Source: a virus | DNA: 36,070 bases | Strand: one strand, 5' to 3' | Virus genome (UHGV): UHGV-1528002 | Shown: positions 1 through 36,070 of the stretch, one piece after another | Layout of the letters: each line of letters begins with the position of its first letter | How positions within the stretch are numbered: the stretch's first letter is position 1 | The notes under the pieces: model-generated | Databases searched by the model: none | Told to the model about the DNA's origin: nothing | Seen by the model: the letters and a program-made list of their open reading frames with translations, nothing else | Translations under genes and position numbers: made by a program

Positions 1-48
1 TTAACAGCTAACTCATAGCAAATCATTCCTATTCAGATGCCAACTCAA

Positions 49-79
49 CCCTCTGTTTTTGCAGAGGGTTTTTGTTTTT
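49..79 (+). terminator. Rho-independent terminator-like hairpin at the left prophage boundary
   Basis: CCCTCTG-tttttg-CAGAGGG followed by TTTTTGTTTTT; lies just outside the integrase promoter region, probably in or next to attL. Confidence 0.5.
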
Positions 80-192
80 ATGTATTCATTTCTATTCACT
101 CTACGCCATATTTTTCGGCGGTACAGGTGACGGTATTACCTTAAAGGTATACTCTCATACCGTCATGAAAATGGTTTCTATACGGGTGAATT

Positions 193-1443
193 GTGCTTAC
201 CGATACAAAATTAAAAAACCTCAAGCCGCAGGACAAACTGTACAAGGTCTCCGATCGTGACGGGCTGTATGTCGCTGTGCTTACGTCAGGCACGGTCTCG
301 TTTCGTTATGACTACCGTATCAACGGTCGCCGCGAAACACTGGTAATCGGGCAGTATGGGCGTGACGGTATCAGCCTGGCAGAAGCGCGAGAAGAACTGA
401 TTGCTGCAAAGAAGCTGCTTAAAGCAGGCCAGTCGCCGGCTGCGGCTAAACGTGACGGTATCAAAAAGATTCGTGGTGCCGAGACGTTTGCGGTACATAC
501 CGCCAGTTATATGAAACACGTCATCCTGGCTGAAAGTACCCGCGCAATGAAGCAGGCAGTGATCGACCGTGAAATACTTCCTGTTCTTGGCAACAAAATG
601 ATGACTGAAATTACCACATCGATGGTTCGTGATTTGTGTGACAGGATTGTCGAACGCGGTGGTCGGGCAACAGCAGTACAGGCCAGGGAGATCATCAGCA
701 GCGTATACCGTCACGCCAATGACCGTGGTCATGGTTTGTTTAATCCTGCGGCTGACATTAAACCTTCGTCTATCGCCATATTTAAACCACGAGAGCGAAC
801 ACTGACACCAGAAGAAATTGGCCTGTTCTTCCGCACGCTGGATGCCATTGGTGCTATGGGCACTATGAAAATGGCTTTAAAGCTGGTGCTTATCACTATG
901 GTTCGTAAAGGCGAATTCACCAACGCAACGTGGGATGAAATAGATTTTAAAAAATGGACATGGACAATTCCTTCAGACCGCATGAAGGGAAGCCGGGCGC
1001 ACGTTATTTACCTGCCTAAACAGGCACAGGATATATTGGTCGGGCTGCAGATGTGCGCTGGTGGAAGTGAATATCTGGTTCCTGGTCGTTACAACTTCCG
1101 GAAGCCATTATCTAATGCCGCGCTGAACTCTCTGATCGACAGAACGGTGAAAATAATAAATGAAAATGGTGAGCATATTCAGGACTTCACCGTACACGAT
1201 ATGCGCCGTACAGCCAGTACGTTATTGCATGAGGCTGGTTATCCTTCAGACTGGATTGAAAAGGCTCTGGCACATGAGCAGAAAGGTGTGCGCGCCGTAT
1301 ATAACAAAGCGGAATACGCCAGACAGCGCGCCTACATGTTGCAGCAGTGGGCCGATATGATTGATTCCTGGATTGACGGGGAGCATACGGATCTGATTCC
1401 GTTCTCCCCGTCGAAGTTTGAGAAATGGATGGCGGGGGAATAA
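193..1443 (+). CDS. int: Tyrosine integrase, P4/CP4-57 type (GTG start)
   Basis: N-terminus LTDTKLKNLKP...YKVSDRDGLYVAVLTSGTVSFRYDYR is the arm-binding domain signature of P4-type integrases; C-terminal catalytic region HDMRRTASTLLHEAGY...ALAH; sits at the prophage end. Confidence 0.85.
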   Translation: MLTDTKLKNLKPQDKLYKVSDRDGLYVAVLTSGTVSFRYDYRINGRRETLVIGQYGRDGISLAEAREELIAAKKLLKAGQSPAAAKRDGIKKIRGAETFAVHTASYMKHVILAESTRAMKQAVIDREILPVLGNKMMTEITTSMVRDLCDRIVERGGRATAVQAREIISSVYRHANDRGHGLFNPAADIKPSSIAIFKPRERTLTPEEIGLFFRTLDAIGAMGTMKMALKLVLITMVRKGEFTNATWDEIDFKKWTWTIPSDRMKGSRAHVIYLPKQAQDILVGLQMCAGGSEYLVPGRYNFRKPLSNAALNSLIDRTVKIINENGEHIQDFTVHDMRRTASTLLHEAGYPSDWIEKALAHEQKGVRAVYNKAEYARQRAYMLQQWADMIDSWIDGEHTDLIPFSPSKFEKWMAGE

Positions 1444-1446
1444 CGT

Positions 1447-1641
1447 TTAATTATTCTGCTGATTTTCTTCCATCTCGGCTTCTGCTGCCAGTGATTCAAT
1501 TTTATCTGCGAATATTGCTGACAGTGTTGCAAATTCAGCATCAGTGACAGCGGGAATTGGAACAAACCTGATCCCGCTGTGTGCAAGCATGTTTGCAGTT
1601 TCAAGGCATTTCCTTAAATCTGCTGGTGATGCCCTGTTCAT
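1447..1641 (-). CDS. Hypothetical small acidic protein (64 aa), last gene of the leftward operon
   Basis: ORF with ATGA start/stop overlap to the upstream methyltransferase gene; protein-like composition. Confidence 0.35.
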   Translation of the reverse strand: MNRASPADLRKCLETANMLAHSGIRFVPIPAVTDAEFATLSAIFADKIESLAAEAEMEENQQNN

Positions 1642-2288
1642 GCTGCACGCTCCCGCCCCTGGTTGTCTGTTGGTGACAGCGGAGAATTGCTGAATGCATT
1701 TGTTAATCCGCCAATATCCAACGCGTATCCGGGGTGTAGTTGCACTGCCGGGTCTTCACACTGATTACCCCAAACATCGAAGCCATGAGACGTCTGGCGG
1801 GCGAACAGTTCAATGCGAGAAACATCGCCTAACAATTGCACAAGTTTTTCACGAACGATATCTGGTTTTCTTGAGTGCTCAAGCCGCGGTGCGGTAAATG
1901 ACTGAACGATCCCTGCATTAATGCGCGTAGGTAGTTTTCCCTTTACTGCAAACAGGCAATCTTCACTATTGGCGCGAGTCATGTGTCCCATACCCATAAC
2001 CAGTTTATCTGGTTGTCGACTACCACATTTTATCCACGTGAAGCCCTTCATGGTCATCAGACGGAATCCCCAGGCTTCAACAACTTTTAGTGCTTCGAGT
2101 GGTTGTGTTGGCACCCACCACATGGCCAACAGACAGTTTTCATCGGCCAAATCCCACACAGGAAGGCGGCAGATATCCAGCACACTCATAACCGGATATT
2201 TAAAACCGGCACCGCGATTACCATCTGCGGCTTTGTCCCGGTATACCCAGGGTGGATCTGCATAGATTAGTGTGTATTTCTTAGTCAT
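1638..2288 (-). CDS. DNA N6-adenine methyltransferase, MT-A70 family
   Basis: LIYADPPW motif (DPPW catalytic motif IV) near the N-terminus; ATG at 2288 preceded by GGGGTGG RBS (the track's longer ORF starts at GTG 2300). Confidence 0.8.
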   Translation of the reverse strand: MTKKYTLIYADPPWVYRDKAADGNRGAGFKYPVMSVLDICRLPVWDLADENCLLAMWWVPTQPLEALKVVEAWGFRLMTMKGFTWIKCGSRQPDKLVMGMGHMTRANSEDCLFAVKGKLPTRINAGIVQSFTAPRLEHSRKPDIVREKLVQLLGDVSRIELFARQTSHGFDVWGNQCEDPAVQLHPGYALDIGGLTNAFSNSPLSPTDNQGRERAA

Positions 2289-2580
2289 AAACCACCCCAC
2301 AACATCCTATGCCGCTATAGTCGCCACGGCGAAGGCCGTTACCTTTTGTGATACATTGGTCCCTGCGAACCGCGATCCTTGCACGCTCAACATCACCAGA
2401 AGCAACATCCATACACTGAAGCCAAAGGTGAGCGGCAATGCGGAACTGCCCTTTTTTCTCTCTTTCAATCGCGCGTTTTTCGATCTCTATCGCCGCAGGA
2501 GTAACGGCGACAATCTTTGACGGACTGCGCATTGAAACCTTGTTCATGTGATATTTTTCAAGTCGGCTTAACTTTCTCAC
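2281..2580 (-). CDS. Hypothetical protein (start uncertain: GTG 2580 or internal ATG)
   Basis: ORF between excisionase and methyltransferase in the same operon; weak coding signal; 3' end overlaps the methyltransferase start. Confidence 0.3.
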   Translation of the reverse strand: MRKLSRLEKYHMNKVSMRSPSKIVAVTPAAIEIEKRAIEREKKGQFRIAAHLWLQCMDVASGDVERARIAVRRDQCITKGNGLRRGDYSGIGCCGVVYD

Positions 2581-2689
2581 TTAATCCAACCCTCTCTGAA
2601 AATTAATGCCAGCAGATAAAGCCATGCTGAAACAGAGGCCAGGAATAAGTACCATCCTGACCATTTGCTCCAGTGCCTTAGAAGCACAC

Positions 2690-2938
2690 TCATGCAGCGT
2701 TGCTCACAGGACGATATACACGTTGCTGAACCGGAGGCTTTTTACCCTGGAACTCTGCCGGGCTTGCTGCCTGACGTTCATCAAGCCAACGCTCAACTTC
2801 GTCACGGTTCCATGCGCAGCGTTTGTCAGTGATATACCAGCGTTTAGGAAATTCACCTGCGCGCTCCATACGGTCGATAGTGCTCCATGACAGTGGCACC
2901 ACCGCCAGGAGTTCCTTCTTACCTAATGCACCTTTCAT
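2690..2938 (-). CDS. Excisionase / AlpA-family DNA-binding protein
   Basis: LSWSTIDRMERAGEFPKRWYITDKRCAWNRDEVERWLDER matches the AlpA/Xis winged-helix pattern; small, integrase-proximal. Confidence 0.7.
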   Translation of the reverse strand: MKGALGKKELLAVVPLSWSTIDRMERAGEFPKRWYITDKRCAWNRDEVERWLDERQAASPAEFQGKKPPVQQRVYRPVSNAA

Positions 2939-2987
2939 AAATACCTCTCTTGGTTGCAGTGCGGCGCGCGTGGCGCCGCGGTGGTGG

Positions 2988-3869
2988 TTACATAGATGTT
3001 TCGTTTAATTCTTCCCGACGAACGCTGTAAACGTCGGTGGCTTTTGCCAGCAGTTCGTCATCATCTGAAAGTTTTTGTGCAATGTATTTGTAAGCCTTAT
3101 CCAGTTCGGAGACAGTGCTGTAATTCATCGCTGCGCTGGTAAAGGCCATCAGCATTTCTTCTGGATCACGGCTATCCGCTTTACGCGTTTGCTCATCAGG
3201 CTTTTTCACTGGTTTAGCGTTGATCAGACTGTTCATTCCCGCAGCAGTAGTTGTTTGCGGAGTAATGTCTCGCTCAACGCGCGGTGCCGTTTCCTGTAAT
3301 TCGTCAGGGGTGTAAACACCAAGAAGTACATCAGGAGCGTGCAGGCGAGCCCATCGTTTCGTGCAAAGATAGGCAAGTTGCTGGCGCGGATCCTGTTCCC
3401 ACAATGGAGAGTTACGCACTCCGGCTTGCGCCATACTGATGGTAAGCTCACGTGGTTCTACTTCTCCTTTAAGAACTGCTGACACAGTTACCGTCAGATT
3501 CGGTGATTTATCTGTTTTGCCGTTAACATTCGACCAGTCACCGCTCCAGCGATAATTAAGGCGTGTCGCTAGCAGGCTGGAAGAGGATACGACCGCGTTT
3601 ACCAACTGTGCTTCGTAGCCTAACGTTCCGTTTACCACATGCGTTTTCTGCGCCACGGCGAAAGGGTTCATTCCCCACTGTGCCGCCTGCATGGTCACCG
3701 CCAGGCAATCGGCAGGTTTGCCTTCAAGATGTTTCGGTACAGTCGCTTTGCTTTGTGACATCAACTCCGCGAAACGCACCAGTTGATTCATGCCCTCGGG
3801 GCTGAAGATTGCCGCAGCAGTGCCTACAGTTGCGCCTGGTTGTGATGTGATTGCGATATCATTGCTCAT
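2988..3869 (-). CDS. Single-strand annealing recombinase, Red-beta/RecT superfamily
   Basis: Segments resembling lambda Bet (LAYLCTKRWARLHAPDVLLGVYTPDE, PRVERDITP); 4-nt overlap with the upstream exonuclease gene. Confidence 0.8.
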   Translation of the reverse strand: MSNDIAITSQPGATVGTAAAIFSPEGMNQLVRFAELMSQSKATVPKHLEGKPADCLAVTMQAAQWGMNPFAVAQKTHVVNGTLGYEAQLVNAVVSSSSLLATRLNYRWSGDWSNVNGKTDKSPNLTVTVSAVLKGEVEPRELTISMAQAGVRNSPLWEQDPRQQLAYLCTKRWARLHAPDVLLGVYTPDELQETAPRVERDITPQTTTAAGMNSLINAKPVKKPDEQTRKADSRDPEEMLMAFTSAAMNYSTVSELDKAYKYIAQKLSDDDELLAKATDVYSVRREELNETSM

Positions 3870-4687
3870 ACGTACATATCCTGTTTACGTGCCCAGTCAG
3901 GGCGTTTAATAATTTCCACTCCGCCCCATTCATCGTTGATGCGGCATTCGTGATAGGTATTCAGATCCCGGCGGAACAGAGCGTGCCCGGCATCGACATC
4001 TGGCGCATCCAGCTCGAACACGCGTACCGGATACCGACCACAATCAATGCTTTCGCTCACGGCAAGAAAGAAAAAACCATGCGGCTGACCAGTAACCCTC
4101 ATTGCGCCTTCGCGGTACATTGCGTCCTGCACGTGGTAGCGGAATTCCTCGATGTGGCGTGCAAAACGGTCCATATCTGCAACCTTTTTCACGTCGACGA
4201 TCACGTTGTGCTCGTTCAGCCATTTGTCTGGACGAATTCGGCACAACTCACCCGTCTCTTCATCGTTCCAGTACATTGATGCTTCGCAGTAACCAGGTGC
4301 TTCCAACATCCAGCGTGCCGCCGGATGAGCCATTGCGCTATCACGCATCAGCTCCAGTTTTCGCCACTGCTCGACATCAAGTACCGTAATACCCATATCC
4401 GCCACATCACGAAGAAATGCTTCTTCGTCAGCTTTACCTTGTTTTGTCCGACGATCGAATTTCGGTGAAACGATGAAGCGTTTGTCGAATTCTCCAGGTT
4501 CCAGAAGCAGGCAGTGCAATGCGGTTCCCATATCCAGTGCAGACTTTTTCTCTTCGTCTTCTGGTGCTGCCTGAACCCATTTAAGAAGCGCCGGATTCTT
4601 GGCAACCATGTCCAGTTGCGACTTACTCACGCCGTCACCTGCGTGGTAGTCTTCGTTGCTGATGTCGAAATAAATTCCCGGTTTCAT
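3866..4687 (-). CDS. Recombination exonuclease, PD-(D/E)XK family (RecE C-terminal-like)
   Basis: N-terminus MKPGIYFDISNEDYHAGDGVSKSQLD typical of the RecE-C-terminal-like nuclease fold; paired with the annealase gene as a RecET/Red-like module. Confidence 0.7.
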   Translation of the reverse strand: MKPGIYFDISNEDYHAGDGVSKSQLDMVAKNPALLKWVQAAPEDEEKKSALDMGTALHCLLLEPGEFDKRFIVSPKFDRRTKQGKADEEAFLRDVADMGITVLDVEQWRKLELMRDSAMAHPAARWMLEAPGYCEASMYWNDEETGELCRIRPDKWLNEHNVIVDVKKVADMDRFARHIEEFRYHVQDAMYREGAMRVTGQPHGFFFLAVSESIDCGRYPVRVFELDAPDVDAGHALFRRDLNTYHECRINDEWGGVEIIKRPDWARKQDMYV

Positions 4688-4984
4688 GCCGCGTCCCTCT
4701 GCCCATCAAGCTGATCCGCCAGATCCCAGCGCGCTATAATTGCCATTGCCTCGCGCCGGTAGGCATCCATCAGTTCTTCGAACTCAGGGCTGTCTTTAGC
4801 AGCCTCCAGCACTTCCTGACGAACGCCTTTGCCTGTTACAACGTCGAAAGTTGAGGACAGTTGATGAAGTCGGATGCTCTCAATCAGTTCAACTTGTCGG
4901 TCATATAGCTGTTCTGACAGGCGGTAGTCCTTGTCGAATGCCAGCATGATTTTTTGAAGATTTTTCTGCTGATTAACGTTCATT
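4684..4984 (-). CDS. Hypothetical protein, first gene of the leftward early operon
   Basis: ATG at 4984 preceded by GGGAGG RBS; ATGA overlap with the exonuclease gene. Confidence 0.5.
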
Positions 4985-5157
4985 ATCAGCCCTCCCATAT
5001 CTCGTTATCGTTGGCCACATCGCGAGCTTCTTTGCTGACGAAAGCCCACTTAATGCCTTCCTGTAAGGTGCGAAACTTCCAACTCATGAATCCGCATGCA
5101 GTAACGCAGTACCAACCGTTGATGATTTTCCACTGCATAACTTGTTACCTCGGTCTG

Positions 5158-5234
5158 TTACCGTTGAGGTAATAATTATGCGTATTTGGTTTGATGTCAA
5201 TAGATATGAGTTAAGAAAATTACCTATTAGGTAA
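5158..5234. promoter_or_regulatory. Left operator pair (OL-like): TTACCGTTGAGGTAA (5158-5172) and TTACCTATTAGGTAA (5220-5234)
   Basis: Two copies of the TTACCT-N3-AGGTAA palindrome flanking the leftward early promoter, immediately downstream of the repressor gene. Confidence 0.6.
5172..5200 (-). promoter_or_regulatory. Leftward early promoter (PL-like)
   Basis: Minus strand: TTGACA (plus 5195-5200), 17-bp spacer, AATTAT (plus 5172-5177); the last T of the -10 is the first base of operator 5158-5172. Confidence 0.5.
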
Positions 5235-5246
5235 CAGTATAGGCAA

Positions 5247-5272
5247 TAAAAAAGCCGCCAGAAGGCGGCTTA
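5247..5272 (-). terminator. Rho-independent terminator after the repressor gene
   Basis: Minus strand hairpin AAGCCGCC-ttct-GGCGGCTT followed by TTTTTTATT. Confidence 0.6.
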
Positions 5273-5291
5273 CTTACTGAAAAGTATGATT

Positions 5292-5876
5292 TTATTGTTT
5301 GTTTTTTTCGTTCTGGTTGATGACAAATTCAATGTAACTTTCGATCTTTGCTTTCTCGGTTTCGGGTAACAATGCGTAGCGCGAGCGGTCATAGTTGATG
5401 GTCGCAGGGTCGTGCGGGTGAATCAGTAATTCATAGCCGTGACGCCCGAATGCGGATGCAACATTCTCCAGGGTGGAAATGGAAACGCTGACCTCATTGT
5501 TTAACAGGCGGCTGATTGTCACCTGGGCGACGCCGGATGCGCGGTGAAGTTTTCCCTGAGTTGAAAGGTCGCGGCTTTCGCTCATCCAGCGTTCCAGGTT
5601 GTGAGCCGCCAGCTGACCAATGTCGCTTGGGCCGACAGGCTGAAAACCTTCCTGAGAAAGCGAGCGATCGATATCAAGCCAGTTACGTGGTTTATTGGCG
5701 GCAGCTTCAATTTTTCGCGCAACCTGGTCGCCGATAACCTTCTTGCCAAGAGCCCAGCGGTTTACCAGATTTGCCTGAGTTCCAAGTTTTTCTGCCATCC
5801 GCGTCTGAACACCATTGAATTCACGGTCGATCAAGTCGTTGAGATTTTGCCTGCGGACGTCCTGGATACTTTTCAT
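5292..5876 (-). CDS. Immunity repressor, tandem helix-turn-helix type, no recognisable autocleavage domain
   Basis: Two HTH-like segments (TRMAEKLGTQANLVNRWALGKK and HRASGVAQVTISRLLNNEVSVSISTLENVASAF); divergent from a Cro-like gene and flanked by palindromic operators; no Ala-Gly/Ser-Lys peptidase motif seen. Confidence 0.7.
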   Translation of the reverse strand: MKSIQDVRRQNLNDLIDREFNGVQTRMAEKLGTQANLVNRWALGKKVIGDQVARKIEAAANKPRNWLDIDRSLSQEGFQPVGPSDIGQLAAHNLERWMSESRDLSTQGKLHRASGVAQVTISRLLNNEVSVSISTLENVASAFGRHGYELLIHPHDPATINYDRSRYALLPETEKAKIESYIEFVINQNEKNKQ

Positions 5877-5931
5877 TTTCTGGAAAATCGCCTCATATAT
5901 GAATCAGTAGATGATTCAATTTAAAGCAATA

Positions 5932-5994
5932 TTACCCAACAGGTAAATGCACCTCATGGGTAACTATCCTTGATTTTTGTTACCTTATGGGTGA
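5932..5994. promoter_or_regulatory. Right operator region (OR-like): TTACCCAACAGGTAA (5932-5946) and degenerate TTACCTTATGGGTGA (5980-5994)
   Basis: Palindromes in the 154-bp divergent region between repressor and cro-like genes; TTGATT at 5970-5975 is a -35-like hexamer for the rightward promoter (-10 not cleanly assignable). Confidence 0.55.
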
Positions 5995-6030
5995 ATATTT
6001 ATTATCTGAAATAAATATCAGGCAATAGCT

Positions 6031-6261
6031 ATGAGCGATAACGGACATTTCGATTTCAAAAAGCACTGGCTTGCACTTACTCCGGATGAGCGTGAAGCCT
6101 TCGCACAGGAAGCCGGAACGACGAGTCACTATATCCAGACTCACTTAACAGGTAAGCGCAAAATGCCAGGTAATGTATTGATGGATGGGCTTTTTAAAGC
6201 CTGTAAATCAAGACAATGGCTGCGCTCAAAAGCAGAACTGGCATACTTCTTCTACTCATGA
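6031..6261 (+). CDS. Cro-like regulator, YdaS family
   Basis: 76 aa, divergent from the repressor; LTPDEREAFAQEAGTTSHYIQTHLTGKR resembles YdaS-type Cro-like HTH proteins. Confidence 0.6.
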   Translation: MSDNGHFDFKKHWLALTPDEREAFAQEAGTTSHYIQTHLTGKRKMPGNVLMDGLFKACKSRQWLRSKAELAYFFYS

Positions 6262-6283
6262 TATCCAGCCACAACCCTCTGTA

Positions 6284-6308
6284 GACCGCCATCCGGCGGT
6301 CTTTTCAT
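6284..6308 (+). terminator. Rho-independent terminator after the cro-like gene
   Basis: GACCGCC-atcc-GGCGGTC followed by TTTTCAT. Confidence 0.6.
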
Positions 6309-6316
6309 ATCTATTC

Positions 6317-6331
6317 GTACCTCAAAGGTAA
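6317..6331. promoter_or_regulatory. Operator-like palindrome GTACCTCAAAGGTAA
   Basis: One mismatch to the TTACCT-N3-AGGTAA consensus; lies between the cro terminator and the next gene. Confidence 0.4.
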
Positions 6332-6411
6332 TAAAAAACCAAATATGGTTGATCTTTTTTTTGTGTCAGCACAAAATAACCGTAATCCCAATACTAATAA
6401 CAGGGCTTACC

Positions 6412-6612
6412 ATGGAAATCATTACACGTATTGATGCCGCAAAGCGCGGACTTAAACGCTACTACACCGGAAAACCATGTAAGCACGGACATGACAGTGA
6501 ACGCTGGGTTTACAACGGACACTGTGTTGAGTGCACCATGGAATCAAACCGTCGCATCAGGGCAGAGATTAAGCAGATCATGATTAATTCCTCCCCACAA
6601 CACTCAAGCTGA
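6412..6612 (+). CDS. Small zinc-binding protein (C-x-H...H-C-x2-C), in the lambda cII position
   Basis: 66-aa ORF from ATG 6412 (the track's longer version starts at TTG); Cys/His cluster KPCKHGHDSERWVYNGHCVEC; function unknown. Confidence 0.45.
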   Translation: MEIITRIDAAKRGLKRYYTGKPCKHGHDSERWVYNGHCVECTMESNRRIRAEIKQIMINSSPQHSS

Positions 6613-6627
6613 TAGCGGAGATTAATC

Positions 6628-7443
6628 ATGAGCAGACATGCAACAGATTGGGCCTGGGAGACAGATCCAGGTAGCTCATCATTAAAGCTCATACTGCTCT
6701 CGATGGCTGACAGAGCCGATGAATATAACCTCTGCTACCCCAGCATAGAACGCCTCGTTAAAGACACTTGCCTGAATAAAAAAACCGTGCAGGCCGGGCT
6801 TATATCGCTCATGAAAATGGGGCTTATTTCAGATACCGGAGAGAGAAAGGGAGCGACAAAAAGAGTGCGGGTTTTCTCTCTTAATATAACCAAAAACGGG
6901 AACATTAAAGGCAACCGGGAAGGGGGTAATGAACCCGAAAACGGTAATTTTACCGAAAACGGGAATATACCCAAAAACGGGATGTTGAATGATCCCAAAA
7001 ACGGGATGTTGAATGATCCCAAAAACGGGATCCAGAACCAGTCATATAACCAGTCATTTAACCAAGAGAGGGAGAGCAGGACAAAAAACGGGGATTCTGT
7101 GTCTCATGACCCCGGCGCAAACAACGCCGTGATGAATAACTTTGTTCCTCCTGGTGGGCCAGGGCAATTAGGCAAATTTGTCATGCATGAACAATGGCAA
7201 CCATCAGATGACTTTCTTCGGAAAAGCTCATTGCAGGGGATCTACCTGGACAGTCTGCCAACGGCACAGGAACTTGCAGAGTTCAGAATTTACTGGATGG
7301 CTGAGGGTAAGGCATACCATCAGGCACAGTGGGAGCAGAAGCTGGCAAGGAGGCTGCAGATTAGCAGACAGAAGCAATCAACATTACCTGATAACAACGT
7401 TCCGCACTGGAACAGCCCTGAAGCATGGGAGGATTTCTTGTGA
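6628..7443 (+). CDS. Replication initiator (lambda O-like role) with N-terminal winged-helix domain and an iteron-encoding linker
   Basis: N-terminal HTH-like region (LKLILLSMADRADEYNLCYPSIERLVKDTCLNKKTVQAGLISL); repetitive Asn/Gly linker encoded by iterons; immediately upstream of a lambda P-like gene. Confidence 0.7.
   Translation: MSRHATDWAWETDPGSSSLKLILLSMADRADEYNLCYPSIERLVKDTCLNKKTVQAGLISLMKMGLISDTGERKGATKRVRVFSLNITKNGNIKGNREGGNEPENGNFTENGNIPKNGMLNDPKNGMLNDPKNGIQNQSYNQSFNQERESRTKNGDSVSHDPGANNAVMNNFVPPGGPGQLGKFVMHEQWQPSDDFLRKSSLQGIYLDSLPTAQELAEFRIYWMAEGKAYHQAQWEQKLARRLQISRQKQSTLPDNNVPHWNSPEAWEDFL
6889..7030 (+). repeat. Iteron array (candidate replication origin) inside the initiator gene
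   Basis: At least 6 direct repeats of (A/C)CC(A/G)AAAACGG(G/T)A at 6889, 6934, 6952, 6969, 6994, 7018; the last three are exactly 24 bp apart. Confidence 0.65.
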
Positions 7444-8225
7444 ACAACGTTTTTACCGCGATACAAAACCGTGACGGAGAAGCCCTTTCTCGCATGTCAG
7501 GTTATGAGCATCAGTACACCAACAATGACAACGTGGTGAACATGTCAGCAGAGAGGCTTGTTGATGCCCTTTTCAAACAGCTGAAACAACTGTTTCCGGC
7601 GGCAGTGGTAACCAACCTGAAGACGCCAGAGCAGGAAGTTGCTGCAAAACAGCAGTGGATTGCTGCGTTTGCCGAAGGGGGGATCCGAACCCGTGAACAG
7701 GTTTCTGCTGGTATGCGCCACGCCCGCGCCAGTGAGTCTCCGTTCTGGCCGTCGCCAGGGCAATTCATCAAGTGGTGTAAAGACAGCAAGATGGTTCTTG
7801 GCGTCACCATTGACGATGTGATGGCGGAGTTTCACCGGTACAGCAAGGAAAAAAGTTTATATCCTGGTGGTCCCGAAAGATTCCCGTGGCGACATCCGGT
7901 TATGTACTGGGTCGTATGTGATACCCGCCGTGCAATGTATCAGCGCCAGCTTAGCGAGATTGAGGTTGAGAAACACGCGCGCAGGCTGCTCGATGATTGG
8001 GCGAAAAAGGTAGCTTCCGGACAGCAGATACCCGATCCGGTGATCAGCATACAGGCAAAGCGAGAGCCCATGAGTACACCTCCGGACACAGGGAGAGACG
8101 TTTACCATCCACCAGGGCGAAGTTTCGGGTGCATGCCTAACGCCGCCACCCTTGGGGGAATAACACCGGCGCAGTGGCTGATGGAGGAATACAGGCGGGG
8201 AAAGGCGGCAGGATTTATCAAGTAA
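7425..8225 (+). CDS. Replication protein P-like helicase loader (start may be GTG 7440)
   Basis: Collinear similarity to lambda P (FPAAVVTNL...QQWIAAFAEGGIRTREQVSAGMRHARASESPFWPSPGQFIKWC...LYPGGPERFPW). Confidence 0.8.
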   Translation: MGGFLVNNVFTAIQNRDGEALSRMSGYEHQYTNNDNVVNMSAERLVDALFKQLKQLFPAAVVTNLKTPEQEVAAKQQWIAAFAEGGIRTREQVSAGMRHARASESPFWPSPGQFIKWCKDSKMVLGVTIDDVMAEFHRYSKEKSLYPGGPERFPWRHPVMYWVVCDTRRAMYQRQLSEIEVEKHARRLLDDWAKKVASGQQIPDPVISIQAKREPMSTPPDTGRDVYHPPGRSFGCMPNAATLGGITPAQWLMEEYRRGKAAGFIK

Positions 8226-8261
8226 TACCAGCGCGATAGCGCATTTTTTTACGCCTCAATG

Positions 8262-8276
8262 ATTACCTATCAGGTA
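8262..8276. promoter_or_regulatory. Operator palindrome TTACCTATCAGGTAA
   Basis: Exact consensus copy 48 bp upstream of the operator at 8324. Confidence 0.5.
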
Positions 8277-8295
8277 ACAAAATATTCTAAACTCT

Positions 8296-8338
8296 ATTGA
8301 TTTCGTGTCTTATGTGGTTTTTAATTACCTAAGAGGTA
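8296..8338 (+). promoter_or_regulatory. Promoter with overlapping operator for the DUF1064 gene
   Basis: TTGATT (8296-8301), 17 bp, TTTAAT (8319-8324), then TTACCTAAGAGGTAA (8324-8338) starting at the last T of the -10. Confidence 0.55.
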
Positions 8339-8342
8339 AATC

Positions 8343-8687
8343 ATGAGAAAACAGATACAGGCTCTTGGTCGACTCAAAACAGGCCAGATGAACAAAACAG
8401 AATCTGCGTATTGCCAGCACCTTGAGCTGCGTAAACGTGCAGGAGAAATCGTCTGGTATCGATTTGAGGGTATCAAGCTGCGGTTAGCTGACAACACGTT
8501 CTATACGCCCGATTTTGCTGTGATGCTCGCCACCGGCGAGATGGAACTGCACGAAGTGAAAGGTTTCTGGACCGACGACGCCAGGGTGAAAACCAAAGTC
8601 GCCGCAGATCAGTATCCGTTCCGAATCATCGGGGTAACGGTTAAACCAAAGAAAGCAGGTGGTGGCTGGAACATCGAAGAGTTCTGA
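8343..8687 (+). CDS. DUF1064-family phage protein (putative small nuclease/resolvase-like)
   Basis: 114 aa; pattern recalled as DUF1064 (GEIVWYRFEGIKLRLADNTFYTPDFAV...HEVKGFWTDDARVKTKV). Confidence 0.55.
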   Translation: MRKQIQALGRLKTGQMNKTESAYCQHLELRKRAGEIVWYRFEGIKLRLADNTFYTPDFAVMLATGEMELHEVKGFWTDDARVKTKVAADQYPFRIIGVTVKPKKAGGGWNIEEF

Positions 8688-8748
8688 ATCGACGATCTTT
8701 TTAGTTATCAATGTAATCAATAAGTTATGTGGATAAGCGAGGGTAAAG

Positions 8749-9249
8749 ATGGAAAGTAATATCAAAGGGTTAGTTTCCGCCGGGCATGAGATGGCTTCGG
8801 AACTGAAAGCAGAATGTGGTGCCGTTGATATGCGCAGTGTGGCAAAGCTGATCAGCGATTTGGCAACGCAACTGGAAGTGCAACTGGTGCGTGCTAATGC
8901 GCTGGCCGAAGACCACCAGAAAGCGATTGAGTCAATTAAGCAGGCTGATTCGGCTGTTAAGTTGGCACACGAGAAGTTTTCAGCGCTGGCGGCGGAGAAT
9001 GCTGGGCTGAAACATGCAATGGCTGTAACTCTTGAGCATGTGTCGGTCACGGATGCAGGGCAGGCTGGTGTTGCTGCAATGATTATCAACGATGCCCTAC
9101 ACCACAGCGAAACTCCAGCCACCGATGCTTTTCTGGCTGAAGTACGTGCGCAGGGCGTGGAGATGTTTGCGGAGTGTGCATACACACTTGAACATCATGA
9201 TCACGCAGTAGCTTTTGCCGCCGAGCTACGTGAAGGAGGCAACAAGTGA
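8749..9249 (+). CDS. Hypothetical phage protein (possibly Ea22-like)
   Basis: 166 aa, Ala/Glu-rich helical; GAGGG RBS. Confidence 0.5.
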   Translation: MESNIKGLVSAGHEMASELKAECGAVDMRSVAKLISDLATQLEVQLVRANALAEDHQKAIESIKQADSAVKLAHEKFSALAAENAGLKHAMAVTLEHVSVTDAGQAGVAAMIINDALHHSETPATDAFLAEVRAQGVEMFAECAYTLEHHDHAVAFAAELREGGNK

Positions 9250-9545
9250 CTGTATGTCTTATTGATAAACGTCGACGTGGGCAACAAATACCATCTGTTG
9301 AAATGCCGAATCACACATGGTTTTGCGTACTTGATATCGATGGTATGGATACGTTGATCGACACTCGTCATTACTGCGATACCGCAACAGCTACTCCTGC
9401 AAAAGCAAAGAAAATGGCTGCTCTGATAGAAAACTGGACTCCACCTGATGGTTGGTGCAATGGGAATGATCGAGATTGGCACGAAAAAATGAAGGGCTAT
9501 ATCTGCGATTTTTTACGTAAATGCAACGGATTCAGGGTGATGTGA
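9246..9545 (+). CDS. Hypothetical protein (GTG start overlapping the upstream stop)
   Basis: 99-aa ORF, GTGA overlap; no recognisable domain. Confidence 0.4.
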   Translation: MTVCLIDKRRRGQQIPSVEMPNHTWFCVLDIDGMDTLIDTRHYCDTATATPAKAKKMAALIENWTPPDGWCNGNDRDWHEKMKGYICDFLRKCNGFRVM

Positions 9546-9546
9546 T

Positions 9547-9945
9547 ATGACCAAAATTAACTATCAGGCACTGCGTGAGGCGGCAGAGCGTGCAATTCCG
9601 GCAATGGAACGCCTGTTAATGTTGCCAGTTGATGATGATCTGATAAGCGAGCAGGAACTTAAAGATAGCGGTGTTGATATTGATGCGCTCAATGCCTTCA
9701 AAATTCTGGCCGGACCAGAAAGCGTGCTGGCGCTACTGGATGAACTAGAAGCTAAAAACAAACGCATTACAGAACTGGAAGCGAGGGAAGTTCAATTACC
9801 GACTCGCTACGACCTTCGATATGGGCACCCAATAAATGCTAATAAGCGGCATGTCATGATACCTAAAGAAAATGGCAGTTGGCTTTGCCTGATTGACTTA
9901 GAACACGCACTACGCGTCGCTGGCATTCGCATCAAAGGAGAGTGA
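9547..9945 (+). CDS. Ead/Ea22-like protein
   Basis: N-terminus MTKINYQALREAAERA and PESVLALLDELEAKNKRITELE match the recalled Ea22-like pattern. Confidence 0.5.
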   Translation: MTKINYQALREAAERAIPAMERLLMLPVDDDLISEQELKDSGVDIDALNAFKILAGPESVLALLDELEAKNKRITELEAREVQLPTRYDLRYGHPINANKRHVMIPKENGSWLCLIDLEHALRVAGIRIKGE

Positions 9946-9946
9946 T

Positions 9947-10312
9947 ATGGCACTGACGAAAAAACAACGTGCAGAGCTGCGCATGAAGTTCGGCGGTCGC
10001 TGTGCTTATTGCGGCTGCGAACTTGGCGAAAAGTGGCATGCAGACCATGTAAAACCGGTCATTCGTTTTGCTGGAAATATGCTTCACCAGGAACGTGACG
10101 ATATATCCAACATGGTTCCGGCATGCCACCCATGCAATCTGCACAAGCATTGCAGCAGCCTGGAAGATTATCGGCGAATTATCAGTGATGGTCGTCGTGA
10201 ATTCCTTGCGTCCGGGAAAGGCAAAGCGCTGGTTCGTATGGGATTGGTTGAAATGAAATCTGACCCGATTGTGTTCTGGTTTGAAAAATATCAAGAAGGG
10301 GCTACGGCATGA
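9947..10312 (+). CDS. HNH endonuclease
   Basis: CAYCGC...HADHVKP...ACHPCNLHKH: paired Cys zinc ligands with His-Asp-His catalytic motif. Confidence 0.75.
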   Translation: MALTKKQRAELRMKFGGRCAYCGCELGEKWHADHVKPVIRFAGNMLHQERDDISNMVPACHPCNLHKHCSSLEDYRRIISDGRREFLASGKGKALVRMGLVEMKSDPIVFWFEKYQEGATA

Positions 10313-10698
10313 CCACTATTACCAGAGAAAACGCGGAAATTAAATCATTCATCACTGGTTTCCTGAGCGACCCGGCGCACGATAACCAATCTTCAAACAG
10401 CCTGCTTGCCAATGTGTTTCGTATTGCACTGGTATCGCTGGAAGCAAAACCAATAGGTGCATTTCACATTGCAGAACAGCAAGTTGACGGCACAAGTGAC
10501 TACATCAAGGATGGGGAGTGGCCTATTGATAATGGAATTATTGAGGTCTACGCCGCTCCACCCGTTCCAGTAGTACCGGAAGAAAAACCAATGCCTAATC
10601 CTCTTAGCATGTACGCGGTTGATGCTGTTGCTGCTATTGCAGAGGTGAGAGGCTGGAACGCCTGCCGTGCCGCTATGCTTCAGGGAAAAGGAGAGTGA
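10309..10698 (+). CDS. Hypothetical phage protein
   Basis: 129 aa; shares its first codons (ATGACCACTAT, MTTIT) with the next gene. Confidence 0.5.
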   Translation: MTTITRENAEIKSFITGFLSDPAHDNQSSNSLLANVFRIALVSLEAKPIGAFHIAEQQVDGTSDYIKDGEWPIDNGIIEVYAAPPVPVVPEEKPMPNPLSMYAVDAVAAIAEVRGWNACRAAMLQGKGE

Positions 10699-10699
10699 T

Positions 10700-11272
10700 A
10701 TGACCACTATAACCGATAAGAAACAGTATCCCAGCGATCAATATCTTAATGAGCTGATCACCAACATGGAGTTTGCTGCAAGGGCACCAGTTGAAGTCGT
10801 GAGAGTGATGGCAGCAGAGCTACAGAAGCGGCGCGAAGCTGATAGTGCAGAACCTGTAAGCCAAACTTACAACTTGCCACAAACGCACTTTGAACAGGTT
10901 GCTGACCTTTACGAAATGCAATTTGAGGATGGACGCACTTGTGCCTTTCATACTGATGCGAAAAAGGCTGCGCAATGGCTTCAGTCATGTGACGGAAACA
11001 GGGTTCAGGAATATGTGAAGCTGGAGCGGTTGCAGAACGCGCTGTCTGGCAACTCTCCGGTAACTCAGGATGGCTGGATAAGCTGTAGTGAGCGAATGCC
11101 AAACGAAGAAGATGTTTTGGTTTATTGCTCAGACACAAAAGAGCAGATGGTAGGGTTTCACAAAGGTAAAGGGTTATTTCAATTCTTTTACATGAATGGT
11201 GTTGAGGGGGTATGTGAGCCGTCACACTGGATGCCACTACCAGAACCGCCGCAGGAGGTTAACCGTGGCTAA
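10700..11272 (+). CDS. DUF551-domain phage protein
   Basis: C-terminal DGWISCSERMPNEEDVLVYC...HWMPLPEPP recalled as the DUF551 pattern; ATG 10700 behind GGAGAG RBS. Confidence 0.55.
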   Translation: MTTITDKKQYPSDQYLNELITNMEFAARAPVEVVRVMAAELQKRREADSAEPVSQTYNLPQTHFEQVADLYEMQFEDGRTCAFHTDAKKAAQWLQSCDGNRVQEYVKLERLQNALSGNSPVTQDGWISCSERMPNEEDVLVYCSDTKEQMVGFHKGKGLFQFFYMNGVEGVCEPSHWMPLPEPPQEVNRG

Positions 11273-11546
11273 CCTGCAACTTGCCGTCAAAGGTGAATAT
11301 TTCGACCAGATGAAGTCAGGCGAGAAAACGGAAGAGTATCGCCTGTGTAATGACTACTGGAATAAGCGAATTATGTTCCGGGAGTATGACCGCCTGATTA
11401 TCACAAAGGGATATCCGAAGCGCGACGATTCCTGCCGCAGAATTGACGTCCCGTATGACGGATATGAAATCAAGACAATCACACATCCGCACTTCGGTGA
11501 TAAACCGGTAAAGGTGTTCGCGATAAAGGTAAATATTGATGGCTAA
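11265..11546 (+). CDS. ASCH/DUF3850-like small protein (GTG start)
   Basis: GTG 11265 behind GGAGG RBS; LQLAVKGEYFDQMKSGEKTEEYR resembles the ASCH-fold N-terminus. Confidence 0.4.
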   Translation: MANLQLAVKGEYFDQMKSGEKTEEYRLCNDYWNKRIMFREYDRLIITKGYPKRDDSCRRIDVPYDGYEIKTITHPHFGDKPVKVFAIKVNIDG

Positions 11547-11877
11547 ATCAGCAGCAGAGCGCAAAGCCGCTCAGAGAGCCAGACAAGCTGCATCTGGTGT
11601 GCGTAAGCTGGAGATTGTGCTTGATGCTCAGGAAATTGAAATGCTGGAGCGTAACTGTGCCACACGTCGCCCCGGGCGTGCGCCTTACGAATTTGGTGAG
11701 TATATAGCGTTACTGATCCGCCAGGATGATGCACGCGTGCGCGGGCGTATAAAATCGATCAGCAGAAAACGTTGCGGTAAGTGCGGCGAGAGAGTTCCTG
11801 TGAATTCATGCCCGTGTAATGGTGACTCGCAATGCTGGGTGACTAAAGGCTGGCATGAAACGAAATTAATAGTGTGA
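11539..11877 (+). CDS. Hypothetical basic protein with C-terminal Cys4 zinc ribbon (candidate regulator)
   Basis: N-terminal basic helical segment (AERKAAQRARQAASGVRKLEIVLDAQEIEMLERN) and CGKCGERVPVNSCPC cluster; last gene before the late region. Confidence 0.45.
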   Translation: MAKSAAERKAAQRARQAASGVRKLEIVLDAQEIEMLERNCATRRPGRAPYEFGEYIALLIRQDDARVRGRIKSISRKRCGKCGERVPVNSCPCNGDSQCWVTKGWHETKLIV

Positions 11878-11885
11878 CATGTCAC
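11873..11885. repeat. Palindrome TGTGACATGTCAC, copy 1
   Basis: Perfect palindrome overlapping the stop codon of the upstream gene; same 13-mer at 14324 and 31845. Confidence 0.7.
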
Positions 11886-11894
11886 GAAGGTGTT

Positions 11895-12107
11895 ATGCCA
11901 AAAATACGCTACGACCTTGAAGATATGAGAGATAACTCAGCAAATTTTCCGAAAGAGGTTAAATTTCTCATGCATAAGTATGGTTGCGCCAGGAGGGATA
12001 TAGTTATCGACAGTCAGCACCCTTGCGGCGAGGATGTAATTTTCATTCGCGGTAAATGGGAAGGGTATCTTGACGAGAGTTTTTACGATGAATTTGATGG
12101 ACTTTGA
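11895..12107 (+). CDS. Hypothetical small protein in an AT-rich moron
   Basis: 70-aa ORF from ATG 11895 in a low-GC segment, preceded by the palindrome and followed by a terminator. Confidence 0.35.
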   Translation: MPKIRYDLEDMRDNSANFPKEVKFLMHKYGCARRDIVIDSQHPCGEDVIFIRGKWEGYLDESFYDEFDGL

Positions 12108-12112
12108 ATACT

Positions 12113-12139
12113 GCCGCCAACTATGGCGGCTTTATTTTG
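12113..12139 (+). terminator. Rho-independent terminator just upstream of the terminase genes
   Basis: GCCGCC-aactat-GGCGGC followed by TTTATTTTG. Confidence 0.6.
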
Positions 12140-12181
12140 CATGGTACTATTACCACAACGGTAACTATTACCAAGGTGGTT

Positions 12182-12778
12182 ATGATGCCTGCTGAACCTA
12201 AAACCTATAAACGCAAATCAACGCAATTTAAGCCACTAACAGCAATGCAGGAGGCTTATTGCCAGTCATACATCAAAACGCCTGAAAACCAGACTCAGGC
12301 AGCGATTAACGCAGGATTCTCCCCAAATACAGCGGCAGTTAAAGCCAGTGTCATGATGCGCGATGAACGCATTCAAAAACGGATTGCCGAGTTGATGGAG
12401 GAGCGCAACAAACGAATGCGCGTCAGTGCTGATTACGTTCTCATGCGCCTGGTGGAGATCGACCAGATGGACGTGATCGACATCCTCAACGACGATGGGA
12501 GCCTTAAACCAATCCGTGAGTGGCCGAAAATCTGGCGCACTACGCTTAGTGGCTTTGATCTGTCATCGACCATCATGAACATGAACGAGGATTCGATAGA
12601 GACAATCCTCAAAAAAATTAAATGGCCTGACAAGGTGAAGAACCTTGAGCTGATTGGTAAGCATGTTGATGTCAACGCGTTCAAAGAACGTCTGGATGTT
12701 AATGTGAATGTGACAATTGCTGATCGCATAGCAGCAGCCAGGAAGCGACTCAAAGAACGTCAGGATGGTAATCAGTGA
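12182..12778 (+). CDS. Terminase small subunit
   Basis: ATG 12182 behind AAGGTGG RBS (the track's longer ORF spans the terminator); AYCQSYIKTPENQTQAAINAGFSPNTAAVKAS matches the small-terminase pattern; overlaps the large subunit gene. Confidence 0.75.
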   Translation: MMPAEPKTYKRKSTQFKPLTAMQEAYCQSYIKTPENQTQAAINAGFSPNTAAVKASVMMRDERIQKRIAELMEERNKRMRVSADYVLMRLVEIDQMDVIDILNDDGSLKPIREWPKIWRTTLSGFDLSSTIMNMNEDSIETILKKIKWPDKVKNLELIGKHVDVNAFKERLDVNVNVTIADRIAAARKRLKERQDGNQ

Positions 12779-14250
12779 CAGATACAGCGTTATCTCCTGA
12801 AGAGCAGTTGATCGAGGATATTGCAGGGTTCACTCACGATCCGCTTGGTTATGCCCTCTATGCGTTCCCGTGGGGGGAAGAGGGGACTGAACTGGCACAT
12901 GCCACCGGTCCACGTCAGTGGCAGGCCGATGCGTTCCGAGAGATACGTGATCACCTGCAGAATCCAGAGACGCGCTATCAGCCGCTTATGCTGGCACGCG
13001 CTTCTGGTCACGGTATTGGTAAATCCGCATTCATCTCAATGCTGATCAACTGGGGCATGTCCACTTGCGAGGATTGTAAGGTCGTGGTGACCGCCAACAC
13101 CGACAACCAGCTACGAACGAAGACTTGGCCGGAAATTATCAAGTGGTCGAACCTTGCTATCACGAAAGACTGGTTTACCTGTACCGCTACCGCGATGTAC
13201 AGCAATGATCCTGGGCACGACAAGCGGTGGCGAGCTGACGCAATCCCCTGGTCTGAGCACAACACTGAGGCATTCGCCGGACTACACAACGAGCGCAAAC
13301 GCATCATCGTGGTATTCGATGAAGCGTCGAACATTGCGGATCTGGTGTGGGAAGTTGCCGAGGGTGCGCTAACGGACGAAGACACTGAGATTATCTGGGT
13401 GGCGTTCGGAAACCCGACGCGTAATACCGGACGTTTCCGCGAATGTTTCCGCAAATATAAACACCGCTGGAAAACTGCGCAGATTGACAGCCGGACGGTG
13501 GAAGGCACTAACAAACAGCAGTTGCAGAAATGGGTTGATGACTACGGGGAAGACAGCGACTTCGTTAAAATCCGTGTGCGCGGCATATTCCCGGATGCAT
13601 CTGAATTGCAGTTTATCCCTACCGGACTTACTGACGAGGCAATGAAACGGGTGGTCACCGCTGCGCAGGTTGCACATGCTCCGGTGATAATCGGCGTTGA
13701 CCCGGCATACTCAGGCGTTGATGATGCGGTGATATACCTGCGGCAGGGGCTGCACAGTAAGGTGCTGTGGACCGGCAACAAGACCACTGACGATCTGATT
13801 ATGGCAAAGCGTATCGCTGACTTTGAAGACCAGTATCAGGCTGACGCGGTGTTCATCGACTTCGGTTACGGAACTGGTCTGAAGTCAATCGGTGACGGCT
13901 GGGGTCGTACATGGCAACTTGTTCCGTTCGGTGGCGCGTCTACTGACCCGCAGATGCTCAATAAGCGCGGGGAGATGTTCAACTCATGCAAGACGTGGCT
14001 GAGGCTGGGCGGCATGCTTGATGACCAGGAAACAGCGGACGACCTGTCGGCGGCAGAGTACAAAGTTCGAGTGGACGGTAAAATCGTTATCGAACCGAAG
14101 GAAGATATCAAGGAGCGGCTTGGGCGTTCTCCTGGTAAAGGCGATGCGCTACTGCTGACGTTTGCGTTCCCTGTGTCGAAGCGTCTGCGAATTCCCGGGC
14201 AGCAGAACCAGCAAGGCAAGGCCATCACAGATTACGATCCATATGCTTAA
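12775..14250 (+). CDS. Terminase large subunit
   Basis: 491 aa; ATPase region (ARASGHGIGKS, VVFDEASN) and C-terminal nuclease region; position next to the small subunit. Confidence 0.85.
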   Translation: MTDTALSPEEQLIEDIAGFTHDPLGYALYAFPWGEEGTELAHATGPRQWQADAFREIRDHLQNPETRYQPLMLARASGHGIGKSAFISMLINWGMSTCEDCKVVVTANTDNQLRTKTWPEIIKWSNLAITKDWFTCTATAMYSNDPGHDKRWRADAIPWSEHNTEAFAGLHNERKRIIVVFDEASNIADLVWEVAEGALTDEDTEIIWVAFGNPTRNTGRFRECFRKYKHRWKTAQIDSRTVEGTNKQQLQKWVDDYGEDSDFVKIRVRGIFPDASELQFIPTGLTDEAMKRVVTAAQVAHAPVIIGVDPAYSGVDDAVIYLRQGLHSKVLWTGNKTTDDLIMAKRIADFEDQYQADAVFIDFGYGTGLKSIGDGWGRTWQLVPFGGASTDPQMLNKRGEMFNSCKTWLRLGGMLDDQETADDLSAAEYKVRVDGKIVIEPKEDIKERLGRSPGKGDALLLTFAFPVSKRLRIPGQQNQQGKAITDYDPYA

Positions 14251-14300
14251 TCCGCTGGTGGGGATAATGTCGTTGATATCCTCTGATGAGGATAAAACAA

Positions 14301-14323
14301 AGCCAGCTCATCGGCTGGCTGTT
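14301..14323. terminator. Bidirectional terminator-like hairpin between convergent genes
   Basis: AGCCAGC-tcatcg-GCTGGCT; T-rich tract on the minus strand (TTTGTTTTAT) and GTTTG on the plus strand. Confidence 0.5.
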
Positions 14324-14336
14324 TGTGACATGTCAC
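14324..14336. repeat. Palindrome TGTGACATGTCAC, copy 2
   Basis: Identical 13-mer; shares the extended flank ...GTCACG-GTGTTA with copy 1. Confidence 0.7.
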
Positions 14337-14340
14337 GGTG

Positions 14341-14760
14341 TTACTTAATGGCATTAAATCCAGCGTTGATGGCTTCCGCAATATTGATGGCACTTGTTTT
14401 ATCGAAGTGCCCATTCTGAATAAGCGCCGCATGCAGGCATTGTAACTTCATGTTGTATAAGTGTTCGCTCATGTAATCATGATCACTTTTTGCTTTAGCG
14501 TAAACAGCGCGAGAAATATCAAACATATCGCCTTTTTCCATTTCAGAACGTTGTGCTGTTATCCAGTCATGGAACGTAACGCTAGTACCATGGTCTTCGC
14601 TAAGAGTTAACCCGGCCAGTCCCTCACTCTGAATTACTTCGTAATGCATTTCATTACCAGCAAAAACGCCATAAAAAACGCAGTCTTCAGCCTGAACGAT
14701 ACGAGAATATTTTAATGGCCATTCATTTAGATACTTAGCCAACATATCAATTGTCTTCAT
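14341..14760 (-). CDS. Hypothetical protein (inverted moron between terminase and portal)
   Basis: 139-aa ORF opposite to the flanking late genes; AAGGTGAG RBS directly after a terminator hairpin. Confidence 0.5.
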   Translation of the reverse strand: MKTIDMLAKYLNEWPLKYSRIVQAEDCVFYGVFAGNEMHYEVIQSEGLAGLTLSEDHGTSVTFHDWITAQRSEMEKGDMFDISRAVYAKAKSDHDYMSEHLYNMKLQCLHAALIQNGHFDKTSAINIAEAINAGFNAIK

Positions 14761-14770
14761 AATCTCACCT

Positions 14771-14797
14771 TAAAAAAATGCCCGGACGAACCGGGCG
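14771..14797 (-). terminator. Rho-independent terminator between the tRNA and the moron gene
   Basis: Minus strand GCCCGG-ttcgt-CCGGGC followed by TTTTTTT. Confidence 0.6.
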
Positions 14798-14870
14798 AAC
14801 TGGAAGCAATGAGTTCTGCCTTCCGTGGCTGTACTGGTTTACAGCATGAAGTCATCGCAATGGCGTCCTG

Positions 14871-14916
14871 CTGTAAAAAGGGCGGTGATAGTCCTTCAAG
14901 GGAAACCATCACCGCC
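14871..14916 (-). terminator. Terminator-like long hairpin downstream of the tRNA
   Basis: Minus strand 9-bp stem GGCGGTGAT...ATCACCGCC with 18-nt loop followed by CTTTTT. Confidence 0.4.
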
Positions 14917-14959
14917 AAGCACCTGGAACTTCTGGCATCACGGTCCTTAGGCGTGATTC

Positions 14960-15036
14960 TGGCGTGGCATGCAGGATTCGAACCTGCGACCAACCGCTTA
15001 GAAGGCGGTTGCTCTGTCCAACTGAGCTAATGCCAC
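14960..15036 (-). tRNA. tRNA-Arg, anticodon UCU, CCA encoded
   Basis: Minus strand folds as a cloverleaf: acceptor GTGGCAT/ATGCCAC, D-stem GCTC/GAGC, anticodon stem ACCGC/GCGGT with loop CTTCTAA, T-arm GCAGG-TTCGAATC-CTGC, discriminator G plus CCA. Confidence 0.85.
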
Positions 15037-15358
15037 AACGCTGAGAGCACTTAGCCTGTTAAGGCGCCACACTTTGTCGCGGCTCCATAAATGCTCTCAT
15101 CGTTGTACCCTCGTCTCTTCCGAGGCGTCACACCGAATCGCCGGGATGGTGAATCCCCGTGCGCGGAATAAAACCGCTCGACTTGCACATTCCGGCTACC
15201 TGGTTCGTTTGCCCGAGCAAGGGAGGGTGCCCCTTAAACGTATCCAGACCGCTATCGGCGCATGTGCCATACGCCGTACTGCTCAAAATAAAAGCTCACT
15301 CCACCTGTTCAATTTAACGACAAGCCAGTCATGTTAGTAACCGGAATGAACTCTTTGG

Positions 15359-15373
15359 TTACCTCAAAGGTAA
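15359..15373. promoter_or_regulatory. Operator palindrome TTACCTCAAAGGTAA
   Basis: Exact consensus copy in the 427-bp non-coding region between the tRNA and the gp6.7-like gene; minus-strand flank AATTAT-TACCT as at PL. Confidence 0.45.
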
Positions 15374-15463
15374 TAATTCGCGCATTAAATGTCAACTGCC
15401 TACGATAAATAAATCATATGTGGTTAAATTGGTAATAATTTAATTGCGTACGGAGTCATTGAT

Positions 15464-15670
15464 ATGTGCATGGGTAGCTCACCATCAGTGCCTGCAACAC
15501 CAGAAGTTCAGGCAGCACCACAGGAGCAGGATGCCGCCGTTGTTGATGCCCGCGACGAAGAAACTCGTCGCCGTCGCGCTGCTGCTGGTCGTAGTTCTAC
15601 GCTGCTTACCGGTTCTCAGGGCGACACATCAACCGCTAAGACCAGCGGTAAAACGCTGCTTGGTCAGTAA
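15464..15670 (+). CDS. Small virion protein resembling T7 gp6.7
   Basis: 68 aa starting MC, Ser/Thr/Ala-rich with basic C-terminus; sits directly upstream of the portal gene as in T7. Confidence 0.5.
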   Translation: MCMGSSPSVPATPEVQAAPQEQDAAVVDARDEETRRRRAAAGRSSTLLTGSQGDTSTAKTSGKTLLGQ

Positions 15671-15684
15671 CCGGAGTCATTGAA

Positions 15685-17364
15685 ATGGCGGAAACAACTA
15701 AAGAGCGATTGAACAAACAGTTCGCACAACTTGAAAGCGAGCGTCAGTCGTTCGAGCCGCACTGGCGCGAGTTGAGTGATTACATCAACCCACGTGGTTC
15801 CCGCTTTCTGACTTCTGAGGTCAACCGTAACGATCGACGCAATACACGCATTATTGATTCGACCGGGACTATGGCGGCGCGCACTCTCGCCAGCGGCATG
15901 ATGTCAGGCATCACAAGCCCCGCGCGTCCGTGGTTTCGCCTGGCTACGCCAGATCCTGAAATGATGGATTATGGCCCTGTTAAGTTGTGGCTTGAGGCGG
16001 TGCAGAACCGCATGAACGATATGTTCAATAAGTCGAATCTCTACCAGTCTCTTCCGCAGTTATACGGAAGCCTCGGCACATACAGCACCGGTGCAATGGC
16101 GGTACTGGAGGATGACGAGGACATCATTCGCACAATGCCATTCCCGATAGGCAGTTACTACCTGGCTAACTCACCTCGTGGCAGTGTGGACACCTGTTTT
16201 CGCAAGTTCTCTATGACCGTTCGTCAGCTTGTTCAGGAGTTCGGGCTAAATAACGTCAGCGAATCCGTAAAAAGCATGTGGGAAAGCGGCACCTACGAGA
16301 AGTGGATTGAAGTGATGCATTCGGTTTACCCGAACATTGACCGCGATACATCGAAGCTGGATAGCAAGAACAAGCCATTCAAATCGGTTTATTACGAGGT
16401 TGGCGGTGATAACGACAAGTTGTTGCGTGAGTCCGGATTCGATGAGTTTCCAATTATGGCTCCGCGCTGGGAAGTTAATGGCGAAGATGTTTATGGATCA
16501 TCATGCCCGGGTATGCTGGCGCTTGGACCTGTTAAGGCATTGCAGCTTCTCCAGAAGCGCAAGTCGCAGTTGATTGATAAAGCCACCAATCCGCCGATGG
16601 TTGCTCCGACTTCCCTCAAGAATCAGCGCGCCTCCCTTCTTCCTGGCGACATCACGTATATCGATCAGATTACTGGTCAGGATGGATTCAGGCCTGCTTA
16701 TCTGGTTAACCCCAGTACAGCAGATTTGGTGGCAGACATTCAGGACACTCGTCAAATCATTAACAGCGCCTACTTTGTCGATCTGTTCATGATGTTGCAG
16801 AACATCAATACCCGCTCGATGCCTGTTGAAGCGGTGATCGAAATGAAAGAAGAAAAACTTCTGATGTTGGGGCCGGTTCTGGAGCGTCTGAACGACGAAT
16901 GTCTTAATCCTCTCATTGACCGCGCTTTCTCGATGATGGTGCGTAAAAACATGCTGCCGCCACCGCCTGACGCGATGGAAGGCATGCCCCTGAAGGTCGA
17001 ATACATTTCCGTCATGGCTCAGGCGCAGAAGTCTATCGGCCTGTCCAGTCTGGCGTCCACGGTTAACTTCATTGGTCAACTTGCGCAAGCGAAACCAGAA
17101 GCTCTCGACAAACTCAACGTTGATCAGGCGATCGATGCATTCGCTGATATGTCCGGAGTGTCTCCAACCGTCATTGTTCCGCAGGAACAGGTTGAGCAGG
17201 CTCGCCAGCAACGGGCACAGCAGCAACAGCAGCAACAAATGATGGCGATGGGGATGGCGGCGGCACAGGGTGTCAAGACGCTAAGTGAAGCTAAAACTTC
17301 GGATCCGAGTGTGTTGTCAGCTATGGCGAATGCAGTTAGTGGTCAGGGTGGGCAATCACAATGA
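15685..17364 (+). CDS. Portal (head-to-tail connector) protein, T7 gp8-like
   Basis: 559 aa; Gln-rich C-terminus QQRAQQQQQQQMMAMGMAAAQG parallels the T7 gp8 C-terminus; followed by scaffold and capsid genes. Confidence 0.8.
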   Translation: MAETTKERLNKQFAQLESERQSFEPHWRELSDYINPRGSRFLTSEVNRNDRRNTRIIDSTGTMAARTLASGMMSGITSPARPWFRLATPDPEMMDYGPVKLWLEAVQNRMNDMFNKSNLYQSLPQLYGSLGTYSTGAMAVLEDDEDIIRTMPFPIGSYYLANSPRGSVDTCFRKFSMTVRQLVQEFGLNNVSESVKSMWESGTYEKWIEVMHSVYPNIDRDTSKLDSKNKPFKSVYYEVGGDNDKLLRESGFDEFPIMAPRWEVNGEDVYGSSCPGMLALGPVKALQLLQKRKSQLIDKATNPPMVAPTSLKNQRASLLPGDITYIDQITGQDGFRPAYLVNPSTADLVADIQDTRQIINSAYFVDLFMMLQNINTRSMPVEAVIEMKEEKLLMLGPVLERLNDECLNPLIDRAFSMMVRKNMLPPPPDAMEGMPLKVEYISVMAQAQKSIGLSSLASTVNFIGQLAQAKPEALDKLNVDQAIDAFADMSGVSPTVIVPQEQVEQARQQRAQQQQQQQMMAMGMAAAQGVKTLSEAKTSDPSVLSAMANAVSGQGGQSQ

Positions 17365-17657
17365 CAGATTACGAAGACGATCAACTGAAAGAAGAAAACG
17401 CCCGTAAGCAACGTGACATGGCACAGCGTGAAATTGATGACATTCGCTTTGTCATGAGCAGTGAACAGGGGCGTCGCGTTGTCTGGTCGGTGCTGGAGAA
17501 AGGCCGTGTGTTTTCCGCTATCTCTCCGATGGATGCTATGGCAATGGCATTTAATGAGGGGCAACGCAATCTGGCGCTGGAACTGTTTCAGCGCGTTATG
17601 GCGCATTGCCCTGAACAGTATTTGAAGATGGCCAAAGAGGCCAGTGAACAGGAGTGA
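17361..17657 (+). CDS. Hypothetical head-module protein
   Basis: 98-aa ORF with ATGA overlap to portal; no recognised domain. Confidence 0.45.
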   Translation: MTDYEDDQLKEENARKQRDMAQREIDDIRFVMSSEQGRRVVWSVLEKGRVFSAISPMDAMAMAFNEGQRNLALELFQRVMAHCPEQYLKMAKEASEQE

Positions 17658-17659
17658 TC

Positions 17660-18355
17660 ATGAATTTATTTGAGCGTTTGCTGTATCGCCGTCTTTGCAA
17701 TGAGCAGCCAGTCGATGGTGGAGCAGCTCCGGCTGCGTCAGAACCGTCAGCGCCTGCAGGTGATACCCCTGCTCCAGTTGGTGATCCATCACAACAGGAA
17801 GGTGATAAGCCACAACCTGTTGCTGATGGCGATAAACCTGCTGATGACAAAAAGCCTGAAAACGATAAGCAGGATGAAAAAAAGGGTGGCGATAAACCAG
17901 AGGGTGCGCCTGAGAAGTACGAGTTTCAGGCTGCCGAAGGCGTAGAGCTGGATACAGAAGCGTTGAAGGAATTCGAGCCGGTGGCGCGAGAACTTAACCT
18001 GACCAACGAGCAAGCGCAAAAGCTGGTTGATGCTTATCCGAAGATTCTGGCAGGTGTTCAGCAGCGCCAGGCAGAAGCCTGGCAGAAAACAACCGAGCAG
18101 TGGGCTGCGGATGTAAAAGCTGACAAAGAAATCGGTGGCGACAAGTTGATTTCTAACCTTAGCGCCGCACAGCGTGCGCTTGACCAGTTCGGGACACCTG
18201 AACTCAAAGAATATCTGAACACCACCGGGCTGGGTAATCACCCTGATCTGGTCAAAACGTTCGTGAAAATCGGAAAGGCGATGTCTGAAGATGGCATGGT
18301 CACCGGTGGTAATGAAGGCCAGCGTAGTGCGGCCGAAGTGCTCTATGGCAAATAA
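17660..18355 (+). CDS. Scaffolding protein (T7 gp9-like position)
   Basis: Acidic Pro/Ala/Asp/Lys-rich N-terminal half, helical C-terminal half; ATG 17660 behind GGAG; between portal and major capsid. Confidence 0.55.
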   Translation: MNLFERLLYRRLCNEQPVDGGAAPAASEPSAPAGDTPAPVGDPSQQEGDKPQPVADGDKPADDKKPENDKQDEKKGGDKPEGAPEKYEFQAAEGVELDTEALKEFEPVARELNLTNEQAQKLVDAYPKILAGVQQRQAEAWQKTTEQWAADVKADKEIGGDKLISNLSAAQRALDQFGTPELKEYLNTTGLGNHPDLVKTFVKIGKAMSEDGMVTGGNEGQRSAAEVLYGK

Positions 18356-18363
18356 GAGAGGAA

Positions 18364-19356
18364 ATGACAATGTCTGTTAAAGGCTTAACTGCGCTAACGC
18401 TGGCTGACTGGGGTAAGCGCGTCGATCCAAACGGGAAAGTCGATAAGATTATCGAGCTTCTCGGTCAAACTAACCCGATCCTTCAGGATATGCCTTTTGT
18501 CGAAGGGAACCTTCCTACCGGACACCGAACCACCATTCGTTCTGGTTTACCTTCAGCTACCTGGCGTTTGCTGAACTATGGCGTACAGCCAAGCAAATCA
18601 ACCACAGTGCAGGTAACCGATTCCGTTGGCATGCTGGAAACCTATGCGGAAGTCGATAAGTCACTGGCTGATCTGAACGGCAATACCGCCGAATTCCGCC
18701 TGTCTGAAGACCGCGCATTTATTGAAGCGATGAATCAGCAGATGGCGCAGACGCTGTTTTATGGTGATTCCAGCGTTAACCCTCAGCAGTTTATGGGACT
18801 GTCCTCCCGCTATTCCAGCCTGTCTGCGGGTAATGCTCAGAACATCATTGATGCTGGTGGCACGGGTACAGATAACACCTCAATCTGGTTAGTGGTGTGG
18901 GGCGAAAACACCGTGCATGGCATCTTCCCGAAAGGGCAGAAGGCTGGCATCCAGATGGAAGATAAAGGCCAGGTGACACTGGAAGATGCTAATGGCGGCA
19001 AGTACGAAGGCTATCGCACCCATTACAAATGGGATAACGGACTTGCTCTGCGTGACTGGCGTTATGTTGTTCGCATTGCAAACATCGATGTCAGCAATCT
19101 TTCAGAACCTTCCTCTGCCGCAAATATTGCGAAGTTGATGGTTAAAGCACTGCATCGCATTCCAAACCGTGGCATGGGCCGCCCGGTGTTCTACATGAAC
19201 CGCACTGTAGGCCAGGCTCTTGATCTGCAGTCTCTGGAGAAAACATCTCTGGCGATTAGCGTAAAAGAGACTGAAGGCGAGTGGTGGACGTCATTCCGTG
19301 GTGTACCAATCCGTGAAACTGATGCGCTTCTGGAAACAGAAGCCCGCGTGGTGTAA
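18364..19356 (+). CDS. Major capsid protein, T7 gp10-like
   Basis: 330 aa; position after scaffold; resemblance to T7-type capsid proteins by recollection. Confidence 0.75.
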   Translation: MTMSVKGLTALTLADWGKRVDPNGKVDKIIELLGQTNPILQDMPFVEGNLPTGHRTTIRSGLPSATWRLLNYGVQPSKSTTVQVTDSVGMLETYAEVDKSLADLNGNTAEFRLSEDRAFIEAMNQQMAQTLFYGDSSVNPQQFMGLSSRYSSLSAGNAQNIIDAGGTGTDNTSIWLVVWGENTVHGIFPKGQKAGIQMEDKGQVTLEDANGGKYEGYRTHYKWDNGLALRDWRYVVRIANIDVSNLSEPSSAANIAKLMVKALHRIPNRGMGRPVFYMNRTVGQALDLQSLEKTSLAISVKETEGEWWTSFRGVPIRETDALLETEARVV

Positions 19357-19407
19357 CGCCTGTTATTAACCTGTGGGTCGTAACAGACCCACTAATGGAG
19401 AAAGAAG

Positions 19408-19845
19408 ATGATCACCGACAAACTGTTGATGTTCTCCGAAGCTCAGGCGGTTACGAATACCGCGGCTTCTACTGACGTAATCGATCTCGGTCCAATTGAC
19501 GGAAAACGTCGTGATATCGGCGTGGGTTACCCGCTTGAGTTTTGGGCGCTGGTTAACACAGCCGCCGCGGCAAGCGGTGATGCAACTGTAAACATCCAGT
19601 TGCAGACGAGTGAGAATAACAGCTCATGGACCACTATTTATGATAGTGGCGCACTGGCAAAGACCGCCCTGACAGCAGGTAAACGAGTTGTTTCTGCAAA
19701 GGTGCCTGCCGGTGTTCAGCGATATCTGCGTGTTAACTACTCCGTCGCAACTGGCCCACTAACGGCTGGCGAATTCACTGCTGGTATCAGTCTTGATGTT
19801 GATGCCAATACGCCGTATCCGATCCGCTCAAAAGTAACTGGTTAA
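19408..19845 (+). CDS. Hypothetical structural protein (possible capsid decoration/minor capsid)
   Basis: 145-aa ORF with good RBS directly after the major capsid gene. Confidence 0.45.
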   Translation: MITDKLLMFSEAQAVTNTAASTDVIDLGPIDGKRRDIGVGYPLEFWALVNTAAAASGDATVNIQLQTSENNSSWTTIYDSGALAKTALTAGKRVVSAKVPAGVQRYLRVNYSVATGPLTAGEFTAGISLDVDANTPYPIRSKVTG

Positions 19846-19846
19846 G

Positions 19847-20191
19847 GTGATATCGATGTCAGGTGAGAAACCAAGATACCGCGTTCTGCGCCTCTCTCAT
19901 ATCCATAACACACTGTGGCCGGAGGGGGCAGAAATCGAATACGAAGGTGAGCCTGGTAGCGCACTGGAACCTGTTAACGATGCAGCCAGACAGGCAAAAG
20001 CAAAAGTTGCAGGAAAGGTGTCAATGGCAGCAACCAGCACCAAAATCATCAACGATGTGTCAGATGATGGTGAACTGGATAAGCTCCGTGAAGAGTACGA
20101 ATTGCTCTTTAACGAGAAGCCACACCATAACGCCAAAGCTGAAACGCTCCGCGAGAAGATCGCAGATAAGCGTAAAGAACTGGGCGTGTAA
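19847..20191 (+). CDS. Hypothetical protein
   Basis: 114-aa ORF in the late operon, followed by a terminator. Confidence 0.45.
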   Translation: MISMSGEKPRYRVLRLSHIHNTLWPEGAEIEYEGEPGSALEPVNDAARQAKAKVAGKVSMAATSTKIINDVSDDGELDKLREEYELLFNEKPHHNAKAETLREKIADKRKELGV

Positions 20192-20208
20192 GCCTCGCGA
20201 ATCAGACA

Positions 20209-20229
20209 AGGGGCTTCGGCCCCTTTATT
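20209..20229 (+). terminator. Rho-independent terminator after the capsid gene block
   Basis: AGGGGC-ttcg-GCCCCT followed by TTATT; same position as the terminator after gene 10 in T7. Confidence 0.65.
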
Positions 20230-20235
20230 GCAGGA

Positions 20236-20565
20236 GTGTATATGGAACTCGTAAACCTCAAAACCGGCACTGACAGCTACCAGGATGAGAGCGGAGAAAC
20301 CAGAACTCGCGATGAATACCCGTGGGGGCTGTGCATCACGCTGAATAACGACACATTGAATAAGCTGAAGGCGCAACCTCAGGGCGTCGGAACAGAAGTG
20401 ATGATAACTGCGAAGGCTGTTATTCGAGGCCTGTCTGCCAGAGAAACTGACGATGGTGTTAATCGCAGCGCCGATCTGCAGATCACTGATATGGCAATCG
20501 CTCCTGTTTCCGGTGATGTAGAAAAATCAGCGGCTGAAACCCTCTACGGTAACGGGGGTGAGTGA
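20236..20565 (+). CDS. Hypothetical structural protein
   Basis: 109-aa ORF, ATGA overlap with the downstream tail gene. Confidence 0.45.
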   Translation: MYMELVNLKTGTDSYQDESGETRTRDEYPWGLCITLNNDTLNKLKAQPQGVGTEVMITAKAVIRGLSARETDDGVNRSADLQITDMAIAPVSGDVEKSAAETLYGNGGE

Positions 20566-21170
20566 TGGCCTCTGTAGTAGAGATCTGTAATCGTGCGCTG
20601 TCCAATATTGGCAACAGCCGCAGCATTAACAGCCTGACGGAAGCCAGCAAGGAAGCGGGGGAATGTTCGCTGCATTTTGAGGCCTGTCGTGATGCTGTGC
20701 TTTCTGATTTTGACTGGAACTTTGCTACAAAACGCGTGGCGCTTGCAGATACGAGCAATCCACCGCCTGACTGGGAATATGCGTACCAGTACCCTTCCGA
20801 TTGTCTGCGCATTACTGAAATTATGCTTCCTGGTGTACGCAATCCAACAGCAGCAATGCGTGTTCAGTACGAAGTTGGTGCAGACACCAACGGAACAGGA
20901 AAATTGATCTACACAGACCAGCCGCAGGCATGGCTTAAGTATGTCTCTCGCGTTACAGATGTGAACATGTTTGATGCCATTTTTATGGAGGCGCTGGCCT
21001 GGCGTCTTGCGGCAGCTATTAACATGGCGCTGACTGGGAATGCAGACCTCGGTACGTTTGCCCTCAATATGTACAATCGCGTGATTCTTAGTGCTGGCTC
21101 GCATAGCCAGAATGAATCACAGGAACCACAGCCACCGGTTGATGAGTTTACCATTGCGAGGTTGTCCTGA
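20562..21170 (+). CDS. Tail tubular protein A (T7 gp11-like)
   Basis: 202 aa; N-terminal EICNRALSNIGNSRSINSLTEAS parallels T7 gp11 (VNDILASIGEPPVSTLEG); position before a roughly 820-aa tail protein. Confidence 0.5.
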   Translation: MMASVVEICNRALSNIGNSRSINSLTEASKEAGECSLHFEACRDAVLSDFDWNFATKRVALADTSNPPPDWEYAYQYPSDCLRITEIMLPGVRNPTAAMRVQYEVGADTNGTGKLIYTDQPQAWLKYVSRVTDVNMFDAIFMEALAWRLAAAINMALTGNADLGTFALNMYNRVILSAGSHSQNESQEPQPPVDEFTIARLS

Positions 21171-23641
21171 TGGCTATCAGTTGGATCCAGCCCAGCTTTG
21201 CCGGTGGTGAGATTGGACCGTCGTTGTACGGTCGTATCGACATGGCGAAGTACCAGGTGGCATTGCGCAAGTGCGATAACTTTATCGTGCGGCAGTATGG
21301 CGGCGTTGAGAATCGACCTGGTACGCGTTTTGTCGGTGCCGCCAAATACCCAAATCGGAAATGCCGCCTGATCCCGTTCCAGTTCTCGACGGTTCAGACC
21401 TATGCTCTGGAGTTCGGGCACCAGTACATGCGCGTTATCAAAGATGGTGCGTTGGTGCTGAACAGCAGCAATGTTATTTATGAAATTGCCACGCCATATA
21501 CTGAAGCCGATCTGTTCCGAATTAAATTTACGCAAAGCGCCGACGTGCTTACGCTGGTTCACCCGGCATACCCGCCGAAAGAGTTGCGCCGCTATGCGCA
21601 TGACAACTGGCAACTGGTTGATGTGGTAACGAAGAACGGGCCATTTGAAGATATCAATATTGACGAGTCAGTGACGGTTTATGCCAGCGCCAGCACCGGG
21701 ACAATTACGTTAACAGCAAGCGCCTCTATTTTTGGCGCGGAGCAGGTAGGCAAATTGTTCTATCTGGAACAGCCTGCAGTGGATTCAGTGCCGGTATGGG
21801 AAACCAGTAAGAGTACGTCGATTGGCGATATTCGCCGTGCAGACAGTAACTACTATCGCGCCGTTACAGCAGGCAAAACAGGCACTTTGCGCCCTTCGCA
21901 TACAGAAGGCACATCATGGGATGGCTGGGGCGGATCCGGTGATGATGATACTGGCATTGAGTGGGAATATCTGCACAGTGGTTTTGGCATTGCCCGTATC
22001 ACTGCTGCAAATGGAACTACTGCAACTGCCGAGGTGATTTCCTATATCCCTTCGCAGGTCGTTGGCGAGGATAATGCCAGCTATAAATGGGCTAAATATG
22101 CCTGGAACAGTGTTAATGGTTATCCTGGCACTGTTGTTTATTATCAACAACGTCTTTACTTCGCCGCATCGACTGCGTTCCCTCAGACTATCTGGGCCAG
22201 CCGTACCGGGGATTATAAGGATTTTGGCAAAAGCAATCCTACGCAGGATGACGACAGAATTATCTACACCTATGCCGGGCGTCAGGTTAATGAGATCCGC
22301 CACCTGATTGATGTCGGTTCGCTGGTGGCACTGACTTCCGGAGGTGAGTACGTCATCACCGGCGACCAGAACAAAGTGTTAACCCCATCATCATTTGCAT
22401 TCAGCTCTCAGGGATCAAATGGCTCGAGCAATGTCCCACCAATTGCTGTGGCGAATATTGCTCTGTTCGTCCAGGAGAAAGGCAGCGTTGTCCGTGATCT
22501 GGCCTACTCATTCGATGTTGACGGCTATCAGGGGAACGACCTGACCATCCTTGCCAATCATCTTTTTCAGAAGCACAGCATTGTTGACTGGTGCTTCTCG
22601 ATTGTCCCTTACTCCAGCGCCTTCTGCATTCGTGATGACGGTAAATTACTGGTGATGACCTATTTGCGTGATCAGCAGGTTTTTGCATGGGCACCACAGT
22701 CCAGTACCGGAAAATATGAAAGCACATGCAGTATCAGCGAAGGCAATGAAGATGCGGTGTATTTCGTCGTTAACCGAACCGTTAACGGGCAAGCAGTGAG
22801 ATACATCGAGAGACTGTCCAGCCGTTTATTTACCAGCGATGAAGACGCTTTCTTTGTTGATTCTGGCCTTAGCTATGATGGAAGAAATACGTCTGACAGA
22901 ACGATGATCATCACTGGTGGTTCTGGTGAATGGGATTACCGCGCGGAATATACAATCAGTGTTTCTGGTGGTGCGTACTTCACCAGTAGTGATGTCGGTG
23001 CGCAACTACAGTTCCCTTATGCCGGAACTGATCCTGATACTGGCGATGAAGTGTCAAAAGAATTACGTTGCGACATTATTTCTGTAACCAGCAATACCGC
23101 TGTAGTGGTTCGTCCTAACAGGAACGTCCCGCCATCCCTCAGGAATGTGGCCACCACGAACTGGCAGATGGCGCGCCGGGCATTTGGCGGCTTGTCTCAT
23201 CTTGAAGGTCAGACCGTAAACATTCTCTCTGATGCGAACGTGGAACCACAGAAAGTGGTTTCCGGAGGTGCCGTCACGCTGGAATCTCCGGGGGCTGTAG
23301 TGCACATCGGCCTGCCAATAACTGCTGAATTCGAAACACTGGATATCAACATTAACGGACAGGAAACGCTGCTGGACAAAAAACAGGTGATCCCCTCCGT
23401 TACTCTGGTTGTGAATGCCAGTCGCGGCATCTGGGCGACTACGCCCGGCGGTAAATGGTACGAATATCCACAGCGTGAATTCGAGTTCTACGATGATCCT
23501 GTTGATGATGCTACCGGAAAAGTAGAAGTGAAACTGGACAGTAACTGGGGCAAAAACGGACGTGTAAAAATCCGTCAGCTTGACCCGTTGCCGCTGTCTG
23601 TTCTTGCCGTTATTCCTCGCCTTACTGTTGGGGGATTCTGA
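21170..23641 (+). CDS. Tail tubular protein B (T7 gp12-like)
   Basis: 823 aa, size and position as T7 gp12; weak N-terminal resemblance. Confidence 0.55.
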   Translation: MAISWIQPSFAGGEIGPSLYGRIDMAKYQVALRKCDNFIVRQYGGVENRPGTRFVGAAKYPNRKCRLIPFQFSTVQTYALEFGHQYMRVIKDGALVLNSSNVIYEIATPYTEADLFRIKFTQSADVLTLVHPAYPPKELRRYAHDNWQLVDVVTKNGPFEDINIDESVTVYASASTGTITLTASASIFGAEQVGKLFYLEQPAVDSVPVWETSKSTSIGDIRRADSNYYRAVTAGKTGTLRPSHTEGTSWDGWGGSGDDDTGIEWEYLHSGFGIARITAANGTTATAEVISYIPSQVVGEDNASYKWAKYAWNSVNGYPGTVVYYQQRLYFAASTAFPQTIWASRTGDYKDFGKSNPTQDDDRIIYTYAGRQVNEIRHLIDVGSLVALTSGGEYVITGDQNKVLTPSSFAFSSQGSNGSSNVPPIAVANIALFVQEKGSVVRDLAYSFDVDGYQGNDLTILANHLFQKHSIVDWCFSIVPYSSAFCIRDDGKLLVMTYLRDQQVFAWAPQSSTGKYESTCSISEGNEDAVYFVVNRTVNGQAVRYIERLSSRLFTSDEDAFFVDSGLSYDGRNTSDRTMIITGGSGEWDYRAEYTISVSGGAYFTSSDVGAQLQFPYAGTDPDTGDEVSKELRCDIISVTSNTAVVVRPNRNVPPSLRNVATTNWQMARRAFGGLSHLEGQTVNILSDANVEPQKVVSGGAVTLESPGAVVHIGLPITAEFETLDININGQETLLDKKQVIPSVTLVVNASRGIWATTPGGKWYEYPQREFEFYDDPVDDATGKVEVKLDSNWGKNGRVKIRQLDPLPLSVLAVIPRLTVGGF

Positions 23642-24105
23642 TGATTGACGTTCAAATTATTCCCGCTACCGAAGAGCATCTTCAGATGATTTTGCCGGAT
23701 GTTCGTCAGGCTGATATTGACGAACTGTATGCGGTATCGCTGATGACTACCGAAGATGCGCTGCGTGTTGGTCTTCGCACTGCGACTATGGCCTGGTCAG
23801 GATTTGCGAACGGAGAACTGGTAACCATGTTTGGCGTATCTCCGGCGTCAATGATCGGTGGCAATGGTACGCCCTGGCTGGTAGGAACCAGCCGTATTGA
23901 AAAATATCAGAAGACATTTCTTCGCCACTGCCGCCCTGTATTGCAGCAGATGCTGGCAGTTTATCCGCGCCTGGAAAACTACGTCGACGAGCGAAACCAT
24001 GTTGCCAAAGCATGGCTGCACTGGCTTGGATTCAGGCTTGAAGAAGCCGCGCCTTATGGTGCTCTTGGTCTTAATTTCCACAGATTTCACATGGAGAGAA
24101 AATAA
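23641..24105 (+). CDS. Putative internal virion protein (T7 gp13-like position)
   Basis: 154 aa between tail tube B and a gp14-like gene; assignment by position only. Confidence 0.4.
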   Translation: MIDVQIIPATEEHLQMILPDVRQADIDELYAVSLMTTEDALRVGLRTATMAWSGFANGELVTMFGVSPASMIGGNGTPWLVGTSRIEKYQKTFLRHCRPVLQQMLAVYPRLENYVDERNHVAKAWLHWLGFRLEEAAPYGALGLNFHRFHMERK

Positions 24106-24671
24106 TGTGTAACCCAGCCATCGCTTTGGTTGCCGTCACAGTGGCATCCACAGCCGCGTCAATGTACAGCCAGAGCAAGCAGGCAAAATACCAGTCAGCC
24201 ATAGCTGATCGGAATGCTGAAATTGCTGAAGCTCAGGCACAGGATTCAATCAATCGTGGGAATATTGAAGCGGATCAGCGTCGTCGTGAAATGCGTCAAC
24301 GCTCAGGTACTGCGGCGGCCACTATGGGGGCTACCGGTGCGGAATTAAGTAGCGGAACAGCTCTTGACGTTTTTGCGGATAATGCTCAGTTCGGCACTCT
24401 TGATGCGTTAACGACAGTGAATAATGCTCAGCGTGAGGCATATGGGTATCAGGTTCAGGGAATGAATGCTCAGGCACAGGGGGCTGCTGCTCAGTCGGCT
24501 GCTAAATCATCGATGACCAGCACTTTGTTAACGGCACCACTAAAAGCGTACGGTGCATATAAGTTGGGTGGCGGAAGTATCAATCCGATTAGTAAGCAAG
24601 GAAACACGCCAATGTTATCTAACTCAGGTTTTATGAATTCTGACTCCCGATTCAAAATAGGAGGTTACTGA
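24105..24671 (+). CDS. Internal virion protein B-like (T7 gp14-like)
   Basis: 188 aa starting MC, Ala/Gln/Ser-rich like T7 gp14. Confidence 0.5.
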   Translation: MCNPAIALVAVTVASTAASMYSQSKQAKYQSAIADRNAEIAEAQAQDSINRGNIEADQRRREMRQRSGTAAATMGATGAELSSGTALDVFADNAQFGTLDALTTVNNAQREAYGYQVQGMNAQAQGAAAQSAAKSSMTSTLLTAPLKAYGAYKLGGGSINPISKQGNTPMLSNSGFMNSDSRFKIGGY

Positions 24672-27292
24672 TGCCTGTTGTTCCTACTACATCCGGCCGC
24701 CAGGTGCAAAGTCGTGGTGTGCAAACCGGTGGTTTTCAGACCTTCGATGTTCCTCAAGCAGGTCAGGTGCTGGCGAATGTCGCAGATCAGTATGCGGTGG
24801 CATATGGTGAAGCCAGGCAGAAAGAGAATGTTGCTATGGTTCAGGAGGCATCCCTTAAACTCAGTCAGACAGGCAGCGATCTGCTGAATAACCCTGAAAC
24901 AGGTTTGCTTAACCTGAAAGGGAAAAATGCTATTGGAAAAGGTCAGGAGTATACGCAGCAGTTTGATGCTCAGGTCGAACAACTGGCTATGTCGCTGCCG
25001 GATGAACAGGCTCGTAATGCTTTCATGCAGCAGGCGCAGCAGCAGCGCATTCAGTTCACTACGCAGGCCGGGAGGTACGAAATAGGACAGGTTCGCCAGT
25101 ATGAGGCGGATATGCAGGATGCGACACTAAAAAACCTATCGATGCAGTTCCGTAACCCGACAATGGCAAACCAGGCAGGATTGAAGGCATATCATAGCAT
25201 CATCGCTTACGGCGAAGCCCACGGCCAGAGTCAGGAAGAGATTGAACAGAACTGGGTTTCGTGGCGCGAGAATGCCGCGAACGGTGCGGCGGAGGCGTGG
25301 TATGTGCCGATGTATCAACAGATGATGGGTCCGAACGGCAAGATTGAGGTAACCGATACACCGAGTGAGGCGCAGTTATTCTCTGCAATAATCTGGCAGG
25401 AGAGTGGCGGAAATCAGTACGGAAAGGACGGAACACCTCTGGTGTCGCCAAAAGGCGCTGTTGGCGTAGCGCAGGTGACGGAAGATACTGGCCCCGAAGC
25501 TGCCCGCCTTGCTGGCGTGCCGTGGGACCGAGATAAATGGTTGAATGACCCGCGCTATAATGCCCGCTTGGGGCAAGCTTATTTCGGCGCGCAGATGAAG
25601 AAATACGACAATAACCCGGTTCTGGCAGTAGCTGCCTATAACGCTGGCCCAGGAAAGGTTGACGGCTGGATTAAACAGATTGGCGATCCGCGCACAGGCG
25701 AAGTCAGTAACGCCCAGTTTGCCGCAGCTATCCCATACGACGAGACGCGCAATTATGTGGCAAAAGTAACTGGCAGTGCTGGAGCTATTCCTGGATCTGC
25801 GACGATGGAAAACCTCATCGCACAGCCATTCTGGAACGCCATGAGTCCGGACAAAAAGTCGCAGATGATGAGCAAGGTTGCTGGCATGTACGACATGCAG
25901 GCTTCAGCCGGTCGCGTTGCGCTACAGAGTCGAATGCAGGACGACCTATCCAAAATTGAGGCCGGTAAGCAGGTGACGCCTATTTCAGCGCACGAATGGG
26001 CCGCCGTTATGCCGCTTCAGGCAGCGCCTGCCGAGCGCCTGCAGATGGAAAAAACCTTCCAGCAATACCAGCAGGCAATGACGCTACAACCTGTTTATCA
26101 GACCATTATGCAGGGCAACGTCCAGCAAGGTACCGCCGCCGTGCAGGCAATGGCACCGCAGGAAAACGACTCTGACTTTAAATACAAAGCAGAGCTTTAT
26201 GCATCGGCAAAGGTCAAGCTTGGGCAGGTACTGAAGGCGCGGGAAGCGGATCCGGGGGCATGGCTGCAACAAAACTCTCCGGTTGTGCAGGCTGCATTCC
26301 AGCAGTACCTGAATGACCCTTCATCTGGTGAATACCTAGTTTCCCGCATACAGTCTGAAAAAGACCGCCTGGGGATAATGAGCAAAAAAGTTTTACCGGA
26401 GTCCATGGTCAACGACGTACTGCAGCGTATTGACAACACGCAGGAATCTAGCGTAAAGGCCATTCAGTCGGTGGCGCAGTCGTTCGGCAAATACTCGGAT
26501 CAGGTGATGCGGCAGGTGCAAAATAAAGCATTCCCAGCTTTAAAGGTTGTAATGTCTACAGAAAACCAACGGGCAGCAGATGCGTTGTGGCAAATACGGA
26601 ATGTACCTACTTCTGATTTGAGATCTGGTTTGGATAAAAACCAGGCAGACAGTGCAGACTCATCGTGGACAGATCAATTTAAAGATTTTTCTTCAACTCT
26701 TATTCCTCAGAGAAATGGTGCTGAAAACTGGACTATTTATAACGAGCAGGGAAAACGCTTGACCTACAACTACATGCAGCGCGGAATGTCGGCGTCTGAT
26801 GCAGCAAAACAGGCGTATCAGGACCTTCTCGGCGAGCAGTACCAGACCAATGGCACTTGGCGGCTACCTAATCGTGCAGGGGTAGATATTCGTGACGTTA
26901 ACGATGGTGCCAATGCGTATCTGAAAAACCTGTCAGCAGATCAGATTATGCCGCTTATTGGTGACCCAAGGCTACCTGATGAGGTCAACCGTGAGCAGAG
27001 TATCTCCCGCATTCGTGATAATGCGCAGTGGGTTACCAACAGCGACGAAACAGGACTTACCCTGATGCTCAACGGGCTGATCGTCAACGGTGCCGACGGC
27101 AACCCGATTACGGTGCCGTTCAACGATCTGGCGAAACTGGGAACAACCAACCGATCAGTATGGAACCGCATTACCAAGTTCATTGATACTCCGGTGAAAT
27201 ATACTCCCGGACAGTCTAAGGAATACAGCGCAGAAAGTCAGCGCGACAACCTGATTAACATTTTCCAGAACGGCCAGCAATCAGGACGATAA
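24671..27292 (+). CDS. Internal virion/ejection protein with lytic transglycosylase domain
   Basis: 873 aa; central IIWQESGGNQ...GAVGVAQV...AVAAYNAGPGKV is the SLT catalytic-domain pattern. Confidence 0.75.
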   Translation: MPVVPTTSGRQVQSRGVQTGGFQTFDVPQAGQVLANVADQYAVAYGEARQKENVAMVQEASLKLSQTGSDLLNNPETGLLNLKGKNAIGKGQEYTQQFDAQVEQLAMSLPDEQARNAFMQQAQQQRIQFTTQAGRYEIGQVRQYEADMQDATLKNLSMQFRNPTMANQAGLKAYHSIIAYGEAHGQSQEEIEQNWVSWRENAANGAAEAWYVPMYQQMMGPNGKIEVTDTPSEAQLFSAIIWQESGGNQYGKDGTPLVSPKGAVGVAQVTEDTGPEAARLAGVPWDRDKWLNDPRYNARLGQAYFGAQMKKYDNNPVLAVAAYNAGPGKVDGWIKQIGDPRTGEVSNAQFAAAIPYDETRNYVAKVTGSAGAIPGSATMENLIAQPFWNAMSPDKKSQMMSKVAGMYDMQASAGRVALQSRMQDDLSKIEAGKQVTPISAHEWAAVMPLQAAPAERLQMEKTFQQYQQAMTLQPVYQTIMQGNVQQGTAAVQAMAPQENDSDFKYKAELYASAKVKLGQVLKAREADPGAWLQQNSPVVQAAFQQYLNDPSSGEYLVSRIQSEKDRLGIMSKKVLPESMVNDVLQRIDNTQESSVKAIQSVAQSFGKYSDQVMRQVQNKAFPALKVVMSTENQRAADALWQIRNVPTSDLRSGLDKNQADSADSSWTDQFKDFSSTLIPQRNGAENWTIYNEQGKRLTYNYMQRGMSASDAAKQAYQDLLGEQYQTNGTWRLPNRAGVDIRDVNDGANAYLKNLSADQIMPLIGDPRLPDEVNREQSISRIRDNAQWVTNSDETGLTLMLNGLIVNGADGNPITVPFNDLAKLGTTNRSVWNRITKFIDTPVKYTPGQSKEYSAESQRDNLINIFQNGQQSGR

Positions 27293-27293
27293 C

Positions 27294-28991
27294 ATGCCAA
27301 TTTACACAGATGATCCGGGACAGGGCATTAACCAGCCAATTGGCAACGCGCCAGCAGGGCTTGGCGAATCGCTGCTTTCTTCCCTTAAGCAGGGATTTGA
27401 AGAGGGGCCGGTCATGTCCGGCTACCGCTTTGCGCAGGCCGACTCGCTGGCGAATGACCCAAACTCTACAGTTATCAGTAAGCAGGACGCAGATGAGCTC
27501 CTGAAGCAGTACGGCGTAAAGAGCATAAACGTGCCAGATTCTGGCGTTACGCAGGCTTTTCTCGATCATGTTATTGCCGAACGCAAAGATTCTCTGGCAC
27601 GCCAGCAGATTGCGATGTCGGCACCGAGCGGGTGGGTAGCCACGCCGCTTAATTTCGCAGCCAGCCTAGCTGGTTCAATGGCAGATCCTGGTAACGTGGC
27701 GCTGGCGCTGGTTCCGTTCGCTGGAGAAGCAAAGGCAGCTTCTGTGCTTGGCCGATTTGGCGAGCGATTTGTTGCTGGTGCACGCATGGGGGCAGCGCAG
27801 GCGGTGGTGACCGTGCCGCTTACCGGGCTGGCAGCGGCGGCGGAAGGTGACGACTTCACCTATAGCAACGCGTTGGAAAGTACTTTCTTTAACACGATGG
27901 CTGGCGGTCTAATGCATGCCGGCGGCGGCCTTATCGCCGATATCGTGCGACCGCGTCGCGTTCCCGATGCTGCAACGGGAGAGTCCCCGGCGTTTTCTGG
28001 CGATGCGCAGCCAACCCCGGTGATAACGCCTGACAACATTCCGGCGGGCGTGAATATCCCTGAGGTTGGCGCTAACGCAGATCTGGCGGCGGCCATTTCC
28101 AGTGAAGCGGAGAGCTACGCATACAGCCGGGCTTATGACGACGTGGTTCCTGACTATATGGCGCGCCAGCAGGAGTTACAGAGCGGGCAGATCGGTAACG
28201 TTGCCGACCTGCGTGCCGAGCTTGCGGCTAATCAACGTCATGCTGACTCGCTTGATGCGACGCTGCAACAGCGCACCAAAAAGTATCAGGGGAAGCGGAT
28301 GAAGTTTAAGGATGCGCGCTCTAGGGCACTGAAAGAGATTCAGGCCGAGAAAGACGCCATCGCTGCACGCAATCAGGAGATCAATACATCGCTGGAGCAG
28401 AACGCGACAGCAGAGCAGGCGCGCTGGCGCCAGTCTCAGATTTCCCGCGGCGAGATCCCCGACGACCTGAAAGTCACCATTTCCGAGCGTGCGCAGCAGA
28501 TCCTGGACGGCATGCAGATGTCGCCGGTCGCTGGCGCAGTTCGCACTGCCGCAAGCGCCATCAGGGATGCTGACTGGAACGTGAACCAGCAGGCGTATCG
28601 CGCTGCGCTGGCACACATGATGGAAGGACGTAGCCCAGATGTTGAGCCCTTCTATGAACTGCACAAACCAGCACTGCGTGAACGCGCCATCCATCGCATA
28701 CAGAACCCGGCACGGCAGGTTGATGAAACGGCTCGCCCAGCAAGCGAAACAGCCGATCGGGTTTATCAAGAAACGCAAAAGGCAGATCATGAAATTACCG
28801 CTGCCGCTGCAGACCTTGATAACGAGCTCAACCTGAGTAACGCCCTGCTTGACGATATCGCTGTCGATAACCCTGATCTTGCGACCACGTTGCGCCAGAA
28901 ACTCAATGATATTCGTGCCGACGCCAGCGACAATAGCATGAGCAACGCTTTCCGGGCATTTGCCGCCTGTATGATTAACCGGGGGATGTGA
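27294..28991 (+). CDS. Internal virion/ejection protein
   Basis: 565 aa, Ala-rich with a hydrophobic segment; position within the ejection-protein block. Confidence 0.5.
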   Translation: MPIYTDDPGQGINQPIGNAPAGLGESLLSSLKQGFEEGPVMSGYRFAQADSLANDPNSTVISKQDADELLKQYGVKSINVPDSGVTQAFLDHVIAERKDSLARQQIAMSAPSGWVATPLNFAASLAGSMADPGNVALALVPFAGEAKAASVLGRFGERFVAGARMGAAQAVVTVPLTGLAAAAEGDDFTYSNALESTFFNTMAGGLMHAGGGLIADIVRPRRVPDAATGESPAFSGDAQPTPVITPDNIPAGVNIPEVGANADLAAAISSEAESYAYSRAYDDVVPDYMARQQELQSGQIGNVADLRAELAANQRHADSLDATLQQRTKKYQGKRMKFKDARSRALKEIQAEKDAIAARNQEINTSLEQNATAEQARWRQSQISRGEIPDDLKVTISERAQQILDGMQMSPVAGAVRTAASAIRDADWNVNQQAYRAALAHMMEGRSPDVEPFYELHKPALRERAIHRIQNPARQVDETARPASETADRVYQETQKADHEITAAAADLDNELNLSNALLDDIAVDNPDLATTLRQKLNDIRADASDNSMSNAFRAFAACMINRGM

Positions 28992-31171
28992 TGGCAGCAA
29001 ACGAATTTTTGACGCAGTGCGAGCGCAGTGTAAATGCTGCCGCTGGTCGCGAGCTTTCTTCCGATGAGATGGAGTCGCTGGTGCGTGACATGAACGACAC
29101 CACTAGGCGAATTCTGGCGACCAATGAGGCGCTGTCTCTGGAAGAGGCCGCGATGCGCGCAGCGGAAGAACTGAGCAATGCCGATATGCTGGCAAAACAG
29201 ATTGAGGCTCGCAATAAGGCAATCAACGCCCGTATTGCCGCACAACGACTTAGAGAGCTTCGTACTATCTGGAAAGACCGCCCGGATATCGGGCTTGAAG
29301 CAATGCTGGTTGGCCGCAACGATGCGCGTATCGGCGCCCGCCGGTCGGTATCTTCGGAGGTGGCGCAACTGCGCGGCAAGTATCATTCCGGTATCAACTA
29401 CGATTTTGACCGTGCCGGGCTGGTGCAATTCATCGCCAGCGGCAGCAATGACCGGGAAATTGCCGATGCAATGTGGCGCATAGGGCGCGGGCAGTCAACT
29501 GACGGTATGACAAAGCAATCCGTAAGCGCTGCACAAATCATCATGAAATGGCAGGAAACTGCGCGTATTGATGAGAACCGCGCCGGGGCATGGATACGCA
29601 AAGAGCCGGGCTATATAGTGCGCCAGTCACACGACATCATGAAGATCCGCGCCGCAGGTTATGAAGCATGGCGAAATGCTATTCTCCCGCGCCTTGATGA
29701 GCGCACTTTTGACGGCGTGGCTGACCGCGAGCAGTTCATGCGTAACATTTATAACGGGCTGGCTTCCGGCGTGCATCTTACATCTGAAAAGCCCGATTGG
29801 ATGAATGGCTTTAAGGGATCGGCGAACGCAGCTAAACGCGCCAGCCAAGAGCGAATTTTGCACTTCAAAGATGGTATCTCGTGGCACGAGTACAACCAGC
29901 AATTCGGCACCGGCAGCCTGCGAGAAGCGCTGTTTGGTGGCTTAAACAGCGCTGCCCGCACAACGGGCATGATGCGCGTACTGGGCACTAACCCACAGAA
30001 CATGTTTAAGTACCTGACGGACACCATTGCTGAAGATATCAGCAAATCCGGAAGACCGGCAGCGTTGGCTGACTACATGACGAAGGTGCGTCGCATTAAC
30101 CGTACCGTAATGCCGCAGGTTGACGGCTCGCTAAATATTCCTGGCAGCGTAGGCTGGGCCAATGCGTCGGCGGCTGTACGCGGCTGGTTGCGTATGAGCC
30201 AGCTTGGTGGCGCGGTAATCTCATCGTTTAACGACGTGCCTATCGCCGCTACCGAGATGCGCTACCAAGGGCAGAATTTTATGCAGGCGTTGCTTGGTGC
30301 TATGAGAGGCCGCTTCACGCGTTACAACAGCGCGGAGCAGAAAGAGATCCTTTCCTCTAAGGGGATCAAGCCAACGCAGCGCGCTATCGCTGACGCACGC
30401 GATCAATTGGAAGGGCAGTTGCGCGGCTACATCCTTGACCGCCTGAATATCGCCATGTCAGAGCCTGGCGATCGCACGCAGGCGTTTATGAAGATGGGTA
30501 CGGTGCCAGGAACGGTGGCTGGGGAAGCAATACGATTCGCTGGTCAGTACAAATCGTTCACTGCAAGCTTCATGCAGAACGTGCTAGGACGCGAAGTATT
30601 CGGGCGTGGTTATATTCCTGCTGGGCTTGGTGAGTCGAAAACCGGATCGCTGACGAATGCGCTGCTACGTAACGGGAAGGGGGCTTTCCTTGGCGCTGCA
30701 AACCTCTTTGTCTGGGCGACTATGTTTGGTTATATCTCCATGCAGTCAAAACTCATGCTGAAAGGGCAAACACCACGCCCGGCAGATGCCAAGACGTTTC
30801 TCGCAGCCGCATCTCAGGGGGGCGGTCTTGGCATCTTGGGTGACTTCATGTTTGGCGAAGTCAATCGCATGGGGGCCGGGCCGGTTACGTCGCTAATGGG
30901 GCCGGCAGCATCGAACGCTGACAGCATTATCACGCTGCTCCAGCAGACCACGAGAGGGGATGCAGATTTGGGTGACTGGTATCGCACGGCACTTGACAAT
31001 ACGCCATTCCTCAACGTGTTCTGGCTTCGTACGGCGATGAATGGTTTAATATTGAACCGGATACAAGATGCCCTTGACCCAGGCTCTCTTGAGCGTTATC
31101 AGCGCCGTGTTGAGCGTGAGCAGGGTAACGAATTTCTGATCCCACCATCGCAGTTCATGCTAGGGAAGTAA
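28988..31171 (+). CDS. Internal virion/ejection protein (large)
   Basis: 727 aa, last large gene before the accessory island; ATGA overlap with the upstream gene. Confidence 0.5.
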   Translation: MMAANEFLTQCERSVNAAAGRELSSDEMESLVRDMNDTTRRILATNEALSLEEAAMRAAEELSNADMLAKQIEARNKAINARIAAQRLRELRTIWKDRPDIGLEAMLVGRNDARIGARRSVSSEVAQLRGKYHSGINYDFDRAGLVQFIASGSNDREIADAMWRIGRGQSTDGMTKQSVSAAQIIMKWQETARIDENRAGAWIRKEPGYIVRQSHDIMKIRAAGYEAWRNAILPRLDERTFDGVADREQFMRNIYNGLASGVHLTSEKPDWMNGFKGSANAAKRASQERILHFKDGISWHEYNQQFGTGSLREALFGGLNSAARTTGMMRVLGTNPQNMFKYLTDTIAEDISKSGRPAALADYMTKVRRINRTVMPQVDGSLNIPGSVGWANASAAVRGWLRMSQLGGAVISSFNDVPIAATEMRYQGQNFMQALLGAMRGRFTRYNSAEQKEILSSKGIKPTQRAIADARDQLEGQLRGYILDRLNIAMSEPGDRTQAFMKMGTVPGTVAGEAIRFAGQYKSFTASFMQNVLGREVFGRGYIPAGLGESKTGSLTNALLRNGKGAFLGAANLFVWATMFGYISMQSKLMLKGQTPRPADAKTFLAAASQGGGLGILGDFMFGEVNRMGAGPVTSLMGPAASNADSIITLLQQTTRGDADLGDWYRTALDNTPFLNVFWLRTAMNGLILNRIQDALDPGSLERYQRRVEREQGNEFLIPPSQFMLGK

Positions 31172-31172
31172 T

Positions 31173-31544
31173 ATGAACAGAATTATATTAATGATTATTC
31201 TTATGCTTTTAGTTGTAAAATCTTTTGCAGATACTACCTCACCGTTAATGATTCAGCCTAAAAATGGGGAAACACTGGAGGATTCTAAAAAGCATACAAT
31301 GGAATATTTTGGATGTATAAAAGGGCAGGCCGTAAAATACGCTAAGACAGGAGAAAGTGTTGATTCTATATCCAAAGCTTCGGTTGTGTCATGCGAGTCG
31401 TACATACAAAAGATTGCTGAATCAAATATATACTATTTAAATTCCTCTCAAGACGGTAAGCGGAAATTTATTGGAAGGCTTAAATCAGATGGTGAAAATT
31501 TAGCAACAAAATTTGCTATGGATGAAAAGCTAAAAAATAAATAG
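31173..31544 (+). CDS. Small secreted protein (signal peptide, 2 Cys), AT-rich moron
   Basis: N-terminal hydrophobic signal MNRIILMIILMLLVVKSFA then polar mature region; very AT-rich codon usage; starts 1 nt after the ejection-protein stop. Confidence 0.5.
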   Translation: MNRIILMIILMLLVVKSFADTTSPLMIQPKNGETLEDSKKHTMEYFGCIKGQAVKYAKTGESVDSISKASVVSCESYIQKIAESNIYYLNSSQDGKRKFIGRLKSDGENLATKFAMDEKLKNK

Positions 31545-31552
31545 GTGACTAC

Positions 31553-31849
31553 ATGCAAGCGATAGGATTCATTGTTTATATCGTCGTTGGTCTTTTTCAG
31601 TTGGCAGCAATTATGGCTGGGCTTGAATCATGGTGGGGATTGCACTGGATAATTGCAGCCCCCATTGCTTTCATCGTGAGCTATATTCCATTTGTTGGAG
31701 CGATTGTTGGTATGGTTGGCGCTGTGGATGTATGGCGGTGGGAGTGGTGGCAGGCTGGCCTTCTCTTCTTTGGTGGGATCATCTTTGCTATTGTCTGCGG
31801 TGGAATGTCATCATTTTTCGAATGGCTATCATTCAGAAAAAGAGTGTGA
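31553..31849 (+). CDS. Small integral membrane protein (3 predicted TM helices)
   Basis: 98 aa with three hydrophobic stretches and a basic C-terminus (FRKRV); AGGTGA RBS. Confidence 0.5.
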   Translation: MQAIGFIVYIVVGLFQLAAIMAGLESWWGLHWIIAAPIAFIVSYIPFVGAIVGMVGAVDVWRWEWWQAGLLFFGGIIFAIVCGGMSSFFEWLSFRKRV

Positions 31850-31858
31850 CATGTCACA
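31845..31858. repeat. Palindrome TGTGACATGTCACA, copy 3
   Basis: Perfect 14-bp palindrome overlapping the stop codon of the membrane-protein gene. Confidence 0.7.
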
Positions 31859-31883
31859 GGCCGCTTTCGCGGCCTTGTTTTTT
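31859..31883 (+). terminator. Rho-independent terminator ending the rightward late/accessory operon
   Basis: GGCCGC-tttc-GCGGCC followed by TTGTTTTTT. Confidence 0.65.
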
Positions 31884-32043
31884 AACGAATGCCACCGCCG
31901 CCCGGGCGGGAATCCGCAGAACGCCCACCGCAGCGGGAGCCGTCAGCGGCAGTATCGCTGTCGTGCTGACAACGACCGGCAAAGGCCTGAGTTGAAGCTA
32001 CCAGAGACAACAAAACGAACAGTGCAGCAAATGCTTTTTTCAT
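31882..32043 (-). CDS. Small secreted peptide (53 aa precursor)
   Basis: MKKAFAALFVLLSLVASTQAFA signal peptide with AxA site, about 31-aa mature part with 2 Cys; own TTGACG-16-TATAGA promoter-like region at 32050-32080. Confidence 0.4.
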   Translation of the reverse strand: MKKAFAALFVLLSLVASTQAFAGRCQHDSDTAADGSRCGGRSADSRPGGGGIR

Positions 32044-32112
32044 TGTGAAATTTCCATCTATAAGCCACCTCAATGTGGCGTCAATGAGTGTAGCACTGAC
32101 TTTTGTTTCGTC

Positions 32113-32138
32113 CACAAAAAAGCCCGCGCTGCGGGCTT
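32113..32138 (-). terminator. Rho-independent terminator after the 210-aa gene
   Basis: Minus strand AAGCCCGC-agc-GCGGGCTT followed by TTTTTTG. Confidence 0.65.
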
Positions 32139-32141
32139 CTA

Positions 32142-32774
32142 TTAATGCAGTTTATCTTTGCTTATAACCAGTAGTCTGTGGGTATGCACATCTTTATCAC
32201 TGCCCCAACAGAAATCAGCCCACTGGCTATAGAAATCATCCCATGATGTCATGAAGCTAAGAGGTCTATCTTCTTCAGAGCCATCTGAAACGTATACATT
32301 ATATCCCGGGGTGTTTATAGCCCAAGAAATCATTCTTTCCCAGAATCTTCTCCCATCGATTGTTTGTTGCTCATCAGATACAACGATCGCATATTGCTCT
32401 AGGAAGAACTGAAAAAAAATCTGAGGCAAACCATGAACAGCACGGTCATGAATAACATTAGGCGTACGCCATACCATGATCTGCGTACATGTTCTTTTGG
32501 CTTCGACGATATCTTCCCGAAAGATTAACTTAACCGCATACACCGTTTCTGGAGTATCGCTGGTAGTAATCATTCTGTAATGATCGCCATTACAAGATTT
32601 TACAAGGCGATAACCATAAGGTGTTGTGAATCCCGGAAGAACGAAATCAACCACACCTTTCGCTAAGTAGCTTTCGGTGTGACTAGTGTTCTTCTCAGAC
32701 ATGTTCAGTTTTCTATCGAAATCTGCTTCTGGGATAATGTATGGCATCGCTTTTCTTGTTGTATTTGTTCTCAT
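32142..32774 (-). CDS. Hypothetical protein (210 aa) under an operator-controlled promoter
   Basis: Strong GGGAGGA RBS; AT-rich; no recognised domain; promoter with overlapping operator immediately upstream. Confidence 0.6.
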   Translation of the reverse strand: MRTNTTRKAMPYIIPEADFDRKLNMSEKNTSHTESYLAKGVVDFVLPGFTTPYGYRLVKSCNGDHYRMITTSDTPETVYAVKLIFREDIVEAKRTCTQIMVWRTPNVIHDRAVHGLPQIFFQFFLEQYAIVVSDEQQTIDGRRFWERMISWAINTPGYNVYVSDGSEEDRPLSFMTSWDDFYSQWADFCWGSDKDVHTHRLLVISKDKLH

Positions 32775-32833
32775 TTCGTCCTCCCATGTTTGGCTACAGG
32801 ACGCGTTTTGAAGGGAAGATTAAAAATGCTTTC

Positions 32834-32876
32834 TTACCCTTGAGGTAATAGTACGCTATTCACCCCCAGTCTGCAA
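32834..32876 (-). promoter_or_regulatory. Promoter with overlapping operator for the 210-aa gene
   Basis: Minus strand TTGCAG (plus 32871-32876), 17 bp, TACTAT (plus 32848-32853), then TTACCTCAAGGGTAA (plus 32834-32848) starting at the last T of the -10. Confidence 0.55.
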
Positions 32877-32919
32877 TCTGTACAGAATTATTTAAAGGCA
32901 CGTCCCTGTGCCGCCGCCG

Positions 32920-33606
32920 TCAGAAGAACCCTGCCTTGTCGTTGATGTACTCCGCGTGGGTCTGGATATCACGCAGGCATTTACTCACACCGACGATGTA
33001 GCAGAACATGGTGGTCAGTTCCGCCGCCGCGCCCGATACGTCATGCCCGTCTTCCTGTAACTGGTTCAGCAAATTCATCAGCAGTGAGTTCTCCGTCAGG
33101 CCGAGAACACCAGACGGCGAATGAATCAGGCTGCGGTAGCCGGGCTTCAGCGGGGCACTGTAGGTTTTGTTCTCTATCTTCATCGCCTGCATCACTGCTG
33201 ATGCTGTGGCGTTTGCAACCTGGTCGGCAACCATCTTTATGCGTTCTTCCTGCGGGAGCGAGTTTTTAATGTAACTTCCGGTGCGGCGGATCTGAGGAAG
33301 AACCTCACCTGTAACCCATTTACGAAAGCGGTAGGGGATAGTGCCTGGTGTCACCGCATCGCGGCAGCGGAGGATCAGTGTGTAGAGGCCTGACTCGCTG
33401 ATAATATTGGTTTCGCCTTGACGACCTAAGTTAAATTTAGCCCTTTCATCATCATCAAGAGATTTGATTGACATGGTGGGGTTTGTCAGTTGAAGAGCTT
33501 TAATAACGTCTTTGGCAACAAACCAAGGATTTCCATCAATAACAATGGCTCGAATGGTTGCTTCTGATTCAAAATGAAAAACAGATGGGGTTACGTTAGC
33601 AGTCAT
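32920..33606 (-). CDS. Antirepressor, BRO-N domain with KilAC-like C-terminal domain
   Basis: N-terminal FHFESEATIRAIVIDGNPWFVAKDVIKALQL...IISESGLYTLILRC is the BRO-N pattern; ATG 33606 behind AAGGTGA RBS; C-terminal 75 aa are paralogous to the small gene at 34757-35014. Confidence 0.8.
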   Translation of the reverse strand: MTANVTPSVFHFESEATIRAIVIDGNPWFVAKDVIKALQLTNPTMSIKSLDDDERAKFNLGRQGETNIISESGLYTLILRCRDAVTPGTIPYRFRKWVTGEVLPQIRRTGSYIKNSLPQEERIKMVADQVANATASAVMQAMKIENKTYSAPLKPGYRSLIHSPSGVLGLTENSLLMNLLNQLQEDGHDVSGAAAELTTMFCYIVGVSKCLRDIQTHAEYINDKAGFF

Positions 33607-33762
33607 GGCAATCACCTTTTAGTATGGTTAATCACCACCTGAGGTGCAAATCTCGTTGGTGGTGAGACGTACAGGGTTTGCACTACCGGCTAAAAGGACC
33701 CGGCGCACCTTTCGGTGCCCCTGCACGTCCCACCATAATTCTGGCATGACTGTGCTATACGC

Positions 33763-33784
33763 ATAAAAAAACCACGTCTGGCGT
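33763..33784 (-). terminator. Terminator-like hairpin inside the antirepressor 5' leader
   Basis: Minus strand CCACG-ccaga-CGTGG followed by TTTTTTT, about 160 nt upstream of the antirepressor start. Confidence 0.45.
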
Positions 33785-33877
33785 GGTATGCGCCTTTTAG
33801 TAATCCGGGGTGCAAATCCCGGCACTGGATTTTGCCAGTGCTCAATTACTATGGCACAAGAGGAGTGCGATGTAAAT

Positions 33878-33921
33878 TTACCGCAAAGGTAATGATAAAC
33901 GCTGATAAATATAAAAATCAA
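33878..33921 (-). promoter_or_regulatory. Leftward promoter with overlapping operator driving the antirepressor leader
   Basis: Minus strand TTGATT (plus 33916-33921), 18 bp, TATCAT (plus 33892-33897), then TTACCTTTGCGGTAA (plus 33878-33892) starting at the last T of the -10. Confidence 0.5.
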
Positions 33922-33970
33922 CCGTATTTGGTTGATTGCGTTTAACGCTTGATCACCTGAAAGCAAGATA

Positions 33971-33985
33971 TTACCTTTAAGGTAA
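33971..33985. promoter_or_regulatory. Operator palindrome TTACCTTTAAGGTAA
   Basis: Exact consensus copy 21 bp upstream of the ATG of the membrane zinc-ribbon gene. Confidence 0.5.
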
Positions 33986-34005
33986 TGTTATTGTGAGGAA
34001 AAGCA

Positions 34006-34734
34006 ATGGAAGTTTTCTGGATAGTTGTTGGTGTGGTTGCGGTGATTATTTACGTTATCAACCAGAACAAGACTAAGATCTCTGATCGTACGGTCGTTAA
34101 TCATAACAAAACGATAAAGACCGAAGATGGGGAGATAACGATTAATCGTACACAGGTGATAGAACACACCTCTACTCAGTTTCAAAAAACTGGAGGTAAT
34201 GCGCCTAATATTTCCGCACCTCCTGCTTATGATAGTGCGGTAATCCAGACATATTATAAACAGCAGGAGTTAGCAAAAGAGAGGCAACTGATTCAGCCAA
34301 AGCCGTTTACAGCTGAGCTTCCACCTGGAGTGTCAACGCGTCCGGCATATCATGGAAGATTCCCTGGTGATGACATATCGTCTCAGTCATCTAAAAAAGC
34401 ACCTCAGGCAGTATCAGAGCCAGCAAGAATACCTTCTGTATCGCCGCCAAAAGAAGAATCAGCTAACAGAGTTTCAAGTGGTAGCAAGCAGTGCTTGCGA
34501 TGCAGAATAAACCTTCCATATGAAAAATTCAGGAAATCGTCAAAAAATCCAGATGGATTGACTAAGTGGTGTGCAAGGTGTCTCGATGGCCCAAAGAATA
34601 CACGCCATATGAAGTGGTGCCCAATTTGTAATGTCCGCAGAAAACGAACCAGCTTTTACCCTAATAATCAAAATGCGGACGGCTTAATGGCATGGTGCAA
34701 AACGTGCTGGGATGAGCACAAAGCGAAACGATAG
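34006..34734 (+). CDS. Membrane-anchored protein with tandem C-terminal zinc ribbons
   Basis: N-terminal TM helix (VFWIVVGVVAVIIYVI), low-complexity linker, two repeats of CxxC...NPDGL..WCxxC; GAGGAAAA RBS. Confidence 0.55.
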   Translation: MEVFWIVVGVVAVIIYVINQNKTKISDRTVVNHNKTIKTEDGEITINRTQVIEHTSTQFQKTGGNAPNISAPPAYDSAVIQTYYKQQELAKERQLIQPKPFTAELPPGVSTRPAYHGRFPGDDISSQSSKKAPQAVSEPARIPSVSPPKEESANRVSSGSKQCLRCRINLPYEKFRKSSKNPDGLTKWCARCLDGPKNTRHMKWCPICNVRRKRTSFYPNNQNADGLMAWCKTCWDEHKAKR

Positions 34735-34756
34735 GCCGCTCTTGCGGCCTTTAAAT

Positions 34757-35014
34757 TTACCGGGTTTGTTTTCGTAATTGTTCGGCACAATAGTCGAGAT
34801 GTGTTTGCAGATCCTGCATAGACATCTGTGAGCTGGTGACGTAGTTAATCAGTGCAGTCAGTTCGGCAAGTGGGCCATCGACATTAAATCCATCCTTATC
34901 GAGATCCCGGAGTAATTTCATCAAGTGCGATCCCTCCACCAGTGATCTGACGCCTCCCGGCGTGTGAATCCTTTCGGTAAATCCGTCTTCCAGTGGATAG
35001 TGATACTGCTGCAT
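34757..35014 (-). CDS. Small KilAC-like protein (stand-alone antirepressor C-domain paralog), candidate SOS-induced antirepressor
   Basis: ATG 35014 behind GGAGAAG RBS (the track's longer ORF begins at TTG 35032); about 40% identity to the C-terminus of the BRO-N antirepressor (e.g. IHTPGGV / IHSPSGV, AELT, DLQTH / DIQTH); LexA box 22 bp upstream. Confidence 0.55.
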   Translation of the reverse strand: MQQYHYPLEDGFTERIHTPGGVRSLVEGSHLMKLLRDLDKDGFNVDGPLAELTALINYVTSSQMSMQDLQTHLDYCAEQLRKQTR

Positions 35015-35033
35015 CTTATCTTCTCCATGCAAT

Positions 35034-35053
35034 AACTGTATAAATATACAGTA
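35034..35053. promoter_or_regulatory. LexA (SOS) box
   Basis: AACTGTATAAATATACAGTA: CTGT-N8-ACAG with AT-rich spacer, 18 of 20 matches to TACTGTATATATATACAGTA. Confidence 0.75.
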
Positions 35054-35090
35054 TCAAATAATTTGTTTGCTATCCAGCACGTTTTGCAAA

Positions 35091-35105
35091 TTACCTGAAA
35101 GGTAA
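35091..35105. promoter_or_regulatory. Operator palindrome TTACCTGAAAGGTAA
   Basis: Exact consensus copy in the divergent region between the small KilAC-like gene and the tail-fibre gene. Confidence 0.5.
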
Positions 35106-35209
35106 TATCTATTCATATTCACAGTCTTTCTATCCATATGTGGTTTTTCAGGTAATAGAATAACCAGATATGCGGCGCAACGGGTGCTGCGACTATCTGG
35201 AGATTTAAC

Positions 35210-36070
35210 ATGACGGTCTCAACCGAAGTTGACCACAACGAATACACAGGTAACGGCGCTACGACATCATTTCCGTATACCTTCCGTATTTTCAAAAAAT
35301 CCGACCTGGTTGTTCAGGTGTCTGACCTGAACGGGAACGTAACAGAATTGGTTCTGGATACCGGTTATACGGTAACTGGGGCGGGCACTTATAGTGGCGG
35401 TTCTGTGGTTCTTCCGTCGCCGCTTGCTGCTGGCTGGCGAATTACGATAGATCGTGTGCTTGATGTGGTGCAGGAGACAGACCTTCGCAATCAGGGAAAG
35501 TTTTTCCCCGAAGTGCATGAGGATGCCTTTGACTATCTGACGATGCTGATCCAGCAATGTTTTGGGTGGTTCAGACGTGCATTGATGAAGCCCTCTCTGC
35601 TTGCAAAATATTACGATGCAAAGCAAAACAGAATTTCTAACCTTGCAGATCCATCACTTGAGCAGGATGCTGTAAATAATCGCTCAATGCGTAATTATGT
35701 CGATGCTGCAATCGCCGGGGTTGTTGGTGGTTTTGGTTGGTTTATTCAGTATGGTTCTGGAGCAGTATACCGAACGTTCCAGGATAAGATGAGAGATATC
35801 GTCAGTGTTAGCGATTTTGGTGCAAAGGGAGATGGAATAACTGATTCTACGGAGGCGTTCTCTAATGCAGGCCACAGAGCGTTTGTTCCTAATGGCGATT
35901 TTGCAGTAAATACTCTCGAAGTTGATGTATCTTCTGTTCAAGGTATTGGGAGGATTGTTGCTGATAATGGATCTCTTATTTCAGTTTCTCGTCTACTTGA
36001 AACTGACAAACTTGTGCAGAGAAAAATGATGGAACCTTTTTTTGGTTTTCAGGGAGAAACAAACACAGAA
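35210..36070 (+). CDS. Tail fibre/tailspike, N-terminal part (CDS continues beyond the window)
   Basis: Open frame from ATG 35210 (GGAG RBS) to the window end with no stop; N-terminus MTVSTEVDHNEYTGNGATTSFPYTFRIFKKSDLVV resembles the conserved tail-attachment domain of T7-like fibres; DFGAKGDGITDST suggests the start of a beta-helix enzymatic domain. Confidence 0.7.
   Translation, partial: MTVSTEVDHNEYTGNGATTSFPYTFRIFKKSDLVVQVSDLNGNVTELVLDTGYTVTGAGTYSGGSVVLPSPLAAGWRITIDRVLDVVQETDLRNQGKFFPEVHEDAFDYLTMLIQQCFGWFRRALMKPSLLAKYYDAKQNRISNLADPSLEQDAVNNRSMRNYVDAAIAGVVGGFGWFIQYGSGAVYRTFQDKMRDIVSVSDFGAKGDGITDSTEAFSNAGHRAFVPNGDFAVNTLEVDVSSVQGIGRIVADNGSLISVSRLLETDKLVQRKMMEPFFGFQGETNTE

Follow-up and report, generated by a model that had tools for sequence, protein, structure and literature searches.

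The 36,070-nucleotide stretch of viral DNA analyzed here (the window) very probably represents most (about 92%) of a temperate podophage prophage of the epsilon15/phiV10 type (Uetakevirus-like) beside guaA. The element is of an ordinary, already described E. coli prophage kind (epsilon15/phiV10-like, genus Uetakevirus). The combination of lambda-like early genes with tail genes distantly like those of T7 is long-standing and known in that lineage and is no fresh fusion, because the whole arrangement is kept in epsilon15, phiV10, Tyrion and a Klebsiella prophage. An earlier note on this DNA had described a mosaic of lambdoid early and T7-like late modules. The gene content it listed is largely real and the two-part look stands, but the T7 lineage of the structural proteins does not.

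Relatives and completeness

A whole-genome comparison with temperate podoviruses, which the earlier note had proposed, was run and gave a match of the epsilon15/phiV10 type; PAS61 matches window positions 1-25000 with 86% coverage and 97.7% identity. The isolated and inducible phages PAS61, phiv142-3, HEMP4, TL-2011b, ZX5 and phiV10, and likewise many E. coli prophages, are colinear with the window and mostly 96-98% identical. The late half is found in 49 complete E. coli genomes. A point against the Uetakevirus-like assignment is that only 64-65% of the whole window aligns (blastn) to the classified phages PAS61 and phiV10, giving a coverage x identity of ~0.62, below the ICTV genus threshold of 0.70. 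In the ejection-protein genes (25.1-31.2 kb) and the moron region, the window carries different alleles from those of the classified phages. The window begins at the left attachment site and breaks off inside the tailspike gene.

Left end, early genes and replication

1-192, plus strand: left prophage end (attL side / attP arm), starting with TTAACAGCTAAC; operator-like site at 136-150
193-1443, plus: tyrosine integrase with P4-type arm-binding domain (Pfam PF13356, Arm-DNA-bind_3; PF00589, Phage_integrase; PF22022)
1447-2938, minus: early-left accessory genes, namely DUF1382, MT-A70 adenine methylase, PerC-like activator and AlpA-like regulator/excisionase (PF07131, PF05063, PF06069, PF05930; phrog_868)
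2988-3869, minus: RecT annealing protein (Pfam; block 2988-4687, PF03837, PF12684)
3866-4687, minus: PDDEXK (RecE-like) exonuclease (same Pfam block)
6628-7443, plus: initiator with HTH_36 and DnaT domains (PF13730, PF17948)
7425-8225, plus: lambda P family helicase loader (PF06992, E 1.5e-56)
8343-11546, plus: variable nin-like region with DUF1064, Ead/Ea22-like, DUF7739, HNH/NinG-like, DUF551 and ASCH-like genes (Pfam, PHROGs), including the DUF1064/resolvase-like gene at 8343-8687 (phrog_190)

In a Klebsiella relative TTAACAGCTAAC lies directly 3' of the guaA stop codon, and the left end aligns to PAS61 from PAS61 position 103. The 3' end of guaA is the integration site of phage ZX5 (PMC9782041).

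The layout of the early half is lambdoid: int; leftward methylase, PerC, AlpA and RecET; divergent repressor/cro; the DnaT-domain initiator and lambda P; and the nin-like region. DNA segments of this half are common to Stx and other lambdoid phages. The integrase and the O/P-type replication genes of the earlier note are confirmed. The "Red-like" recombination genes are also present, but they are RecET-like and not lambda Red; relatives annotate the pair as RecT and exonuclease VIII. Segment 9001-11264 is without counterpart in PAS61 or phiV10.

The immunity switch and its operators

5158 and 5220 (leftward), 5932 and 5980 (rightward): operator pairs at the early promoters (TTACC-N5-GGTAA; region 5158-5994)
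5200-5172, minus, and 5977-6005, plus: promoter-like sites
5271-5252, minus, and 6283-6302, plus: terminators
5292-5876, minus: prophage repressor Rep, two HTH regions (PDB 5d50_A, SPC32H repressor, E 4e-42, full length)
6031-6261, plus: Cro-like small regulator, divergent from Rep (phrog_35 transcriptional repressor, E 3.5e-12)
8263-8339, plus: two operators 62 bp apart, on either side of a promoter-like site before the DUF1064/resolvase-like gene
34757-35014, minus: antirepressor Ant (PDB 5d50_E, SPC32H anti-repressor, E 4.1e-47)
35036-35051: perfect LexA box CTGTATAAATATACAG upstream of ant (LexA pattern), also kept in epsilon15

A CI/Cro-type switch had been proposed. A divergent HTH repressor and cro-like gene are indeed present, but Rep lacks an S24 peptidase domain (the Pfam scan gives HTH_3 only), and the switch is, judged by homology, of the SPC32H Rep/Ant type and not of the lambda CI autocleavage type. 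Rep is a tetramer that is freed by Ant (PMC9638917), and repressor and anti-repressor over-expression experiments were done with ZX5 (PMC9782041).

The palindrome TTACC-N5-GGTAA occurs at 15 sites in the window versus 0.6 expected, all intergenic. Across six genomes its half-sites are constant and its spacers variable. Besides the early promoters, where the epsilon15 annotation has repressor sites in matching positions, it precedes terS, the portal-to-ejection-protein operon and the tailspike and, in relatives, also the lysis cassette. Judged from sequence, Rep would bind at TTACC-N5-GGTAA, and the promoter positions are likewise predicted. The window operators match sites annotated as repressor-binding in the epsilon15 RefSeq record (NC_004775.2), so equivalent sites are not new. 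Because the palindrome stands before early and late units alike, one repressor appears to tie both genome halves into one regulon. Upon induction, DNA damage would remove LexA and Ant would be made; Ant would then strip the Rep tetramer from its operators, derepressing every Rep-controlled unit.

Packaging, head, tail and ejection genes

12104-14250, plus: TerS (Terminase_2) and TerL, likely terS start 12185 (PF03592; phrog_2)
15464-20565, plus: head module, made up of the next six entries
15464-15670, plus: small head-module protein
15685-17364, plus: portal (PF12236, 1.5e-187)
between portal and scaffold/'protease', plus: Bbp19-like protein
17654- or 17660-18355, plus: scaffold/'protease' (phrog_458)
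18370-19356, plus: major capsid protein, epsilon15 gp7 type (PF20911, 2.1e-149)
after the capsid gene to 20565, plus: Bbp16-like cement, then gp9-like, then gp10-like staple (cement) protein
20210-20228: hairpin and T-run, after the capsid gene block and before the gp10-like staple
20565-23641, plus: tail adaptor with the gp11 fold, and nozzle, a remote relative of gp12 (PDB 8ck1_E, 8ck1_A, Carin-1; 9efk, LME-1)
23641-31171, plus: internal virion (ejection) proteins (phrog_308, phrog_418, phrog_342, phrog_684)
31173-31849, plus: genes closing the operon, for two small envelope proteins, one of 123 aa whose N-terminus is signal-like and one of 98 aa, membrane
from 35210, cut by the window end at 36070, plus: tailspike (PHROG tailspike families)

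As had been described, the portal is followed by (scaffold/protease), capsid, adaptor, nozzle, four to five internal virion proteins, with an SLT domain among them, and the tailspike; the terminase precedes the portal, and a hairpin with a T-run follows the capsid genes. The remaining head-module Pfam matches are PF25181, PF21190 and PF21628. The supposed scaffold is placed in a PHROG family named protease, yet it matches no peptidase family. The supposed gp6.7-like protein (15464-15670) has no similarity to T7 gp6.7 and no Pfam match.

The ejection set consists of an IVP-A-like protein, a T7_gp14 family protein (PF24072, 32.9 bits), an 873-aa SLT transglycosylase protein (PF01464), a 565-aa protein and a 726-aa gp17/IVP-D-like protein. 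The gene for the last carries a private 369-bp in-frame deletion; among the matches listed from 61 complete E. coli genomes with the IVP-D-like allele, all are in two pieces that span the extra 369 bp. Full function may be lost in the window copy, or assembly may have dropped the segment. The 98-aa membrane protein belongs to phrog_3075, and the 123-aa protein has no PHROG match.

The N-terminal 160 aa of the tailspike are kept in all Uetakevirus tailspikes, and a pectate-lyase-like part starts at aa 198. The T7-type N-terminal domain ascribed to it was not confirmed: the match to Pfam Phage_T7_tail scores 19.9 bits over 27 residues, under the 25.2-bit cut-off, and the hhalign comparison with the N-terminus of T7 gp17 has E 0.14.

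Morons, small RNAs and a second palindrome

14341-14760, minus: moron gene (phrog_4846)
14960-15036, minus: tRNA-Arg(TCT) (ARAGORN, Rfam)
32142-34734: moron / second immunity-like region (phrog_130, phrog_6762), with a 210-aa gene (minus), a 242-aa membrane/zinc-finger gene (plus) and Rep operators at 32834, 33878 and 33971
32920-33615, minus: Bro-N Ant-like gene (Pfam Bro-N)
33655-33740, minus: C4 antisense RNA (Rfam gathering match, 77.8 bits)
33765-33841, minus: isrK RNA (Rfam gathering match, 67.4 bits)
11874-11885 (a), 14325-14336 (b) and 31846-31857 (c): 12-bp palindrome GTGACATGTCAC

The three exact copies of GTGACATGTCAC compare with 0.15 expected, and five relatives have all three, perfectly kept, at the corresponding operon ends.

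Control of the late genes

11536-11877, plus: conserved 112-aa regulator, candidate late activator (phrog_536 transcriptional regulator)
12113-12130, plus: terminator hairpin
12150 and 12168, plus: two Rep operators (region 12113-12182) abutting the likely terS start
15359-15440, plus: structural-operon control region, with a Rep operator at 15359-15373 and, before the portal operon at 15412-15438, the late element AATCATATGTGGTT-N7-TAATAA, kept in epsilon15, Tyrion and the Klebsiella prophage
35091-35105, plus: Rep operator before the tailspike
35132-35158, plus: late element before the tailspike, ATCCATATGTGGTT-N7-TAATAG

Searches of the window bore out the earlier statement that it holds no phage RNA polymerase, Q family protein or holin/endolysin/spanin. 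The relatives show where the lysis genes belong: in all of them the cassette follows the tailspike, and holin, endolysin and spanin genes probably lie at that place, past the window end, here too.

The late genes would need neither a phage RNA polymerase nor Q; host polymerase would read each late unit from a separate promoter that Rep controls. A point against this scheme is distance: measured from the transcription start that the -10-like hexamer implies, the full operator of the late units sits ~67-79 bp further upstream, so that simple occlusion by Rep is not evident. Three units (portal, tailspike and lysis) have a conserved AACCATATATGGTT-like element and no good -35, and would in addition depend on a phage activator, for which the 112-aa regulator, with its gene immediately before terS, is a possible candidate. 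In six genomes the element occurs only upstream of these three units, plus one stray match, and its distance to the -10-like hexamer is fixed at 7 bp in all three units and six genomes. This arrangement, a palindromic element before a -10-like hexamer, suggests an activator-dependent class of late promoters. The regulator gene closes the early-right operon; a repressor site and a terminator are annotated in epsilon15 at the place upstream of terS. The protein has a predicted beta-alpha-alpha N-terminal part and a Cys-rich C-terminal part with invariant Cys residues. It has 726 homologues, of which 120, among the matches listed, are at least 77% identical. Its AF2 model has a pLDDT of only 59.9, and a structural match search with this low-confidence model found none.

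The late units might instead be ordinary sigma-70 promoters switched on purely by loss of Rep, without a phage activator; the CATATGTGGTT element would then belong to the promoter or serve Rep as a weak second site for looping. Every late unit is preceded by a Rep operator; operator pairs at early promoters are 62 bp apart (5158/5220, 8263/8325), and in the portal unit a distance of 62 bp separates the full operator from the stretch TGGTTAAATTGGTAA, which contains one GGTAA half-site. Holin and endolysin transcripts of ZX5 were down by >99.9% on repressor over-expression (PMC9782041). However, the -35 regions are poor and a consensus scan called no promoter at the late units; the element, a near-perfect 14-bp palindrome in its own right (AACCATATATGGTT in the lysis unit), is unlike the Rep site and keeps its fixed spacing; and a conserved regulator gene ends the early-right operon. 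Derepression alone, with either role of the element, is possible but doubtful, and the activator-dependent scheme is preferred.

Comparison with T7, epsilon15 and SPC32H

That two unrelated prophages stand next to each other in the window and form a defective composite is very improbable. The window does break off inside the tailspike, carries the private 369-bp deletion and a 200-bp insertion after the 112-aa regulator gene, and has, between tail genes, another Ant-like module that includes C4 and isrK RNAs. There is, however, only one integrase and one left end, with no second integrase, att site or bacterial genes seen between the halves in the window. The long reading frames are all open, both halves contain the same operator and the same 12-bp palindrome, and the window is colinear from end to end with phages of 39-45 kb that form plaques or can be induced (PMC9782041 among the sources).

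The earlier reading, a recent chimera in which a lambdoid prophage took the head, tail and ejection genes of a T7-like (Autographiviridae) phage, is equally improbable. In its favor, the late half keeps the T7 gene order from gp8 to gp17, from portal, scaffold and capsid through adaptor, nozzle and internal proteins to the fiber; T7 gp8 (PF12236) and gp14 (PF24072) share their Pfam families with the window's portal and gp14-like protein; and the adaptor has the gp11 fold (AF2 model pLDDT 86; Foldseek to T7 gp11 E 8e-6, TM 0.58-0.60). Yet those two are the only Pfam families shared above threshold among the ten T7 structural and packaging proteins scanned, leaving eight of the ten T7 proteins with none in common with their window counterparts. 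The adaptor likeness is at the level of fold only (12% identity), the nozzle matches T7 gp12 weakly (hhalign P 2.9e-4, 112 columns), and no pairwise similarity between window structural proteins and their T7 counterparts is significant. The capsid and scaffold/'protease' are in non-T7 families, and the terminase matches no family of T7 gp19. The full arrangement recurs at 74-98% DNA identity in epsilon15, phiV10, Tyrion and the Klebsiella prophage, and operators of one repressor span both halves.

"T7-like" is true only in a remote sense. By the refutation test set in the earlier note, the structural proteins fall to a non-T7 lineage: they match epsilon15, BPP-1, Carin-1 and LME-1. The virion module is of the epsilon15/BPP-1/Carin-1 lineage, comprising a T7-family portal and gp14-like core protein, a gp11-fold adaptor, a remote gp12-like nozzle and an SLT-domain ejectosome. 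The switch proteins are homologues of both SPC32H Rep and Ant, whose structures are solved, and the 112-aa regulator has its counterparts in epsilon15 gp49 and phiV10 gp55. The virion module further has a capsid of the epsilon15 gp7 type with Bbp16 and gp10 cement proteins, and a non-T7 terminase; the same non-T7 picture of capsid, scaffold/'protease' and terminase was described for the epsilon15 group, the epsilon15 terminase clustering with siphovirus terminases (Hardies et al. 2016, PMC4819975).

Identity and ends of the element

The window represents an already known kind of phage. Among phage records searched with megablast, PAS61 (vB_EcoP_PAS61) covers 86% of positions 1-25000 at 97.7% identity; further matches are phiv142-3, HEMP4, TL-2011b and ZX5, and phiV10 matches the late half at 98%. 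All of these are temperate podophages of the genus Uetakevirus (epsilon15-like). The epsilon15-type capsid set is found by Pfam: capsid protein (PF20911, 2.1e-149), gp10 staple (PF21628, 1.2e-51) and Bbp16-like cement protein (PF21190, 4.7e-47). The ICTV genus rule sets a genome-wide nucleotide similarity to a member of at least 70%. The whole window, which is cut at its right end, aligns by blastn to PAS61 and phiV10 over 64-65% of its length at ~97%, and an unclassified E. coli prophage aligns with 85% of it. At least 80% of 15000-36070 is covered by 49 complete E. coli genomes, and parts are present in 1218 of 5426. The genes correspond one by one to those of phiV10, epsilon15, PAS61, TL-2011b and Tyrion up to the window end, following the Uetakevirus order: int, early-left, Rep/cro, replication, terS-terL, portal to ejection proteins, ant, tailspike, and conversion and lysis genes.

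E. coli AREA_486 carries this element as well, with an integrase on one side and yfgI on the other. In a Klebsiella relative, the end of guaA directly adjoins the sequence that opens the window, in agreement with the integration of ZX5 at the guaA 3' end (PMC9782041). These flanks and the ZX5 site show that the window opens at the left end of a prophage and stops within its tailspike gene. The Klebsiella record was dropped as an independent context because it holds the same prophage type.

The earlier note saw no RNA polymerase, Q or lysis genes in the window, and this is borne out. No window ORF matches T7 gp1, all long ORFs falling in other families. In PAS61, TL-2011b, phiV10, epsilon15, Tyrion and AREA_486, two holin-like genes, an endolysin and Rz/Rz1 follow the tailspike just before the right end; the window stops ~3 kb short of this place. 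A conversion gene separates the tailspike from the holin-like genes in relatives and is missing from the AREA_486 prophage.

Several segments carry other alleles than the isolated phages (9001-11264, 25089-31171 and most of 31.2-34.7 kb), and these match the AREA_486 prophage at 97%. Its allele of the ejection-protein genes (25.1-31.2 kb) and of the moron region is the one present in the window. None of the six relatives compared (PAS61, TL-2011b, phiV10, epsilon15, O157 typing phage 10 and the AREA_486 prophage) has the 200-bp insertion at 11887-12087, which holds most of a 77-aa ORF (phrog_1541) and lies between the gene for a 112-aa regulator (phrog_536, 11536-11877, plus strand) and the terminator before terS. 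The gp17/IVP-D-like gene (28991-31171) shows a 369-bp in-frame deletion (123 aa) at 30359/30360 relative to the closest allele, with ~2 nt of microhomology at the junction. At least 80% of a query spanning the junction is held by 61 complete E. coli genomes; the eight matches listed all consist of two pieces 369 bp apart, i.e., the segment is present there. The ejection protein may suffer from the deletion; alternatively, the segment may have been lost in assembly.

A tRNA-Arg gene (14960-15036, minus strand; anticodon TCT, rare AGA codon) lies between terL and the portal operon; the annotations of O157 typing phage 10, AREA_486 and the Klebsiella prophage include it as well. The moron region encodes a 123-aa protein (31173-31544, plus strand) that is signal-like at its N-terminus and matches neither PHROG nor Pfam families, and a 242-aa protein (34006-34734, plus strand) with a membrane helix at the N-terminus and, at the C-terminus, zinc-finger repeats similar to endonuclease VII/Lar-like families (phrog_6762). 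A site for the phage repressor Rep precedes the 242-aa gene.

Early half

The lambdoid layout of the early half, as read in the earlier note, is real. The modules are confirmed by Pfam and PHROGs, and the DNA is common to many Stx and other lambdoid phages:

193-1443, P4-type tyrosine integrase
early half, MT-A70 methylase, PerC-like and AlpA-like proteins
early half, RecT and PDDEXK exonuclease
5292-5876, minus strand, HTH repressor, divergent from the cro-like gene at 6031-6261
6628-7443, initiator with HTH_36 and DnaT domains
7425-8225, lambda P family protein (PF06992, E 1.5e-56)
nin-like run of small genes: DUF1064, Ead/Ea22, HNH/NinG-like, DUF551

Some of the functions assigned within this layout need revision. 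RecET, i.e., RecT with the PDDEXK exonuclease, stands where Red-like recombination had been proposed. As for O/P replication, the P family protein is confirmed and the initiator is of the HTH_36 and DnaT type, not Phage_rep_O. No match to the N and Q families was found in the window with Pfam or PHROGs.

Immunity switch and operator network

A CI/Cro-type switch, also proposed from the first reading, does not describe this repressor. Pfam finds HTH domains alone, the S24 autocleavage domain of the CI type being absent, and the protein is a homologue of the SPC32H repressor Rep (5d50_A, E 4e-42, residues 1-190 of 194; C-terminal oligomerisation part, 5d4z_A, 4e-20). An 85-aa protein encoded between the ejection-protein genes and the tailspike (34757-35014, minus strand) matches the SPC32H anti-repressor, Ant (5d50_E, E 4.1e-47, residues 2-84 of 85). 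A perfect LexA box, CTGTATAAATATACAG (CTGT-N8-ACAG, 35036-35051), precedes the ant start by 22 nt and is kept in epsilon15; such a box suggests that ant would be under LexA control. Rep occupies DNA as a tetramer, and Ant, itself tetrameric, releases it (PMC9638917). In ZX5, over-expression of the repressor abolished free phage and lowered holin and endolysin transcripts by >99.9%, and over-expression of the anti-repressor favoured the lytic cycle (PMC9782041). From the SPC32H-type Rep and Ant, the LexA box and these two studies, we infer that induction would proceed from LexA through Ant to Rep, and not by CI autocleavage.

The Rep operator, TTACC-N5-GGTAA, occurs in 15 copies with at most one mismatch against 0.6 expected, a number reached in none of 100 shuffles. 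Every copy is intergenic:

136, before int
5158 and 5220, around the leftward promoter
5932 and 5980, around the rightward promoter
6317, after the cro terminator
8263 and 8325, before the DUF1064 gene
12150 and 12168, between the terminator and terS
15359, before the portal operon
32834, 33878 and 33971, moron region
35091, before the tailspike

In five relatives the same places are occupied, the half-sites being conserved and the spacers free to vary; an extra operator, before the lysis cassette, occurs in epsilon15 and phiV10. The RefSeq record of epsilon15 annotates the equivalent sites as repressor-binding, and the network is thus known at the annotation level. By the site statistics and this annotation, the palindromic operators in the window are putative Rep-binding sites, from which Ant would release Rep. 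Taken as predicted binding sites, the operators show one repressor tying both genome halves together. A lambdoid early half next to a virion module could also be read as two unrelated prophages in juxtaposition; operators of a single repressor in both halves argue against this.

In the operator pairs 5158/5220 and 8263/8325, which bracket early promoters, the centres are exactly 62 bp apart, or about six helical turns. The portal unit (15359, 15421) repeats this 62-bp distance, between the full operator and a stretch TGGTTAAATTGGTAA that contains one GGTAA half-site. Such spacings would fit looping by a Rep tetramer.

A C4 antisense RNA (33655-33740, minus strand, 77.8 bits) and an isrK Hfq-binding RNA (33765-33841, minus strand, 67.4 bits), both at the Rfam gathering level, are located directly upstream of a Bro-N/Ant-like gene (32920-33615, minus strand), with flanking Rep operators at 33878 and 33971. 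This region looks like a second antirepressor module, P1 immI- or Gifsy-1-like, besides the SPC32H-type ant.

Late transcription

The late genes form the following units:

terS-terL unit, behind the terminator 12113-12130 and two operators abutting the likely start codon at 12185
portal-to-ejection-protein operon, ~15440 to 31857
tailspike unit, start near 35160
lysis unit, outside the window

A conserved late element, (A)AYCATATRTGGTT, precedes the portal and tailspike units and, in relatives, also the lysis unit. Exactly 7 nt after it follows TAATAA, TAATAG or TATAAT/TATGAT; in the window these -10-like hexamers are at 15433-15438 and 35153-35158. At the lysis unit the element reads AACCATATATGGTT, a perfect palindrome. 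Two copies of the pattern ATRTGGTT-N7-TA are in the window, where 0.11 would be expected; in six genomes, it is found only at the portal, tailspike and lysis units plus one stray match, and the Klebsiella prophage has it as well. CRP and IHF were considered as readers of the palindromes and dropped, the sequences not fitting their consensus. In the literature searched, outside the epsilon15 genome and SPC32H papers, no description of late transcription in the epsilon15 group was found.

The late elements may represent an activator-dependent class of late promoters held under Rep. A serious rival is pure derepression, in which the late genes need no activator once Rep is gone. A full Rep operator lies 30-45 bp upstream of the late element; the consensus promoter scan called no promoter at the late elements, and their -35 regions are poor. 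If an activator operates, the likeliest candidate is the 112-aa regulator, the last conserved gene of the early-right operon, and PerC (2281-2580) is a second candidate. The 112-aa protein has a predicted strand-helix-helix N-terminal part and invariant cysteines. Its AF2 model has a pLDDT of 59.9 and Foldseek gave no match below E 3, so no fold is assigned. Homologues detected by tblastn in phages belong mainly to the same group and, distantly, to N15, Yersinia, Klebsiella and Vibrio phages, a spread that gives no functional clue.

The 12-bp palindrome GTGACATGTCAC stands at the ends of three plus-strand operons (11874-11885, 14325-14336, 31846-31857), beside terminator hairpins and just before variable moron DNA; a copy with one mismatch is at 17413-17424. 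PAS61, phiV10, epsilon15 and Tyrion have all three copies unchanged in place and sequence, and TL-2011b has two of them, although the flanks diverge.

A joint reading, which we regard as tentative and rather doubtful, would be a P1-like late logic: i) a 14-bp palindrome (AACCATATATGGTT-like) centred near -25 would replace the -35 at every late unit; ii) a phage activator, for which the 112-aa Cys-rich protein is the best candidate, would act there; iii) a network of Rep operators across the genome would govern all of this; and iv) GTGACATGTCAC would serve as a further control or recombination site.

Virion module

The module from portal to tailspike was called T7-like in the earlier note. The gene order, the mechanics of the tail and ejectosome, and the portal and gp14 families uphold this description; the capsid, scaffold, terminase, tail tubular and fibre families do not. 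As was also observed, the terminase genes precede the portal, unlike in T7.

The window portal belongs to PF12236 (E 1.5e-187, 624 bits), the family that also holds T7 gp8 (379 bits). The 188-aa protein at 24105 matches PF24072 (T7_gp14) with 32.9 bits, above the cut-off of 27 (T7 gp14, 160 bits), and an 873-aa protein carries an SLT domain. The T7 capsid, scaffold and terminase fall in PF21703 (Gp10A-like), PF05396 (Phage_T7_Capsid) and PF22530; their counterparts in the window match PF20911 (epsilon15 GP7), none and none, respectively. No match to the T7 scaffold family or to a peptidase family was obtained for the 233-aa protein encoded between portal and capsid; the label "protease" comes from PHROG and RefSeq names only. 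TerS is a Terminase_2 protein and TerL matched no T7 terminase family. Bbp19-like, Bbp16-like and epsilon15 gp10-like proteins are encoded in the window, and T7 lacks all three. Nothing significant was obtained when 18 window proteins were compared to 19 T7 proteins by phmmer and blastp. PDB sequence searches gave no match for TerL and the IVP-D-like protein, and NCBIfam has no family for ten structural or regulatory proteins. In the epsilon15 group, Hardies et al. could confirm no IVP-C homologue and found that the terminase and capsid group with those of siphoviruses (PMC4819975).

The adaptor and nozzle have no Pfam match to the tail tubular A/B families (PF17212, PF25675), and their profiles did not reach T7 gp11 and gp12 in the PDB (hmmsearch). 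They match the tails of Carin-1 (8ck1; nozzle E 3e-215) and LME-1 (9efk). The AlphaFold model of the adaptor (pLDDT 86) matches Carin-1 with a TM of 0.83, LME-1, and then many podophage adaptors; T7 gp11 is among the matches (E 8e-6, TM 0.58-0.60, 12% identity), and gives no signal with the adaptor family by hhalign (E 0.91). The nozzle family profile has a weak hhalign match (P 2.9e-4) to T7 gp12 residues 351-466, which fall inside the region reported as conserved by Hardies et al. (PMC4819975). The window adaptor and nozzle work like gp11 and gp12, and are not family members by sequence. The nozzle (21170-23641) family is very large: of 1.84 billion cluster representatives, 18,261 match at E <= 0.001 and 9,124 at E <= 1e-30. 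In many members, an additional 80-300 residues stand between the N-terminal part and residue ~300. Between the gp9-like and gp10-like genes is a GC hairpin, GGGGC-TTCG-GCCCC, with TTTATT after it (20210-20228), at a spot where epsilon15 annotates terminators. It may be an attenuator that lowers expression of tail relative to capsid genes.

The tailspike starts at 35210, and the group shows almost no variation over its first 160 residues. A tail fibre with a T7-type N-terminal domain, as had been claimed, is not supported: only a short motif resembles T7 gp17 (PF03906, 19.9 bits against a cut-off of 25.2, profile positions 123-149 only), and hhalign gives E 0.14. After about residue 196 (35797-36070) the window tailspike departs from the K1-endosialidase-type spike of AREA_486, and the receptor specificity of the window copy is therefore different. 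A pectate-lyase-like beta-helix (Pfam PF12708, 21.7 bits) begins after this point.

Thus, with mostly non-T7 families, adaptor and nozzle links that are fold-level or weak, and a subthreshold tailspike motif, "T7-like" is right for gene order and for tail and ejectosome mechanics, and not as family membership.

Significance

Much of this picture is published: epsilon15/phiV10-like temperate podophages, serotype conversion, the Rep/Ant switch and the distant T7 ancestry of tail and ejection proteins. Possible novelty is confined to the late-promoter element and the 12-bp palindrome. What the earlier note observed is confirmed in part, and its interpretation partly supported. The use of the analysis is in correction, of what "T7-like" means and of the switch, which is probably driven by LexA and Ant rather than by CI autocleavage. 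The late-operon motifs provide a testable handle on late-gene timing in a temperate podophage without Q or a polymerase of its own, and could aid the engineering of phiV10 reporter phages.

Comparison with known systems

phiV10, PAS61, phiv142-3, TL-2011b, ZX5 and the guaA-linked prophage of AREA_486 have the gene order of the window from int to tailspike and 96-98% DNA identity over the shared parts. Rep operators, late elements, the tRNA-Arg and the 12-bp palindromes are common to all; the catalytic part of the tailspike differs in the window. Epsilon15, a Salmonella phage whose capsid was solved by cryoEM, is the type of the group. It has the same architecture (capsid, Pfam GP7; staple, Gp10-like), repressor sites annotated at the same places and three GTGACATGTCAC copies, but only 72-81% DNA identity over ~39% of the window, and other replication, methylase and serotype-conversion genes.

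SPC32H (PDB 5D50) resembles the window in full-length Rep homology, the Ant match, the LexA box before ant and palindromic operators. The window has in addition a Bro-N type Ant-like gene with C4 and isrK RNAs; tetramer formation, operator binding and LexA control are here predictions from sequence. P1 has a C4 antisense RNA before an ant-type gene, scattered repressor sites and an inverted repeat just upstream of the late -10, all of which have counterparts in the window (C4 by Rfam; repressor sites and late promoters as predicted), whereas the operator of the window is symmetric.

Lambda and Stx-type phages share with the window the order int, recombination, repressor/cro, replication and nin region, the P family protein, Ead/Ea22-, NinG-like and DUF551 genes and, for many Stx phages, DNA segments. 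Unlike lambda, the window has no N, Q or S24-type CI, a DnaT-domain initiator for O, and RecET for Red. The lysis genes of its relatives are 3' of the tail genes, whereas the lambda late operon opens with them.

T7 is like the window in virion gene order, PF12236 portal, PF24072 gp14, adaptor fold, weak nozzle similarity and an SLT domain in an ejected protein. The window differs in that it is temperate, lacks the RNA polymerase and T7 replication genes, uses other capsid and scaffold families, has cement proteins and carries the SLT domain in another protein. The closest solved tail parts are those of the Cobetia phage Carin-1 (PDB 8CK1; nozzle E 3e-215, connector TM 0.83), the LME-1 nozzle being much more distant (E 1e-15). 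Bbp16- and Bbp19-like proteins in the window are a further link to BPP-1 (Bordetella), Carin-1 and LME-1 (Legionella, PDB 9EFK), phages with other hosts and other early regions.

Follow-up and report, generated by a model that had tools for sequence, protein, structure and literature searches.

What reads the palindrome TTACCT-N3-AGGTAA that recurs between the genes of this DNA, and does it place a whole prophage under a single repressor? The window, that is, the entire stretch of 36,070 nucleotides analysed, is a phiV10/ε15-like (Uetakevirus) prophage. Our scan recovered all 12 copies listed in the preliminary description, ten at the positions given there and two (8263 and 8325) one base away from the reported 8262 and 8324. 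Six copies are exact (5220, 8263, 8325, 15359, 33971 and 35091; 0.00 expected from shuffles), five bear one mismatch (5158, 5932, 6317, 32834 and 33878) and one bears two (5980). At up to two mismatches, 16 occurrences were found vs. 0.56 expected, a number reached in none of 100 shuffles, thus confirming the enrichment over shuffled controls for which that description had proposed a scan. The conserved core TTACC-N5-GGTAA gave 11 perfect matches vs. 0.035 in shuffles, and 15 vs. 0.88 at up to one mismatch. The palindromic repeat is therefore confirmed as genuine. The total of 12 proved too low: at least 14 sites, in about ten positional classes, stand at separate transcription units across the genome, those at 136 and 12150 having been missed, and the earlier list also lacked a degenerate OR2 and a weak site at 12168 (Table 1). 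The sites are 15-bp perfect dyads with an A/T-rich centre, located at promoters and after terminators, and nine good ones lie outside OL and OR. None of the 14 good sites overlaps a gene call (non-coding DNA makes up 8.2% of the window; chance about 6e-16), in agreement with the earlier statement that no copy is inside confidently called coding DNA; the two-mismatch matches within ORFs, at 6141 and 24910, are in line with what chance predicts.

Table 1. Switch genes, leader RNAs and putative operators of the window.
Feature	Coordinates	Strand	Remarks
int operator	136..150		TTACCTTAAAGGTAT, 57 bp before int start
OL1	5158..5172		overlaps −10/+1 of leftward PL
OL2	5220..5234		62 bp from OL1, upstream of PL −35, adjoining rep terminator
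rep	5292..5876	-	194-aa repressor; N-terminal HTH and C-terminal HTH_3-like domain, no S24 peptidase
OR3	5932..5946		overlaps −35/spacer of leftward PRM-like promoter
OR2	5949..5963		GCACCTCATGGGTAA, 17 bp from OR3; degenerate here, perfect in ε15/SPC32H
OR1	5980..5994		in spacer of rightward PR
Cro-like gene	6031..6261	+	phrog_35, transcribed from PR
post-cro operator	6317..6331		just past terminator of cro-like gene
resolvase-operon upstream operator	8263..8277		upstream of DUF1064/resolvase promoter
resolvase-operon downstream operator	8325..8339		overlaps −10/+1; includes Shine-Dalgarno of gene at 8343
terS operator	12150..12164		between early-right terminator (12113-12130) and terS
structural-operon operator	15359..15373		between tRNA-Arg/accessory genes and structural operon
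210-aa accessory gene operator	32834..32848		at promoter, TACTAT-TACC geometry
Bro-N antirepressor	32920..33615	-	C-terminus paralogous to small Ant, 42% identity
leader RNAs of Bro-N ant	33655..33841	-	isrK 33765-33841; C4 antisense RNA 33655-33740
isrK-C4-ant (Bro-N) operator	33878..33892		at +1 of TTGATT-18-TATCAT
zinc-ribbon gene operator	33971..33985		before 242-aa membrane zinc-ribbon gene; TTGATC-17-TACCTT by eye
small antirepressor Ant	34757..35032	-	91 aa, 88% identical to SPC32H Ant
candidate LexA (SOS) box	35034..35053		AACTGTATAAATATACAGTA at ant promoter
tailspike operator	35091..35105		between small ant gene (putatively LexA-controlled) and tailspike gene

Judging from the sequence, we consider it likely that the palindromes are operators of Rep and that they stand where nearly all transcription units begin. 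The preliminary description held that the binder could not be deduced, but it can be inferred to be the N-terminal HTH domain of Rep. In Pfam, Rep matches HTH_3 and a YdaS-like HTH only, with no match to Peptidase_S24, whereas the cI of Pseudomonas phage PseuP_224 has one. Rep matches Rep of Salmonella phage SPC32H (PDB 5D50) with E = 4e-42 over residues 1-190, the identity being 53% in the N-terminal and 39% in the C-terminal domain, and the two share the two-domain architecture without S24. Alignment with five orthologues showed that the N-terminal domain is conserved above the rest of the protein, N36-W41 being invariant. Two reports that cite the primary work describe SPC32H Rep as a tetramer that binds palindromic DNA through its N-terminal domains and is disassembled by Ant, a LexA-controlled antirepressor that inactivates Rep (PMC9638917, PMC9986798). 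In SPC32H Rep, tetramerisation and Ant binding reside in the C-terminal domain; binding as a tetramer and release by Ant are known for SPC32H only, so that for Rep of the window both would hold by analogy. The likeness extends to the equivalent genomic position of the small ant gene, its LexA box and TTACC-N5-GGTAA sites at matching positions in the SPC32H genome. Thus, Rep domain architecture, ant position, LexA box and the ε15-type palindrome all point to a system of the SPC32H/ε15 type.

The ε15 RefSeq record (NC_004775.2) bears seven features annotated as "protein_bind: repressor (lysogeny)", ATTACC-N5-GGTAAT, situated before terS (12-27), before gp3, in the gp19-tailspike gap (19895-19911), at PL (three, as in SPC32H, vs. 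two in the window) and before the resolvase gene. They are the syntenic counterparts of the window sites 12150, 15359, 35091, 5158/5220 and 8263. The annotation omits the OR, pre-int, pre-lysis, post-cro and second resolvase-pair sites, but our scan of ε15 finds all of them. As compared to ε15, the sites of the E. coli group prefer T/A at positions 6/10 and are missing the flanking A/T. In de novo searches the core ranks first among palindromes in seven of seven genomes of the genus (the window and six others), and also in nine more distant Rep-encoding contigs at syntenic positions; the shared classes comprise int, PL, the tripartite OR, post-cro, the 62-bp resolvase pair, terS, the structural operon, ant/tailspike and the lysis genes. 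Throughout the Rep family the core does not vary, and in alignments of relatives the operator sequence is preserved amid diverged flanks. The earlier idea of a prophage-wide regulon extended from an immunity operator is thus supported by the homology of Rep to SPC32H Rep, by the ε15 annotation of the same dispersed motif as repressor-binding, by site positions conserved in seven genomes and standing out from diverged flanks, and by the isrK-C4-ant module, which bears the operator only in Rep-encoding phages (three of three vs. none of four non-Rep phages).

The placement of the sites at promoters was partly as described before. Two operators had been proposed on each side of the repressor gene; this is true of OL, but OR has three. 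The leftward PL (TTGACA-17-AATTAT, 10/12; −35 at 5200-5195, −10 at 5177-5172) and the resolvase-operon promoter Pres (TTGATT-17-TTTAAT), where a single T both ends the −10 and begins the palindrome, share the −10/palindrome geometry claimed for four promoters, as does the upstream promoter of the Bro-N ant; the geometry is weaker at the 210-aa gene (TTGCAG-17-TACTAT). A consensus promoter scan detects only PL and the ant promoter, so that two of the four promoters said to abut the palindrome by their −10 fail. The PRM-like promoter reads leftward (−35 TTTACC at 5947-5942, −10 TAAATT at 5923-5918), and the PR −35 (TTGATT, 5970-5975) is invariant. Operator pairs are spaced by 62 bp in 13 of 14 cases, and the pair before the resolvase operon is present in seven of seven genomes. 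The 136 site overlaps the spacer and TATACT, a −10-like hexamer; its imperfect GGTAT arm recurs at an equal distance from int in seven of seven genomes (57 bp in the three measured). The 12150 site is adjoined by the weaker one at 12168, and the 6317 site, read on the minus strand, is preceded by TTTTAT and a second palindrome. Some of the extra copies do stand at accessory genes, as had been stated, but most are found ahead of core operons that are conserved (int, terS, structural, tailspike and, outside the window, lysis).

In the mechanism we propose, Rep would act as a non-cleavable, two-domain repressor of the SPC32H type whose paired N-terminal HTH domains read both TTACC/GGTAA half-sites, and in a lysogen it would be bound to an operator wherever a transcription unit begins, with few if any exceptions. 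Where the operator covers −10/+1, as it does at PL, the resolvase-operon promoter and the 210-aa gene, repression would be by occlusion; at PR and Pint the operator sits in the promoter spacer. PL and the resolvase promoter each have another operator exactly 62 bp farther upstream, so that one Rep tetramer, with its two DNA-binding pairs, could hold both sites and close a small loop around the promoter. The tripartite OR is λ-like, with OR1 on PR and OR3 on the leftward PRM-like promoter for rep, and the int, terS, structural and tailspike units would each be guarded by one operator, as would the lysis unit outside the window. Rep binding, looping and repression at each site we infer from placement and homology.

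Induction would then proceed without cleavage of Rep. The small ant gene sits between the structural operon and the tailspike gene, syntenic with SPC32H, and its candidate LexA box is the sole match in the window and is conserved in seven genomes. DNA damage would remove LexA from this gene, and small Ant would strip Rep from DNA, thereby derepressing the second antirepressor, Bro-N Ant, which should reinforce the switch. The Rfam matches of the leaders of the latter are full-length (C4, 77.8 bits vs. a gathering score of 45; isrK, 67.4 vs. 50), and both leaders lie downstream of the 33878 operator, which directly adjoins the −35 of the isrK promoter (33876-33848), itself conserved. This putatively Rep-controlled antirepressor with isrK/C4 leaders is an addition with respect to SPC32H, as are the extra operators on accessory genes; the degenerate OR2 is another difference.

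It is conceivable, if rather unlikely, that the working operators are limited to OL, OR and the 62-bp pair, the single dispersed copies being long-range bridging anchors or weak or relic sites that do not repress their neighbours. The single operators of the structural, tailspike and lysis units are found about 40-55 bp upstream of a conserved promoter-like block, not where an occluding site would be placed, and a tetramer with two DNA-binding units, as reported for SPC32H Rep, would suit bridging. The λ-like phage LLS, unrelated to the window phage, carries the 210-aa gene together with its operator copy, and this is its one operator, with no Rep; a site can therefore persist without its binder. 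On the other hand, the distance of single sites to the start codon is conserved: the 15359 site precedes the gp3-like start by exactly 105 bp in six of seven genomes (106 in BUCT711), the 35091 site precedes that of the tailspike gene by 119-121 bp in the five measured (window, phiV10, Tyrion, ε15 and SPC32H), and the int site behaves likewise. This, together with their sequence conservation in seven genomes with diverged flanks, argues for a local function, and the 15359 site moreover takes in TACCTT, the −10 of a leftward TTGACA-17 promoter that is conserved.

We regard it as improbable that the Cro-like protein is the main binder, or that it shares the sites with Rep as in λ CI/Cro and uses the dispersed copies lytically. 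Its gene is divergent from rep, its PHROG is annotated as a transcriptional repressor, and all the Rep-type phages examined have it along with the motif. Throughout the genus, Rep is always inherited together with the Cro-like and gp40-like genes, so that PseuP_224 is the single case separating them: here only the N-terminal domain is of the Rep type, the C-terminus being S24 and the Cro unrelated, and yet equivalent half-sites, TTACC-N4-GGTAA, are found in the cI/cro intergenic region. The attribution of the sites to the repressor in the ε15 record and the palindrome binding reported for SPC32H Rep also speak against Cro, although both proteins might still share the sites. Finally, it is most improbable that the repeats are module-boundary recombination sequences or a host-factor or promoter element: they do occur at module boundaries beside variable accessory genes, and the 210-aa moron reached LLS with its repeat copy, but a dimer-binding operator is what fits the perfect dyad with its A/T-rich centre, the constant 62-bp spacing of pairs, the position on −10, +1 or spacer elements and the clustering around rep, the repeat is absent from the isrK module of non-Rep phages, and recombination at operators would be a by-product.

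Among known systems, λ resembles the window in its divergent PR and PRM-like promoters, tripartite OR and OL operators; the window does not fit λ CI-type immunity, since Rep has no S24 (autocleavage) match and nine good sites are situated away from OL and OR, and the 62-bp pair bracketing promoters is a further difference. In P1, one repressor, C1, serves many dispersed operators, and the immI region consists of c4 RNA, icd and ant. The operators of P1 are asymmetric, 17 bp long and read by monomeric C1 of another family. As an analogy of logic, the earlier comparison with P1 C1 is fair, given the many operators at separate transcription units, and it is strengthened by the C4 antisense RNA that starts the antirepressor operon behind a repressor operator, but there is no family relationship: a C1-family repressor does not fit the 15-bp dyads, whose proposed reader is an HTH dimer pair, nor the HTH_3 and 5D50 matches of Rep, and induction would pass through LexA-controlled Ant. 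Mycobacteriophage L5 (gp71 stoperators) and Streptomyces φC31 (inverted repeats) silence lysogen units through tens of genome-wide sites; those of φC31 are palindromic and at promoters, those of L5 asymmetric, orientation-dependent and active within transcribed regions. The genome-wide spread is shared with the window, but the repressors are unrelated, and palindromic sites at promoters and after terminators do not fit L5-type stoperators.

A further reading, tentative and as a whole doubtful, is that the operators are portable tags on cassettes and part of a two-factor code with a second palindrome. If so, the isrK-C4-ant module would gain its operator on settling in a Rep-type phage and the 210-aa gene would keep it in LLS, and a resident phiV10-like Rep could exert control in trans over genes of unrelated phages, whether co-resident or infecting. 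Most promoters would pair a Rep operator with a second, apparently undescribed palindrome, AACCATATRTGGTT, at fixed, helically phased distances, this palindrome being read by another factor and the code being genome-wide.

The system itself is already known, with dispersed sites annotated in the ε15 record (attributed to Kropinski et al., 2007, Virology) and a Rep family characterised in SPC32H, where antirepression is said to be the work of Kim and Ryu (2013, J Virol) and Kim et al. (2016, PNAS; PDB 5D50, 5D4Z). Since both concept and sites have been described there, no new question is opened; only the mobile cassettes tagged with an operator, and two further conserved palindromes that we noticed, might be new. 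What emerges is a picture of silencing for a common E. coli prophage type, the immunity region of which is present in 541 of 5,426 complete E. coli genomes (~10%): Rep would sit at each transcription unit rather than at one switch, silencing int, packaging, structural, tailspike and accessory genes, with a LexA-controlled antirepressor as the trigger. This should be useful for annotating phiV10-like prophages, whose records are without operator features, and for predicting which accessory genes stay silent in lysogens.

The window represents a podovirus prophage of the phiV10/ε15 type, genus Uetakevirus. Over shared parts it is 97-99% identical to phiV10, PAS61, phiv142-3, ZX5 and others; it opens with int and breaks off within the tailspike gene. 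Of 5,426 complete E. coli genomes, 541 carry its immunity region. The palindrome TTACCTNNNAGGTAA occurs in it in six exact copies (0.00 expected) and in 16 copies at up to two mismatches (0.56 expected), a number reached by none of 100 shuffles. The core TTACC-N5-GGTAA was found in 11 perfect copies and 15 at up to one mismatch, against 0.035 and 0.88 in shuffled sequences. All twelve sites of the preliminary description are present, two of them moved by one base (8262 to 8263 and 8324 to 8325), but the list was incomplete by the four sites marked as added in the table. The non-coding DNA, which makes up 8.2% of the window by our own gene calls, contains all 14 good sites (chance about 6e-16), in keeping with the earlier statement that confident coding regions are free of copies. 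The matches within open reading frames, at 6141 and 24910, carry two mismatches each and were discounted as operators, their number fitting the chance expectation. An explanation of the AGGTAA half-site as a mere Shine-Dalgarno sequence was rejected, as a start codon follows it at 8325 only.

Positions of the predicted operators and of associated features in the window
Feature	Position (strand)	Arrangement
Operator (added)	136-150	upstream of int; by eye, overlaps the spacer and TATACT hexamer before int
OL1	5158	begins on the final T of the -10 of PL (TTGACA-17-AATTAT, 10/12)
OL2	5220	62 bp upstream of OL1
rep	5292-5876 (-)	
OR3	5932	overlaps -35/spacer of the leftward TTTACC-18-TAAATT promoter for rep
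OR2 (added)	5949-5963	degenerate; 17 bp from OR3
OR1	5980	in PR spacer, adjoining the invariant TTGATT
Operator	6317	
66-aa protein gene	6412-6612	downstream of cro
Operator pair	8263, 8325	resolvase-operon promoter (TTGATT-17-TTTAAT), plan as at PL; downstream operator includes the ribosome-binding site
Terminator	12113-12130	
Operator (added)	12150-12164	between this terminator and terS
Operator (added)	12168	weak
tRNA-Arg (TCT) gene	14960-15036 (-)	accessory region between terL and structural operon
Operator	15359	holds the -10 (TACCTT) of a leftward TTGACA-17 promoter, conserved in ε15; faces the tRNA-Arg/accessory genes
Operator	32834-32848	
Bro-N ant	32920-33615 (-)	
C4 antisense RNA	33655-33740 (-)	full-length Rfam match
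isrK	33765-33841 (-)	full-length Rfam match
Promoter	33876-33848	TG-extended TTTACA-17-CATAGT
Operator	33878	
Operator	33971	
242-aa membrane protein gene	34006-34734	
Small ant	34757-35032	
LexA box AACTGTATAAATATACAGTA	35034-35053	ahead of small ant
Operator	35091	
Second palindrome	6339-6350, 8308-8319, 15414-15425, 33922-33933, 35134-35145	degenerate copy near 5183; in phiV10 (L001) at 24738
GTGACATGTCAC	11874-11885, 14325-14336, 31846-31857	stop codon of gp49-like regulator; after terL; after last structural gene; in ε15 (L003) at 2142, 19517, 39612

The window was compared with phiV10, Tyrion, ε15, SPC32H, BUCT711 and BUCT554. In a de novo count, TTACC-N5-GGTAA ranks first among short palindromes in all seven genomes (8-11 perfect copies each), and a position weight matrix scan gave 12-16 sites in each, which fall into about ten positional classes. 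Individual classes precede int, terS, the structural operon and the lysis genes (beyond this window); PL has 2-3 sites and OR has three; a further class follows the cro terminator, a pair precedes the DUF1064/resolvase operon, and the remaining sites lie in the interval from ant to the tailspike gene and at accessory genes. Intergenic alignments show the operators conserved amid diverged flanks. The respective operator lies 105 bp from the gp3 start in six genomes and 106 bp in BUCT711; where measured, the distance is 119-121 bp to the tailspike start (five genomes) and 57 bp to the int start (three genomes). Of 14 operator pairs at PL and the resolvase promoter, 13 are spaced by 62 bp, and the members of such a pair may be joined by looping. 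The phiV10 terS as annotated (from position 41 of L001, corresponding to the 12104-12185 region) spans both the terminator and the Rep operator; comparison with ε15 suggests that this start is over-extended and that the true one is probably the ATG at 12183. The tRNA-Arg gene from the accessory region of the window is found in SPC32H as well.

The ε15 RefSeq record contains seven features annotated as "protein_bind, repressor, lysogeny" with the sequence ATTACC-N5-GGTAAT, located before terS, before gp3, in the gp19/tailspike interval, at PL (three) and before the resolvase gene (one); their counterparts in the window are the sites at 12150, 15359, 35091, 5158/5220 and 8263. Repressor-binding features of this kind are missing from the phiV10 record, the ZX5 paper does not define the operators, and a literature text search for the motif strings returned nothing relevant. 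The feature is real and of a kind already known from the predicted ε15 sites and the characterised Rep/Ant system of SPC32H. The proposal of an immunity operator extended into a prophage-wide regulon is supported in substance by the ε15 annotation, the synteny and the Rep homology, and Rep would bind and repress at each predicted operator.

The promoter geometry proved less uniform than proposed. Two operators had been placed on each side of the repressor gene; this holds for OL, while OR is tripartite. As for the four promoters said to abut an operator at the -10, our consensus scan supported only PL, PR and the upstream promoter of ant, so that PL and the latter were confirmed and the others are weaker. 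In the late units a single operator lies 40-55 bp upstream of a conserved block, and therefore simple occlusion is not evident there.

The rep product is a 194-aa protein with two HTH-type domains, in which no S24 peptidase was found, and it matches the SPC32H repressor (PDB 5D50) over its whole length with E = 4e-42. According to PMC9638917 and PMC9986798, both with reference to Kim et al. 2016, SPC32H Rep is a tetramer binding palindromic DNA, its DNA-binding N-terminal domains pair across different dimers, and its C-terminal domain serves both tetramerisation and binding of the antirepressor Ant. The small ant gene encodes a 91-aa protein that shares 88% identity with SPC32H Ant, yet Rep is only 42% identical; in both phages ant has the structural operon on one side and the tailspike gene on the other. 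The LexA box ahead of it is near-consensus and the sole one in the window. Kim and Ryu are said to have described in 2013 that Rep is not cleaved, that Ant inactivates it and that ant is repressed by LexA.

Across the compared phages Rep identity is 42-78%; the N-terminal domain, at 53-90%, is better conserved than the C-terminal one, at 39-76%, and none of the residues N36-W41 varies. The operator core does not differ even between phages whose Rep proteins share only 42% identity, and the same core is present in nine more distant Rep-encoding contigs whose recognition-helix residues differ. Because the core never changes, repressor-operator covariation gave no test of specificity, and the nine contigs cannot separate the candidate binders, since all also encode Cro-like and gp40-like genes. 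An IMG/VR scan with the Rep alignment gave only 100%-identical copies, a word-indexed homologue search with the 73-aa N-terminal domain only fragments, and a context search for P0024 no match. Only Pseudomonas phage PseuP_224 discriminates between them: in its cI an N-terminal domain of the Rep type (39% identity, E = 1e-12) is joined to an S24 peptidase. Its cI/cro interval (L087, about 2420-2475) bears ATTACC-CGTA-GGTAAT and TTACC-TGTT-GGTAA, with a spacer one base shorter than N5. The Cro-like protein might share the Rep operators, as λ CI and Cro share theirs, but in PseuP_224 the half-sites accompany the Rep-type domain despite a Cro with no similarity to the Cro-like protein of the window. 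Although the binder had been considered not deducible from sequence, this single comparison ties the half-site to the N-terminal domain of Rep, in agreement with the SPC32H work; additional binding by the Cro-like protein would be compatible with it.

The isrK and C4 RNAs separate operator 33878 from the Bro-N ant gene. This operator adjoins the -35 of the promoter at 33876-33848, from which transcription would start at the isrK 5′ end, and also sits at +1 of the TTGATT-18-TATCAT promoter proposed earlier. At its C-terminus Bro-N Ant is paralogous to small Ant (42% identity, E = 1e-15), which leads us to infer two antirepressors under different control: the LexA-controlled small Ant would trigger induction, and the Rep-controlled Bro-N Ant would then lock it in. 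The arrangement resembles P1 immI (c4-icd-ant) and Gifsy-1 isrK-anrP (PMC7380047), so that the suggested analogy with P1 holds at the level of logic, through a C4-led antirepressor operon.

The isrK-C4 module was found in 182 phage records. The aligned regions upstream of it contain the Rep operator in three Rep-type phages and unrelated sequence in PhiR12_2, YYZ-2008, APSE-8 and YpM44, four phages without Rep; the operator thus matches the resident repressor. An 84% homologue of the 210-aa accessory gene is found in LLS, a λ-like phage with an unrelated repressor of the CI/S24 type. LLS keeps the TACTAT|TACC-N5-GGTAA promoter/operator (L098, 42053-42067; the counterpart of 32834-32848) as the only perfect site in its 42.9 kb, thus indicating that promoter and operator can travel with the moron. 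The 66-aa protein shares zinc-ribbon repeats with the 242-aa membrane protein, where they lie at the C-terminus; the repeats resemble the endonuclease VII N-terminus (phrog_1035 matches).

A second palindrome, (A)ACCATAT(A/G)TGGT(T), has 16 matches at up to two mismatches against 5 expected and is present in all seven genomes. Its centre lies 19.5, about 41 or 52.5 bp from that of the Rep operator, these distances being fixed and roughly in helical phase. It occupies the -35/spacer region of PL (in Tyrion and BUCT554), of the resolvase promoter and of the lysis promoter, where the arrangement is AACCATATATGGTT-TAT-TGTGTATAAT. The ε15 record does not annotate it, no mention of the string was found in the searchable literature, and by eye it fits neither a DnaA box nor a σ54 or IHF element. 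At 6317-6350 (-), just downstream of the cro-like gene, the second palindrome, TTTTAT and the operator follow in that order, facing leftward, and may form a PRE-like establishment promoter directed back into rep. The terminator of the cro-like gene is T-rich on the plus strand only.

Finally, the 12-bp perfect palindrome GTGACATGTCAC, a string with no match in the searchable literature, adjoins terminators at the 3′ ends of three operons. A single-sequence AlphaFold model of the gp49-like regulator reached a pLDDT of 47. GTGACATGTCAC is kept at the corresponding places in the genomes examined.

Follow-up and report, generated by a model that had tools for sequence, protein, structure and literature searches.

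A probable Rep-Ant immunity switch of the SPC32H type in a phiV10-like phage, with a second helix-turn-helix fold predicted to serve in repressor dimerisation

The stretch of DNA analyzed here (the window) comprises 36,070 nucleotides of the virus genome UHGV-1528002 and is 98% identical at the DNA level to phiV10-type phages, which places it with the phiV10/epsilon15-type phages of E. coli. Two open reading frames diverge from a 154-bp spacer: rep, which encodes a 194-aa repressor orthologous to Rep of Salmonella phage SPC32H (positions 5292 to 5876, minus strand), and a gene for a 76-aa protein of predicted five-helix helix-turn-helix (HTH) type in the position of cro (6031 to 6261, plus strand). 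A terminator scan places predicted intrinsic terminators 3' of rep (5252 to 5271, minus strand) and 3' of the cro-like gene (6283 to 6302, plus strand), and both are annotated in phiV10. The promoters named here are presumptive assignments made from consensus matches only. They include a promoter-like PR for the cro-like gene (TTGTTA-17-TATTAT; 5977 to 6005, plus strand) and a leftward promoter-like site within the OL operator pair described below (TTGACA-17-AATTAT; 5200 to 5172, minus strand). The scan of the spacer returned no sigma-70-like leftward promoter for rep, for which a weak candidate (TTTAAA-17-TCATAT) can be picked out by eye.

The Rep protein is 100% identical to gp40 of phiV10, to ORF21 of vB_EcoP_ZX5 and to proteins in other phage records, and the flanking DNA of the phiV10 and ZX5 genes is approximately 98% identical to that of the window. 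The GenBank note on phiV10 gp40 already reads 'two helix-turn-helix motifs'. Moreover, overexpression of ZX5 ORF21 abolished free phage and caused a drop of more than 99.9% in transcripts of the lysis genes (PMC9782041).

The initial annotation had proposed that this repressor carries two HTH units, near residues 20-45 and 110-150, and that it has no peptidase domain, and both proposals are borne out. The Pfam family HTH_3 matches Rep in two stretches (E=1.2e-9), the better of which covers residues 106-147, and YdaS_toxin (PF15943) matches residues 21-61 with E=3e-4, which lies under the family cut-off. No peptidase family is matched at E<=1 in Pfam, and no S24 domain or self-cleavage module was found. 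The AlphaFold2 model (mean pLDDT 78.6) consists of two helical bundles joined by a disordered linker (residues 62-84), with HTH helices at 24-31/35-43 and 107-114/118-125. The residue ranges first proposed are therefore essentially right.

Residues 1-70 (5667 to 5876, minus strand) form an N-terminal HTH domain predicted to bind DNA on the basis of the PF15943 match, hhalign and AlphaFold2, with helices at 4-19, 24-31, 35-43 and 50-59 (pLDDT 85-91). This domain aligns to E. coli YdaS with an hhalign probability of 82%, is basic (net charge +4, pI 10) and has three invariant residues in helix 3 (N36, R40 and W41). Residues 89-152 (5421 to 5612, minus strand) form a second HTH-fold domain that corresponds by Pfam HTH_3, AlphaFold2 and Foldseek to the middle dimerization domain (MDD) of SPC32H Rep; its helices lie at 85-100, 107-114, 118-125, 133-142 and 147-151. 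It is near neutral (net charge about 0 to +1, pI 7), and its residues Q107 and R123, both canonical XRE features, are invariant among 27 relatives. The alignment to SPC32H Rep marks residues 153-194 (5295 to 5420, minus strand) as a predicted C-terminal tail for tetramerization and Ant binding (CAD, alias TetDloop), and the monomer model is poor at residues 152-163, which make an inter-subunit contact in the orthologue. The two HTH domains have no detectable similarity to one another (blastp E=1.4), which rules out a recent internal duplication as their source, and their helix-3 sequences differ (NLVNRW in the N-terminal domain versus QVTISRLL in the middle domain).

The closest solved relative covers nearly the whole of the protein. 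In a phmmer search of the PDB, Rep residues 1-190 align to residues 2-197 of 5D50_A (E=4e-42), and 5D4Z is matched with E=4e-20. The same two entries are the best Foldseek matches of the Rep model, which superimposes on 5d4z chains with TM scores of 0.67-0.76 across about 100 residues. Overall identity to SPC32H Rep is about 42-43% (41.8% by tblastn over 98% of the query) and amounts to 54% in the N-terminal domain, 34% in the middle domain and 47% in the tail. The last figure refers to an alignment to SPC32H Rep residues 159-196, and the tail also falls within the alignments to 5D4Z and 5D50. Thus, the two repressors are homologous over their full length even though they are only about 43% identical, and the middle domain is the part that diverges most from the SPC32H protein.

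The Rep-Ant switch of SPC32H and its PDB entries 5D4Z and 5D50 are reportedly the work of Kim and Ryu in 2013 (J Virol) and of Kim et al. in 2016 (PNAS). The window shares with SPC32H its genus, gene order, LexA box placement, TTACC-N5-GGTAA operator half-sites, OR geometry and operator pairs spaced by 62 bp. As summarized in two papers, the N-terminal domain of SPC32H Rep binds DNA, the middle domain is the MDD, and the C-terminal domain both tetramerizes and binds Ant (PMC9986798, PMC9638917). One of these sources also states that SPC32H Rep binds DNA as a tetramer in a trans arrangement and that Ant splits this tetramer (PMC9638917).

Many scattered operator copies had been noted at the outset, and this observation is upheld. 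The motif TTACC-N5-GGTAA occurs 15 times in the window with no more than one mismatch, compared with 0.60 expected, and none of 100 shuffled sequences reaches 15. All 15 sites sit between presumed genes or at gene starts. Three operators, spaced by 17 and 31 bp, occupy the spacer from which the two genes diverge. OR1 (TTACCCAACAGGTAA, 5932 to 5946) is perfect and adjoins the presumed rep promoter, OR2 (GCACCTCATGGGTAA, 5949 to 5963) has two mismatches and lies 17 bp from OR1, and OR3 (TTACCTTATGGGTGA, 5980 to 5994) has one mismatch and falls within the spacer of the rightward promoter. This geometry is kept in six loci, namely those of the window, SPC32H, epsilon15, BUCT711, Tyrion and the distant metagenomic locus L009. 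Operator centers in SPC32H are richer in A/T than those of the window (0.88 versus 0.75), and OR2 is degenerate here. A covariation test of operator half-sites against helix 3 of Rep or of the cro-like protein was uninformative, with TTACC/GGTAA present in all six loci compared; helix 3 of Rep keeps its N, R and W in these loci (NLVNRW, or NLISRW in L009), and the HTH of the cro-like protein hardly varies.

The remaining operators are distributed along the window. To the left of rep, the OL pair (5158 to 5172 and 5220 to 5234) is spaced by 62 bp and flanks the leftward promoter-like site; the spacing is kept in SPC32H and epsilon15, and the epsilon15 record annotates the OL sites as repressor binding sites. 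To the right, the operator GTACCTCAAAGGTAA (6317 to 6331) precedes the next promoter-like site that points rightward, and an equivalent lies 3' of the SPC32H cro-like gene. A second pair spaced by 62 bp (8263 to 8277 and 8325 to 8339) is found upstream of a DUF1064/resolvase-like gene, and a pair spaced by 18 bp (12150 to 12182) lies at the start of the ORF at 12104 to 12778, which by synteny we take to be the small terminase gene. In epsilon15, an annotated repressor site (12-27) lies just upstream of the small terminase gene. Single operators are located upstream of the integrase gene (136 to 150; identical site at SPC32H 26960), upstream of the structural-gene block (15359 to 15373; equivalents at SPC32H 3175 and epsilon15 2932), between a Bro-N antirepressor gene and the leftward gene that follows it (32834 to 32848), and in the spacer that separates ant from a rightward gene with its start at 35210 (35091 to 35105; kept at SPC32H 20013 and at epsilon15 19896, where it is annotated as a repressor site). 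Finally, two operators spaced by 93 bp (33878 to 33892 and 33971 to 33985) occupy a divergent control region upstream of a C4/isrK leader and the Bro-N antirepressor gene. Three phages (the window, SPC32H and epsilon15) have operators at the same positions and keep paired operators at constant intervals of 62 bp and 17-18 bp, and seven operators in the epsilon15 record carry the annotation 'protein_bind repressor'. The scattered operators are real; they are kept throughout the genus, and the epsilon15 record already lists them.

Another motif that recurs and resembles a palindrome (AACCAAATA.GGTTGA) adjoins operators at about 6339 and 33913. This motif overlaps -35 elements and hairpins, and its candidacy as the site of a second regulator was set aside.

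The antirepressor gene of the SPC32H system is also present. The small antirepressor gene ant (34757 to 35014, minus strand) encodes an 85-aa product when read from its ATG at 35014, whereas the mechanically called ORF begins upstream at a TTG at 35032. Its product matches 5D50_E with E=5.4e-47 and is close to 90% identical to it, as counted on the printed alignment. A perfect LexA box (CTGTATAAATATACAG, 35036 to 35051) precedes the start codon of ant by 22 bp, and SPC32H holds CTGTATAAACATACAG at the equivalent position. In contrast to the SPC32H record, in which none is annotated, the window also holds an extra Bro-N antirepressor gene behind the C4/isrK RNA leader.

The divergent gene had been described as a YdaS-like Cro, a label that suits its position but is weak as regards the YdaS family. 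The AlphaFold2 model of the 76-aa protein is confidently of a five-helix HTH type (pLDDT 85.5), and the protein is 77% identical to SPC32H_042. A sequence link to YdaS fails in Pfam, in NCBIfam, in hhalign with both profiles and in a profile search of the PDB. Specifically, Pfam searches including PF15943 gave no match at E<=1 for the protein and 23 close relatives, and none of 66 more distant relatives matched a Pfam family at E<=0.01. Comparison with E. coli YdaS by hhalign gave probabilities of 0.9% (E=0.064) and 0.5% (E=0.11) across two profiles, one narrow and one broad, and the profile search of the PDB recovered YdaS structures only weakly (8co2_A, E=0.18; 8c7k_A, E=0.62). The top Foldseek match of the model is indeed a YdaS (8co2_B; probability 0.90, TM 0.63), but its E value is 0.6, and the 434 repressor, SinR and C-proteins score nearly as well. 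Judged by sequence, the YdaS-like part of this switch is instead the N-terminal domain of Rep.

From its position, the 76-aa protein is presumed to be a Cro-like counter-regulator. Rather than working as a Cro on the Rep operators, it might be an early regulator of CII-like or other type, or act at a different site. Such a role would suit a protein that has no Pfam family and is called a hypothetical protein in every record examined, and whose gene is followed directly by a terminator and then by a separate, putative operator-controlled promoter. We consider this unlikely, though worth keeping in mind, as the gene diverges from the repressor gene in the classic way, downstream of a promoter-like site with OR3 in its spacer, and its product has a confidently predicted HTH fold. 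The protein also matches phrog_35 (E=3.5e-12), and the label of PHROG 35, transcriptional repressor family, likewise favors the Cro-like assignment. Furthermore, among five phages compared, four have exactly the HTH segment AGTTSHYIQTHLT and BUCT711 replaces its second T with V, and the operator half-sites are the same in all five. In the distant L009, the segment differs at three positions (AGTTVNYIRTHLV), and the gene stays paired there with a Rep-like gene.

The initial annotation had suggested that the second HTH of Rep could allow a repressor monomer to span the palindrome by placing one HTH on each half-site, and it is true that Pfam recognizes an HTH in each domain and that the model shows two HTH bundles with some 20 flexible residues between them. 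However, the half-sites of the palindrome are identical inverted repeats, and two domains as dissimilar as those of Rep, with unlike third helices, would not be expected to read two identical inverted half-sites. The near-neutral charge of the middle domain also counts against a two-headed monomer. In addition, the SPC32H orthologue, according to published accounts, is a tetramer that contacts DNA with its N-terminal domains and dimerizes through its second HTH-like domain (PMC9986798, PMC9638917). The proposal is left without support. Contact of one monomer with both half-sites is thus extremely improbable. Operator bridging, the other role envisaged for a two-HTH repressor, is plausible through a tetramer, given the conserved pairs at 62 bp and 17-18 bp, but not through that domain. 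The outcome that had been named as refuting the two-HTH proposal, a single HTH with a conventional dimerization or peptidase domain, is half matched by what was found, in that two HTH folds are present, but the second corresponds to a dimerization domain.

Another alternative is that the middle domain dimerizes and retains some DNA contact, either nonspecific or with a second motif, that helps the tetramer to hold or bridge the paired and scattered operators. The canonical XRE signature is kept in this domain (HTH_3, E=1.2e-9), and close relatives share its residues Q107, Q118 and R123; the retention of Q107 and R123 is what leaves some room for residual contact. The recurring AACCAAATA.GGTTGA motif near operators could be seen as a second target, but the overlapping -35 elements and hairpins explain it more simply. 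In addition, Q107 is replaced by E in SPC32H, epsilon15 and BUCT711, the net charge of the domain argues against residual contact, and in published summaries of the SPC32H work the N-terminal domain is the only one credited with DNA binding (PMC9986798, PMC9638917). Residual contact as an aid to operator binding is accordingly quite improbable, and a Rep tetramer that holds DNA through two kinds of head, with the second HTH contacting DNA besides dimerizing, is very improbable. If true, two kinds of head on the tetramer would account for operator pairs that flank promoters at a constant 62 bp.

The reading that we favor, with a probability of roughly 85%, is that the locus is a lysogeny/immunity switch of a Uetakevirus (the phiV10/epsilon15/SPC32H group) that works like the Rep-Ant system of SPC32H. 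This reading draws directly on the homology, the domain folds, the enrichment and conservation of operators, and the presence of ant behind a LexA box. For the oligomeric state, the roles of the domains and the way Ant acts, it relies on published work on the SPC32H orthologue. The N-terminal HTH (residues 1-70) would read the TTACC half-site, while the XRE-type HTH fold at residues 89-152 would be used as a dimerization module, with a dimer interface that is assumed from SPC32H because the middle domain is only 34% identical. The tail (153-194) would join two dimers into a tetramer and would also be the docking site for the antirepressor. Such a tetramer would display two pairs of N-terminal domains, each drawing its members from different dimers in the SPC32H model, and two pairs of domains would fit paired operators; from this we infer pairwise operator occupancy. 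The sites of Rep in this reading would be the three operators of the rep/cro-like spacer, with OR3 inside the spacer of the rightward promoter, the 62-bp pair that flanks the leftward promoter, and further sites in about nine other intergenic places. Rep would not cleave itself. Rather, DNA damage would cause LexA to leave the box before ant, and the Ant then made would bind the Rep tail, split the tetramer and release the DNA.

Several better known systems resemble this arrangement in part. Lambda CI, P22 C2 and other LexA-type repressors likewise have divergent repressor and cro-like genes with a three-operator OR, form higher-order oligomers and are induced in an SOS-linked manner. Unlike Rep, the Lambda CI-type proteins have an S24 peptidase, whereas the C-terminal half of Rep aligns to 5D4Z instead; induction here is predicted to proceed through a LexA-controlled antirepressor, and the oligomerization modules are unrelated. 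Phage P1 has a single repressor, C1, with many operators scattered over its genome, and an immI region with an antirepressor and the C4 RNA. The window is similar in its scattered operators, its antirepressor and a C4-family antisense RNA before an antirepressor gene, but P1 C1 has no sequence relationship to Rep and binds asymmetric operators, whereas those here are palindromic and the repressor is, by analogy, an XRE-type tetramer. The RacR/YdaS pair of the Rac prophage and YdaS of CP-933P (PDB 8CO2, 8C7K) also present a divergent repressor with a small HTH protein, although the likeness of the 76-aa protein to the PF15943 family is confined to the Foldseek match described above. Rco of the Bacillus plasmid pLS20 has an N-terminal HTH and a C-terminal strand-helix tetramerization tail likened to the p53 tetramerization domain, and is antagonized by an antirepressor (PMC9986798). 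This likeness is one of description, and Rco lacks the middle HTH-fold dimerization domain of Rep.

The two-HTH repressor is not new, having been anticipated by the GenBank note, the repressor test in ZX5, and the crystal structures and antirepressor mechanism of the orthologue. The presence of two HTH folds becomes ordinary because the second HTH of the solved relative is already described as holding the subunits together. More generally, a second Pfam HTH match in a phage repressor need not signify a second DNA-reading head, and in this phage, by analogy with SPC32H, the XRE fold appears to have been reused as a dimerization module.

The regulatory locus consists of rep (5292-5876, minus strand), which encodes the 194-aa repressor Rep, and a divergent cro-like gene (6031-6261, plus strand; 76 aa), separated by a 154-bp spacer. 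The genes on either side are those usual for the early region of a temperate phage, with a RecE-like exonuclease gene on the left and genes for a DnaT/HTH_36 replication initiator and a lambda-P-like protein on the right. In the window, RecT-like (2988-3869) and RecE-like exonuclease (3866-4687) sequences form separate, overlapping minus-strand ORFs, whereas a single 1761-bp RecE-RecT fusion gene is annotated at this place in phiV10. A tRNA-Arg gene (anticodon TCT; 14960-15036, minus strand) separates the terminase block from the structural genes, and Salmonella phage SPC32H carries tRNA-Arg at the equivalent place.

The initial annotation had proposed that Rep lacks a peptidase domain and has two helix-turn-helix (HTH) units instead. 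Pfam HTH_3 matches Rep (E=1.2e-9) along two stretches, of which residues 106-147 score best, and residues 21-61 match YdaS_toxin (PF15943) at E=3e-4, under the family cut-off; no peptidase family was found by Pfam, even at E<=1. An AlphaFold2 model (27 homologues as input; mean pLDDT 78.6) predicts two separate helical bundles, with HTH helices at residues 24-31/35-43 and 107-114/118-125, joined by a disordered linker (residues 62-84), and a long C-terminal helix (residues 172-193). Both the proposed architecture and the approximate HTH residue ranges are therefore borne out by Pfam and the model. The phiV10 record note already reads "two helix-turn-helix motifs (PF01381)", and Rep is 100% identical to phiV10 gp40, vB_EcoP_ZX5 ORF21, and the repressors of at least 10 other deposited phages. 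In ZX5, overexpression of the identical repressor left no free phage and lowered endolysin and holin transcripts by >99.9% (PMC9782041).

The Rep of SPC32H, for which crystal structures are solved, is a full-length homologue (5D50_A, E=4e-42, window Rep residues 1-190), and its residues 92-198 (5D4Z) match at E=4e-20; these same entries are the best structural matches of the Rep model. Identity is 54% in the N-terminal domain, 34% in the middle domain, and 47% in the C-terminal tail. One summary of the SPC32H work assigns DNA binding to the N-terminal domain of Rep, dimerisation to the middle domain (MDD), and both tetramerisation and binding of the antirepressor Ant to the C-terminal domain (CAD/TetDloop) (PMC9986798). 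According to another, the tetramer is the DNA-binding form and the dimer binds only weakly; each palindrome is proposed to be occupied by two DNA-binding domains contributed by separate dimers, and Ant, itself a tetramer, binds a pair of Rep dimers and breaks the Rep tetramer (PMC9638917). Judged by this homology and these domain roles, the second HTH of Rep most probably corresponds to the MDD of this known architecture.

The earlier suggestion that a monomer could span a palindrome with two HTH heads is not supported, because the operator half-sites are identical inverted repeats and the two domains are dissimilar, the middle one being near neutral (0 in the window, mean +1.4 in the aligned sequences). 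Blastp detects no similarity between the two HTH domains (E=1.4), and helix 3 reads NLVNRW in the first and QVTISRLL in the second. The N-terminal domain is basic (+4 in the window, +2 to +6 over 27 aligned sequences, among which N36, R40, and W41 are invariant) and resembles YdaS (hhalign 82%). That the middle domain, which retains an XRE signature and an invariant R123, still touches DNA is given a low probability. The two-HTH observation is confirmed, but the mechanism first attached to it is probably largely wrong.

The 76-aa protein, first described as a YdaS-type Cro, is indeed an HTH protein encoded in the divergent position, with a confident five-helix model (pLDDT 85.5), and only its position suggests a Cro role. 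PF15943 is matched by 0 of 24 close relatives at E<=1 and 0 of 66 broader family members at E<=0.01, hhalign against E. coli YdaS gives <1% probability, and the top Foldseek match, the CP-933P YdaS N-terminal domain (8co2; E=0.6, TM 0.63), barely exceeds 434 repressor or SinR. Family membership is therefore not supported, leaving a fold-level resemblance at most; the YdaS-resembling part of the switch is the N-terminal domain of Rep. The protein shares 77% identity with SPC32H_042. Of the five phages compared, four carry an identical HTH segment, and BUCT711 shows a single-residue difference. A Rep-like gene accompanies the 76-aa gene even in a distant metagenomic locus (L009), and the protein's family comprises at least 153 clusters in a 50%-identity representative library.

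Scattered operator copies, the remaining part of the earlier proposal, are real, conserved, and already annotated, as judged from their enrichment, their layout, and the epsilon15 RefSeq record, in which seven are labeled "protein_bind: repressor". The window holds 15 TTACC-N5-GGTAA sites at <=1 mismatch (0.6 expected by chance), all between ORFs taken as genes or at ORF starts. Between rep and the cro-like gene lie OR1 (5932, a perfect palindrome), OR2 (5949, 17 bp from OR1, two mismatches), and OR3 (5980, 31 bp past OR2, one mismatch), the last within the spacer of a rightward promoter-like site, TTGTTA-17-TATTAT. This geometry (17 bp plus 30-31 bp) recurs in SPC32H, epsilon15, BUCT711, Tyrion, and L009. 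Pairs exactly 62 bp apart, center to center, occur at two loci each in the window (5158/5220, flanking a strong leftward promoter-like site, TTGACA-17-AATTAT, and 8263/8325), SPC32H (33604/33666 and 35972/36034), and epsilon15 (32555/32617 and 35907/35969). Two further loci carry pairs at 17-18 bp, namely OR1/OR2 (window, SPC32H, epsilon15) and the small terminase (window, epsilon15). Paired operators would suit a tetramer that has two DNA-binding units, and the fixed spacing suggests one tetramer on both sites of a pair. A recurring motif, AACCAAATA(T/C)GGTTGAT, adjoins Rep operators at ~6339-6356, ~33913-33932, and ~5183-5196, overlapping -35-like hexamers and weak hairpins; SPC32H keeps the copy found after the cro-like terminator.

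Rep reportedly is not cleaved in the SOS response and is inactivated instead by LexA-controlled Ant, a finding attributed to Kim and Ryu (2013). The window ant gene (34757-35014, minus strand; E=5.4e-47 to SPC32H Ant) has a perfect LexA box, CTGTATAAATATACAG, 22 bp upstream (35036-35051) and a Rep operator at 35091, both at the same relative positions in SPC32H. The mechanically called ORF (34757-35032, minus strand; 91 aa) begins at a TTG at 35032; judging from the alignment with crystallised Ant and from a GGAG ribosome-binding site, translation instead starts at the ATG at 35014 (85 aa). The window also carries another, longer antirepressor gene (32920-33615, minus strand; 231 aa), which encodes a Bro-N domain (E=1.5e-19) and, at residues 150-226, a region homologous to SPC32H Ant (5D50_E, E=1e-13). 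Upstream of it, Rfam matches above the gathering score identify C4 antisense RNA (33655-33740, minus strand; 77.8 bits) and isrK (33765-33841, minus strand; 67.4 bits), and the whole resembles a P1 immI-type module for antisense control, present beside the LexA-controlled small Ant.

The system is already known, through the identical protein in phiV10 and ZX5 and through structure and mechanism in SPC32H; the DNA is ~98% identical to phiV10-type phages (genus Uetakevirus), and among 5426 complete E. coli genomes, 562 contain such DNA. The divergent control region that precedes the C4/isrK leader holds two Rep operators at a spacing of 93 bp (33878-33985). The one at 33878 is overlapped by a leftward promoter-like site (33921..33892), and the Bro-N antirepressor may itself be under Rep control. 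An operator-like site, TTACCTTAAAGGTAT (136-150), lies just upstream of the integrase gene; SPC32H has an identical site in the corresponding position (26960), and Rep may also control int.

Follow-up and report, generated by a model that had tools for sequence, protein, structure and literature searches.

The Rep Operators and the Three 9-mer Sites

The window, i.e., the whole stretch of 36,070 nucleotides that was analyzed, is a Uetakevirus (epsilon15/phiV10-like) prophage. Its immunity repressor Rep (gene at 5292–5876, minus strand; HTH_3 and YdaS-type HTH matches) is homologous to the epsilon15 repressor, which is linked in that record to PDB 5D50. The Rep operator has the form TTACC-N5-GGTAA, which is matched 16 times with up to two mismatches (0.56 expected) and the center of which is free to vary (identity 0.56–0.65). 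Operators of this epsilon15/SPC32H type (GenBank AY150271.2, 'repressor' protein_bind; Rep-Ant system of Kim et al., 2016) belong to the same phage genus, and the annotated repressor sites of epsilon15 before gp43, gp3, and the tailspike gene are positional homologs of the window operators at 8263, 8325, 15359, and 35091. At PL and at the DUF1064 promoter, operators are paired at a conserved spacing of 62 bp.

The 9-mer TATGTGGTT occurs exactly three times in the window, always on the plus strand (8311–8319, 15417–15425, and 35137–35145; sites 1, 2, and 3), as the original prediction had it; the expected count is 0.17, and three copies were reached in 0 of 100 shuffles. The immediate settings that had been described for these copies could also be read in the sequence. 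At sites 2 and 3 the 9-mer is directly preceded by CATA (15413–15416 and 35133–35136) and followed after 5 nt by GGTAATA (TGGTAATA, 15430–15437; AGGTAATA, 35150–35157), the GGTAAT of which equals the right arm plus flank of an epsilon15-type Rep operator, whereas at site 1 it is preceded by TCT and followed by TTTAAT (8320–8325), the full operator TTACCTAAGAGGTAA (8325–8339), and an ATG at 8343. Unlike full epsilon15-type operators, sites 2 and 3 thus carry one operator arm only; as the operator center measures 5 bp, the GGTAA arm at site 1 comes 15 nt after the 9-mer, out of register with the half-sites of the other two. A feature absent from the original prediction is a full operator 46–58 bp upstream of each 9-mer (8263, 15359, and 35091).

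The 9-mer forms the right, better conserved half of a 14-bp dyad, here called pal, with the consensus A-W-C-C-A-T-A-T-A-T-G-G-T-T. At site 1, pal (TGTCTTATGTGGTT, 8306–8319; identified from the sequence and its relatives) has a weak left arm, and the dyads found at this position in relatives are stronger (Tyrion, AACCGTATATGGAT; Klebsiella, ATCCGTTTATGGTT). It takes up 14 of the 17 spacer bases between the −35-like TTGATT (8297–8302, plus strand; TATTGA is kept in 8 genomes) and the −10-like TTTAAT on the same strand (TTTAAT, TTAAAT, or ATAAAT in relatives), assignments which, like all −10 and −35 assignments here, are consensus readings. A simple sigma-70 scan did not call this DUF1064 promoter, probably because its −10 is without A at position 2. 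The distal operator TTACCTATCAGGTAA (8263–8277), an exact TTACC-N5-GGTAA homologous to protein_bind 35906–35922 of epsilon15, is separated by 62 bp in 8/8 genomes from the proximal operator at 8325–8339, recognized by operator match, whose right arm also serves the ATG as its Shine-Dalgarno sequence.

At site 2, upstream of the head (gp3/portal) operon, a full operator (15359–15373; homolog of the epsilon15 repressor site 2931–2947) is followed by pal AATCATATGTGGTT (15412–15425), which has a position weight matrix (PWM) score of 18.7 as against a shuffled maximum averaging 13.9, and, 5 nt after pal, by the half-site GGTAAT (15431–15436, plus strand), recognized from sequence and spacing. The half-site overlaps the candidate −10 hexamers TAATAA (15433–15438), TAATTT (15436–15441), and TTTAAT (15439–15444). 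If a pseudo-operator at 15421–15435 is assumed, with this half-site for its right arm, its derived start lies 62 bp from the full operator, the same spacing as in the operator pairs at PL and the DUF1064 promoter; in Pantoea, 2 extra nt in the gap would make this distance 64. Site 3 consists of a full operator upstream of the tail-fiber gene (35091–35105; homolog of epsilon15 site 19895–19911), pal ATCCATATGTGGTT (35132–35145; PWM score 21.6), and GGTAATAGAAT (35151–35161, plus strand), in which the half-site GGTAAT (35151–35156) runs into TAGAAT (35156–35161), the best of the −10 candidates. The gap between pal and this half-site is 5 nt (4 in SPN1S), its sequence being variable.

Conservation of Sites 2 and 3

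The pattern T.T..GGTT-N3-7-GGTAA has exactly two matches in each of 8 complete Uetakevirus genomes, one before the head operon and one before the tail-spike gene; the 9-mer core and half-site are present in 8/8. Sites 2 and 3 are conserved in relatives from E. coli, Salmonella, Enterobacter, and Klebsiella, and the head copy also in those from Pantoea and Buttiauxella. In the head copy, TAT[G/A]TGGTT and AAATTGGTAATAATTTAA are near-invariant across 19 loci from at least 12 lineages, and the distance from operator to 9-mer is 58 bp in 19/19 site 2 loci, including Pantoea with its differing intervening sequence. Nucleotide homology to other genera starts exactly at the operator 15359–15373, and the alignment of Klebsiella phages to the site 2 region is limited to ~100 bp of regulatory DNA. 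Mean pairwise identity at site 2 (12 lineages) is 0.84 for pal and 0.92 for GGTAATAATTTAA, compared to 0.28 for the left flank and 0.46 for the spacer; at site 3 (six lineages) it is 0.88 for pal and 0.94 for GGTAATAGAAT, compared to 0.38–0.50 for the adjacent spacers, and the third codon positions of the adjoining gene are 0.57 identical. Conservation is lost in the spacers that separate these blocks, as it is leftward of the operator at the head site.

On the main one of the two readings in the original prediction, sites 2 and 3 would be degenerated duplicates of the DUF1064 promoter-operator module, here taken to be without present function, a view that would account for the identical 9-mer common to the three sites, and for the single operator arm and the lack of a sigma-70 consensus promoter at sites 2 and 3 (consensus scan). 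However, both sites rank with the most strongly conserved non-coding DNA of the genus and keep a fixed spacing to the upstream operator, and in most relatives the dyad is stronger there than at site 1, so that this explanation is very improbable. The conservation pattern indicates purifying selection rather than decay, and identifies sites 2 and 3 as conserved control sites of the head and tail-fiber operons, not relics.

The pal Dyad and the Rep Operator

With a PWM cut-off set at about the mean shuffled-genome maximum or above, 4–7 copies of pal were found in each of the 8 genomes, all of them in promoter or operator-bearing intergenic regions, namely ahead of the head, tail-spike, and lysis operons and after the cro-position terminator, with further sites in the spacers of PL and the DUF1064 promoter in some lineages only; the scan detected no pal in the PR/PRM region. 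Up to two mismatches to the consensus are seen at 14 places in the window (4.35 expected) and at 21 in phiV10 (5.35 expected). In the left arm, position 1 is A at 41 and position 4 is C at 43 of the 44 listed sites, which represent ~7 site classes in ~6 lineages of related genomes instead of 44 independent events and include sites chosen solely by positional homology. A Rep half-site pentamer (GGTAA or TTACC; background 3.1 per kb) lies within 8 nt of pal in 39 of these 44, the gap being exactly 5 nt in nearly all listed cases.

In contrast to the Rep operator, pal has the form AWCC-N6-GGTT with a conserved, ATATAT-like center, and as the operator center is free to vary, the difference speaks for another protein or another mode of binding. 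Neither the 9-mer nor the dyad is annotated in any record examined, though a description of the dyad may exist in the literature. On the sequence comparisons, the chances are about even that Uetakevirus phages have in pal a second cis-regulatory site, separate from the Rep operator.

The main rival explanation, which we consider possible but rather unlikely, takes pal for an auxiliary Rep site of lower affinity and dispenses with a second factor. Together with the operator, pal would in that case make up a single, extended repressor-binding unit over the promoter core, with one DNA-binding pair of a tetramer on the operator or half-site and the other on pal (centers 19.5 bp apart). In the discussion of Kim et al. 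(2016) contained in PMC9638917, Rep is reported to be a DNA-binding tetramer with DNA-binding pairs from different dimers, which was counted for this explanation. The two motifs share ACC…GGT arms, the center of pal being 1 bp longer, the pentamers show a periodicity of ~10 bp, the 5-nt gap is near-universal, and the second terS operator of several genomes (the window, phiV10, and Tyrion) reads GGTTA in place of GGTAA; this resemblance means that Rep could bind pal. Furthermore, pal and operator always co-occur, both being absent from the heteroimmune Morganellaceae relatives (Proteus, Providencia, and Morganella), and as all genomes examined have one Rep specificity, pal and Rep are not separable by comparison. 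On the other hand, the outer conserved base is A in pal but T in the operator, the CC-GG spacing is 6 bp instead of 5, and the center is conserved in pal only. In addition, the epsilon15 record marks canonical sites only as repressor sites, pal is dispensable beside the PL operator in three lineages, and the lysis-promoter pal is without an adjoining Rep pentamer in most genomes.

A Candidate Composite Promoter

Sites 2 and 3 lie downstream of opposite-strand genes, hence the head and tail-fiber operons need promoters of their own. At the head, tail-fiber, and lysis operons a −35 consensus is lacking, pal occupies roughly −36 to −20 relative to a −10-like hexamer, and a full Rep operator lies 41–53 bp upstream of pal. 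Pal and the −10 do not keep a constant distance; according to the site, and to which hexamer is taken as the −10, they are 0, 7, or 10 nt apart.

This arrangement suggests composite promoter cores, in which a second dimeric regulator would sit on pal beside a Rep half-operator, a model that in our view stands about as good a chance of being right as wrong. Pal and the Rep pentamer, usually with the 5-nt gap, would act as one element within the core, and with pal in the −35 position the promoters of the head, tail-fiber, and lysis operons would be late-operon promoters. In the lysogen, Rep would shut them directly via the full operator and the half-site, while during lytic growth the protein on pal would control, and probably activate, them. 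At the DUF1064 promoter, and at PL in some lineages, a strong promoter has its 17-bp spacer taken up by pal, and a protein bound there would be expected to repress. The other suggestion of the original prediction, a second factor that acts on a composite site together with an operator half-site, agrees far better with the anatomy, in which a separate dyad keeps a fixed 5-nt gap to a Rep half-site, but the factor could still be Rep itself.

In this model, the pal binder would most likely be the HTH protein of 76 aa encoded in the cro position (6031–6261, plus strand; phrog_35 'transcriptional repressor', E = 3.5e-12). Homologs of this protein were found only in 35 Uetakevirus-type records and as two weak partial matches in Psychrobacter phages, and its HTH aligns with the N-terminal domain of Rep (27% over 41 aa, E = 0.007); this confinement to the same phage group and the Rep-related HTH support it as a candidate, whereas the lack of pal in PR/PRM would be unusual for the binding site of a Cro analog.

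Two further explanations do without a phage regulator on pal. A host protein of Enterobacteriaceae and Erwiniaceae, either nucleoid-associated or a specific regulator, might bind it, for example bending the DNA between operators 62 bp apart. This would fit the conservation of the motif in phages of at least five host genera, its absence in relatives with Morganellaceae hosts, and its position between the paired operators of PL and the DUF1064 promoter, but the pal copies of sites 2 and 3, of the lysis promoter, and of element 'a' (described below) are not flanked by two full operators, and by direct reading pal is unlike the consensus sites of IHF, CRP, Fis, LexA, and DnaA, so that we regard a host protein as improbable. 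Slightly more improbable still is a direct reading of pal by RNA polymerase as a promoter element, or a DNA-shape need of the spacer or −35 region, with pal being no regulator site at all. Pal always overlaps the promoter core in the spacer or −35 position and has an A+T-rich center, as this would predict; however, its assigned position relative to the −10 differs (about −19.5, −26.5/−29.5, and −40.5), sigma-70 recognition makes no use of dyad symmetry, PL works without pal in three lineages, and the simple consensus scan gives no promoter at sites 2 and 3.

Comparison With Other Phage Control Systems

Activator-dependent phage promoters without a −35 include the P1 late promoters (Lpa inverted repeat near −22), the lambda CII-dependent PRE, PI, and PaQ, and the T4 middle promoters (MotA box near −30). 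The window promoters resemble them in having a −10-like hexamer, no usable −35, and, in the −35 or spacer position, a box that is conserved and recurs before several late operons. They differ in that the box sequence is unrelated, the activator is only a candidate, and each promoter has its own immunity-repressor operator and half-site, whereas the P1 repressor controls the activator gene and is not known to act on each late promoter. As in lambda OR/OL, the gene of an immunity repressor diverges from that of a small HTH protein, both operators are palindromic with related arms, and at PL and the DUF1064 promoter the core promoter is overlapped by these sites. In lambda, however, CI and Cro share common operators and Cro does not control late promoters, while here there are two separate dyads, no pal in the PR/PRM interval, and pal sites at late promoters. 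The lambda Q-binding element, between −35 and −10 of PR′, is likewise a regulator site within a promoter spacer (compare site 1 and PL), but pal is a symmetric dyad, and no Q homolog was found in the window.

Further pal Sites and the Tail-Fiber Leader

The PL region (5158–5234, minus strand) has operators at 5158–5172 and 5220–5234, a −35 of TTGACA (TGTCAA on the plus strand at 5195–5200), and a pal-like ATGCGTATTTGGTT in the spacer (5178–5191), which is strong in Tyrion and BUCT554 and has no counterpart in epsilon15, SPN1S, or the Klebsiella phages. Element 'a' (6317–6377, plus strand), after the cro-position terminator, comprises GTACC..GGTAA (6317–6331), a 5-nt gap, pal AACCAAATATGGTT (6337–6350), TTGATC (6349–6354), and CAAAAT (6372–6377); its pal and the following GATCTTTTTT are found in 8/8 genomes, and the GGTAA arm alone of its operator is invariant. 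Between the C4/isrK-antirepressor operon and the ORF 34006–34734, pal AACCGTATTTGGTT (33920–33933) lies between operators at 33878–33892 and 33971–33985. The lysis operon pal falls outside the window; in phiV10 and Tyrion a perfect dyad, AACCATATATGGTT, is located ahead of the lysis cassette, with 7 nt between it and a downstream TATAAT or TATGAT.

At the start of the tail-fiber leader, a G+C-rich stem-loop is predicted by RNA folding (35168–35196, plus strand; −27.4 kcal/mol for 35120–35212, z = −3.06), which could serve as a 5′ stabilizer or processing site, and the relatives have a G+C-rich segment at this position.

A Repeated 9-mer Is Part of a 14-bp Dyad

The 9-mer TATGTGGTT is found exactly three times in the window, at 8311, 15417 and 35137 and always on the plus strand, where 0.17 occurrences are expected and no shuffled sequence reaches three. 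The copies lie at the DUF1064 promoter (site 1), before the head (gp3/portal) operon (site 2) and before the tail-fibre gene (site 3), and the 9-mer is the right part of a 14-bp dyad, AWCCATATATGGTT, referred to here as pal. Upstream of the phiV10 lysis cassette, pal is the perfect palindrome AACCATATATGGTT, placed 44 bp past an operator and 7 nt before TATAAT, and site 3 (ATCCATATGTGGTT) and site 2 (AATCATATGTGGTT) each show two differences from it. Further copies in the window are AACCAAATATGGTT at 6337, within the operator/pal element that follows the terminator of the cro-position gene (element 'a'), and AACCGTATTTGGTT at 33920 on the antirepressor side, while weaker ones occupy the spacers of PL (5178) and of the DUF1064 promoter (8306).

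With up to two mismatches allowed, the consensus has 14 matches in the window versus 4.35 expected and 21 in phiV10 versus 5.35, and a position weight matrix (PWM) scan gives four to seven sites per genome that score at or above approximately the average maximum of shuffled genomes, every one of them in an intergenic region with operators. In a manual count over 44 listed sites, which include sites defined by positional homology only, position 1 is A in 41 and position 4 is C in 43; since these bases mirror the invariant T14 and G11, the dyad symmetry is real, with the right arm stronger than the left. A pal-like 14-mer, AACGATATCTGGTT, is also seen inside the methyltransferase gene (1854-1867) and in phiV10 (28588), probably by chance or through coding constraint.

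Megablast with window positions 7000-17000 retrieves epsilon15/phiV10-type podophages (genus Uetakevirus) at ~97% identity, and the gene order is that of phiV10 and epsilon15 in prophage orientation. The integrase gene (193-1443) is followed by the leftward early operon, the gene of the immunity repressor Rep (5292-5876, minus strand), the cro-position gene (6031-6261), the replication genes, the DUF1064 gene (8343-8687), the terminase genes (12104-14250), an opposite-strand moron region, gp3 and portal (from 15464) with the structural genes, the antirepressor region and the tail-fibre gene (from 35210). All eight complete genomes compared carry pal upstream of the head genes, upstream of the tail-spike gene and in element 'a', which lies between the cro-position terminator and the replication genes; it also precedes the lysis genes in all five genomes in which the lysis promoter was examined. 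At PL it is lineage-specific: the E. coli group, Tyrion and BUCT554 have it, and epsilon15, SPN1S and the Klebsiella phages do not.

Conservation of the Late-Operon Elements

The original prediction described sites 2 and 3 as decayed duplicates of the module at site 1, and this interpretation is refuted by their conservation in relatives. The pattern T.T..GGTT-N3-7-GGTAA has exactly two matches in each of the eight genomes (phages of E. coli, Salmonella, Enterobacter and Klebsiella), one before the head operon and one before the tail-spike gene. The pal and half-site blocks, a half-site being one arm (GGTAA or TTACC) of the Rep operator, are 0.84-0.94 identical, versus 0.28-0.57 for flanks, spacers and third codon positions. 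As mean pairwise identities, pal reaches 0.84 at site 2 (12 lineages) and 0.88 at site 3 (six lineages), and the half-site block 0.92 and 0.94 (GGTAATAGAAT at site 3), compared with 0.28 and 0.55 for the left flank, 0.46 and 0.38-0.50 for the spacers, and 0.57 for the third codon positions of the gene adjacent to site 3.

Blastn with 15300-15700 reveals homology to other genera that begins exactly at the operator, and three Klebsiella phages align over only ~100 bp, all of it regulatory DNA. Another 16 enterobacterial prophages, among them those of Scandinavium, Kluyvera, Buttiauxella, Pantoea and Erwinia, came from a GTDB scan with a portal-protein alignment; an IMG/VR search with the portal protein returned near-identical E. 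coli prophages only and was uninformative. The resulting 19-locus alignment of site 2 shows no variation in the operator arms and almost none in TAT[G/A]TGGTT and AAATTGGTAATAATTTAA, and the left flank is unrelated between lineages. The distance from operator to 9-mer is 58 bp in all 19 loci, including Pantoea with its differing intervening sequence. At position 4 of the 9-mer, 11 loci have G and eight have A (manual count), and at site 3 the two bases preceding GGTT vary among relatives; because some positions are thus free, the three-fold exact identity within the window is partly luck. Constraint falls on TAT-N-TGGTT at site 2 and, when both late sites are taken together, on ATAT-NN-GGTT. 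The variable moron region of the window, which separates the large terminase gene from the head-promoter operator, carries a tRNA-Arg(TCT) gene (14960-15036, minus strand).

Heteroimmune relatives, namely Proteus, Providencia and Morganella prophages, carry no Rep operator and no clear pal. Other short palindromes occur ~100 bp upstream of gp3 in these loci (L096-L101), with CAATATTG present twice in Proteus and an ACAAT..ATTGT palindrome in Providencia and Morganella, and these are probably operators of a different immunity type.

Coupling to Repressor Half-Sites

The Rep operator TTACC-N5-GGTAA has 16 matches in the window with up to two mismatches, where 0.56 are expected, while the version with a 4-bp centre (TTACCT-N4-AGGTAA) was rejected, having a single match at chance level. 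The contexts first described for the three 9-mers stand, except that the operator centre is 5 bp and that the full operators lying 46-58 bp upstream of each copy (8263, 15359 and 35091) had been missed. The full two-arm pattern is present at these three positions and at 8325-8339, just after the site 1 9-mer, whereas sites 2 and 3 have GGTAA only and read TGGTT at the left-arm position (15421-15425 and 35141-35145). Dispersed operators as such are already known, as the epsilon15 GenBank record annotates 'repressor' sites at the homologous positions (2931-2947, 19895-19911 and 35906-35922, before gp3, tailspike and gp43, corresponding to 15359, 35091 and 8263).

Within the 44-site listing, 39 sites have GGTAA or TTACC no more than 8 nt from pal, against a background of 3.1 such pentamers per kb. 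Almost all listed cases have a gap of exactly 5 nt, and two have one of 4 nt. PL, element 'a' and, in phiV10 and Tyrion, the antirepressor-side site have the order GGTAA-5-pal. Site 1 has pal-5-TTACC, in which TTACC opens a full operator, and the GGTAAT of sites 2 and 3 (pal-5-GGTAAT) lacks a partner arm. No adjoining pentamer is seen at most lysis promoters or at the antirepressor-side copy of the window (33920). The late-operon element is a conserved composite of the 14-bp dyad and a repressor half-operator within promoter cores, and the DUF1064 copy is the same dyad serving as a promoter spacer. Of the two original readings, that of a composite site for a proposed second factor came closer than that of decay.

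Operator pairs are also held at conserved distances, being 62 bp apart (start to start) at the DUF1064/RuvC promoter in all eight genomes (8263/8325 in the window), 62 bp at PL in six and 63 bp in two Klebsiella phages (window 5158/5220), and 48 bp at PR in four. These distances suggest that tetramer bridging or looping follows a fixed geometry. If the half-site of site 2 is taken as the right arm of a pseudo-operator, that pseudo-operator is 62 bp away from the full operator in every Enterobacteriaceae locus and 64 bp in Pantoea (derived), and the equivalent distance at site 3 is 50 bp, or 49 bp in SPN1S (derived from coordinates).

The right arm of the proximal operator doubles as a Shine-Dalgarno sequence for DUF1064 (AGAGGTAAATCATG, 8333-8339) and for terS (GGTGGTTATGATG, 12168-12188). 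Comparison with epsilon15 indicates that terS probably begins at ATG 12186, past both operators (12150 and 12168), and probably not at TTG 12104, which corresponds to the annotated start in phiV10. At site 2, GGTAAT lies between the arms of a perfect 7-bp A+T inverted repeat (TTAAATT/AATTTAA, 15424-15443), partly kept in Pantoea; the repeat may have arisen by chance in DNA so rich in A+T, or it may be a third symmetric element.

Promoter Architecture

Site 1 reads TTGATT-17-TTTAAT and matches 9 of 12 consensus positions, but is not called by a sigma-70 scan because its -10 lacks A at position 2. Site 1 and PL appear to share a layout of -35, 3 nt, pal (14 bp) as the spacer, -10 and then TACC of the proximal operator. 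At sites 2 and 3, which both follow opposite-strand genes, the sigma-70 consensus scan gives no promoter, and from the upstream gene to the start codon conservation is limited to four blocks (operator, pal, half-site/-10 and ribosome-binding site), of which a promoter there would have to be built. Candidate -10 hexamers are TAATAG 7 nt and TAGAAT (35156-35161) 10 nt past pal at site 3, and TAATAA 7 nt and TAATTT 10 nt past pal at site 2; the best ones, all without a -35, are TAGAAT and, at 15436-15444, TAATTT or TTTAAT. The lysis promoters of phiV10 and relatives have TATAAT or TATGAT at 7 nt and no candidate at 10 nt, and at element 'a' TTGATC-17-CAAAAT puts the centre of pal near -40.5.

The site 3 leader is predicted to form a stable G+C-rich stem-loop (35168-35196, z = -3.06), which begins ~7 nt past TAGAAT, a position compatible with transcripts that start just upstream of it; in relatives this place is taken by another G+C-rich segment. 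Possible roles for the stem-loop are that of a 5' stabiliser or of an RNase III-type processing site, a kind of site annotated at other places in epsilon15. A reading of the composite element itself as an RNA structure was rejected, as it matches no Rfam family at the gathering score and site 2 yields only a weak A+U hairpin (z = -1.43); the Rfam hits in the window are a C4 antisense RNA, isrK and the tRNA, all away from the pal elements. Between operator and pal, TGTCAA(T) at 15390-15395 is conserved in all Enterobacteriaceae site 2 loci and reads as a perfect TTGACA on the minus strand. A leftward promoter serving the variable moron/tRNA region could use this TTGACA as its -35, in which case the -10 would fall within the operator.

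Candidate Binding Proteins

Recognition sites for DnaA, CRP, IHF and sigma-54 and an extended -10 were considered for the 9-mer by eye against their consensus sequences, and none fit. It is possible that Rep itself binds pal, as pal resembles an operator with a 1-bp longer, conserved centre, and the second terS operator has GGTTA in place of GGTAA; Rep reportedly works as a tetramer that has two DNA-binding pairs (Kim et al. 2016, as discussed in PMC9638917). However, the two motifs differ in both arm sequence and spacing.

The best candidate for a separate pal binder is the 76-aa helix-turn-helix (HTH) protein encoded at the cro position, to which co-distribution with pal points: its homologues are confined to 37 phage records, 35 of them from the module-carrying Uetakevirus group and two being weak partial matches in Psychrobacter phages. 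The protein matches phrog_35 ('transcriptional repressor') and its HTH aligns weakly with the N-terminal domain of Rep.

The gp49-like 'transcriptional regulator' (11536-11877, plus strand, phrog_536) was considered because it is encoded just before terS, but is not supported, as homologues occur in Pectobacterium phage ZF40 (67% identical) and the lambdoid phage Chlobot (90%), both of whose genomes are devoid of pal and of Rep operators; others are found in N15 (gp46) and in Vibrio and Yersinia phages. This protein has a ribbon-helix-helix-like N-terminus and a C-terminal Cys cluster (CGKCG...CPC...C), with no sequence match in Pfam, NCBIfam or the PDB. The p42-like Zn-ribbon protein (6412-6612) was uninformative, since its domain is spread over many unrelated phages.

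Regulatory Model and Implications

Like activator-dependent, -35-less phage promoters, such as those served by P1 Lpa, lambda CII and T4 MotA, the pal-bearing promoters repeat a conserved box in the -35 or spacer region of several late operons, although pal, compared directly with the consensus sequences, resembles neither TTGC-N6-TTGC nor the MotA box. Unlike the lambda-type operator set shared by CI and Cro between their genes, no pal-scoring site was returned by the PWM scan between the rep and cro-position genes in any of the eight genomes. Judged from motif positions, a second regulator would probably activate the -35-less late promoters and repress from within early spacers, and Rep would control every late promoter directly.

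It can further be speculated, as a rather unlikely extension, that the whole late program runs on -35-less promoters in which a dyad for the Cro-position protein interlocks with the Rep half-operator. With its dyad in the spacer, as at early promoters, the Cro-position protein would then act as a repressor; with the dyad at about -40 or -30, as at replication and late promoters, it would act as an activator. The second element of the dyad composite would be a half-operator for tetrameric Rep, and repressor and activator would compete base for base at every late operon. Should this hold, lysis-lysogeny would be decided by a switch distributed over many points instead of a single central one.

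Serotype conversion, O157 detection and engineering, and the Rep-Ant induction mechanism all have their model phages in epsilon15, phiV10 and SPC32H. None of the records examined annotates how the head, tail and lysis genes are switched on, and neither the 9-mer nor the dyad is annotated in any GenBank record examined. Full-text searches of literature outside the primary papers on this regulation returned nothing on these motifs; the ZX5 paper predicts four promoters, generically. As a kind, a phage operator or activator site is ordinary; what those records leave unannotated is this particular dyad and the fixed way in which it is coupled to a half-site of the repressor. A dyad locked to a repressor half-site offers a concrete, mutable target for finding the missing regulator, lets direct control of late promoters by Rep be tested, and could serve in tightly repressed phage-derived expression parts. 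For annotation, the lesson is that an operator copy can look degenerate and yet be the most tightly constrained non-coding sequence of a phage genome.

On the antirepressor side, the minus strand encodes a C4 antisense RNA (33655-33740, 77.8 bits in Rfam) and an isrK-type sRNA (33765-33841, 67.4 bits). Both immediately precede the gene of the Bro-N antirepressor (32920-33615, minus strand). Given this arrangement, the antirepressor operon appears to be under a P1/P7 immI-like antisense control layer on top of the Rep operator at 33878.

Follow-up and report, generated by a model that had tools for sequence, protein, structure and literature searches.

Gene layout and repeated gene starts

The window, a stretch of 36,070 nucleotides (UHGV virus genome UHGV-1528002), comes from an epsilon15-like temperate phage (Uetakevirus). 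In its accessory region (~8.7-11.9 kb), small 'ea'-type genes follow one another in a promoterless string, and a scan of 9400-11400 found zero promoter-like or terminator-like sites. In this region, all on the plus strand, an Ead/Ea22-like gene (9547-9945, 132 aa, C-terminus ...RVAGIRIKGE*) matches PF13935 (E = 9e-19) over residues 3-85 only, so that its tail lies outside the domain. It is followed by an HNH endonuclease cassette (9947-10312, 121 aa; Pfam HNH E = 1.5e-6, PHROG 2118 E = 2.8e-56), by gene B (10309-10698, 129 aa, ending ...NACRAAMLQGKGE*), which matches two functionally uncharacterised families, phrog_5117 and phrog_660, and by a DUF551 (EaA-like) gene (10700-11272, 190 aa, N-terminus MTTITDKKQY; PF04448, E = 1.6e-19). 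A recombination module on the minus strand (2988-4687) encodes RecT (2988-3869; Pfam RecT, E = 2.6e-31) and a PDDEXK exonuclease (3866-4687; Pfam DUF3799, E = 1.7e-21).

A preliminary description of this DNA listed three repeats at gene starts, and all three are where it placed them. The 16-mer AAAGGAGAGTGATATG has two exact copies (9934-9949 and 10687-10702); the ORFs at 10309 and 10700 both open with ATGACCACTAT, agree at 14 of their first 15 nt and encode a common N-terminus, MTTIT, beyond which the gene B and DUF551 proteins have zero similarity; and CGGAGTCATTGA-N-ATG occurs at 15451-15466 and 15672-15687. These repeats are real and not due to chance. With up to two mismatches allowed, the 16-mer has an expected count of 0.02, and none of 100 shuffles contained two matches. 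When start contexts (-20 to +15) of 50 gene starts were compared in register (1,225 pairs), the longest identical runs were those of 9947/10700 (16 nt) and 9547/10700 (12 nt), followed by 15464/15685 (12 nt) and 10309/10700 (11 nt); every remaining pair shared a run of 9 nt or less.

The first two repeats are parts of one layout. At 10687-10710, AAAGGAGAGTGAT runs without interruption into ATGACCACTAT, forming a 24-mer that is found in two halves at the earlier site, the left at 9934 and the right at 10309; the HNH ORF fills the space between them exactly. The right half lies in the shared start ATGACCACTATTACC of gene B (10309-10323), which bounds the HNH cassette on the right; there the HNH stop codon overlaps the gene B start (ATGA).

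Around the AAAGGAGAGTGATATG core, a boundary sequence of 33-43 nt overlaps coding sequence and consists of the last 8-10 upstream codons (...AGIRIKGE* or ...AAMLQGKGE*), a Shine-Dalgarno AGGAG 6 nt before the ATG, and a TGA one base before the ATG. Linker 1 (9912-9952, AGIRIKGE type) leads from the end of the Ea22-like gene to the HNH start in the order GCT GGC ATT CGC ATC AAA GGA GAG, TGA, one base, ATG, with AGGAG at 9936-9940. It is an isolated homology island (starts 9912-9920, ends 9949-9952) whose flanks in other loci are unrelated to the window. Linker 2 (10660-10714, AAMLQGKGE type) joins the end of gene B, TGA, one base, and the ATG and first five codons (MTTIT) of DUF551; its 43-nt string GCCTGCCGTGCCGCTATGCTTCAGGGAAAAGGAGAGTGATATG recurs, identical, in other loci. 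The two had been called identical cassettes, a term that fits 16 exact nucleotides only: they belong to different subclasses and are not duplicates of each other.

There are two further junctions of note. The one between a DUF7739 gene and the Ea22-like gene (9536-9556, GTGATGTGATATGACC) has TGATATGACC in common with the 10700 junction. At the DUF551/ASCH-like junction (11240-11290), the DUF551 end ...PEPPQEVNRG* overlaps the GTG start of the ASCH-like gene by 8 nt, and its string GTGGCTAA is of a recurring type, identical in locus L003 and in many loci anchored on gene B.

Gene content at the linkers in related phages

The linkers are widespread. Of 5,426 E. coli genomes, 1,912 matched a 50-nt query (9903-9952), at 3,306 places in all and up to six per genome, and linkers separate 'ea'-type cassettes in lambdoid, P22-like, Stx, epsilon15-like and plasmid-borne enterobacterial phages. 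In HK620, the hkaG|hkaF junction agrees with linker 1 in 35 of 37 nt; hkaE begins with ATGACCACTATTACC.

Across relatives, gene content changes exactly at the 16-mer and at the ATGACCACTAT start. The 133 occurrences of the 16-mer fell into 40 left-flank and 37 right-flank clusters in 78 combinations, although the loci are redundant and 120 of them were picked for containing the 16-mer, so that these counts are not independent events. The linker thus connects at least 40 kinds of upstream gene with at least 37 kinds of downstream gene, and one right-hand gene stands behind 12 or more different left-hand genes. Pairwise comparison of 189 distinct contexts gave 682 pairs with an identity of 95% or more on one flank and unrelated sequence on the opposite flank, versus 39 similar on both; in most of the 682, the switch point lay at or inside the linker.

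The same pattern was seen with unbiased anchors, that is, in loci retrieved through the HNH or gene B proteins and not through the 16-mer. The HNH gene lies behind at least seven upstream genes, in at least seven contexts that fit A(A/G)GGAxxxTGAxATG, and ahead of at least seven different genes, all starting MTT(I/F)T; the start behind it is almost always ATGAC(C/G)ACT(A/T)TTACC, with at least seven different continuations. In 58 loci the HNH homology block begins at 9943, and in 59 it stops at 10328 (81 HSP ends overall at 10317-10329). The cassette behaves as a precise insertion, the size of an ORF, with linker 1 on its left and the MTTIT start on its right: between loci L147 and L244, its presence or absence is a nucleotide-precise difference of 363 nt. 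Loci of gene B homologues likewise had varied neighbours at like junctions, and at least nine different upstream junctions precede the MTTIT start.

Such precision could also reflect homing by the HNH enzyme itself. The junction repeats would then be a cleavage target and its flanks, the enzyme cutting an HNH-less ...GGAGAGTGAT joined to ATGACCACTAT... (putative target AAAGGAGAGTGATATGACCACTAT or variants), repair copying the gene in, and the halves at 9934 and 10309 being the footprints of insertion. The position of the ORF exactly between the halves of a junction found whole at 10687-10710 agrees with this, as do the nucleotide-precise difference above and the spread of the gene, which has relatives in 468 viral contigs, the best 80 of them at 93-99% identity, with differing flanks. 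Free-standing phage HNH homing endonucleases are similarly small conserved ORFs with many flanks, precisely present or absent at an intergenic joint. However, an intact, uncut 'empty' site (junction 2) coexists with the HNH gene in the window genome, and linkers are far commoner than the gene: among 85 HNH-positive loci in all, only about four were fetched loci other than the window and the 80 retrieved by HNH, and in HK620, PAS61, ZX5, TL-2011b, EC.W1-9 and L003 linkers are present with the HNH gene absent from the stretches examined. A search for matching empty sites gave a single pair, with a flank identity of only 83%. We consider homing improbable as the source of the linkers; it would at best account for how the HNH cassette moves and leave the linker system unexplained.

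Cassette content also differs among closely related phages: six Uetakevirus genomes with a backbone 95-98% identical carry six different cassette strings joined by the same few junction types. Homology blocks in general tended to end near genes' edges, with 39% of 1,102 ends within 20 nt of a gene junction versus 12.7% expected. Blocks begin at 9547-9548 in many loci, and locus L229 has the same upstream gene end as the 9547 junction, followed by an MTTMTRE gene instead. Near the DUF551/ASCH-like junction, block starts cluster at ~11220 and block ends at 11250-11290. At junction 2, homology to L005 stops exactly at 10702 and at least three different genes lie downstream of the linker tail among the loci, but a 10420-10860 block runs unbroken across it in L001-L004, so that this junction is often not a breakpoint.

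Breakpoints were not confined to boundaries: many fall inside genes (10420, 10570 and 10870), the first of them within the RIALVSLEAKP motif of gene B, itself a mosaic, or at short internal islands (9100-9160 and 11040-11100). This suggests that exchange uses any conserved patch and not gene boundaries alone. Altogether, these comparisons support the view that the 9934/10687 pair and the ATGACCACTAT starts are sites where phages exchange small accessory genes, and to this extent the earlier proposal of module exchange holds; it does not extend to the 15451/15672 pair. Nor was the shuffling evidently recent, as first described: the best accessory matches (96-98.7% identical) are no closer than those of the backbone (98.9-99.6%), and since hundreds of diverged contexts share a nearly unchanged 16-mer, a perfect match between the two copies is uninformative on age.

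A candidate route of exchange

We think it probable, from sequence comparison, that the 16-mers form the invariant core of a conserved linker, here in two of its subclasses, and that genes are exchanged at these linkers. The linker would serve as a translational-coupling joint in a gene string devoid of detectable internal promoters or terminators, and, as a DNA string common to the ends of many unrelated genes, it offers a stretch of homology. If phages or prophages in the same cell crossed over between their linkers, whole cassettes would be gained, lost or substituted, with the downstream gene still translated. The phage's own RecT and exonuclease may catalyse exchange at such short homologies; RecT, Red-beta and Erf proteins take part in forming mosaics (PMC3945230), and lambdoid phages exchange at short conserved flanking sequences (PMC2327257, PMC3029335). 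At 33-43 nt, the linker exceeds the 23-27 bp minimal pairing length of Red-beta-type annealing proteins and is close to the 31-34 bp of RecA (PMC3945230). The two window copies, exactly identical over 16 nt only, fall below any reported minimum and are thus unlikely to recombine efficiently together. For some cassettes, HNH included, the ATGACCACTAT(T/A)ACC start may be the right-hand counterpart, but alone (11-15 nt) it is too short for an efficient homology arm.

The likeness of the junctions might instead be convergence. Under illegitimate recombination followed by selection (the Hendrix-Juhala view), joints form anywhere and only those at gene boundaries survive, so that the linkers would be an optimal stop/Shine-Dalgarno/start coupling cassette and not a recombination substrate. 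Indeed, the 16-mer core is nearly all functional signal (AGGAG, 6-nt spacer, TGA, ATG), weaker variants have the same layout in other bases (ATAAGGAAAGCTGATATG, GAAGGGGGAGTGAGATG), and about half of lambdoid mosaic joints lack flanking homology in published analyses (PMC2327257). Conservation nevertheless continues for 15-25 nt ahead of the Shine-Dalgarno, through codons without any signal for translation. In loci selected otherwise than by the 16-mer, 11 unrelated upstream proteins end in the identical codons GGC ATT CGC ATC AAA GGA GAG TGA, with invariant synonymous sites, a codon choice that convergence does not predict, and islands of 33-41 nt are 95-100% identical between unrelated flanks. 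Convergence is therefore unlikely to account for the linkers.

Exchange at linkers is a kind of feature already known from Susskind-Botstein linkers and the boundary sequences of Clark 2001, and the window offers a well-documented case of a process first described decades ago. Modular theory goes back to Susskind and Botstein (1978) and the HK620 work to Clark, Inwood, Cloutier and Dhillon (2001), both as cited in PMC3029335 and PMC2327257; as described in these citing papers, the sequences of Clark 2001 are the same kind of boundary sequence as the window linkers. In both systems, a short conserved gene-boundary sequence with non-homologous flanks across phages is the proposed site of homologous exchange, and the HK620 junctions noted above are directly alike. 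The lambdoid system, however, belongs to the early-left operon of a P22-like phage, whereas the window cassettes lie in a rightward operon of an epsilon15-like podophage, between replication and terminase genes.

Relaxed, homeologous recombination by Rad52-like annealing proteins (Red-beta, RecT, Erf) drives mosaicism in temperate phages (Martinsohn 2008, PMC2327257; De Paepe 2014, PMC3945230). The window phage resembles this model in its RecT-exonuclease pair, in a linker above the Red-beta minimum and in breakpoints at conserved in-gene motifs, as predicted. Those studies, in contrast, concerned hundreds of bp up to 22% diverged, whereas the window patches are tens of nt and near-exact. Integron cassettes are also promoterless single genes in a one-directional array with a recurring short end sequence. 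Unlike attC sites, the window linkers lack an inverted repeat that could fold into a hairpin (fold z-scores -0.99 and +0.89), lie inside coding sequence and are shared by sequence identity and not by structure, and an integron-type integrase is absent next to the array.

The repeated leader at 15451 and 15672

The third repeat comprises the initiation leaders of a 68-aa gene (15451-15466, CGGAGTCATTGAtATG) and of the portal gene (15672-15687, CGGAGTCATTGAaATG), both on the plus strand. Its in-register 12-nt match, 221 nt apart, ranks in the top three of the 1,225 start-context pairs, in keeping with a further exchange linker. The two genes are, however, neighbours with the same 14-nt gap in 9/9 genomes (the window and eight Uetakevirus relatives), and this constancy of gene content, together with a leader that differs in three relatives, refutes that reading, to which we assign almost no likelihood. 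The repeat is no more than a shared ribosome-binding leader; its most likely origin would be a local copying or conversion event, or selection for initiating translation of both genes alike. It is clade-specific: epsilon15 and SPN1S have GGAGTAGGCAGAG as portal leader and a Klebsiella phage has GGAGCGCGGAAG, all three lacking the shared spacer, and the Shine-Dalgarno and spacer are common to both late-operon neighbours in the E. coli/Enterobacter clade only.

A shared linker in the cassette string

The window comes from an epsilon15-like temperate podophage (Uetakevirus: phiV10, TL-2011b, HEMP4, PAS61, ZX5), and its terminase-portal segment is 96-98% identical to these five phages. On the + strand, the replication genes, a DUF1064 gene and an Eae-like gene lead into a string formed by DUF7739 (9246-9545), an Ead/Ea22-like gene (9547-9945), an HNH gene (9947-10312), gene B (10309-10698, 129 aa) and DUF551 (10700-11272), after which come an ASCH-like gene, a 112-aa regulator gene, TerS and TerL, in this order. 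The 121-aa HNH protein matches Pfam PF01844 (E = 1.5e-6, 28.7 bits vs a cut-off of 21.4) and PHROG 2118 'HNH endonuclease' (E = 2.8e-56). The region 9400-11400 is highly mosaic: pieces of it were found in 421 phage records and in 2,977 of 5,426 E. coli genomes, and a search for the same four-gene arrangement recovered at most 34% of the region in any phage record and 43% in any E. coli genome.

Three repeats noted in the preliminary description are all present: the 16-mer AAAGGAGAGTGATATG, exact at 9934-9949 and 10687-10702; the gene start ATGACCACTAT (MTTIT), common to the ORFs at 10309 and 10700; and the leader CGGAGTCATTGA-N-ATG at 15451-15466 and 15672-15687. A further junction, at 9547, had been overlooked and has TGATATGACC in common with 10700. 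Chance does not account for the repeats: the expected count of the 16-mer is 0.02 even when up to 2 mismatches are allowed. When the contexts (-20 to +15) of 50 gene starts were compared in register (1,225 pairs), the longest identical runs were those of the flagged junctions (16, 12, 12 and 11 nt), all others being 9 nt or shorter. The 24 nt at 10687-10710 run uninterrupted (AAAGGAGAGTGAT followed directly by ATGACCACTAT), and at the earlier site the two halves are parted exactly by the HNH ORF.

Several simple origins of these repeats were rejected. Tandem duplication is contradicted by the unrelated flanking genes, and recent duplication of one 16-mer copy from the other by their membership in different subclasses with only the 16-nt core in common. 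Paralogy of gene B and DUF551 does not account for the MTTIT start, BLASTP giving nothing past the first residues (E = 0.94); intermediates in other loci place both genes in a mosaic pool of N-terminal modules. Internal promoters or terminators were dismissed as a cause because no promoter-like or terminator-like site was found in 9400-11400. RNA structure was also rejected, the four junction regions being no better than shuffles (z = -0.99, +0.89, +0.66 and -0.38); the first two values, and the lack of an Rfam match, likewise set these junctions apart from integron attC sites with their inverted-repeat hairpin. The sole match in an Rfam scan of 8000-16000 was a tRNA, and no family fell inside the cassette string.

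The 16-mer reads AAA GGA GAG TGA T ATG, that is, the last codons of the upstream gene (KGE), its stop, one base and the next start. In the first copy, a 6-nt spacer separates AGGAG (9936-9940) from ATG (9947), TGA (9943-9945) ends one base short of this ATG, and the layout at 10689-10702 is identical. Such an arrangement is consistent with translational coupling (Shine-Dalgarno site inside the upstream ORF, stop near start, promoterless array). The linker brings the translation signals for the next gene, and any cassette inserted after it would therefore be expressed.

The conserved element is longer than the 16-mer: it covers 33-43 nt across stop and start at 9912-9952 (CGCGTCGCTGGCATTCGCATCAAAGGAGAGTGATATG) and 10660-10714 (GCCTGCCGTGCCGCTATGCTTCAGGGAAAAGGAGAGTGATATG), and these 33-43 nt are near-identical within one linker subclass. 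Upstream proteins are mostly unrelated, and many of them, among the 16-mer matches listed, share a tail, ...(R)AAGIRIKGE*, ...AAAGKGE* or ...NACRAAMLQGKGE*. In loci not chosen by the 16-mer, the codons GGC ATT CGC ATC AAA GGA GAG TGA ended the upstream gene in 11/11 unrelated contexts, pointing to conservation of the tail at the DNA level, beyond the peptide. With a 50-nt query around the first copy, 3,306 matches were counted across 1,912 of the 5,426 E. coli genomes, no genome having more than 6, and the annotations of the adjoining genes differ. The linker explains why small phage proteins that are unrelated can have the same C-terminus (...AGIRIKGE) or N-terminus (MTTIT); for annotation, these should not count as a sign of homology or like function.

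Gene content and homology switches at the linkers

The preliminary description took the repeats as sites of recent module exchange. Gene content indeed varies at the 16-mer and MTTIT-start pairs. An exact scan of IMG/VR for the 16-mer matched at least 120 contigs; the 133 occurrences listed, once oriented and with their flanks clustered, showed at least 40 kinds of left flank, 37 of right flank and 78 combinations, numbers that measure diversity and not independent events since the loci are redundant and partly chosen by the 16-mer. Among the matches listed, one downstream gene comes after at least 12 different upstream genes. Loci were also retrieved with the HNH protein instead of the 16-mer (best 80 of 468 viral contigs with a relative, 93-99% identical). 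Within these 80, at least 7 different genes precede the HNH gene, nearly always joined to it via A(A/G)GGAxxxTGAxATG, and it is almost always followed by an ATGAC(C/G)ACT(A/T)TTACC start that opens at least 7 different genes. Homology to the window sets in at 9943 (58 loci) and stops at 10328 (59 loci), limits that correspond to the HNH ORF plus the five-codon start. In loci anchored on gene B, at least 9 different junctions lead into the MTTIT start from upstream, and several types of downstream junction recur.

Homology breakpoints fall at the same places. Of 1,102 homology-block ends, 39% are no more than 20 nt away from a gene junction (12.7% expected), with exact positions at 9943, 9949-9952, 10328 and 10702, and in loci with flanks unlike those of the window, 9912-9952 forms an isolated island of homology. 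Pairwise comparison of 189 distinct linker contexts gave 682 pairs in which one flank has an identity of at least 95% and the other flank is unrelated, most of them switching at or inside the linker, and 39 pairs that are alike on both sides. Individual loci illustrate this: in one (L006), gene B is missing and the shared start links the HNH gene straight to a gene of the 10700 type, and in an E. coli GF43 chromosomal locus (L005) homology is lost exactly at 10702. Six Uetakevirus genomes (the window, PAS61, ZX5, TL-2011b, EC.W1-9 and prophage E275a) have a common frame running from DUF1064-Eae to the regulator and TerS, within which the cassette string differs in each genome and is joined by the same few junction types. 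In these alignments, the linker is the site where homology between phages switches most often, and its conservation is at the DNA level.

The proposed interpretation is thus partly supported: exchange at linkers holds for the 16-mer and MTTIT-start pairs, where gene content switches, but not for the 15451/15672 pair, where it is invariant. The word "recent" finds no support, the best identity of the accessory blocks being 96-98.7% vs 98.9-99.6% for the best backbone matches.

Breakpoints also occur inside genes, at 10420 (strong; in the conserved RIALVSLEAKP motif of gene B), 10570 and 10870, and a block at 10420-10860 runs across the second junction intact in four loci. Because of these two observations, exchange would seem to use any conserved patch, gene boundaries being its commonest sites and not its sole ones. 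Further breakpoints surround two homology islands of ~50-60 nt, at 9100-9160 inside the Eae-like gene and at 11040-11100 inside DUF551; these islands and the 10420 breakpoint act like boundary linkers, yet lie within coding regions.

Proposed mechanisms of exchange and known systems

[quoted passage not shown] (2001), both cited in PMC3029335 and PMC2327257. The window linkers agree with this class: they are short conserved strings at gene boundaries with many-to-many, non-homologous flanks in different phages; homology breakpoints coincide with them, and their length and exactness within a subclass would suffice for homologous recombination. In HK620, hkaG (Ea22) ends with ...CGCGCCGCTGGCATTCGCATCAAAGGAGAGTGAgATG before hkaF, matching the window linker at 35/37 nt, and hkaE (DUF551) begins with ATGACCACTATTACC. 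We infer, from presence in the same phage region, that the window linker is identical to the sequences of Clark et al. (2001). Its position differs from that of HK620-type linkers, the window cassettes being flanked, in an epsilon15-like phage, by replication genes on one side and terminase genes on the other. Outside classical prophages, these ea-type cassettes and linkers are also carried by the 108-kb plasmid pOkiPb01698_2 (L001, a large plasmid or phage-plasmid) and, in L005, by a ParB/DUF2786/STY4528-type genomic island whose partition and replication genes are plasmid-like. The feature is of an already-known kind and brings no new kind of biology.

Crossovers between linkers would be catalysed by phage annealing proteins, and the window itself encodes RecT (2988-3869, - strand) and a PDDEXK exonuclease (3866-4687, - strand). 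Published work shows that mosaics form through the action of RecT, Red-beta and Erf proteins (PMC3945230; PMC2327257); the minimal pairing length is reported as 23-27 bp with Red-beta and 31-34 bp with RecA (PMC3945230). Within a subclass, linkers are long enough for this pairing; the bare 16-mer and the 11-15 nt start fall short, and the two copies in the window have just 16 nt in common, shorter than any reported minimal pairing length. Similar junctions could also be produced by illegitimate recombination and convergent translation signals, a view that leaves unexplained the identical codon choice 15-25 nt 5' of the Shine-Dalgarno site. The window provides an unusually clean, abundant and quantifiable case for this debate between homologous exchange at short linkers and illegitimate recombination with selection. 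The question could be tested directly because the linker is abundant (~3,300 copies among 5,426 E. coli genomes), its synonymous sites are conserved, and its length suits annealing proteins.

The 121-aa protein has an HNH nuclease domain, as do free-standing HNH homing endonucleases, and homing might move the HNH cassette, though not the linkers, AAAGGAGAGTGATATGACCACTAT and the Stx-type ATAAGGAAAGCTGATATGACC being possible cut joints. Two of the loci compared (L147 and L244) differ by exactly the 363-nt HNH ORF, located between ...CTGAT and ATGACCACTATTACC. This is the single pair returned by a search for empty sites with matching flanks, its flanks are only 83% identical and its downstream genes diverge after ~20 nt. 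The window also keeps an intact candidate 'empty site' (10687-10710) beside the HNH gene, which argues against that sequence as a target, and, apart from loci retrieved with the HNH protein, the gene is present in just a handful of those fetched. Strict homing was set aside as improbable on the lone 83% pair and on the coexistence of the gene with an intact candidate target.

A bolder proposal makes the linker a self-propagating cassette-exchange signal, kept at the DNA level in the face of protein-level drift, perhaps with a dedicated nuclease such as HNH breaking TGAnATG joints. It draws on the identical codons that end at least 11 unrelated proteins and on the HNH gene always sitting directly on such junctions; we consider it very improbable. 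If true, the accessory genes of phages would have a cassette system resembling that of integrons, common to phages, phage-plasmids and genomic islands.

The late-operon leaders and other repeats

The leader pair at 15451-15466 and 15672-15687 precedes a 68-aa gene (phrog_831) and the portal gene, neighbours that are separated by 14 nt in 9/9 genomes compared; gene content being invariant, the pair is not an exchange linker by the criterion of the preliminary description. GGAGTCATTG is present in both leaders in the E. coli phages and in Enterobacter phage Tyrion, and the portal leader reads GGAGTAGGCAGAG in epsilon15 and SPN1S and GGAGCGCGGAAG in a Klebsiella phage. The pair is a clade-specific Shine-Dalgarno site and spacer common to the two genes that open the late operon. 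In Tyrion (L132), both leaders (2881-2895 and 3102-3116) have GGAGTCATTGT, and both have GGAGTCATTGA in the E. coli phages (15452-15466 and 15673-15687 in the window); the same base change in both Tyrion leaders hints at concerted evolution or a common constraint.

The late operon begins ~100 nt 3' of a sequence that matches a repressor site annotated in epsilon15. An exact 17-mer, the hairpin-like palindrome TACCTCAAAGGTAATAA, occurs at 6318-6334 and 15360-15376, with near-copies at 33879-33895 and 35092-35108. Because it resembles the epsilon15 RefSeq site 'repressor, lysogeny' (ATTACCTAAAAGGTAAT), and both lie ~100 nt 5' of the 68-aa gene, it appears that the repressor controls the late operon directly.

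Another palindrome, the 14-bp perfect or near-perfect TGTGACATGTCAC(G/A), is found at 11873-11886, 14324-14337 and 31845-31858 (three copies vs 0.04 expected), with a one-mismatch copy at 17412-17425. Each of the three copies stands where a gene block ends, following the 112-aa regulator gene, TerL and the ORF at 31553-31849, respectively, and part of the palindrome is kept 5' of TerS in PAS61 and E275a; it may be a regulator binding site.

A second variable slot, of the moron type, is located between TerL and tRNA-Arg(TCT) (14960-15036, - strand): it is occupied here by a minus-strand gene (14341-14760, phrog_4846) and, in each Uetakevirus relative examined, by a gene of differing length (339-606 nt). 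In PAS61 (L128), the portal ('head-to-tail connector') CDS (8455-10662) is annotated as 2,208 nt vs 1,680 nt in the window and other relatives, and the match to the window falls in three pieces, suggesting that this gene carries an insertion or fusion. Within the small terminase gene, the part that codes for the C-terminus holds a 23-nt direct repeat (12681-12703/12750-12772, 91% identical, 69 nt apart). The gene for an O-like replication initiator (6628-7443) contains four 24-nt direct repeats at 6882-7034 (consensus GAATnnnCCCAAAAACGGGAT) that look like origin iterons. Finally, an MT-A70 family DNA methyltransferase gene (1638-2300, - strand) adjoins the integrase and recombination module.

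Follow-up and report, generated by a model that had tools for sequence, protein, structure and literature searches.

A ribbon-helix-helix protein with a zinc module in an epsilon15-type phage and its probable operator at the ends of transcription units

The 36,070-nucleotide virus genome analysed here (UHGV-1528002, the whole of which is called the window) is an epsilon15/phiV10-type (Uetakevirus) phage, and a 112-aa protein encoded upstream of its terminase genes very probably has the palindrome GTGAC-N2-GTCAC as its binding site, as judged from the joint occurrence of gene and palindrome in unrelated phages. The protein combines a ribbon-helix-helix (RHH) domain with a Cys4 zinc module and is referred to as the RHH-zinc protein. 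Three exact copies of the palindrome (sites A, B, and C) each lie at the 3′ end of one of the three rightward transcription units of the phage (early-right, terminase, and structural), beside an intrinsic terminator. From these positions, a boundary factor is most likely its role here when set against a Q-like late activator. All of the sequence features named in a first-pass annotation of this DNA were present in the window. The features used in the argument were as follows:

11539..11877, plus strand: RHH-zinc gene, 112 aa (eps15 gp49 / phiV10 gp55 / N15 gp46 family, PHROG 536)
11874..11885, no strand: site A, GTGACATGTCAC, probable operator; includes the TGA stop of the RHH-zinc gene, at the end of the early-right unit
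11895..12107, plus strand: ORF70, 70 aa, homologue of T4 UvsY.-1 (PHROG 1541), from ATG 11895 to TGA 12107
12113..12139, plus strand: terminator T1, a backbone feature; closes the early-right unit
12142..12150, plus strand: putative extended -10 promoter of the terminase operon, TGgTACTAT, as read from the sequence
12149-12165 and 12167-12183 (within 12149..12183), no strand: two tandem repressor-type operators of the ATTACC-N5-GGTAAT type
12185-12778, plus strand: terS (Terminase_2, E 1e-29), downstream of T1
12775-14250, plus strand: terL; the terminase unit (12185..14250) is flanked by sites A and B
14302..14324, both directions: terminator T2, GCCAGC..GCTGGC then TGTTT, after terL; annotated in phiV10
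14325..14336, no strand: site B, GTGACATGTCAC, probable operator; abuts T2 at the convergent junction of terL with the minus-strand gene at 14341-14760
31846..31857, no strand: site C, GTGACATGTCAC, probable operator; a 14-bp palindrome when its flanks are included
31859..31883, plus strand: terminator T3, GGCCGC-TTTC-GCGGCC then TTGTTTTTT, 1 nt past site C

The RHH-zinc gene and its protein

The open reading frame runs from ATG 11539 to TGA 11877 (an alternative in-frame TTG at 11536 would give 113 aa), and its beginning shares 8 nt with the end of the ASCH-like gene upstream. The basic N-terminus (MAKSAAERKAAQRARQ) and the C-terminal motif (CGKCGERVPVNSCPC, residues 79-93) that had been pointed out in the 112-aa protein were both found, but the zinc ligands are not the four Cys of CGKC...CPC as had been supposed; the conserved ligands are C79, C82, C91 or C93, and C99. 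Membership of PHROG 536 was full length (residues 1-111, E 1.6e-54). Protein identity was 96-99% to phiV10-type homologues, 77% to eps15 gp49, and 35% to the product of N15 gene 46.

The predicted structure (pLDDT 94; an earlier AF2 run from 22 close homologues, with a pLDDT of 64, was discarded) consists of a basic helix (residues 5-19), an RHH domain with its ribbon at 20-29 and helices at 30-42 and 52-74, the Cys4 zinc module (79-99), and a final helix (100-108). The beta-strand and two helices of the model superpose on solved RHH domains. Sequence matches to RHH families were sub-threshold (NF008671 (YbfE), E 0.052; RHH_5, E 0.013 in 2 of 54 members; RepB-RCR_reg, E 0.028), and none of the Pfam RHH models scored above threshold for the family. 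Foldseek searches of the model gave no match below E = 1 in the PDB and only a fragment from the same family in BFVD, and a HMMER search of the single protein against PDB sequences gave no match. Based upon the model, the RHH-zinc protein, which is conserved, probably binds DNA in a sequence-specific manner. The symmetry of the 12-bp palindrome is consistent with an RHH dimer inserting its ribbon in the major groove, the model itself being of a monomer only.

A palindrome at the ends of transcription units

A first copy of the palindrome had been placed after the RHH-zinc gene by the first-pass annotation; it is real, at 11874-11885, and further exact copies start at 14325 and 31846. Searching for GTGACNNGTCAC gave three matches in the window and 0.00 in shuffles. 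With up to one mismatch allowed, four matches were found against 0.15 expected, and the additional copy, with one mismatch, lies at 17413. Site C overlaps the stop codon of the final gene in the structural unit (31553-31849).

The three palindromes are syntenic and exact in the window, eps15, and phiV10, except for the junction copy of phiV10, which has one mismatch. In three Uetakevirus genomes each of the three sites lies at a gene end, as do the two sites in the examined part of a Klebsiella phage, and a terminator adjoins every one of these sites except the Klebsiella copy of site A.

Linkage of gene and palindrome across phages

A profile scan yielded 74 close relatives, all 88-100% identical, which served for the ORF70 polymorphism described below and were unsuitable for covariation; the motif was retained in 73 of them. 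Among more distant loci, no window ORF other than the RHH-zinc gene has homologues in the compared ZF40, N15, and Vibrio loci. In ZF40, an unrelated myovirus, the motif lies 2 nt past the RHH-zinc homologue and two further copies are present. In N15-like loci it overlaps the stop codon of the homologue in 46 of 49 cases, with a total of 110 sites found against 0.87 expected. The same overlap was seen in two Pseudomonas elements whose proteins are ~32% identical to that of the window. Vibrio, Serratia, and other loci carry two to three sites apiece, those of Serratia being located between convergent stop codons, and sites inside genes were found in N15 repA, ZF40 gp08, and the cII-like gene of ZF40.

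Spacer specificity was determined by counting GTGAC-Nk-GTCAC in 293 kb of family-bearing loci, which gave 1, 1, 26, 0, 0, 0, 0, and 1 sites for k = 0 to 7. The half-sites are invariant and the central dinucleotide varies, a pattern which argues for protein-DNA recognition rather than an RNA hairpin.

The exact motif was not found near homologues in a Yersinia P2-like element (6.3 kb examined) or in the P0161 contig (15 kb examined); one Vibrio locus (L270) had near-matches and no exact copy, and an Aeromonas locus had a variant repeat instead. When viral contigs were searched in reverse with TGTGACATGTCACA, the gene was present in 20 of 80 loci among the matches listed (these loci being short), and 46 of the 83 site contexts among the matches listed had no similarity to the reference loci, an outcome that speaks neither for nor against the linkage. 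In the literature searched, neither the palindrome nor the term “matS-like” in such a sense was found.

Overall, the comparison shows protein and palindrome moving jointly among temperate phages and phage-plasmids that are unrelated to one another and come from Enterobacterales, Vibrio, and Pseudomonas. Gene and operator would form a portable module: as a rule, one operator lies across or directly next to the stop codon of the gene itself, with one to three more at other places in the genome.

The junction upstream of the terminase genes

The strong terminator that had been placed at 12113-12139 is present (fold energy -19.1 kcal/mol, z = -3.8); its stem GCCGCCA/TGGCGGC (12113-12130) closes the loop ACTA and is followed by TTTATTTTG to 12139. 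The low-GC 70-aa ORF ahead of it was likewise found, with a GC content of 0.41-0.43 vs ~0.49-0.53 in the flanks. ORF70 is ~49-56% identical to T4-type UvsY.-1 and occurs in 25 of the 74 close relatives; in the other 49 it is absent via a 186-bp in-frame deletion, and in the Klebsiella phage a different, UmuD-like gene occupies its slot. Its variable presence, atypical composition, and foreign origin are moron-like traits. The description of this stretch as a moron with a terminator, however, did not survive: ORF70 has no promoter of its own (a promoter scan of 10500-13000 gave no promoter-like site), and T1 is identical in 74 of 74 close relatives, with or without ORF70. Given that T1 is shared irrespective of ORF70 and that a variant is annotated in eps15, it is a backbone element and not part of a moron. 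On comparative grounds, ORF70 is evidently an accessory gene of T4 type that is optional and fills an insertion slot bounded by operator A and T1. The RHH-zinc gene, which had been called the last early gene, does end the early-right operon, but ORF70 comes last before T1 here.

It had also been stated that late transcription must either pass T1 or begin beyond it. A start beyond is favoured, with a conserved extended -10 and two operators lying 3′ of T1. The eps15 version of the extended -10 is TGtTACTAT and that of the Klebsiella phage TGgTATTAT; a -35/-10 consensus scan of 10500-13000 gave no promoter at 12142..12150. The two operators overlap the putative promoter and the ribosome-binding site and start codon of terS. 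Operators of this type gave 16 matches against 0.72 expected, and the equivalent site is annotated as repressor-binding in the eps15 RefSeq record. From these signals, terminase transcription most likely starts past T1, at the extended -10 that the two repressor operators overlap.

Site A and the putative terminase promoter are separated by ~60 bp (eps15), ~80 bp (phiV10-type phages), 265 bp (the window), or ~450 bp (the Klebsiella phage). Two promoter-related roles for the palindrome were considered and rejected. Class-I activation of the terminase promoter from the palindrome does not fit, since the spacing varies and is not in phase and a terminator or inserted gene intervenes; its GTGACA half as a -35 hexamer fits only eps15 (GTGACA-17-TAAATT) and is not conserved.

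Discussion

The explanation proposed here is that the RHH-zinc protein would bind GTGAC-N2-GTCAC operators as a dimer with a C-terminal Cys4 zinc module and would serve as a delayed-early boundary factor, independent of orientation. Bound dimers would be roadblocks or insulators that separate transcription units, possibly bridged by the zinc module, and terminase transcription would begin 3′ of T1 at an extended -10 promoter directly under the prophage repressor. Taken as a whole, including the roles given to operator, promoter, and ORF70, this sequence-based explanation is tentative, possible rather than probable. Intrinsic terminators stand at all three junctions, so that an additional roadblock seems redundant, and the sites inside N15 repA, ZF40 gp08, and the cII-like gene fit a roadblock or looping but not a location at unit ends. 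At site B, bound protein would stop plus-strand RNA polymerase short of the T-tract.

Roadblock terminators are known in which a DNA-bound factor acts at unit ends near T-rich release elements (eukaryotic Reb1/TTF-I, mitochondrial mTERF, bacterial repressor roadblocks). The RHH-zinc protein would be placed likewise at unit ends but has no homology to these factors, and a roadblock role is proposed by analogy. We know of no phage that encodes a dedicated roadblock factor as the partner of intrinsic terminators. Compared with RHH proteins of the Arc/MetJ/CopG type (such as P22 Arc and Mnt), the RHH-zinc protein has an unusually long interhelix loop (residues 43-51) and an added C-terminal Cys4 zinc module, and its probable operators, instead of clustering on one promoter, are dispersed at the ends of genes or units.

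The first-pass annotation had regarded the protein as a candidate late regulator in a phage devoid of Q. Its premise held, as the annotations of phiV10 and eps15 list no Q-like protein, and the position is also like that of Q antiterminators: in Uetakeviruses, as in Pseudomonas, Vibrio, and Serratia elements, the conserved early genes end with the RHH-zinc gene or its homologue, directly after which come the late or lysis genes. As in Q, a zinc-binding element is combined with DNA binding, which for the RHH-zinc protein is predicted. The idea, only partly supported as a whole, does best in the two Pseudomonas elements (L269 and L274), which have no Q-like family among the neighbouring ORFs and in which the relative occupies exactly the place expected of Q: its stop-codon site precedes a consensus promoter by ~60 bp, and the leader of this promoter has two terminators ahead of the holin gene. 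N15, ZF40, and a Citrobacter N15-like element, on the other hand, have annotated Q-like antiterminators alongside the family member, so that the family is not a general replacement of Q. No match to a Q family was found in Pfam, PHROGs, or NCBIfam, nor any sequence or fold similarity to Q antiterminators. Unlike a Q site, site A is located outside the promoter, upstream of T1 and the putative terminase promoter at a variable distance, and two of the three probable binding sites in the window phage are at convergent junctions, where activation or read-through would be senseless.

A more specific form of this idea is that the RHH domain would act as a tether on the palindrome while a TraR/DksA-like zinc module engages RNA polymerase that starts close by or is passing, replacing Q by terminator read-through or late-promoter activation. 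In the window, site A is upstream of T1 and site C ends 1 nt before T3. Residues 45-108 matched TraR, YbiI, and DksA, C4 zinc-finger proteins that bind in the secondary channel of RNA polymerase, in a PDB profile search (E 0.025-0.044) and by hhalign (probability 74% and 67% over ~60 residues, against a shallow TraR-side profile of close relatives only), so a weak relationship of the zinc modules is possible; both run from a long helix through CxxC and a loop with conserved Pro and Gly to another Cys and a helix at the C-terminus. The CxxC-N17-CxxC spacing of TraR/DksA (PF01258), in contrast, is replaced by C79-x2-C82-x16-C99 with Thr at the fourth position and alternative Cys at 91/93, the acidic tip (DxxDxA type) is absent, the aligned segment being PYEFGEY preceded by 45 residues of RHH domain, and none of the 54 family members matched the Pfam PF01258 model. 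We consider this mechanism unlikely, and improbable in the stricter version in which a DNA-tethered TraR/DksA relative would alter termination at nearby intrinsic terminators as the Q substitute of Q-less temperate phages and phage-plasmids, the Pseudomonas elements with their Q-type late leader being an example. Set against a boundary role, the possible TraR/DksA relationship of the zinc module and the Q-like place in the Pseudomonas elements nevertheless point to direct action on RNA polymerase.

An architecture like that of MatP, the E. coli organiser of the Ter macrodomain, was also weighed, in which dimers on dispersed palindromes would join via the zinc module and loop or pair phage DNA, with transcription not the primary target. 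As in MatP/matS, GTGAC and GTCAC half-sites with a degenerate centre are predicted to be recognised by an RHH domain, several dispersed sites occur per replicon, and MatP is among the structural matches to the model. The spacer, however, is 2 bp and not the 3 bp of matS (26 N2 sites against 0 N3, true matS, sites in the 293 kb of family-bearing loci), and no exact copy of the 13-bp matS target GTGACRNYGTCAC was present in the window. The model has a single N-terminal helix where MatP has a four-helix bundle, and a zinc module in place of the coiled coil; hhalign to MatP gave a probability of 1.4%, which indicates no sequence homology. The family also occurs in Pseudomonas, which to our knowledge lacks MatP, and there is no evident reason for a phage in its lytic cycle to need loops. 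Such bridging is doubtful, as is its proposed effect of isolating a ZF40-like immunity region or the terminase operon, whose flanking sites A and B are separated by 2.45 kb.

Lastly, the palindromes could be unrelated to the RHH-zinc protein and be terminator RNA hairpins, recombination or module-boundary sequences, or host-factor targets, with shared ancestry accounting for the adjacency. Every Uetakevirus copy does abut a terminator, and the near-match of the Vibrio locus L270 with its flanks scored as a terminator-like hairpin. Against this stand half-sites that are constant across proteins 31-35% identical and hosts from Escherichia to Pseudomonas and Vibrio, in otherwise unrelated flanking DNA, an enrichment restricted to N2 spacing, and the RHH-zinc gene as the sole shared gene. 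No compensatory stem changes were seen, and a stem of 5 bp cannot close on a loop of only 2 nt; the RNA-hairpin version was rejected on account of the invariant half-sites, the impossible loop, and the strict spacer specificity. We know of no host factor shared by Enterobacterales, Vibrio, and Pseudomonas that recognises GTGAC-N2-GTCAC. This reading is highly improbable.

A widespread family whose members had been listed as hypothetical proteins, or at most under the generic label “transcriptional regulator”, now has a fold and a precise candidate operator. Given that this operator differs by one central base from host matS, the question arises of crosstalk with MatP or avoidance of it. For annotation, the backbone parts of the junction (terminator, promoter, operators) can be separated from optional cargo (ORF70, or the UmuD-like gene in Klebsiella). 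The epsilon15 type includes phiV10, which serves in reporter assays for E. coli O157, as well as many prophages of Salmonella, E. coli, and Klebsiella, and for the late-gene control of these phages a vague idea of a regulator has become three testable alternatives, namely a roadblock, bridging, or action on RNA polymerase.

Genomic context

By sequence, the window represents most of a temperate podophage of the epsilon15 (eps15)/phiV10 type, genus Uetakevirus. With a 1.1-kb query around the finding, phiV10, TL-2011b, O157 typing phages 9 and 10, and others were matched at 95-98% identity. Gene order is common to the window, phiV10, and epsilon15 (RefSeq annotation), running from integrase through leftward early genes, repressor, and rightward early/nin-like genes to the terminase small and large subunits. 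The rightward block ends with an ASCH-domain gene and then a 112-aa "transcriptional regulator" (phiV10 gp55, eps15 gp49), referred to here as the RHH-zinc protein for its predicted ribbon-helix-helix (RHH) domain and Cys4 zinc module. All elements described in the first-pass annotation (a 112-aa basic protein, a palindrome, a low-GC 70-aa ORF, a terminator, and terminase downstream) were found, and are listed below with neighboring signals.

11539-11877: RHH-zinc ORF, ATG to TGA, 112 aa
11874-11885: palindrome copy 1 (site A), GTGACATGTCAC; contains the RHH-zinc stop codon
11895-12107: ORF70, the 70-aa accessory ORF; GC 0.41-0.43 versus ~0.50 in the flanks
12113-12139: terminator T1; stem 12113-12130, 7 bp (6 G-C pairs), then TTTATTTTG; fold energy -19.1 kcal/mol, z = -3.8
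12142-12150: putative extended -10 element downstream of T1, TGgTACTAT
12185: start of TerS (Terminase_2, E 1e-29)
135, 5157, 5219, 5931, 6316, 8262, 8324, 12149, 12167, 15358, 32833, 33877, 33970, 35090: ATTACC-N5-GGTAAT
30095, 31233: ATTACC-N5-GGTAAT, 2-mismatch matches

RHH-zinc protein family and predicted fold

There is an 8-nt overlap between the RHH-zinc ORF and the stop of the preceding gene, and the RHH-zinc product has a basic N-terminus and CGKCGERVPVNSCPC at residues 79-93. The protein was assigned to PHROGs family 536, "transcriptional regulator" (E 1.6e-54), with no match above threshold in Pfam or NCBIfam. The family is small, with 726 clusters at 90% identity and 154 representatives when the cutoff is 50%, and nearly all members are 105-135 aa long. 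A diverse alignment conserves a basic RK..QR.R segment, a G....E..L strand, and PY...EY...LI, followed by the C-terminal pattern CxxC...P..C.G...G...C, in which C79 and C82 never vary, C99 is almost invariant, and the fourth cysteine lies at 91 or 93.

Modeling with AF2 gave a pLDDT of 64 using 22 close homologues and 94 using a 54-sequence alignment. Along the chain, the latter model shows a helix (residues 5-19), an extended stretch (20-29), two further helices (30-42, 52-74), a zinc knuckle, and a last helix (100-108), and at the level of this model the RHH domain is established. A Foldseek search with the model returned nothing significant. Comparing the family profile to PDB sequences gave three weak matches over residues 48-110, all to the DksA/TraR zinc-finger family (YbiI E 0.025, TraR E 0.04), with hhalign probabilities of 74% against TraR and 67% against a small TraR/YbiI/DksA profile; the zinc module may be TraR-like.

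Many distant members (Serratia, Pseudomonas, and Vibrio clusters) lie on ~41-46 kb contigs with ParA-like proteins and a lambda-type terminase, one of them annotated as a plasmid; phage-plasmids thus seem to harbor the family especially often.

A palindrome linked to the RHH-zinc gene

The palindrome, named only in passing in the first-pass annotation, is the most interesting part of the observation. GTGACATGTCAC occurs exactly three times in the window, at 11874, 14325, and 31846 (sites A, B, and C), against 0.00 matches to GTGACNNGTCAC expected in shuffled sequence. Each site lies at the end of a unit. Site A overlaps the RHH-zinc stop codon at the end of the early-right unit, with ORF70 and T1 downstream; site B comes immediately after the terminator of terL (GCCAGC..GCTGGC, then TGTTT) and before the 3' end of a convergent gene (14341-14760); and at site C the overlap is with the stop codon of the final structural-unit gene (31553-31849), 1 nt ahead of terminator T3, with convergent genes past it. 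The arrangement is the same in eps15 (39612, 2142, 19517) and phiV10, each with three syntenic copies, the copy at the phiV10 record junction having one mismatch; flanking DNA differs among the three phages despite this synteny. In a Klebsiella phage, site B is arranged as in the window and the homologue's stop codon again overlaps site A, and the Serratia locus has two sites flanked by convergent stop codons. None of these sites is annotated in the phage records.

Of 74 close IMG/VR relatives, 73 retain the palindrome, and it accompanies the RHH-zinc gene in unrelated backbones as well; among the window ORFs, this gene alone has homologues in the compared ZF40, N15, and Vibrio loci. In the Pectobacterium myovirus ZF40 (protein 67% identical), TGTGACATGTCACA lies 2 nt after the stop, and two further copies are present. 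Among N15-like loci (35% identical), GTGAC-N2-GTCAC overlaps the stop codon in 46 of 49, with 110 sites observed versus 0.87 expected and a second copy 4-7 kb upstream of the gene. The motif also overlaps the stop codon in two Pseudomonas elements (~32% identical), each with further copies, and in Vibrio, Serratia, and another λ-terminase contig two or three copies lie no more than 10 kb from the gene.

In order to control for spacing, GTGAC-Nk-GTCAC was counted in 15 family-bearing loci (293 kb), giving 1, 1, 26, 0, 0, 0, 0, and 1 for k = 0 to 7; reversing the half-site order gave 0-1. Within the DNA available, the exact motif was absent from 4 of the 15 loci. The half-sites are invariant and the central dinucleotide varies (AT, TG, CA, GG, CC, AC, GC, CG, GT). 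This is the pattern expected for the operator of a dimeric protein, and binding of GTGAC-N2-GTCAC by the RHH-zinc protein is strongly predicted on comparative grounds. An RNA hairpin reading was rejected, the half-sites being fixed around a variable center and only the N2 spacing being enriched.

Several further copies and variants were observed. The second N15 copy (L143, ~33238) lies ~0.6 kb into the repA (gene 37) coding region, a position kept in the Citrobacter N15-like element L273, and a third copy, 9-10 kb upstream of the homologue, is present in some N15-like phages. ZF40-like phages (L011 at 5125 and 7622; L191, L193, L212, L215) have two copies ~2.1-2.5 kb apart bracketing the cI/cro/cII immunity region, both within coding sequence (gp08 and the cII-like 3' end). 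A one-mismatch copy at 17413-17424 of the window (GTGACATGGCAC), within structural-region ORF 17361-17657 and conserved at the equivalent phiV10 place (5306), could be a weak fourth site or simply coding sequence. In L144 (1324-1380), a metagenomic contig encoding P0166, a 39%-identical homologue, the half-sites are split directly after the stop codon into a long inverted repeat rather than a compact site (GCGTGACCGGA, ~30 nt, TCCGGTCACGC). Aeromonas phage 85AhydR10PP (L146) has the variant repeat GTGACCGGACAC at 230 and 2882, one copy being 14 bp upstream of the homologue's start codon; this may be a diverged operator, two copies not being statistically secure. The phiV10 record (NC_007804.2) is linearised within the palindrome at 39104/1 (GTGTGA/CATGTTAC), and its "terminator" feature is the single base 39104, the real hairpin being at ~70-100.

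Terminator T1, ORF70, and the putative terminase promoter

ORF70 and T1 had been described together as a moron with its terminator. T1 is not part of any moron: TL-2011b and typing phage 9 have the identical terminator but no ORF70, and T1 is likewise identical in 74 of 74 close relatives, with a variant annotated in eps15. ORF70 is polymorphic (long form in 25/74 relatives, short form in 49/74); its absence is a 186-bp in-frame deletion that retains the first 4 and last 23 nt (ATGC and ATGATGAATTTGATGGGTTTTGA). It is a homologue of T4 UvsY.-1 (PHROG 1541; 49-56% identity across hundreds of T-even phages) with a ribosome-binding site, and no promoter for it was detected. In Klebsiella phage ST11-OXA245phi3.2 (L147, 8279-8745), the same slot holds a UmuD-like gene with its own promoter (-35 hexamer TTGACT) and a LexA box (TACTGTTTAAATATACAGTA), and this gene is therefore read as a true moron under SOS control; ahead of the terminase promoter in this phage, no T1-type hairpin is visible. 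This replacement points to the interval between site A and the terminase promoter as a cargo insertion point.

The extended -10 element is conserved (TGtTACTAT in eps15, TGgTATTAT in the Klebsiella phage) and is overlapped by two ATTACC-N5-GGTAAT copies (12149, 12167). This motif has 16 matches in the window at ≤ 2 mismatches versus 0.72 expected, and it is labeled the repressor operator in the eps15 record, with copies just before terS, before gp3, and before the tailspike gene. Such operators are often paired 60-90 bp apart and stand ahead of the terminase unit, the portal/structural unit, and others. Their distribution suggests that direct control by the prophage repressor may extend to most of the phage's promoters. 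Given the conserved -10 element downstream of T1 and its overlapping operators, late transcription most probably starts beyond T1 and would be directly repressor-controlled.

Possible functions of the RHH-zinc protein

The first-pass annotation had proposed a late regulator replacing Q, the lambdoid late antiterminator. This is partly supported. The protein is a probable DNA-binding regulator encoded in the Q position, and Uetakeviruses have no annotated Q. Pseudomonas elements L269 (10387-10671) and L274 (6035-6332) also fit, as a classical Q-type late leader comes after the homologue gene, with a near-consensus sigma-70 promoter (TTGACA-17-TATCTT in L269) and then ~150-200 nt with two strong terminators before a holin gene, and no recognisable Q lies nearby. 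However, N15, ZF40, and the Citrobacter element each encode both a family member and Q, sites B and C lie at convergent junctions, some sites are intragenic (N15 repA; ZF40 gp08 and cII-like), and across natural phages site A stands at varying distances from the terminase promoter (~60, 80, 265, 450 bp). In the window phage, a late-regulator role is judged less probable than one in boundary formation or DNA architecture. Most site positions are covered by a reading in which the protein, produced late in the early phase, would act as an orientation-independent boundary or roadblock factor.

Bridging in the manner of MatP, the organiser of the E. coli Ter macrodomain, is a close alternative. The predicted operator equals the MatP target matS, GTGAC[AG]N[TC]GTCAC (PMC3603311), minus one central base, and site pairs ~2.1-2.5 kb apart bracket the terminase operon in the window and, in ZF40-like phages, the immunity region. 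Membership in the MatP family itself is argued against by the lack of sequence homology (hhalign probability 1.4%) and by the extension of the RHH-zinc family to Pseudomonas; the matS spacer is N3, whereas no N3 sites occur in the 293 kb of family-bearing loci.

No papers on the palindrome or on the function of the RHH-zinc protein were found in the literature searched. RHH regulators in general are a well-known kind. What is new is a family joining a predicted RHH domain to a zinc module, with a defined, matS-like putative operator dispersed through the genome, and the genetic linkage of this candidate operator to the 3' end of the RHH-zinc gene across very different temperate phages and phage-plasmids.
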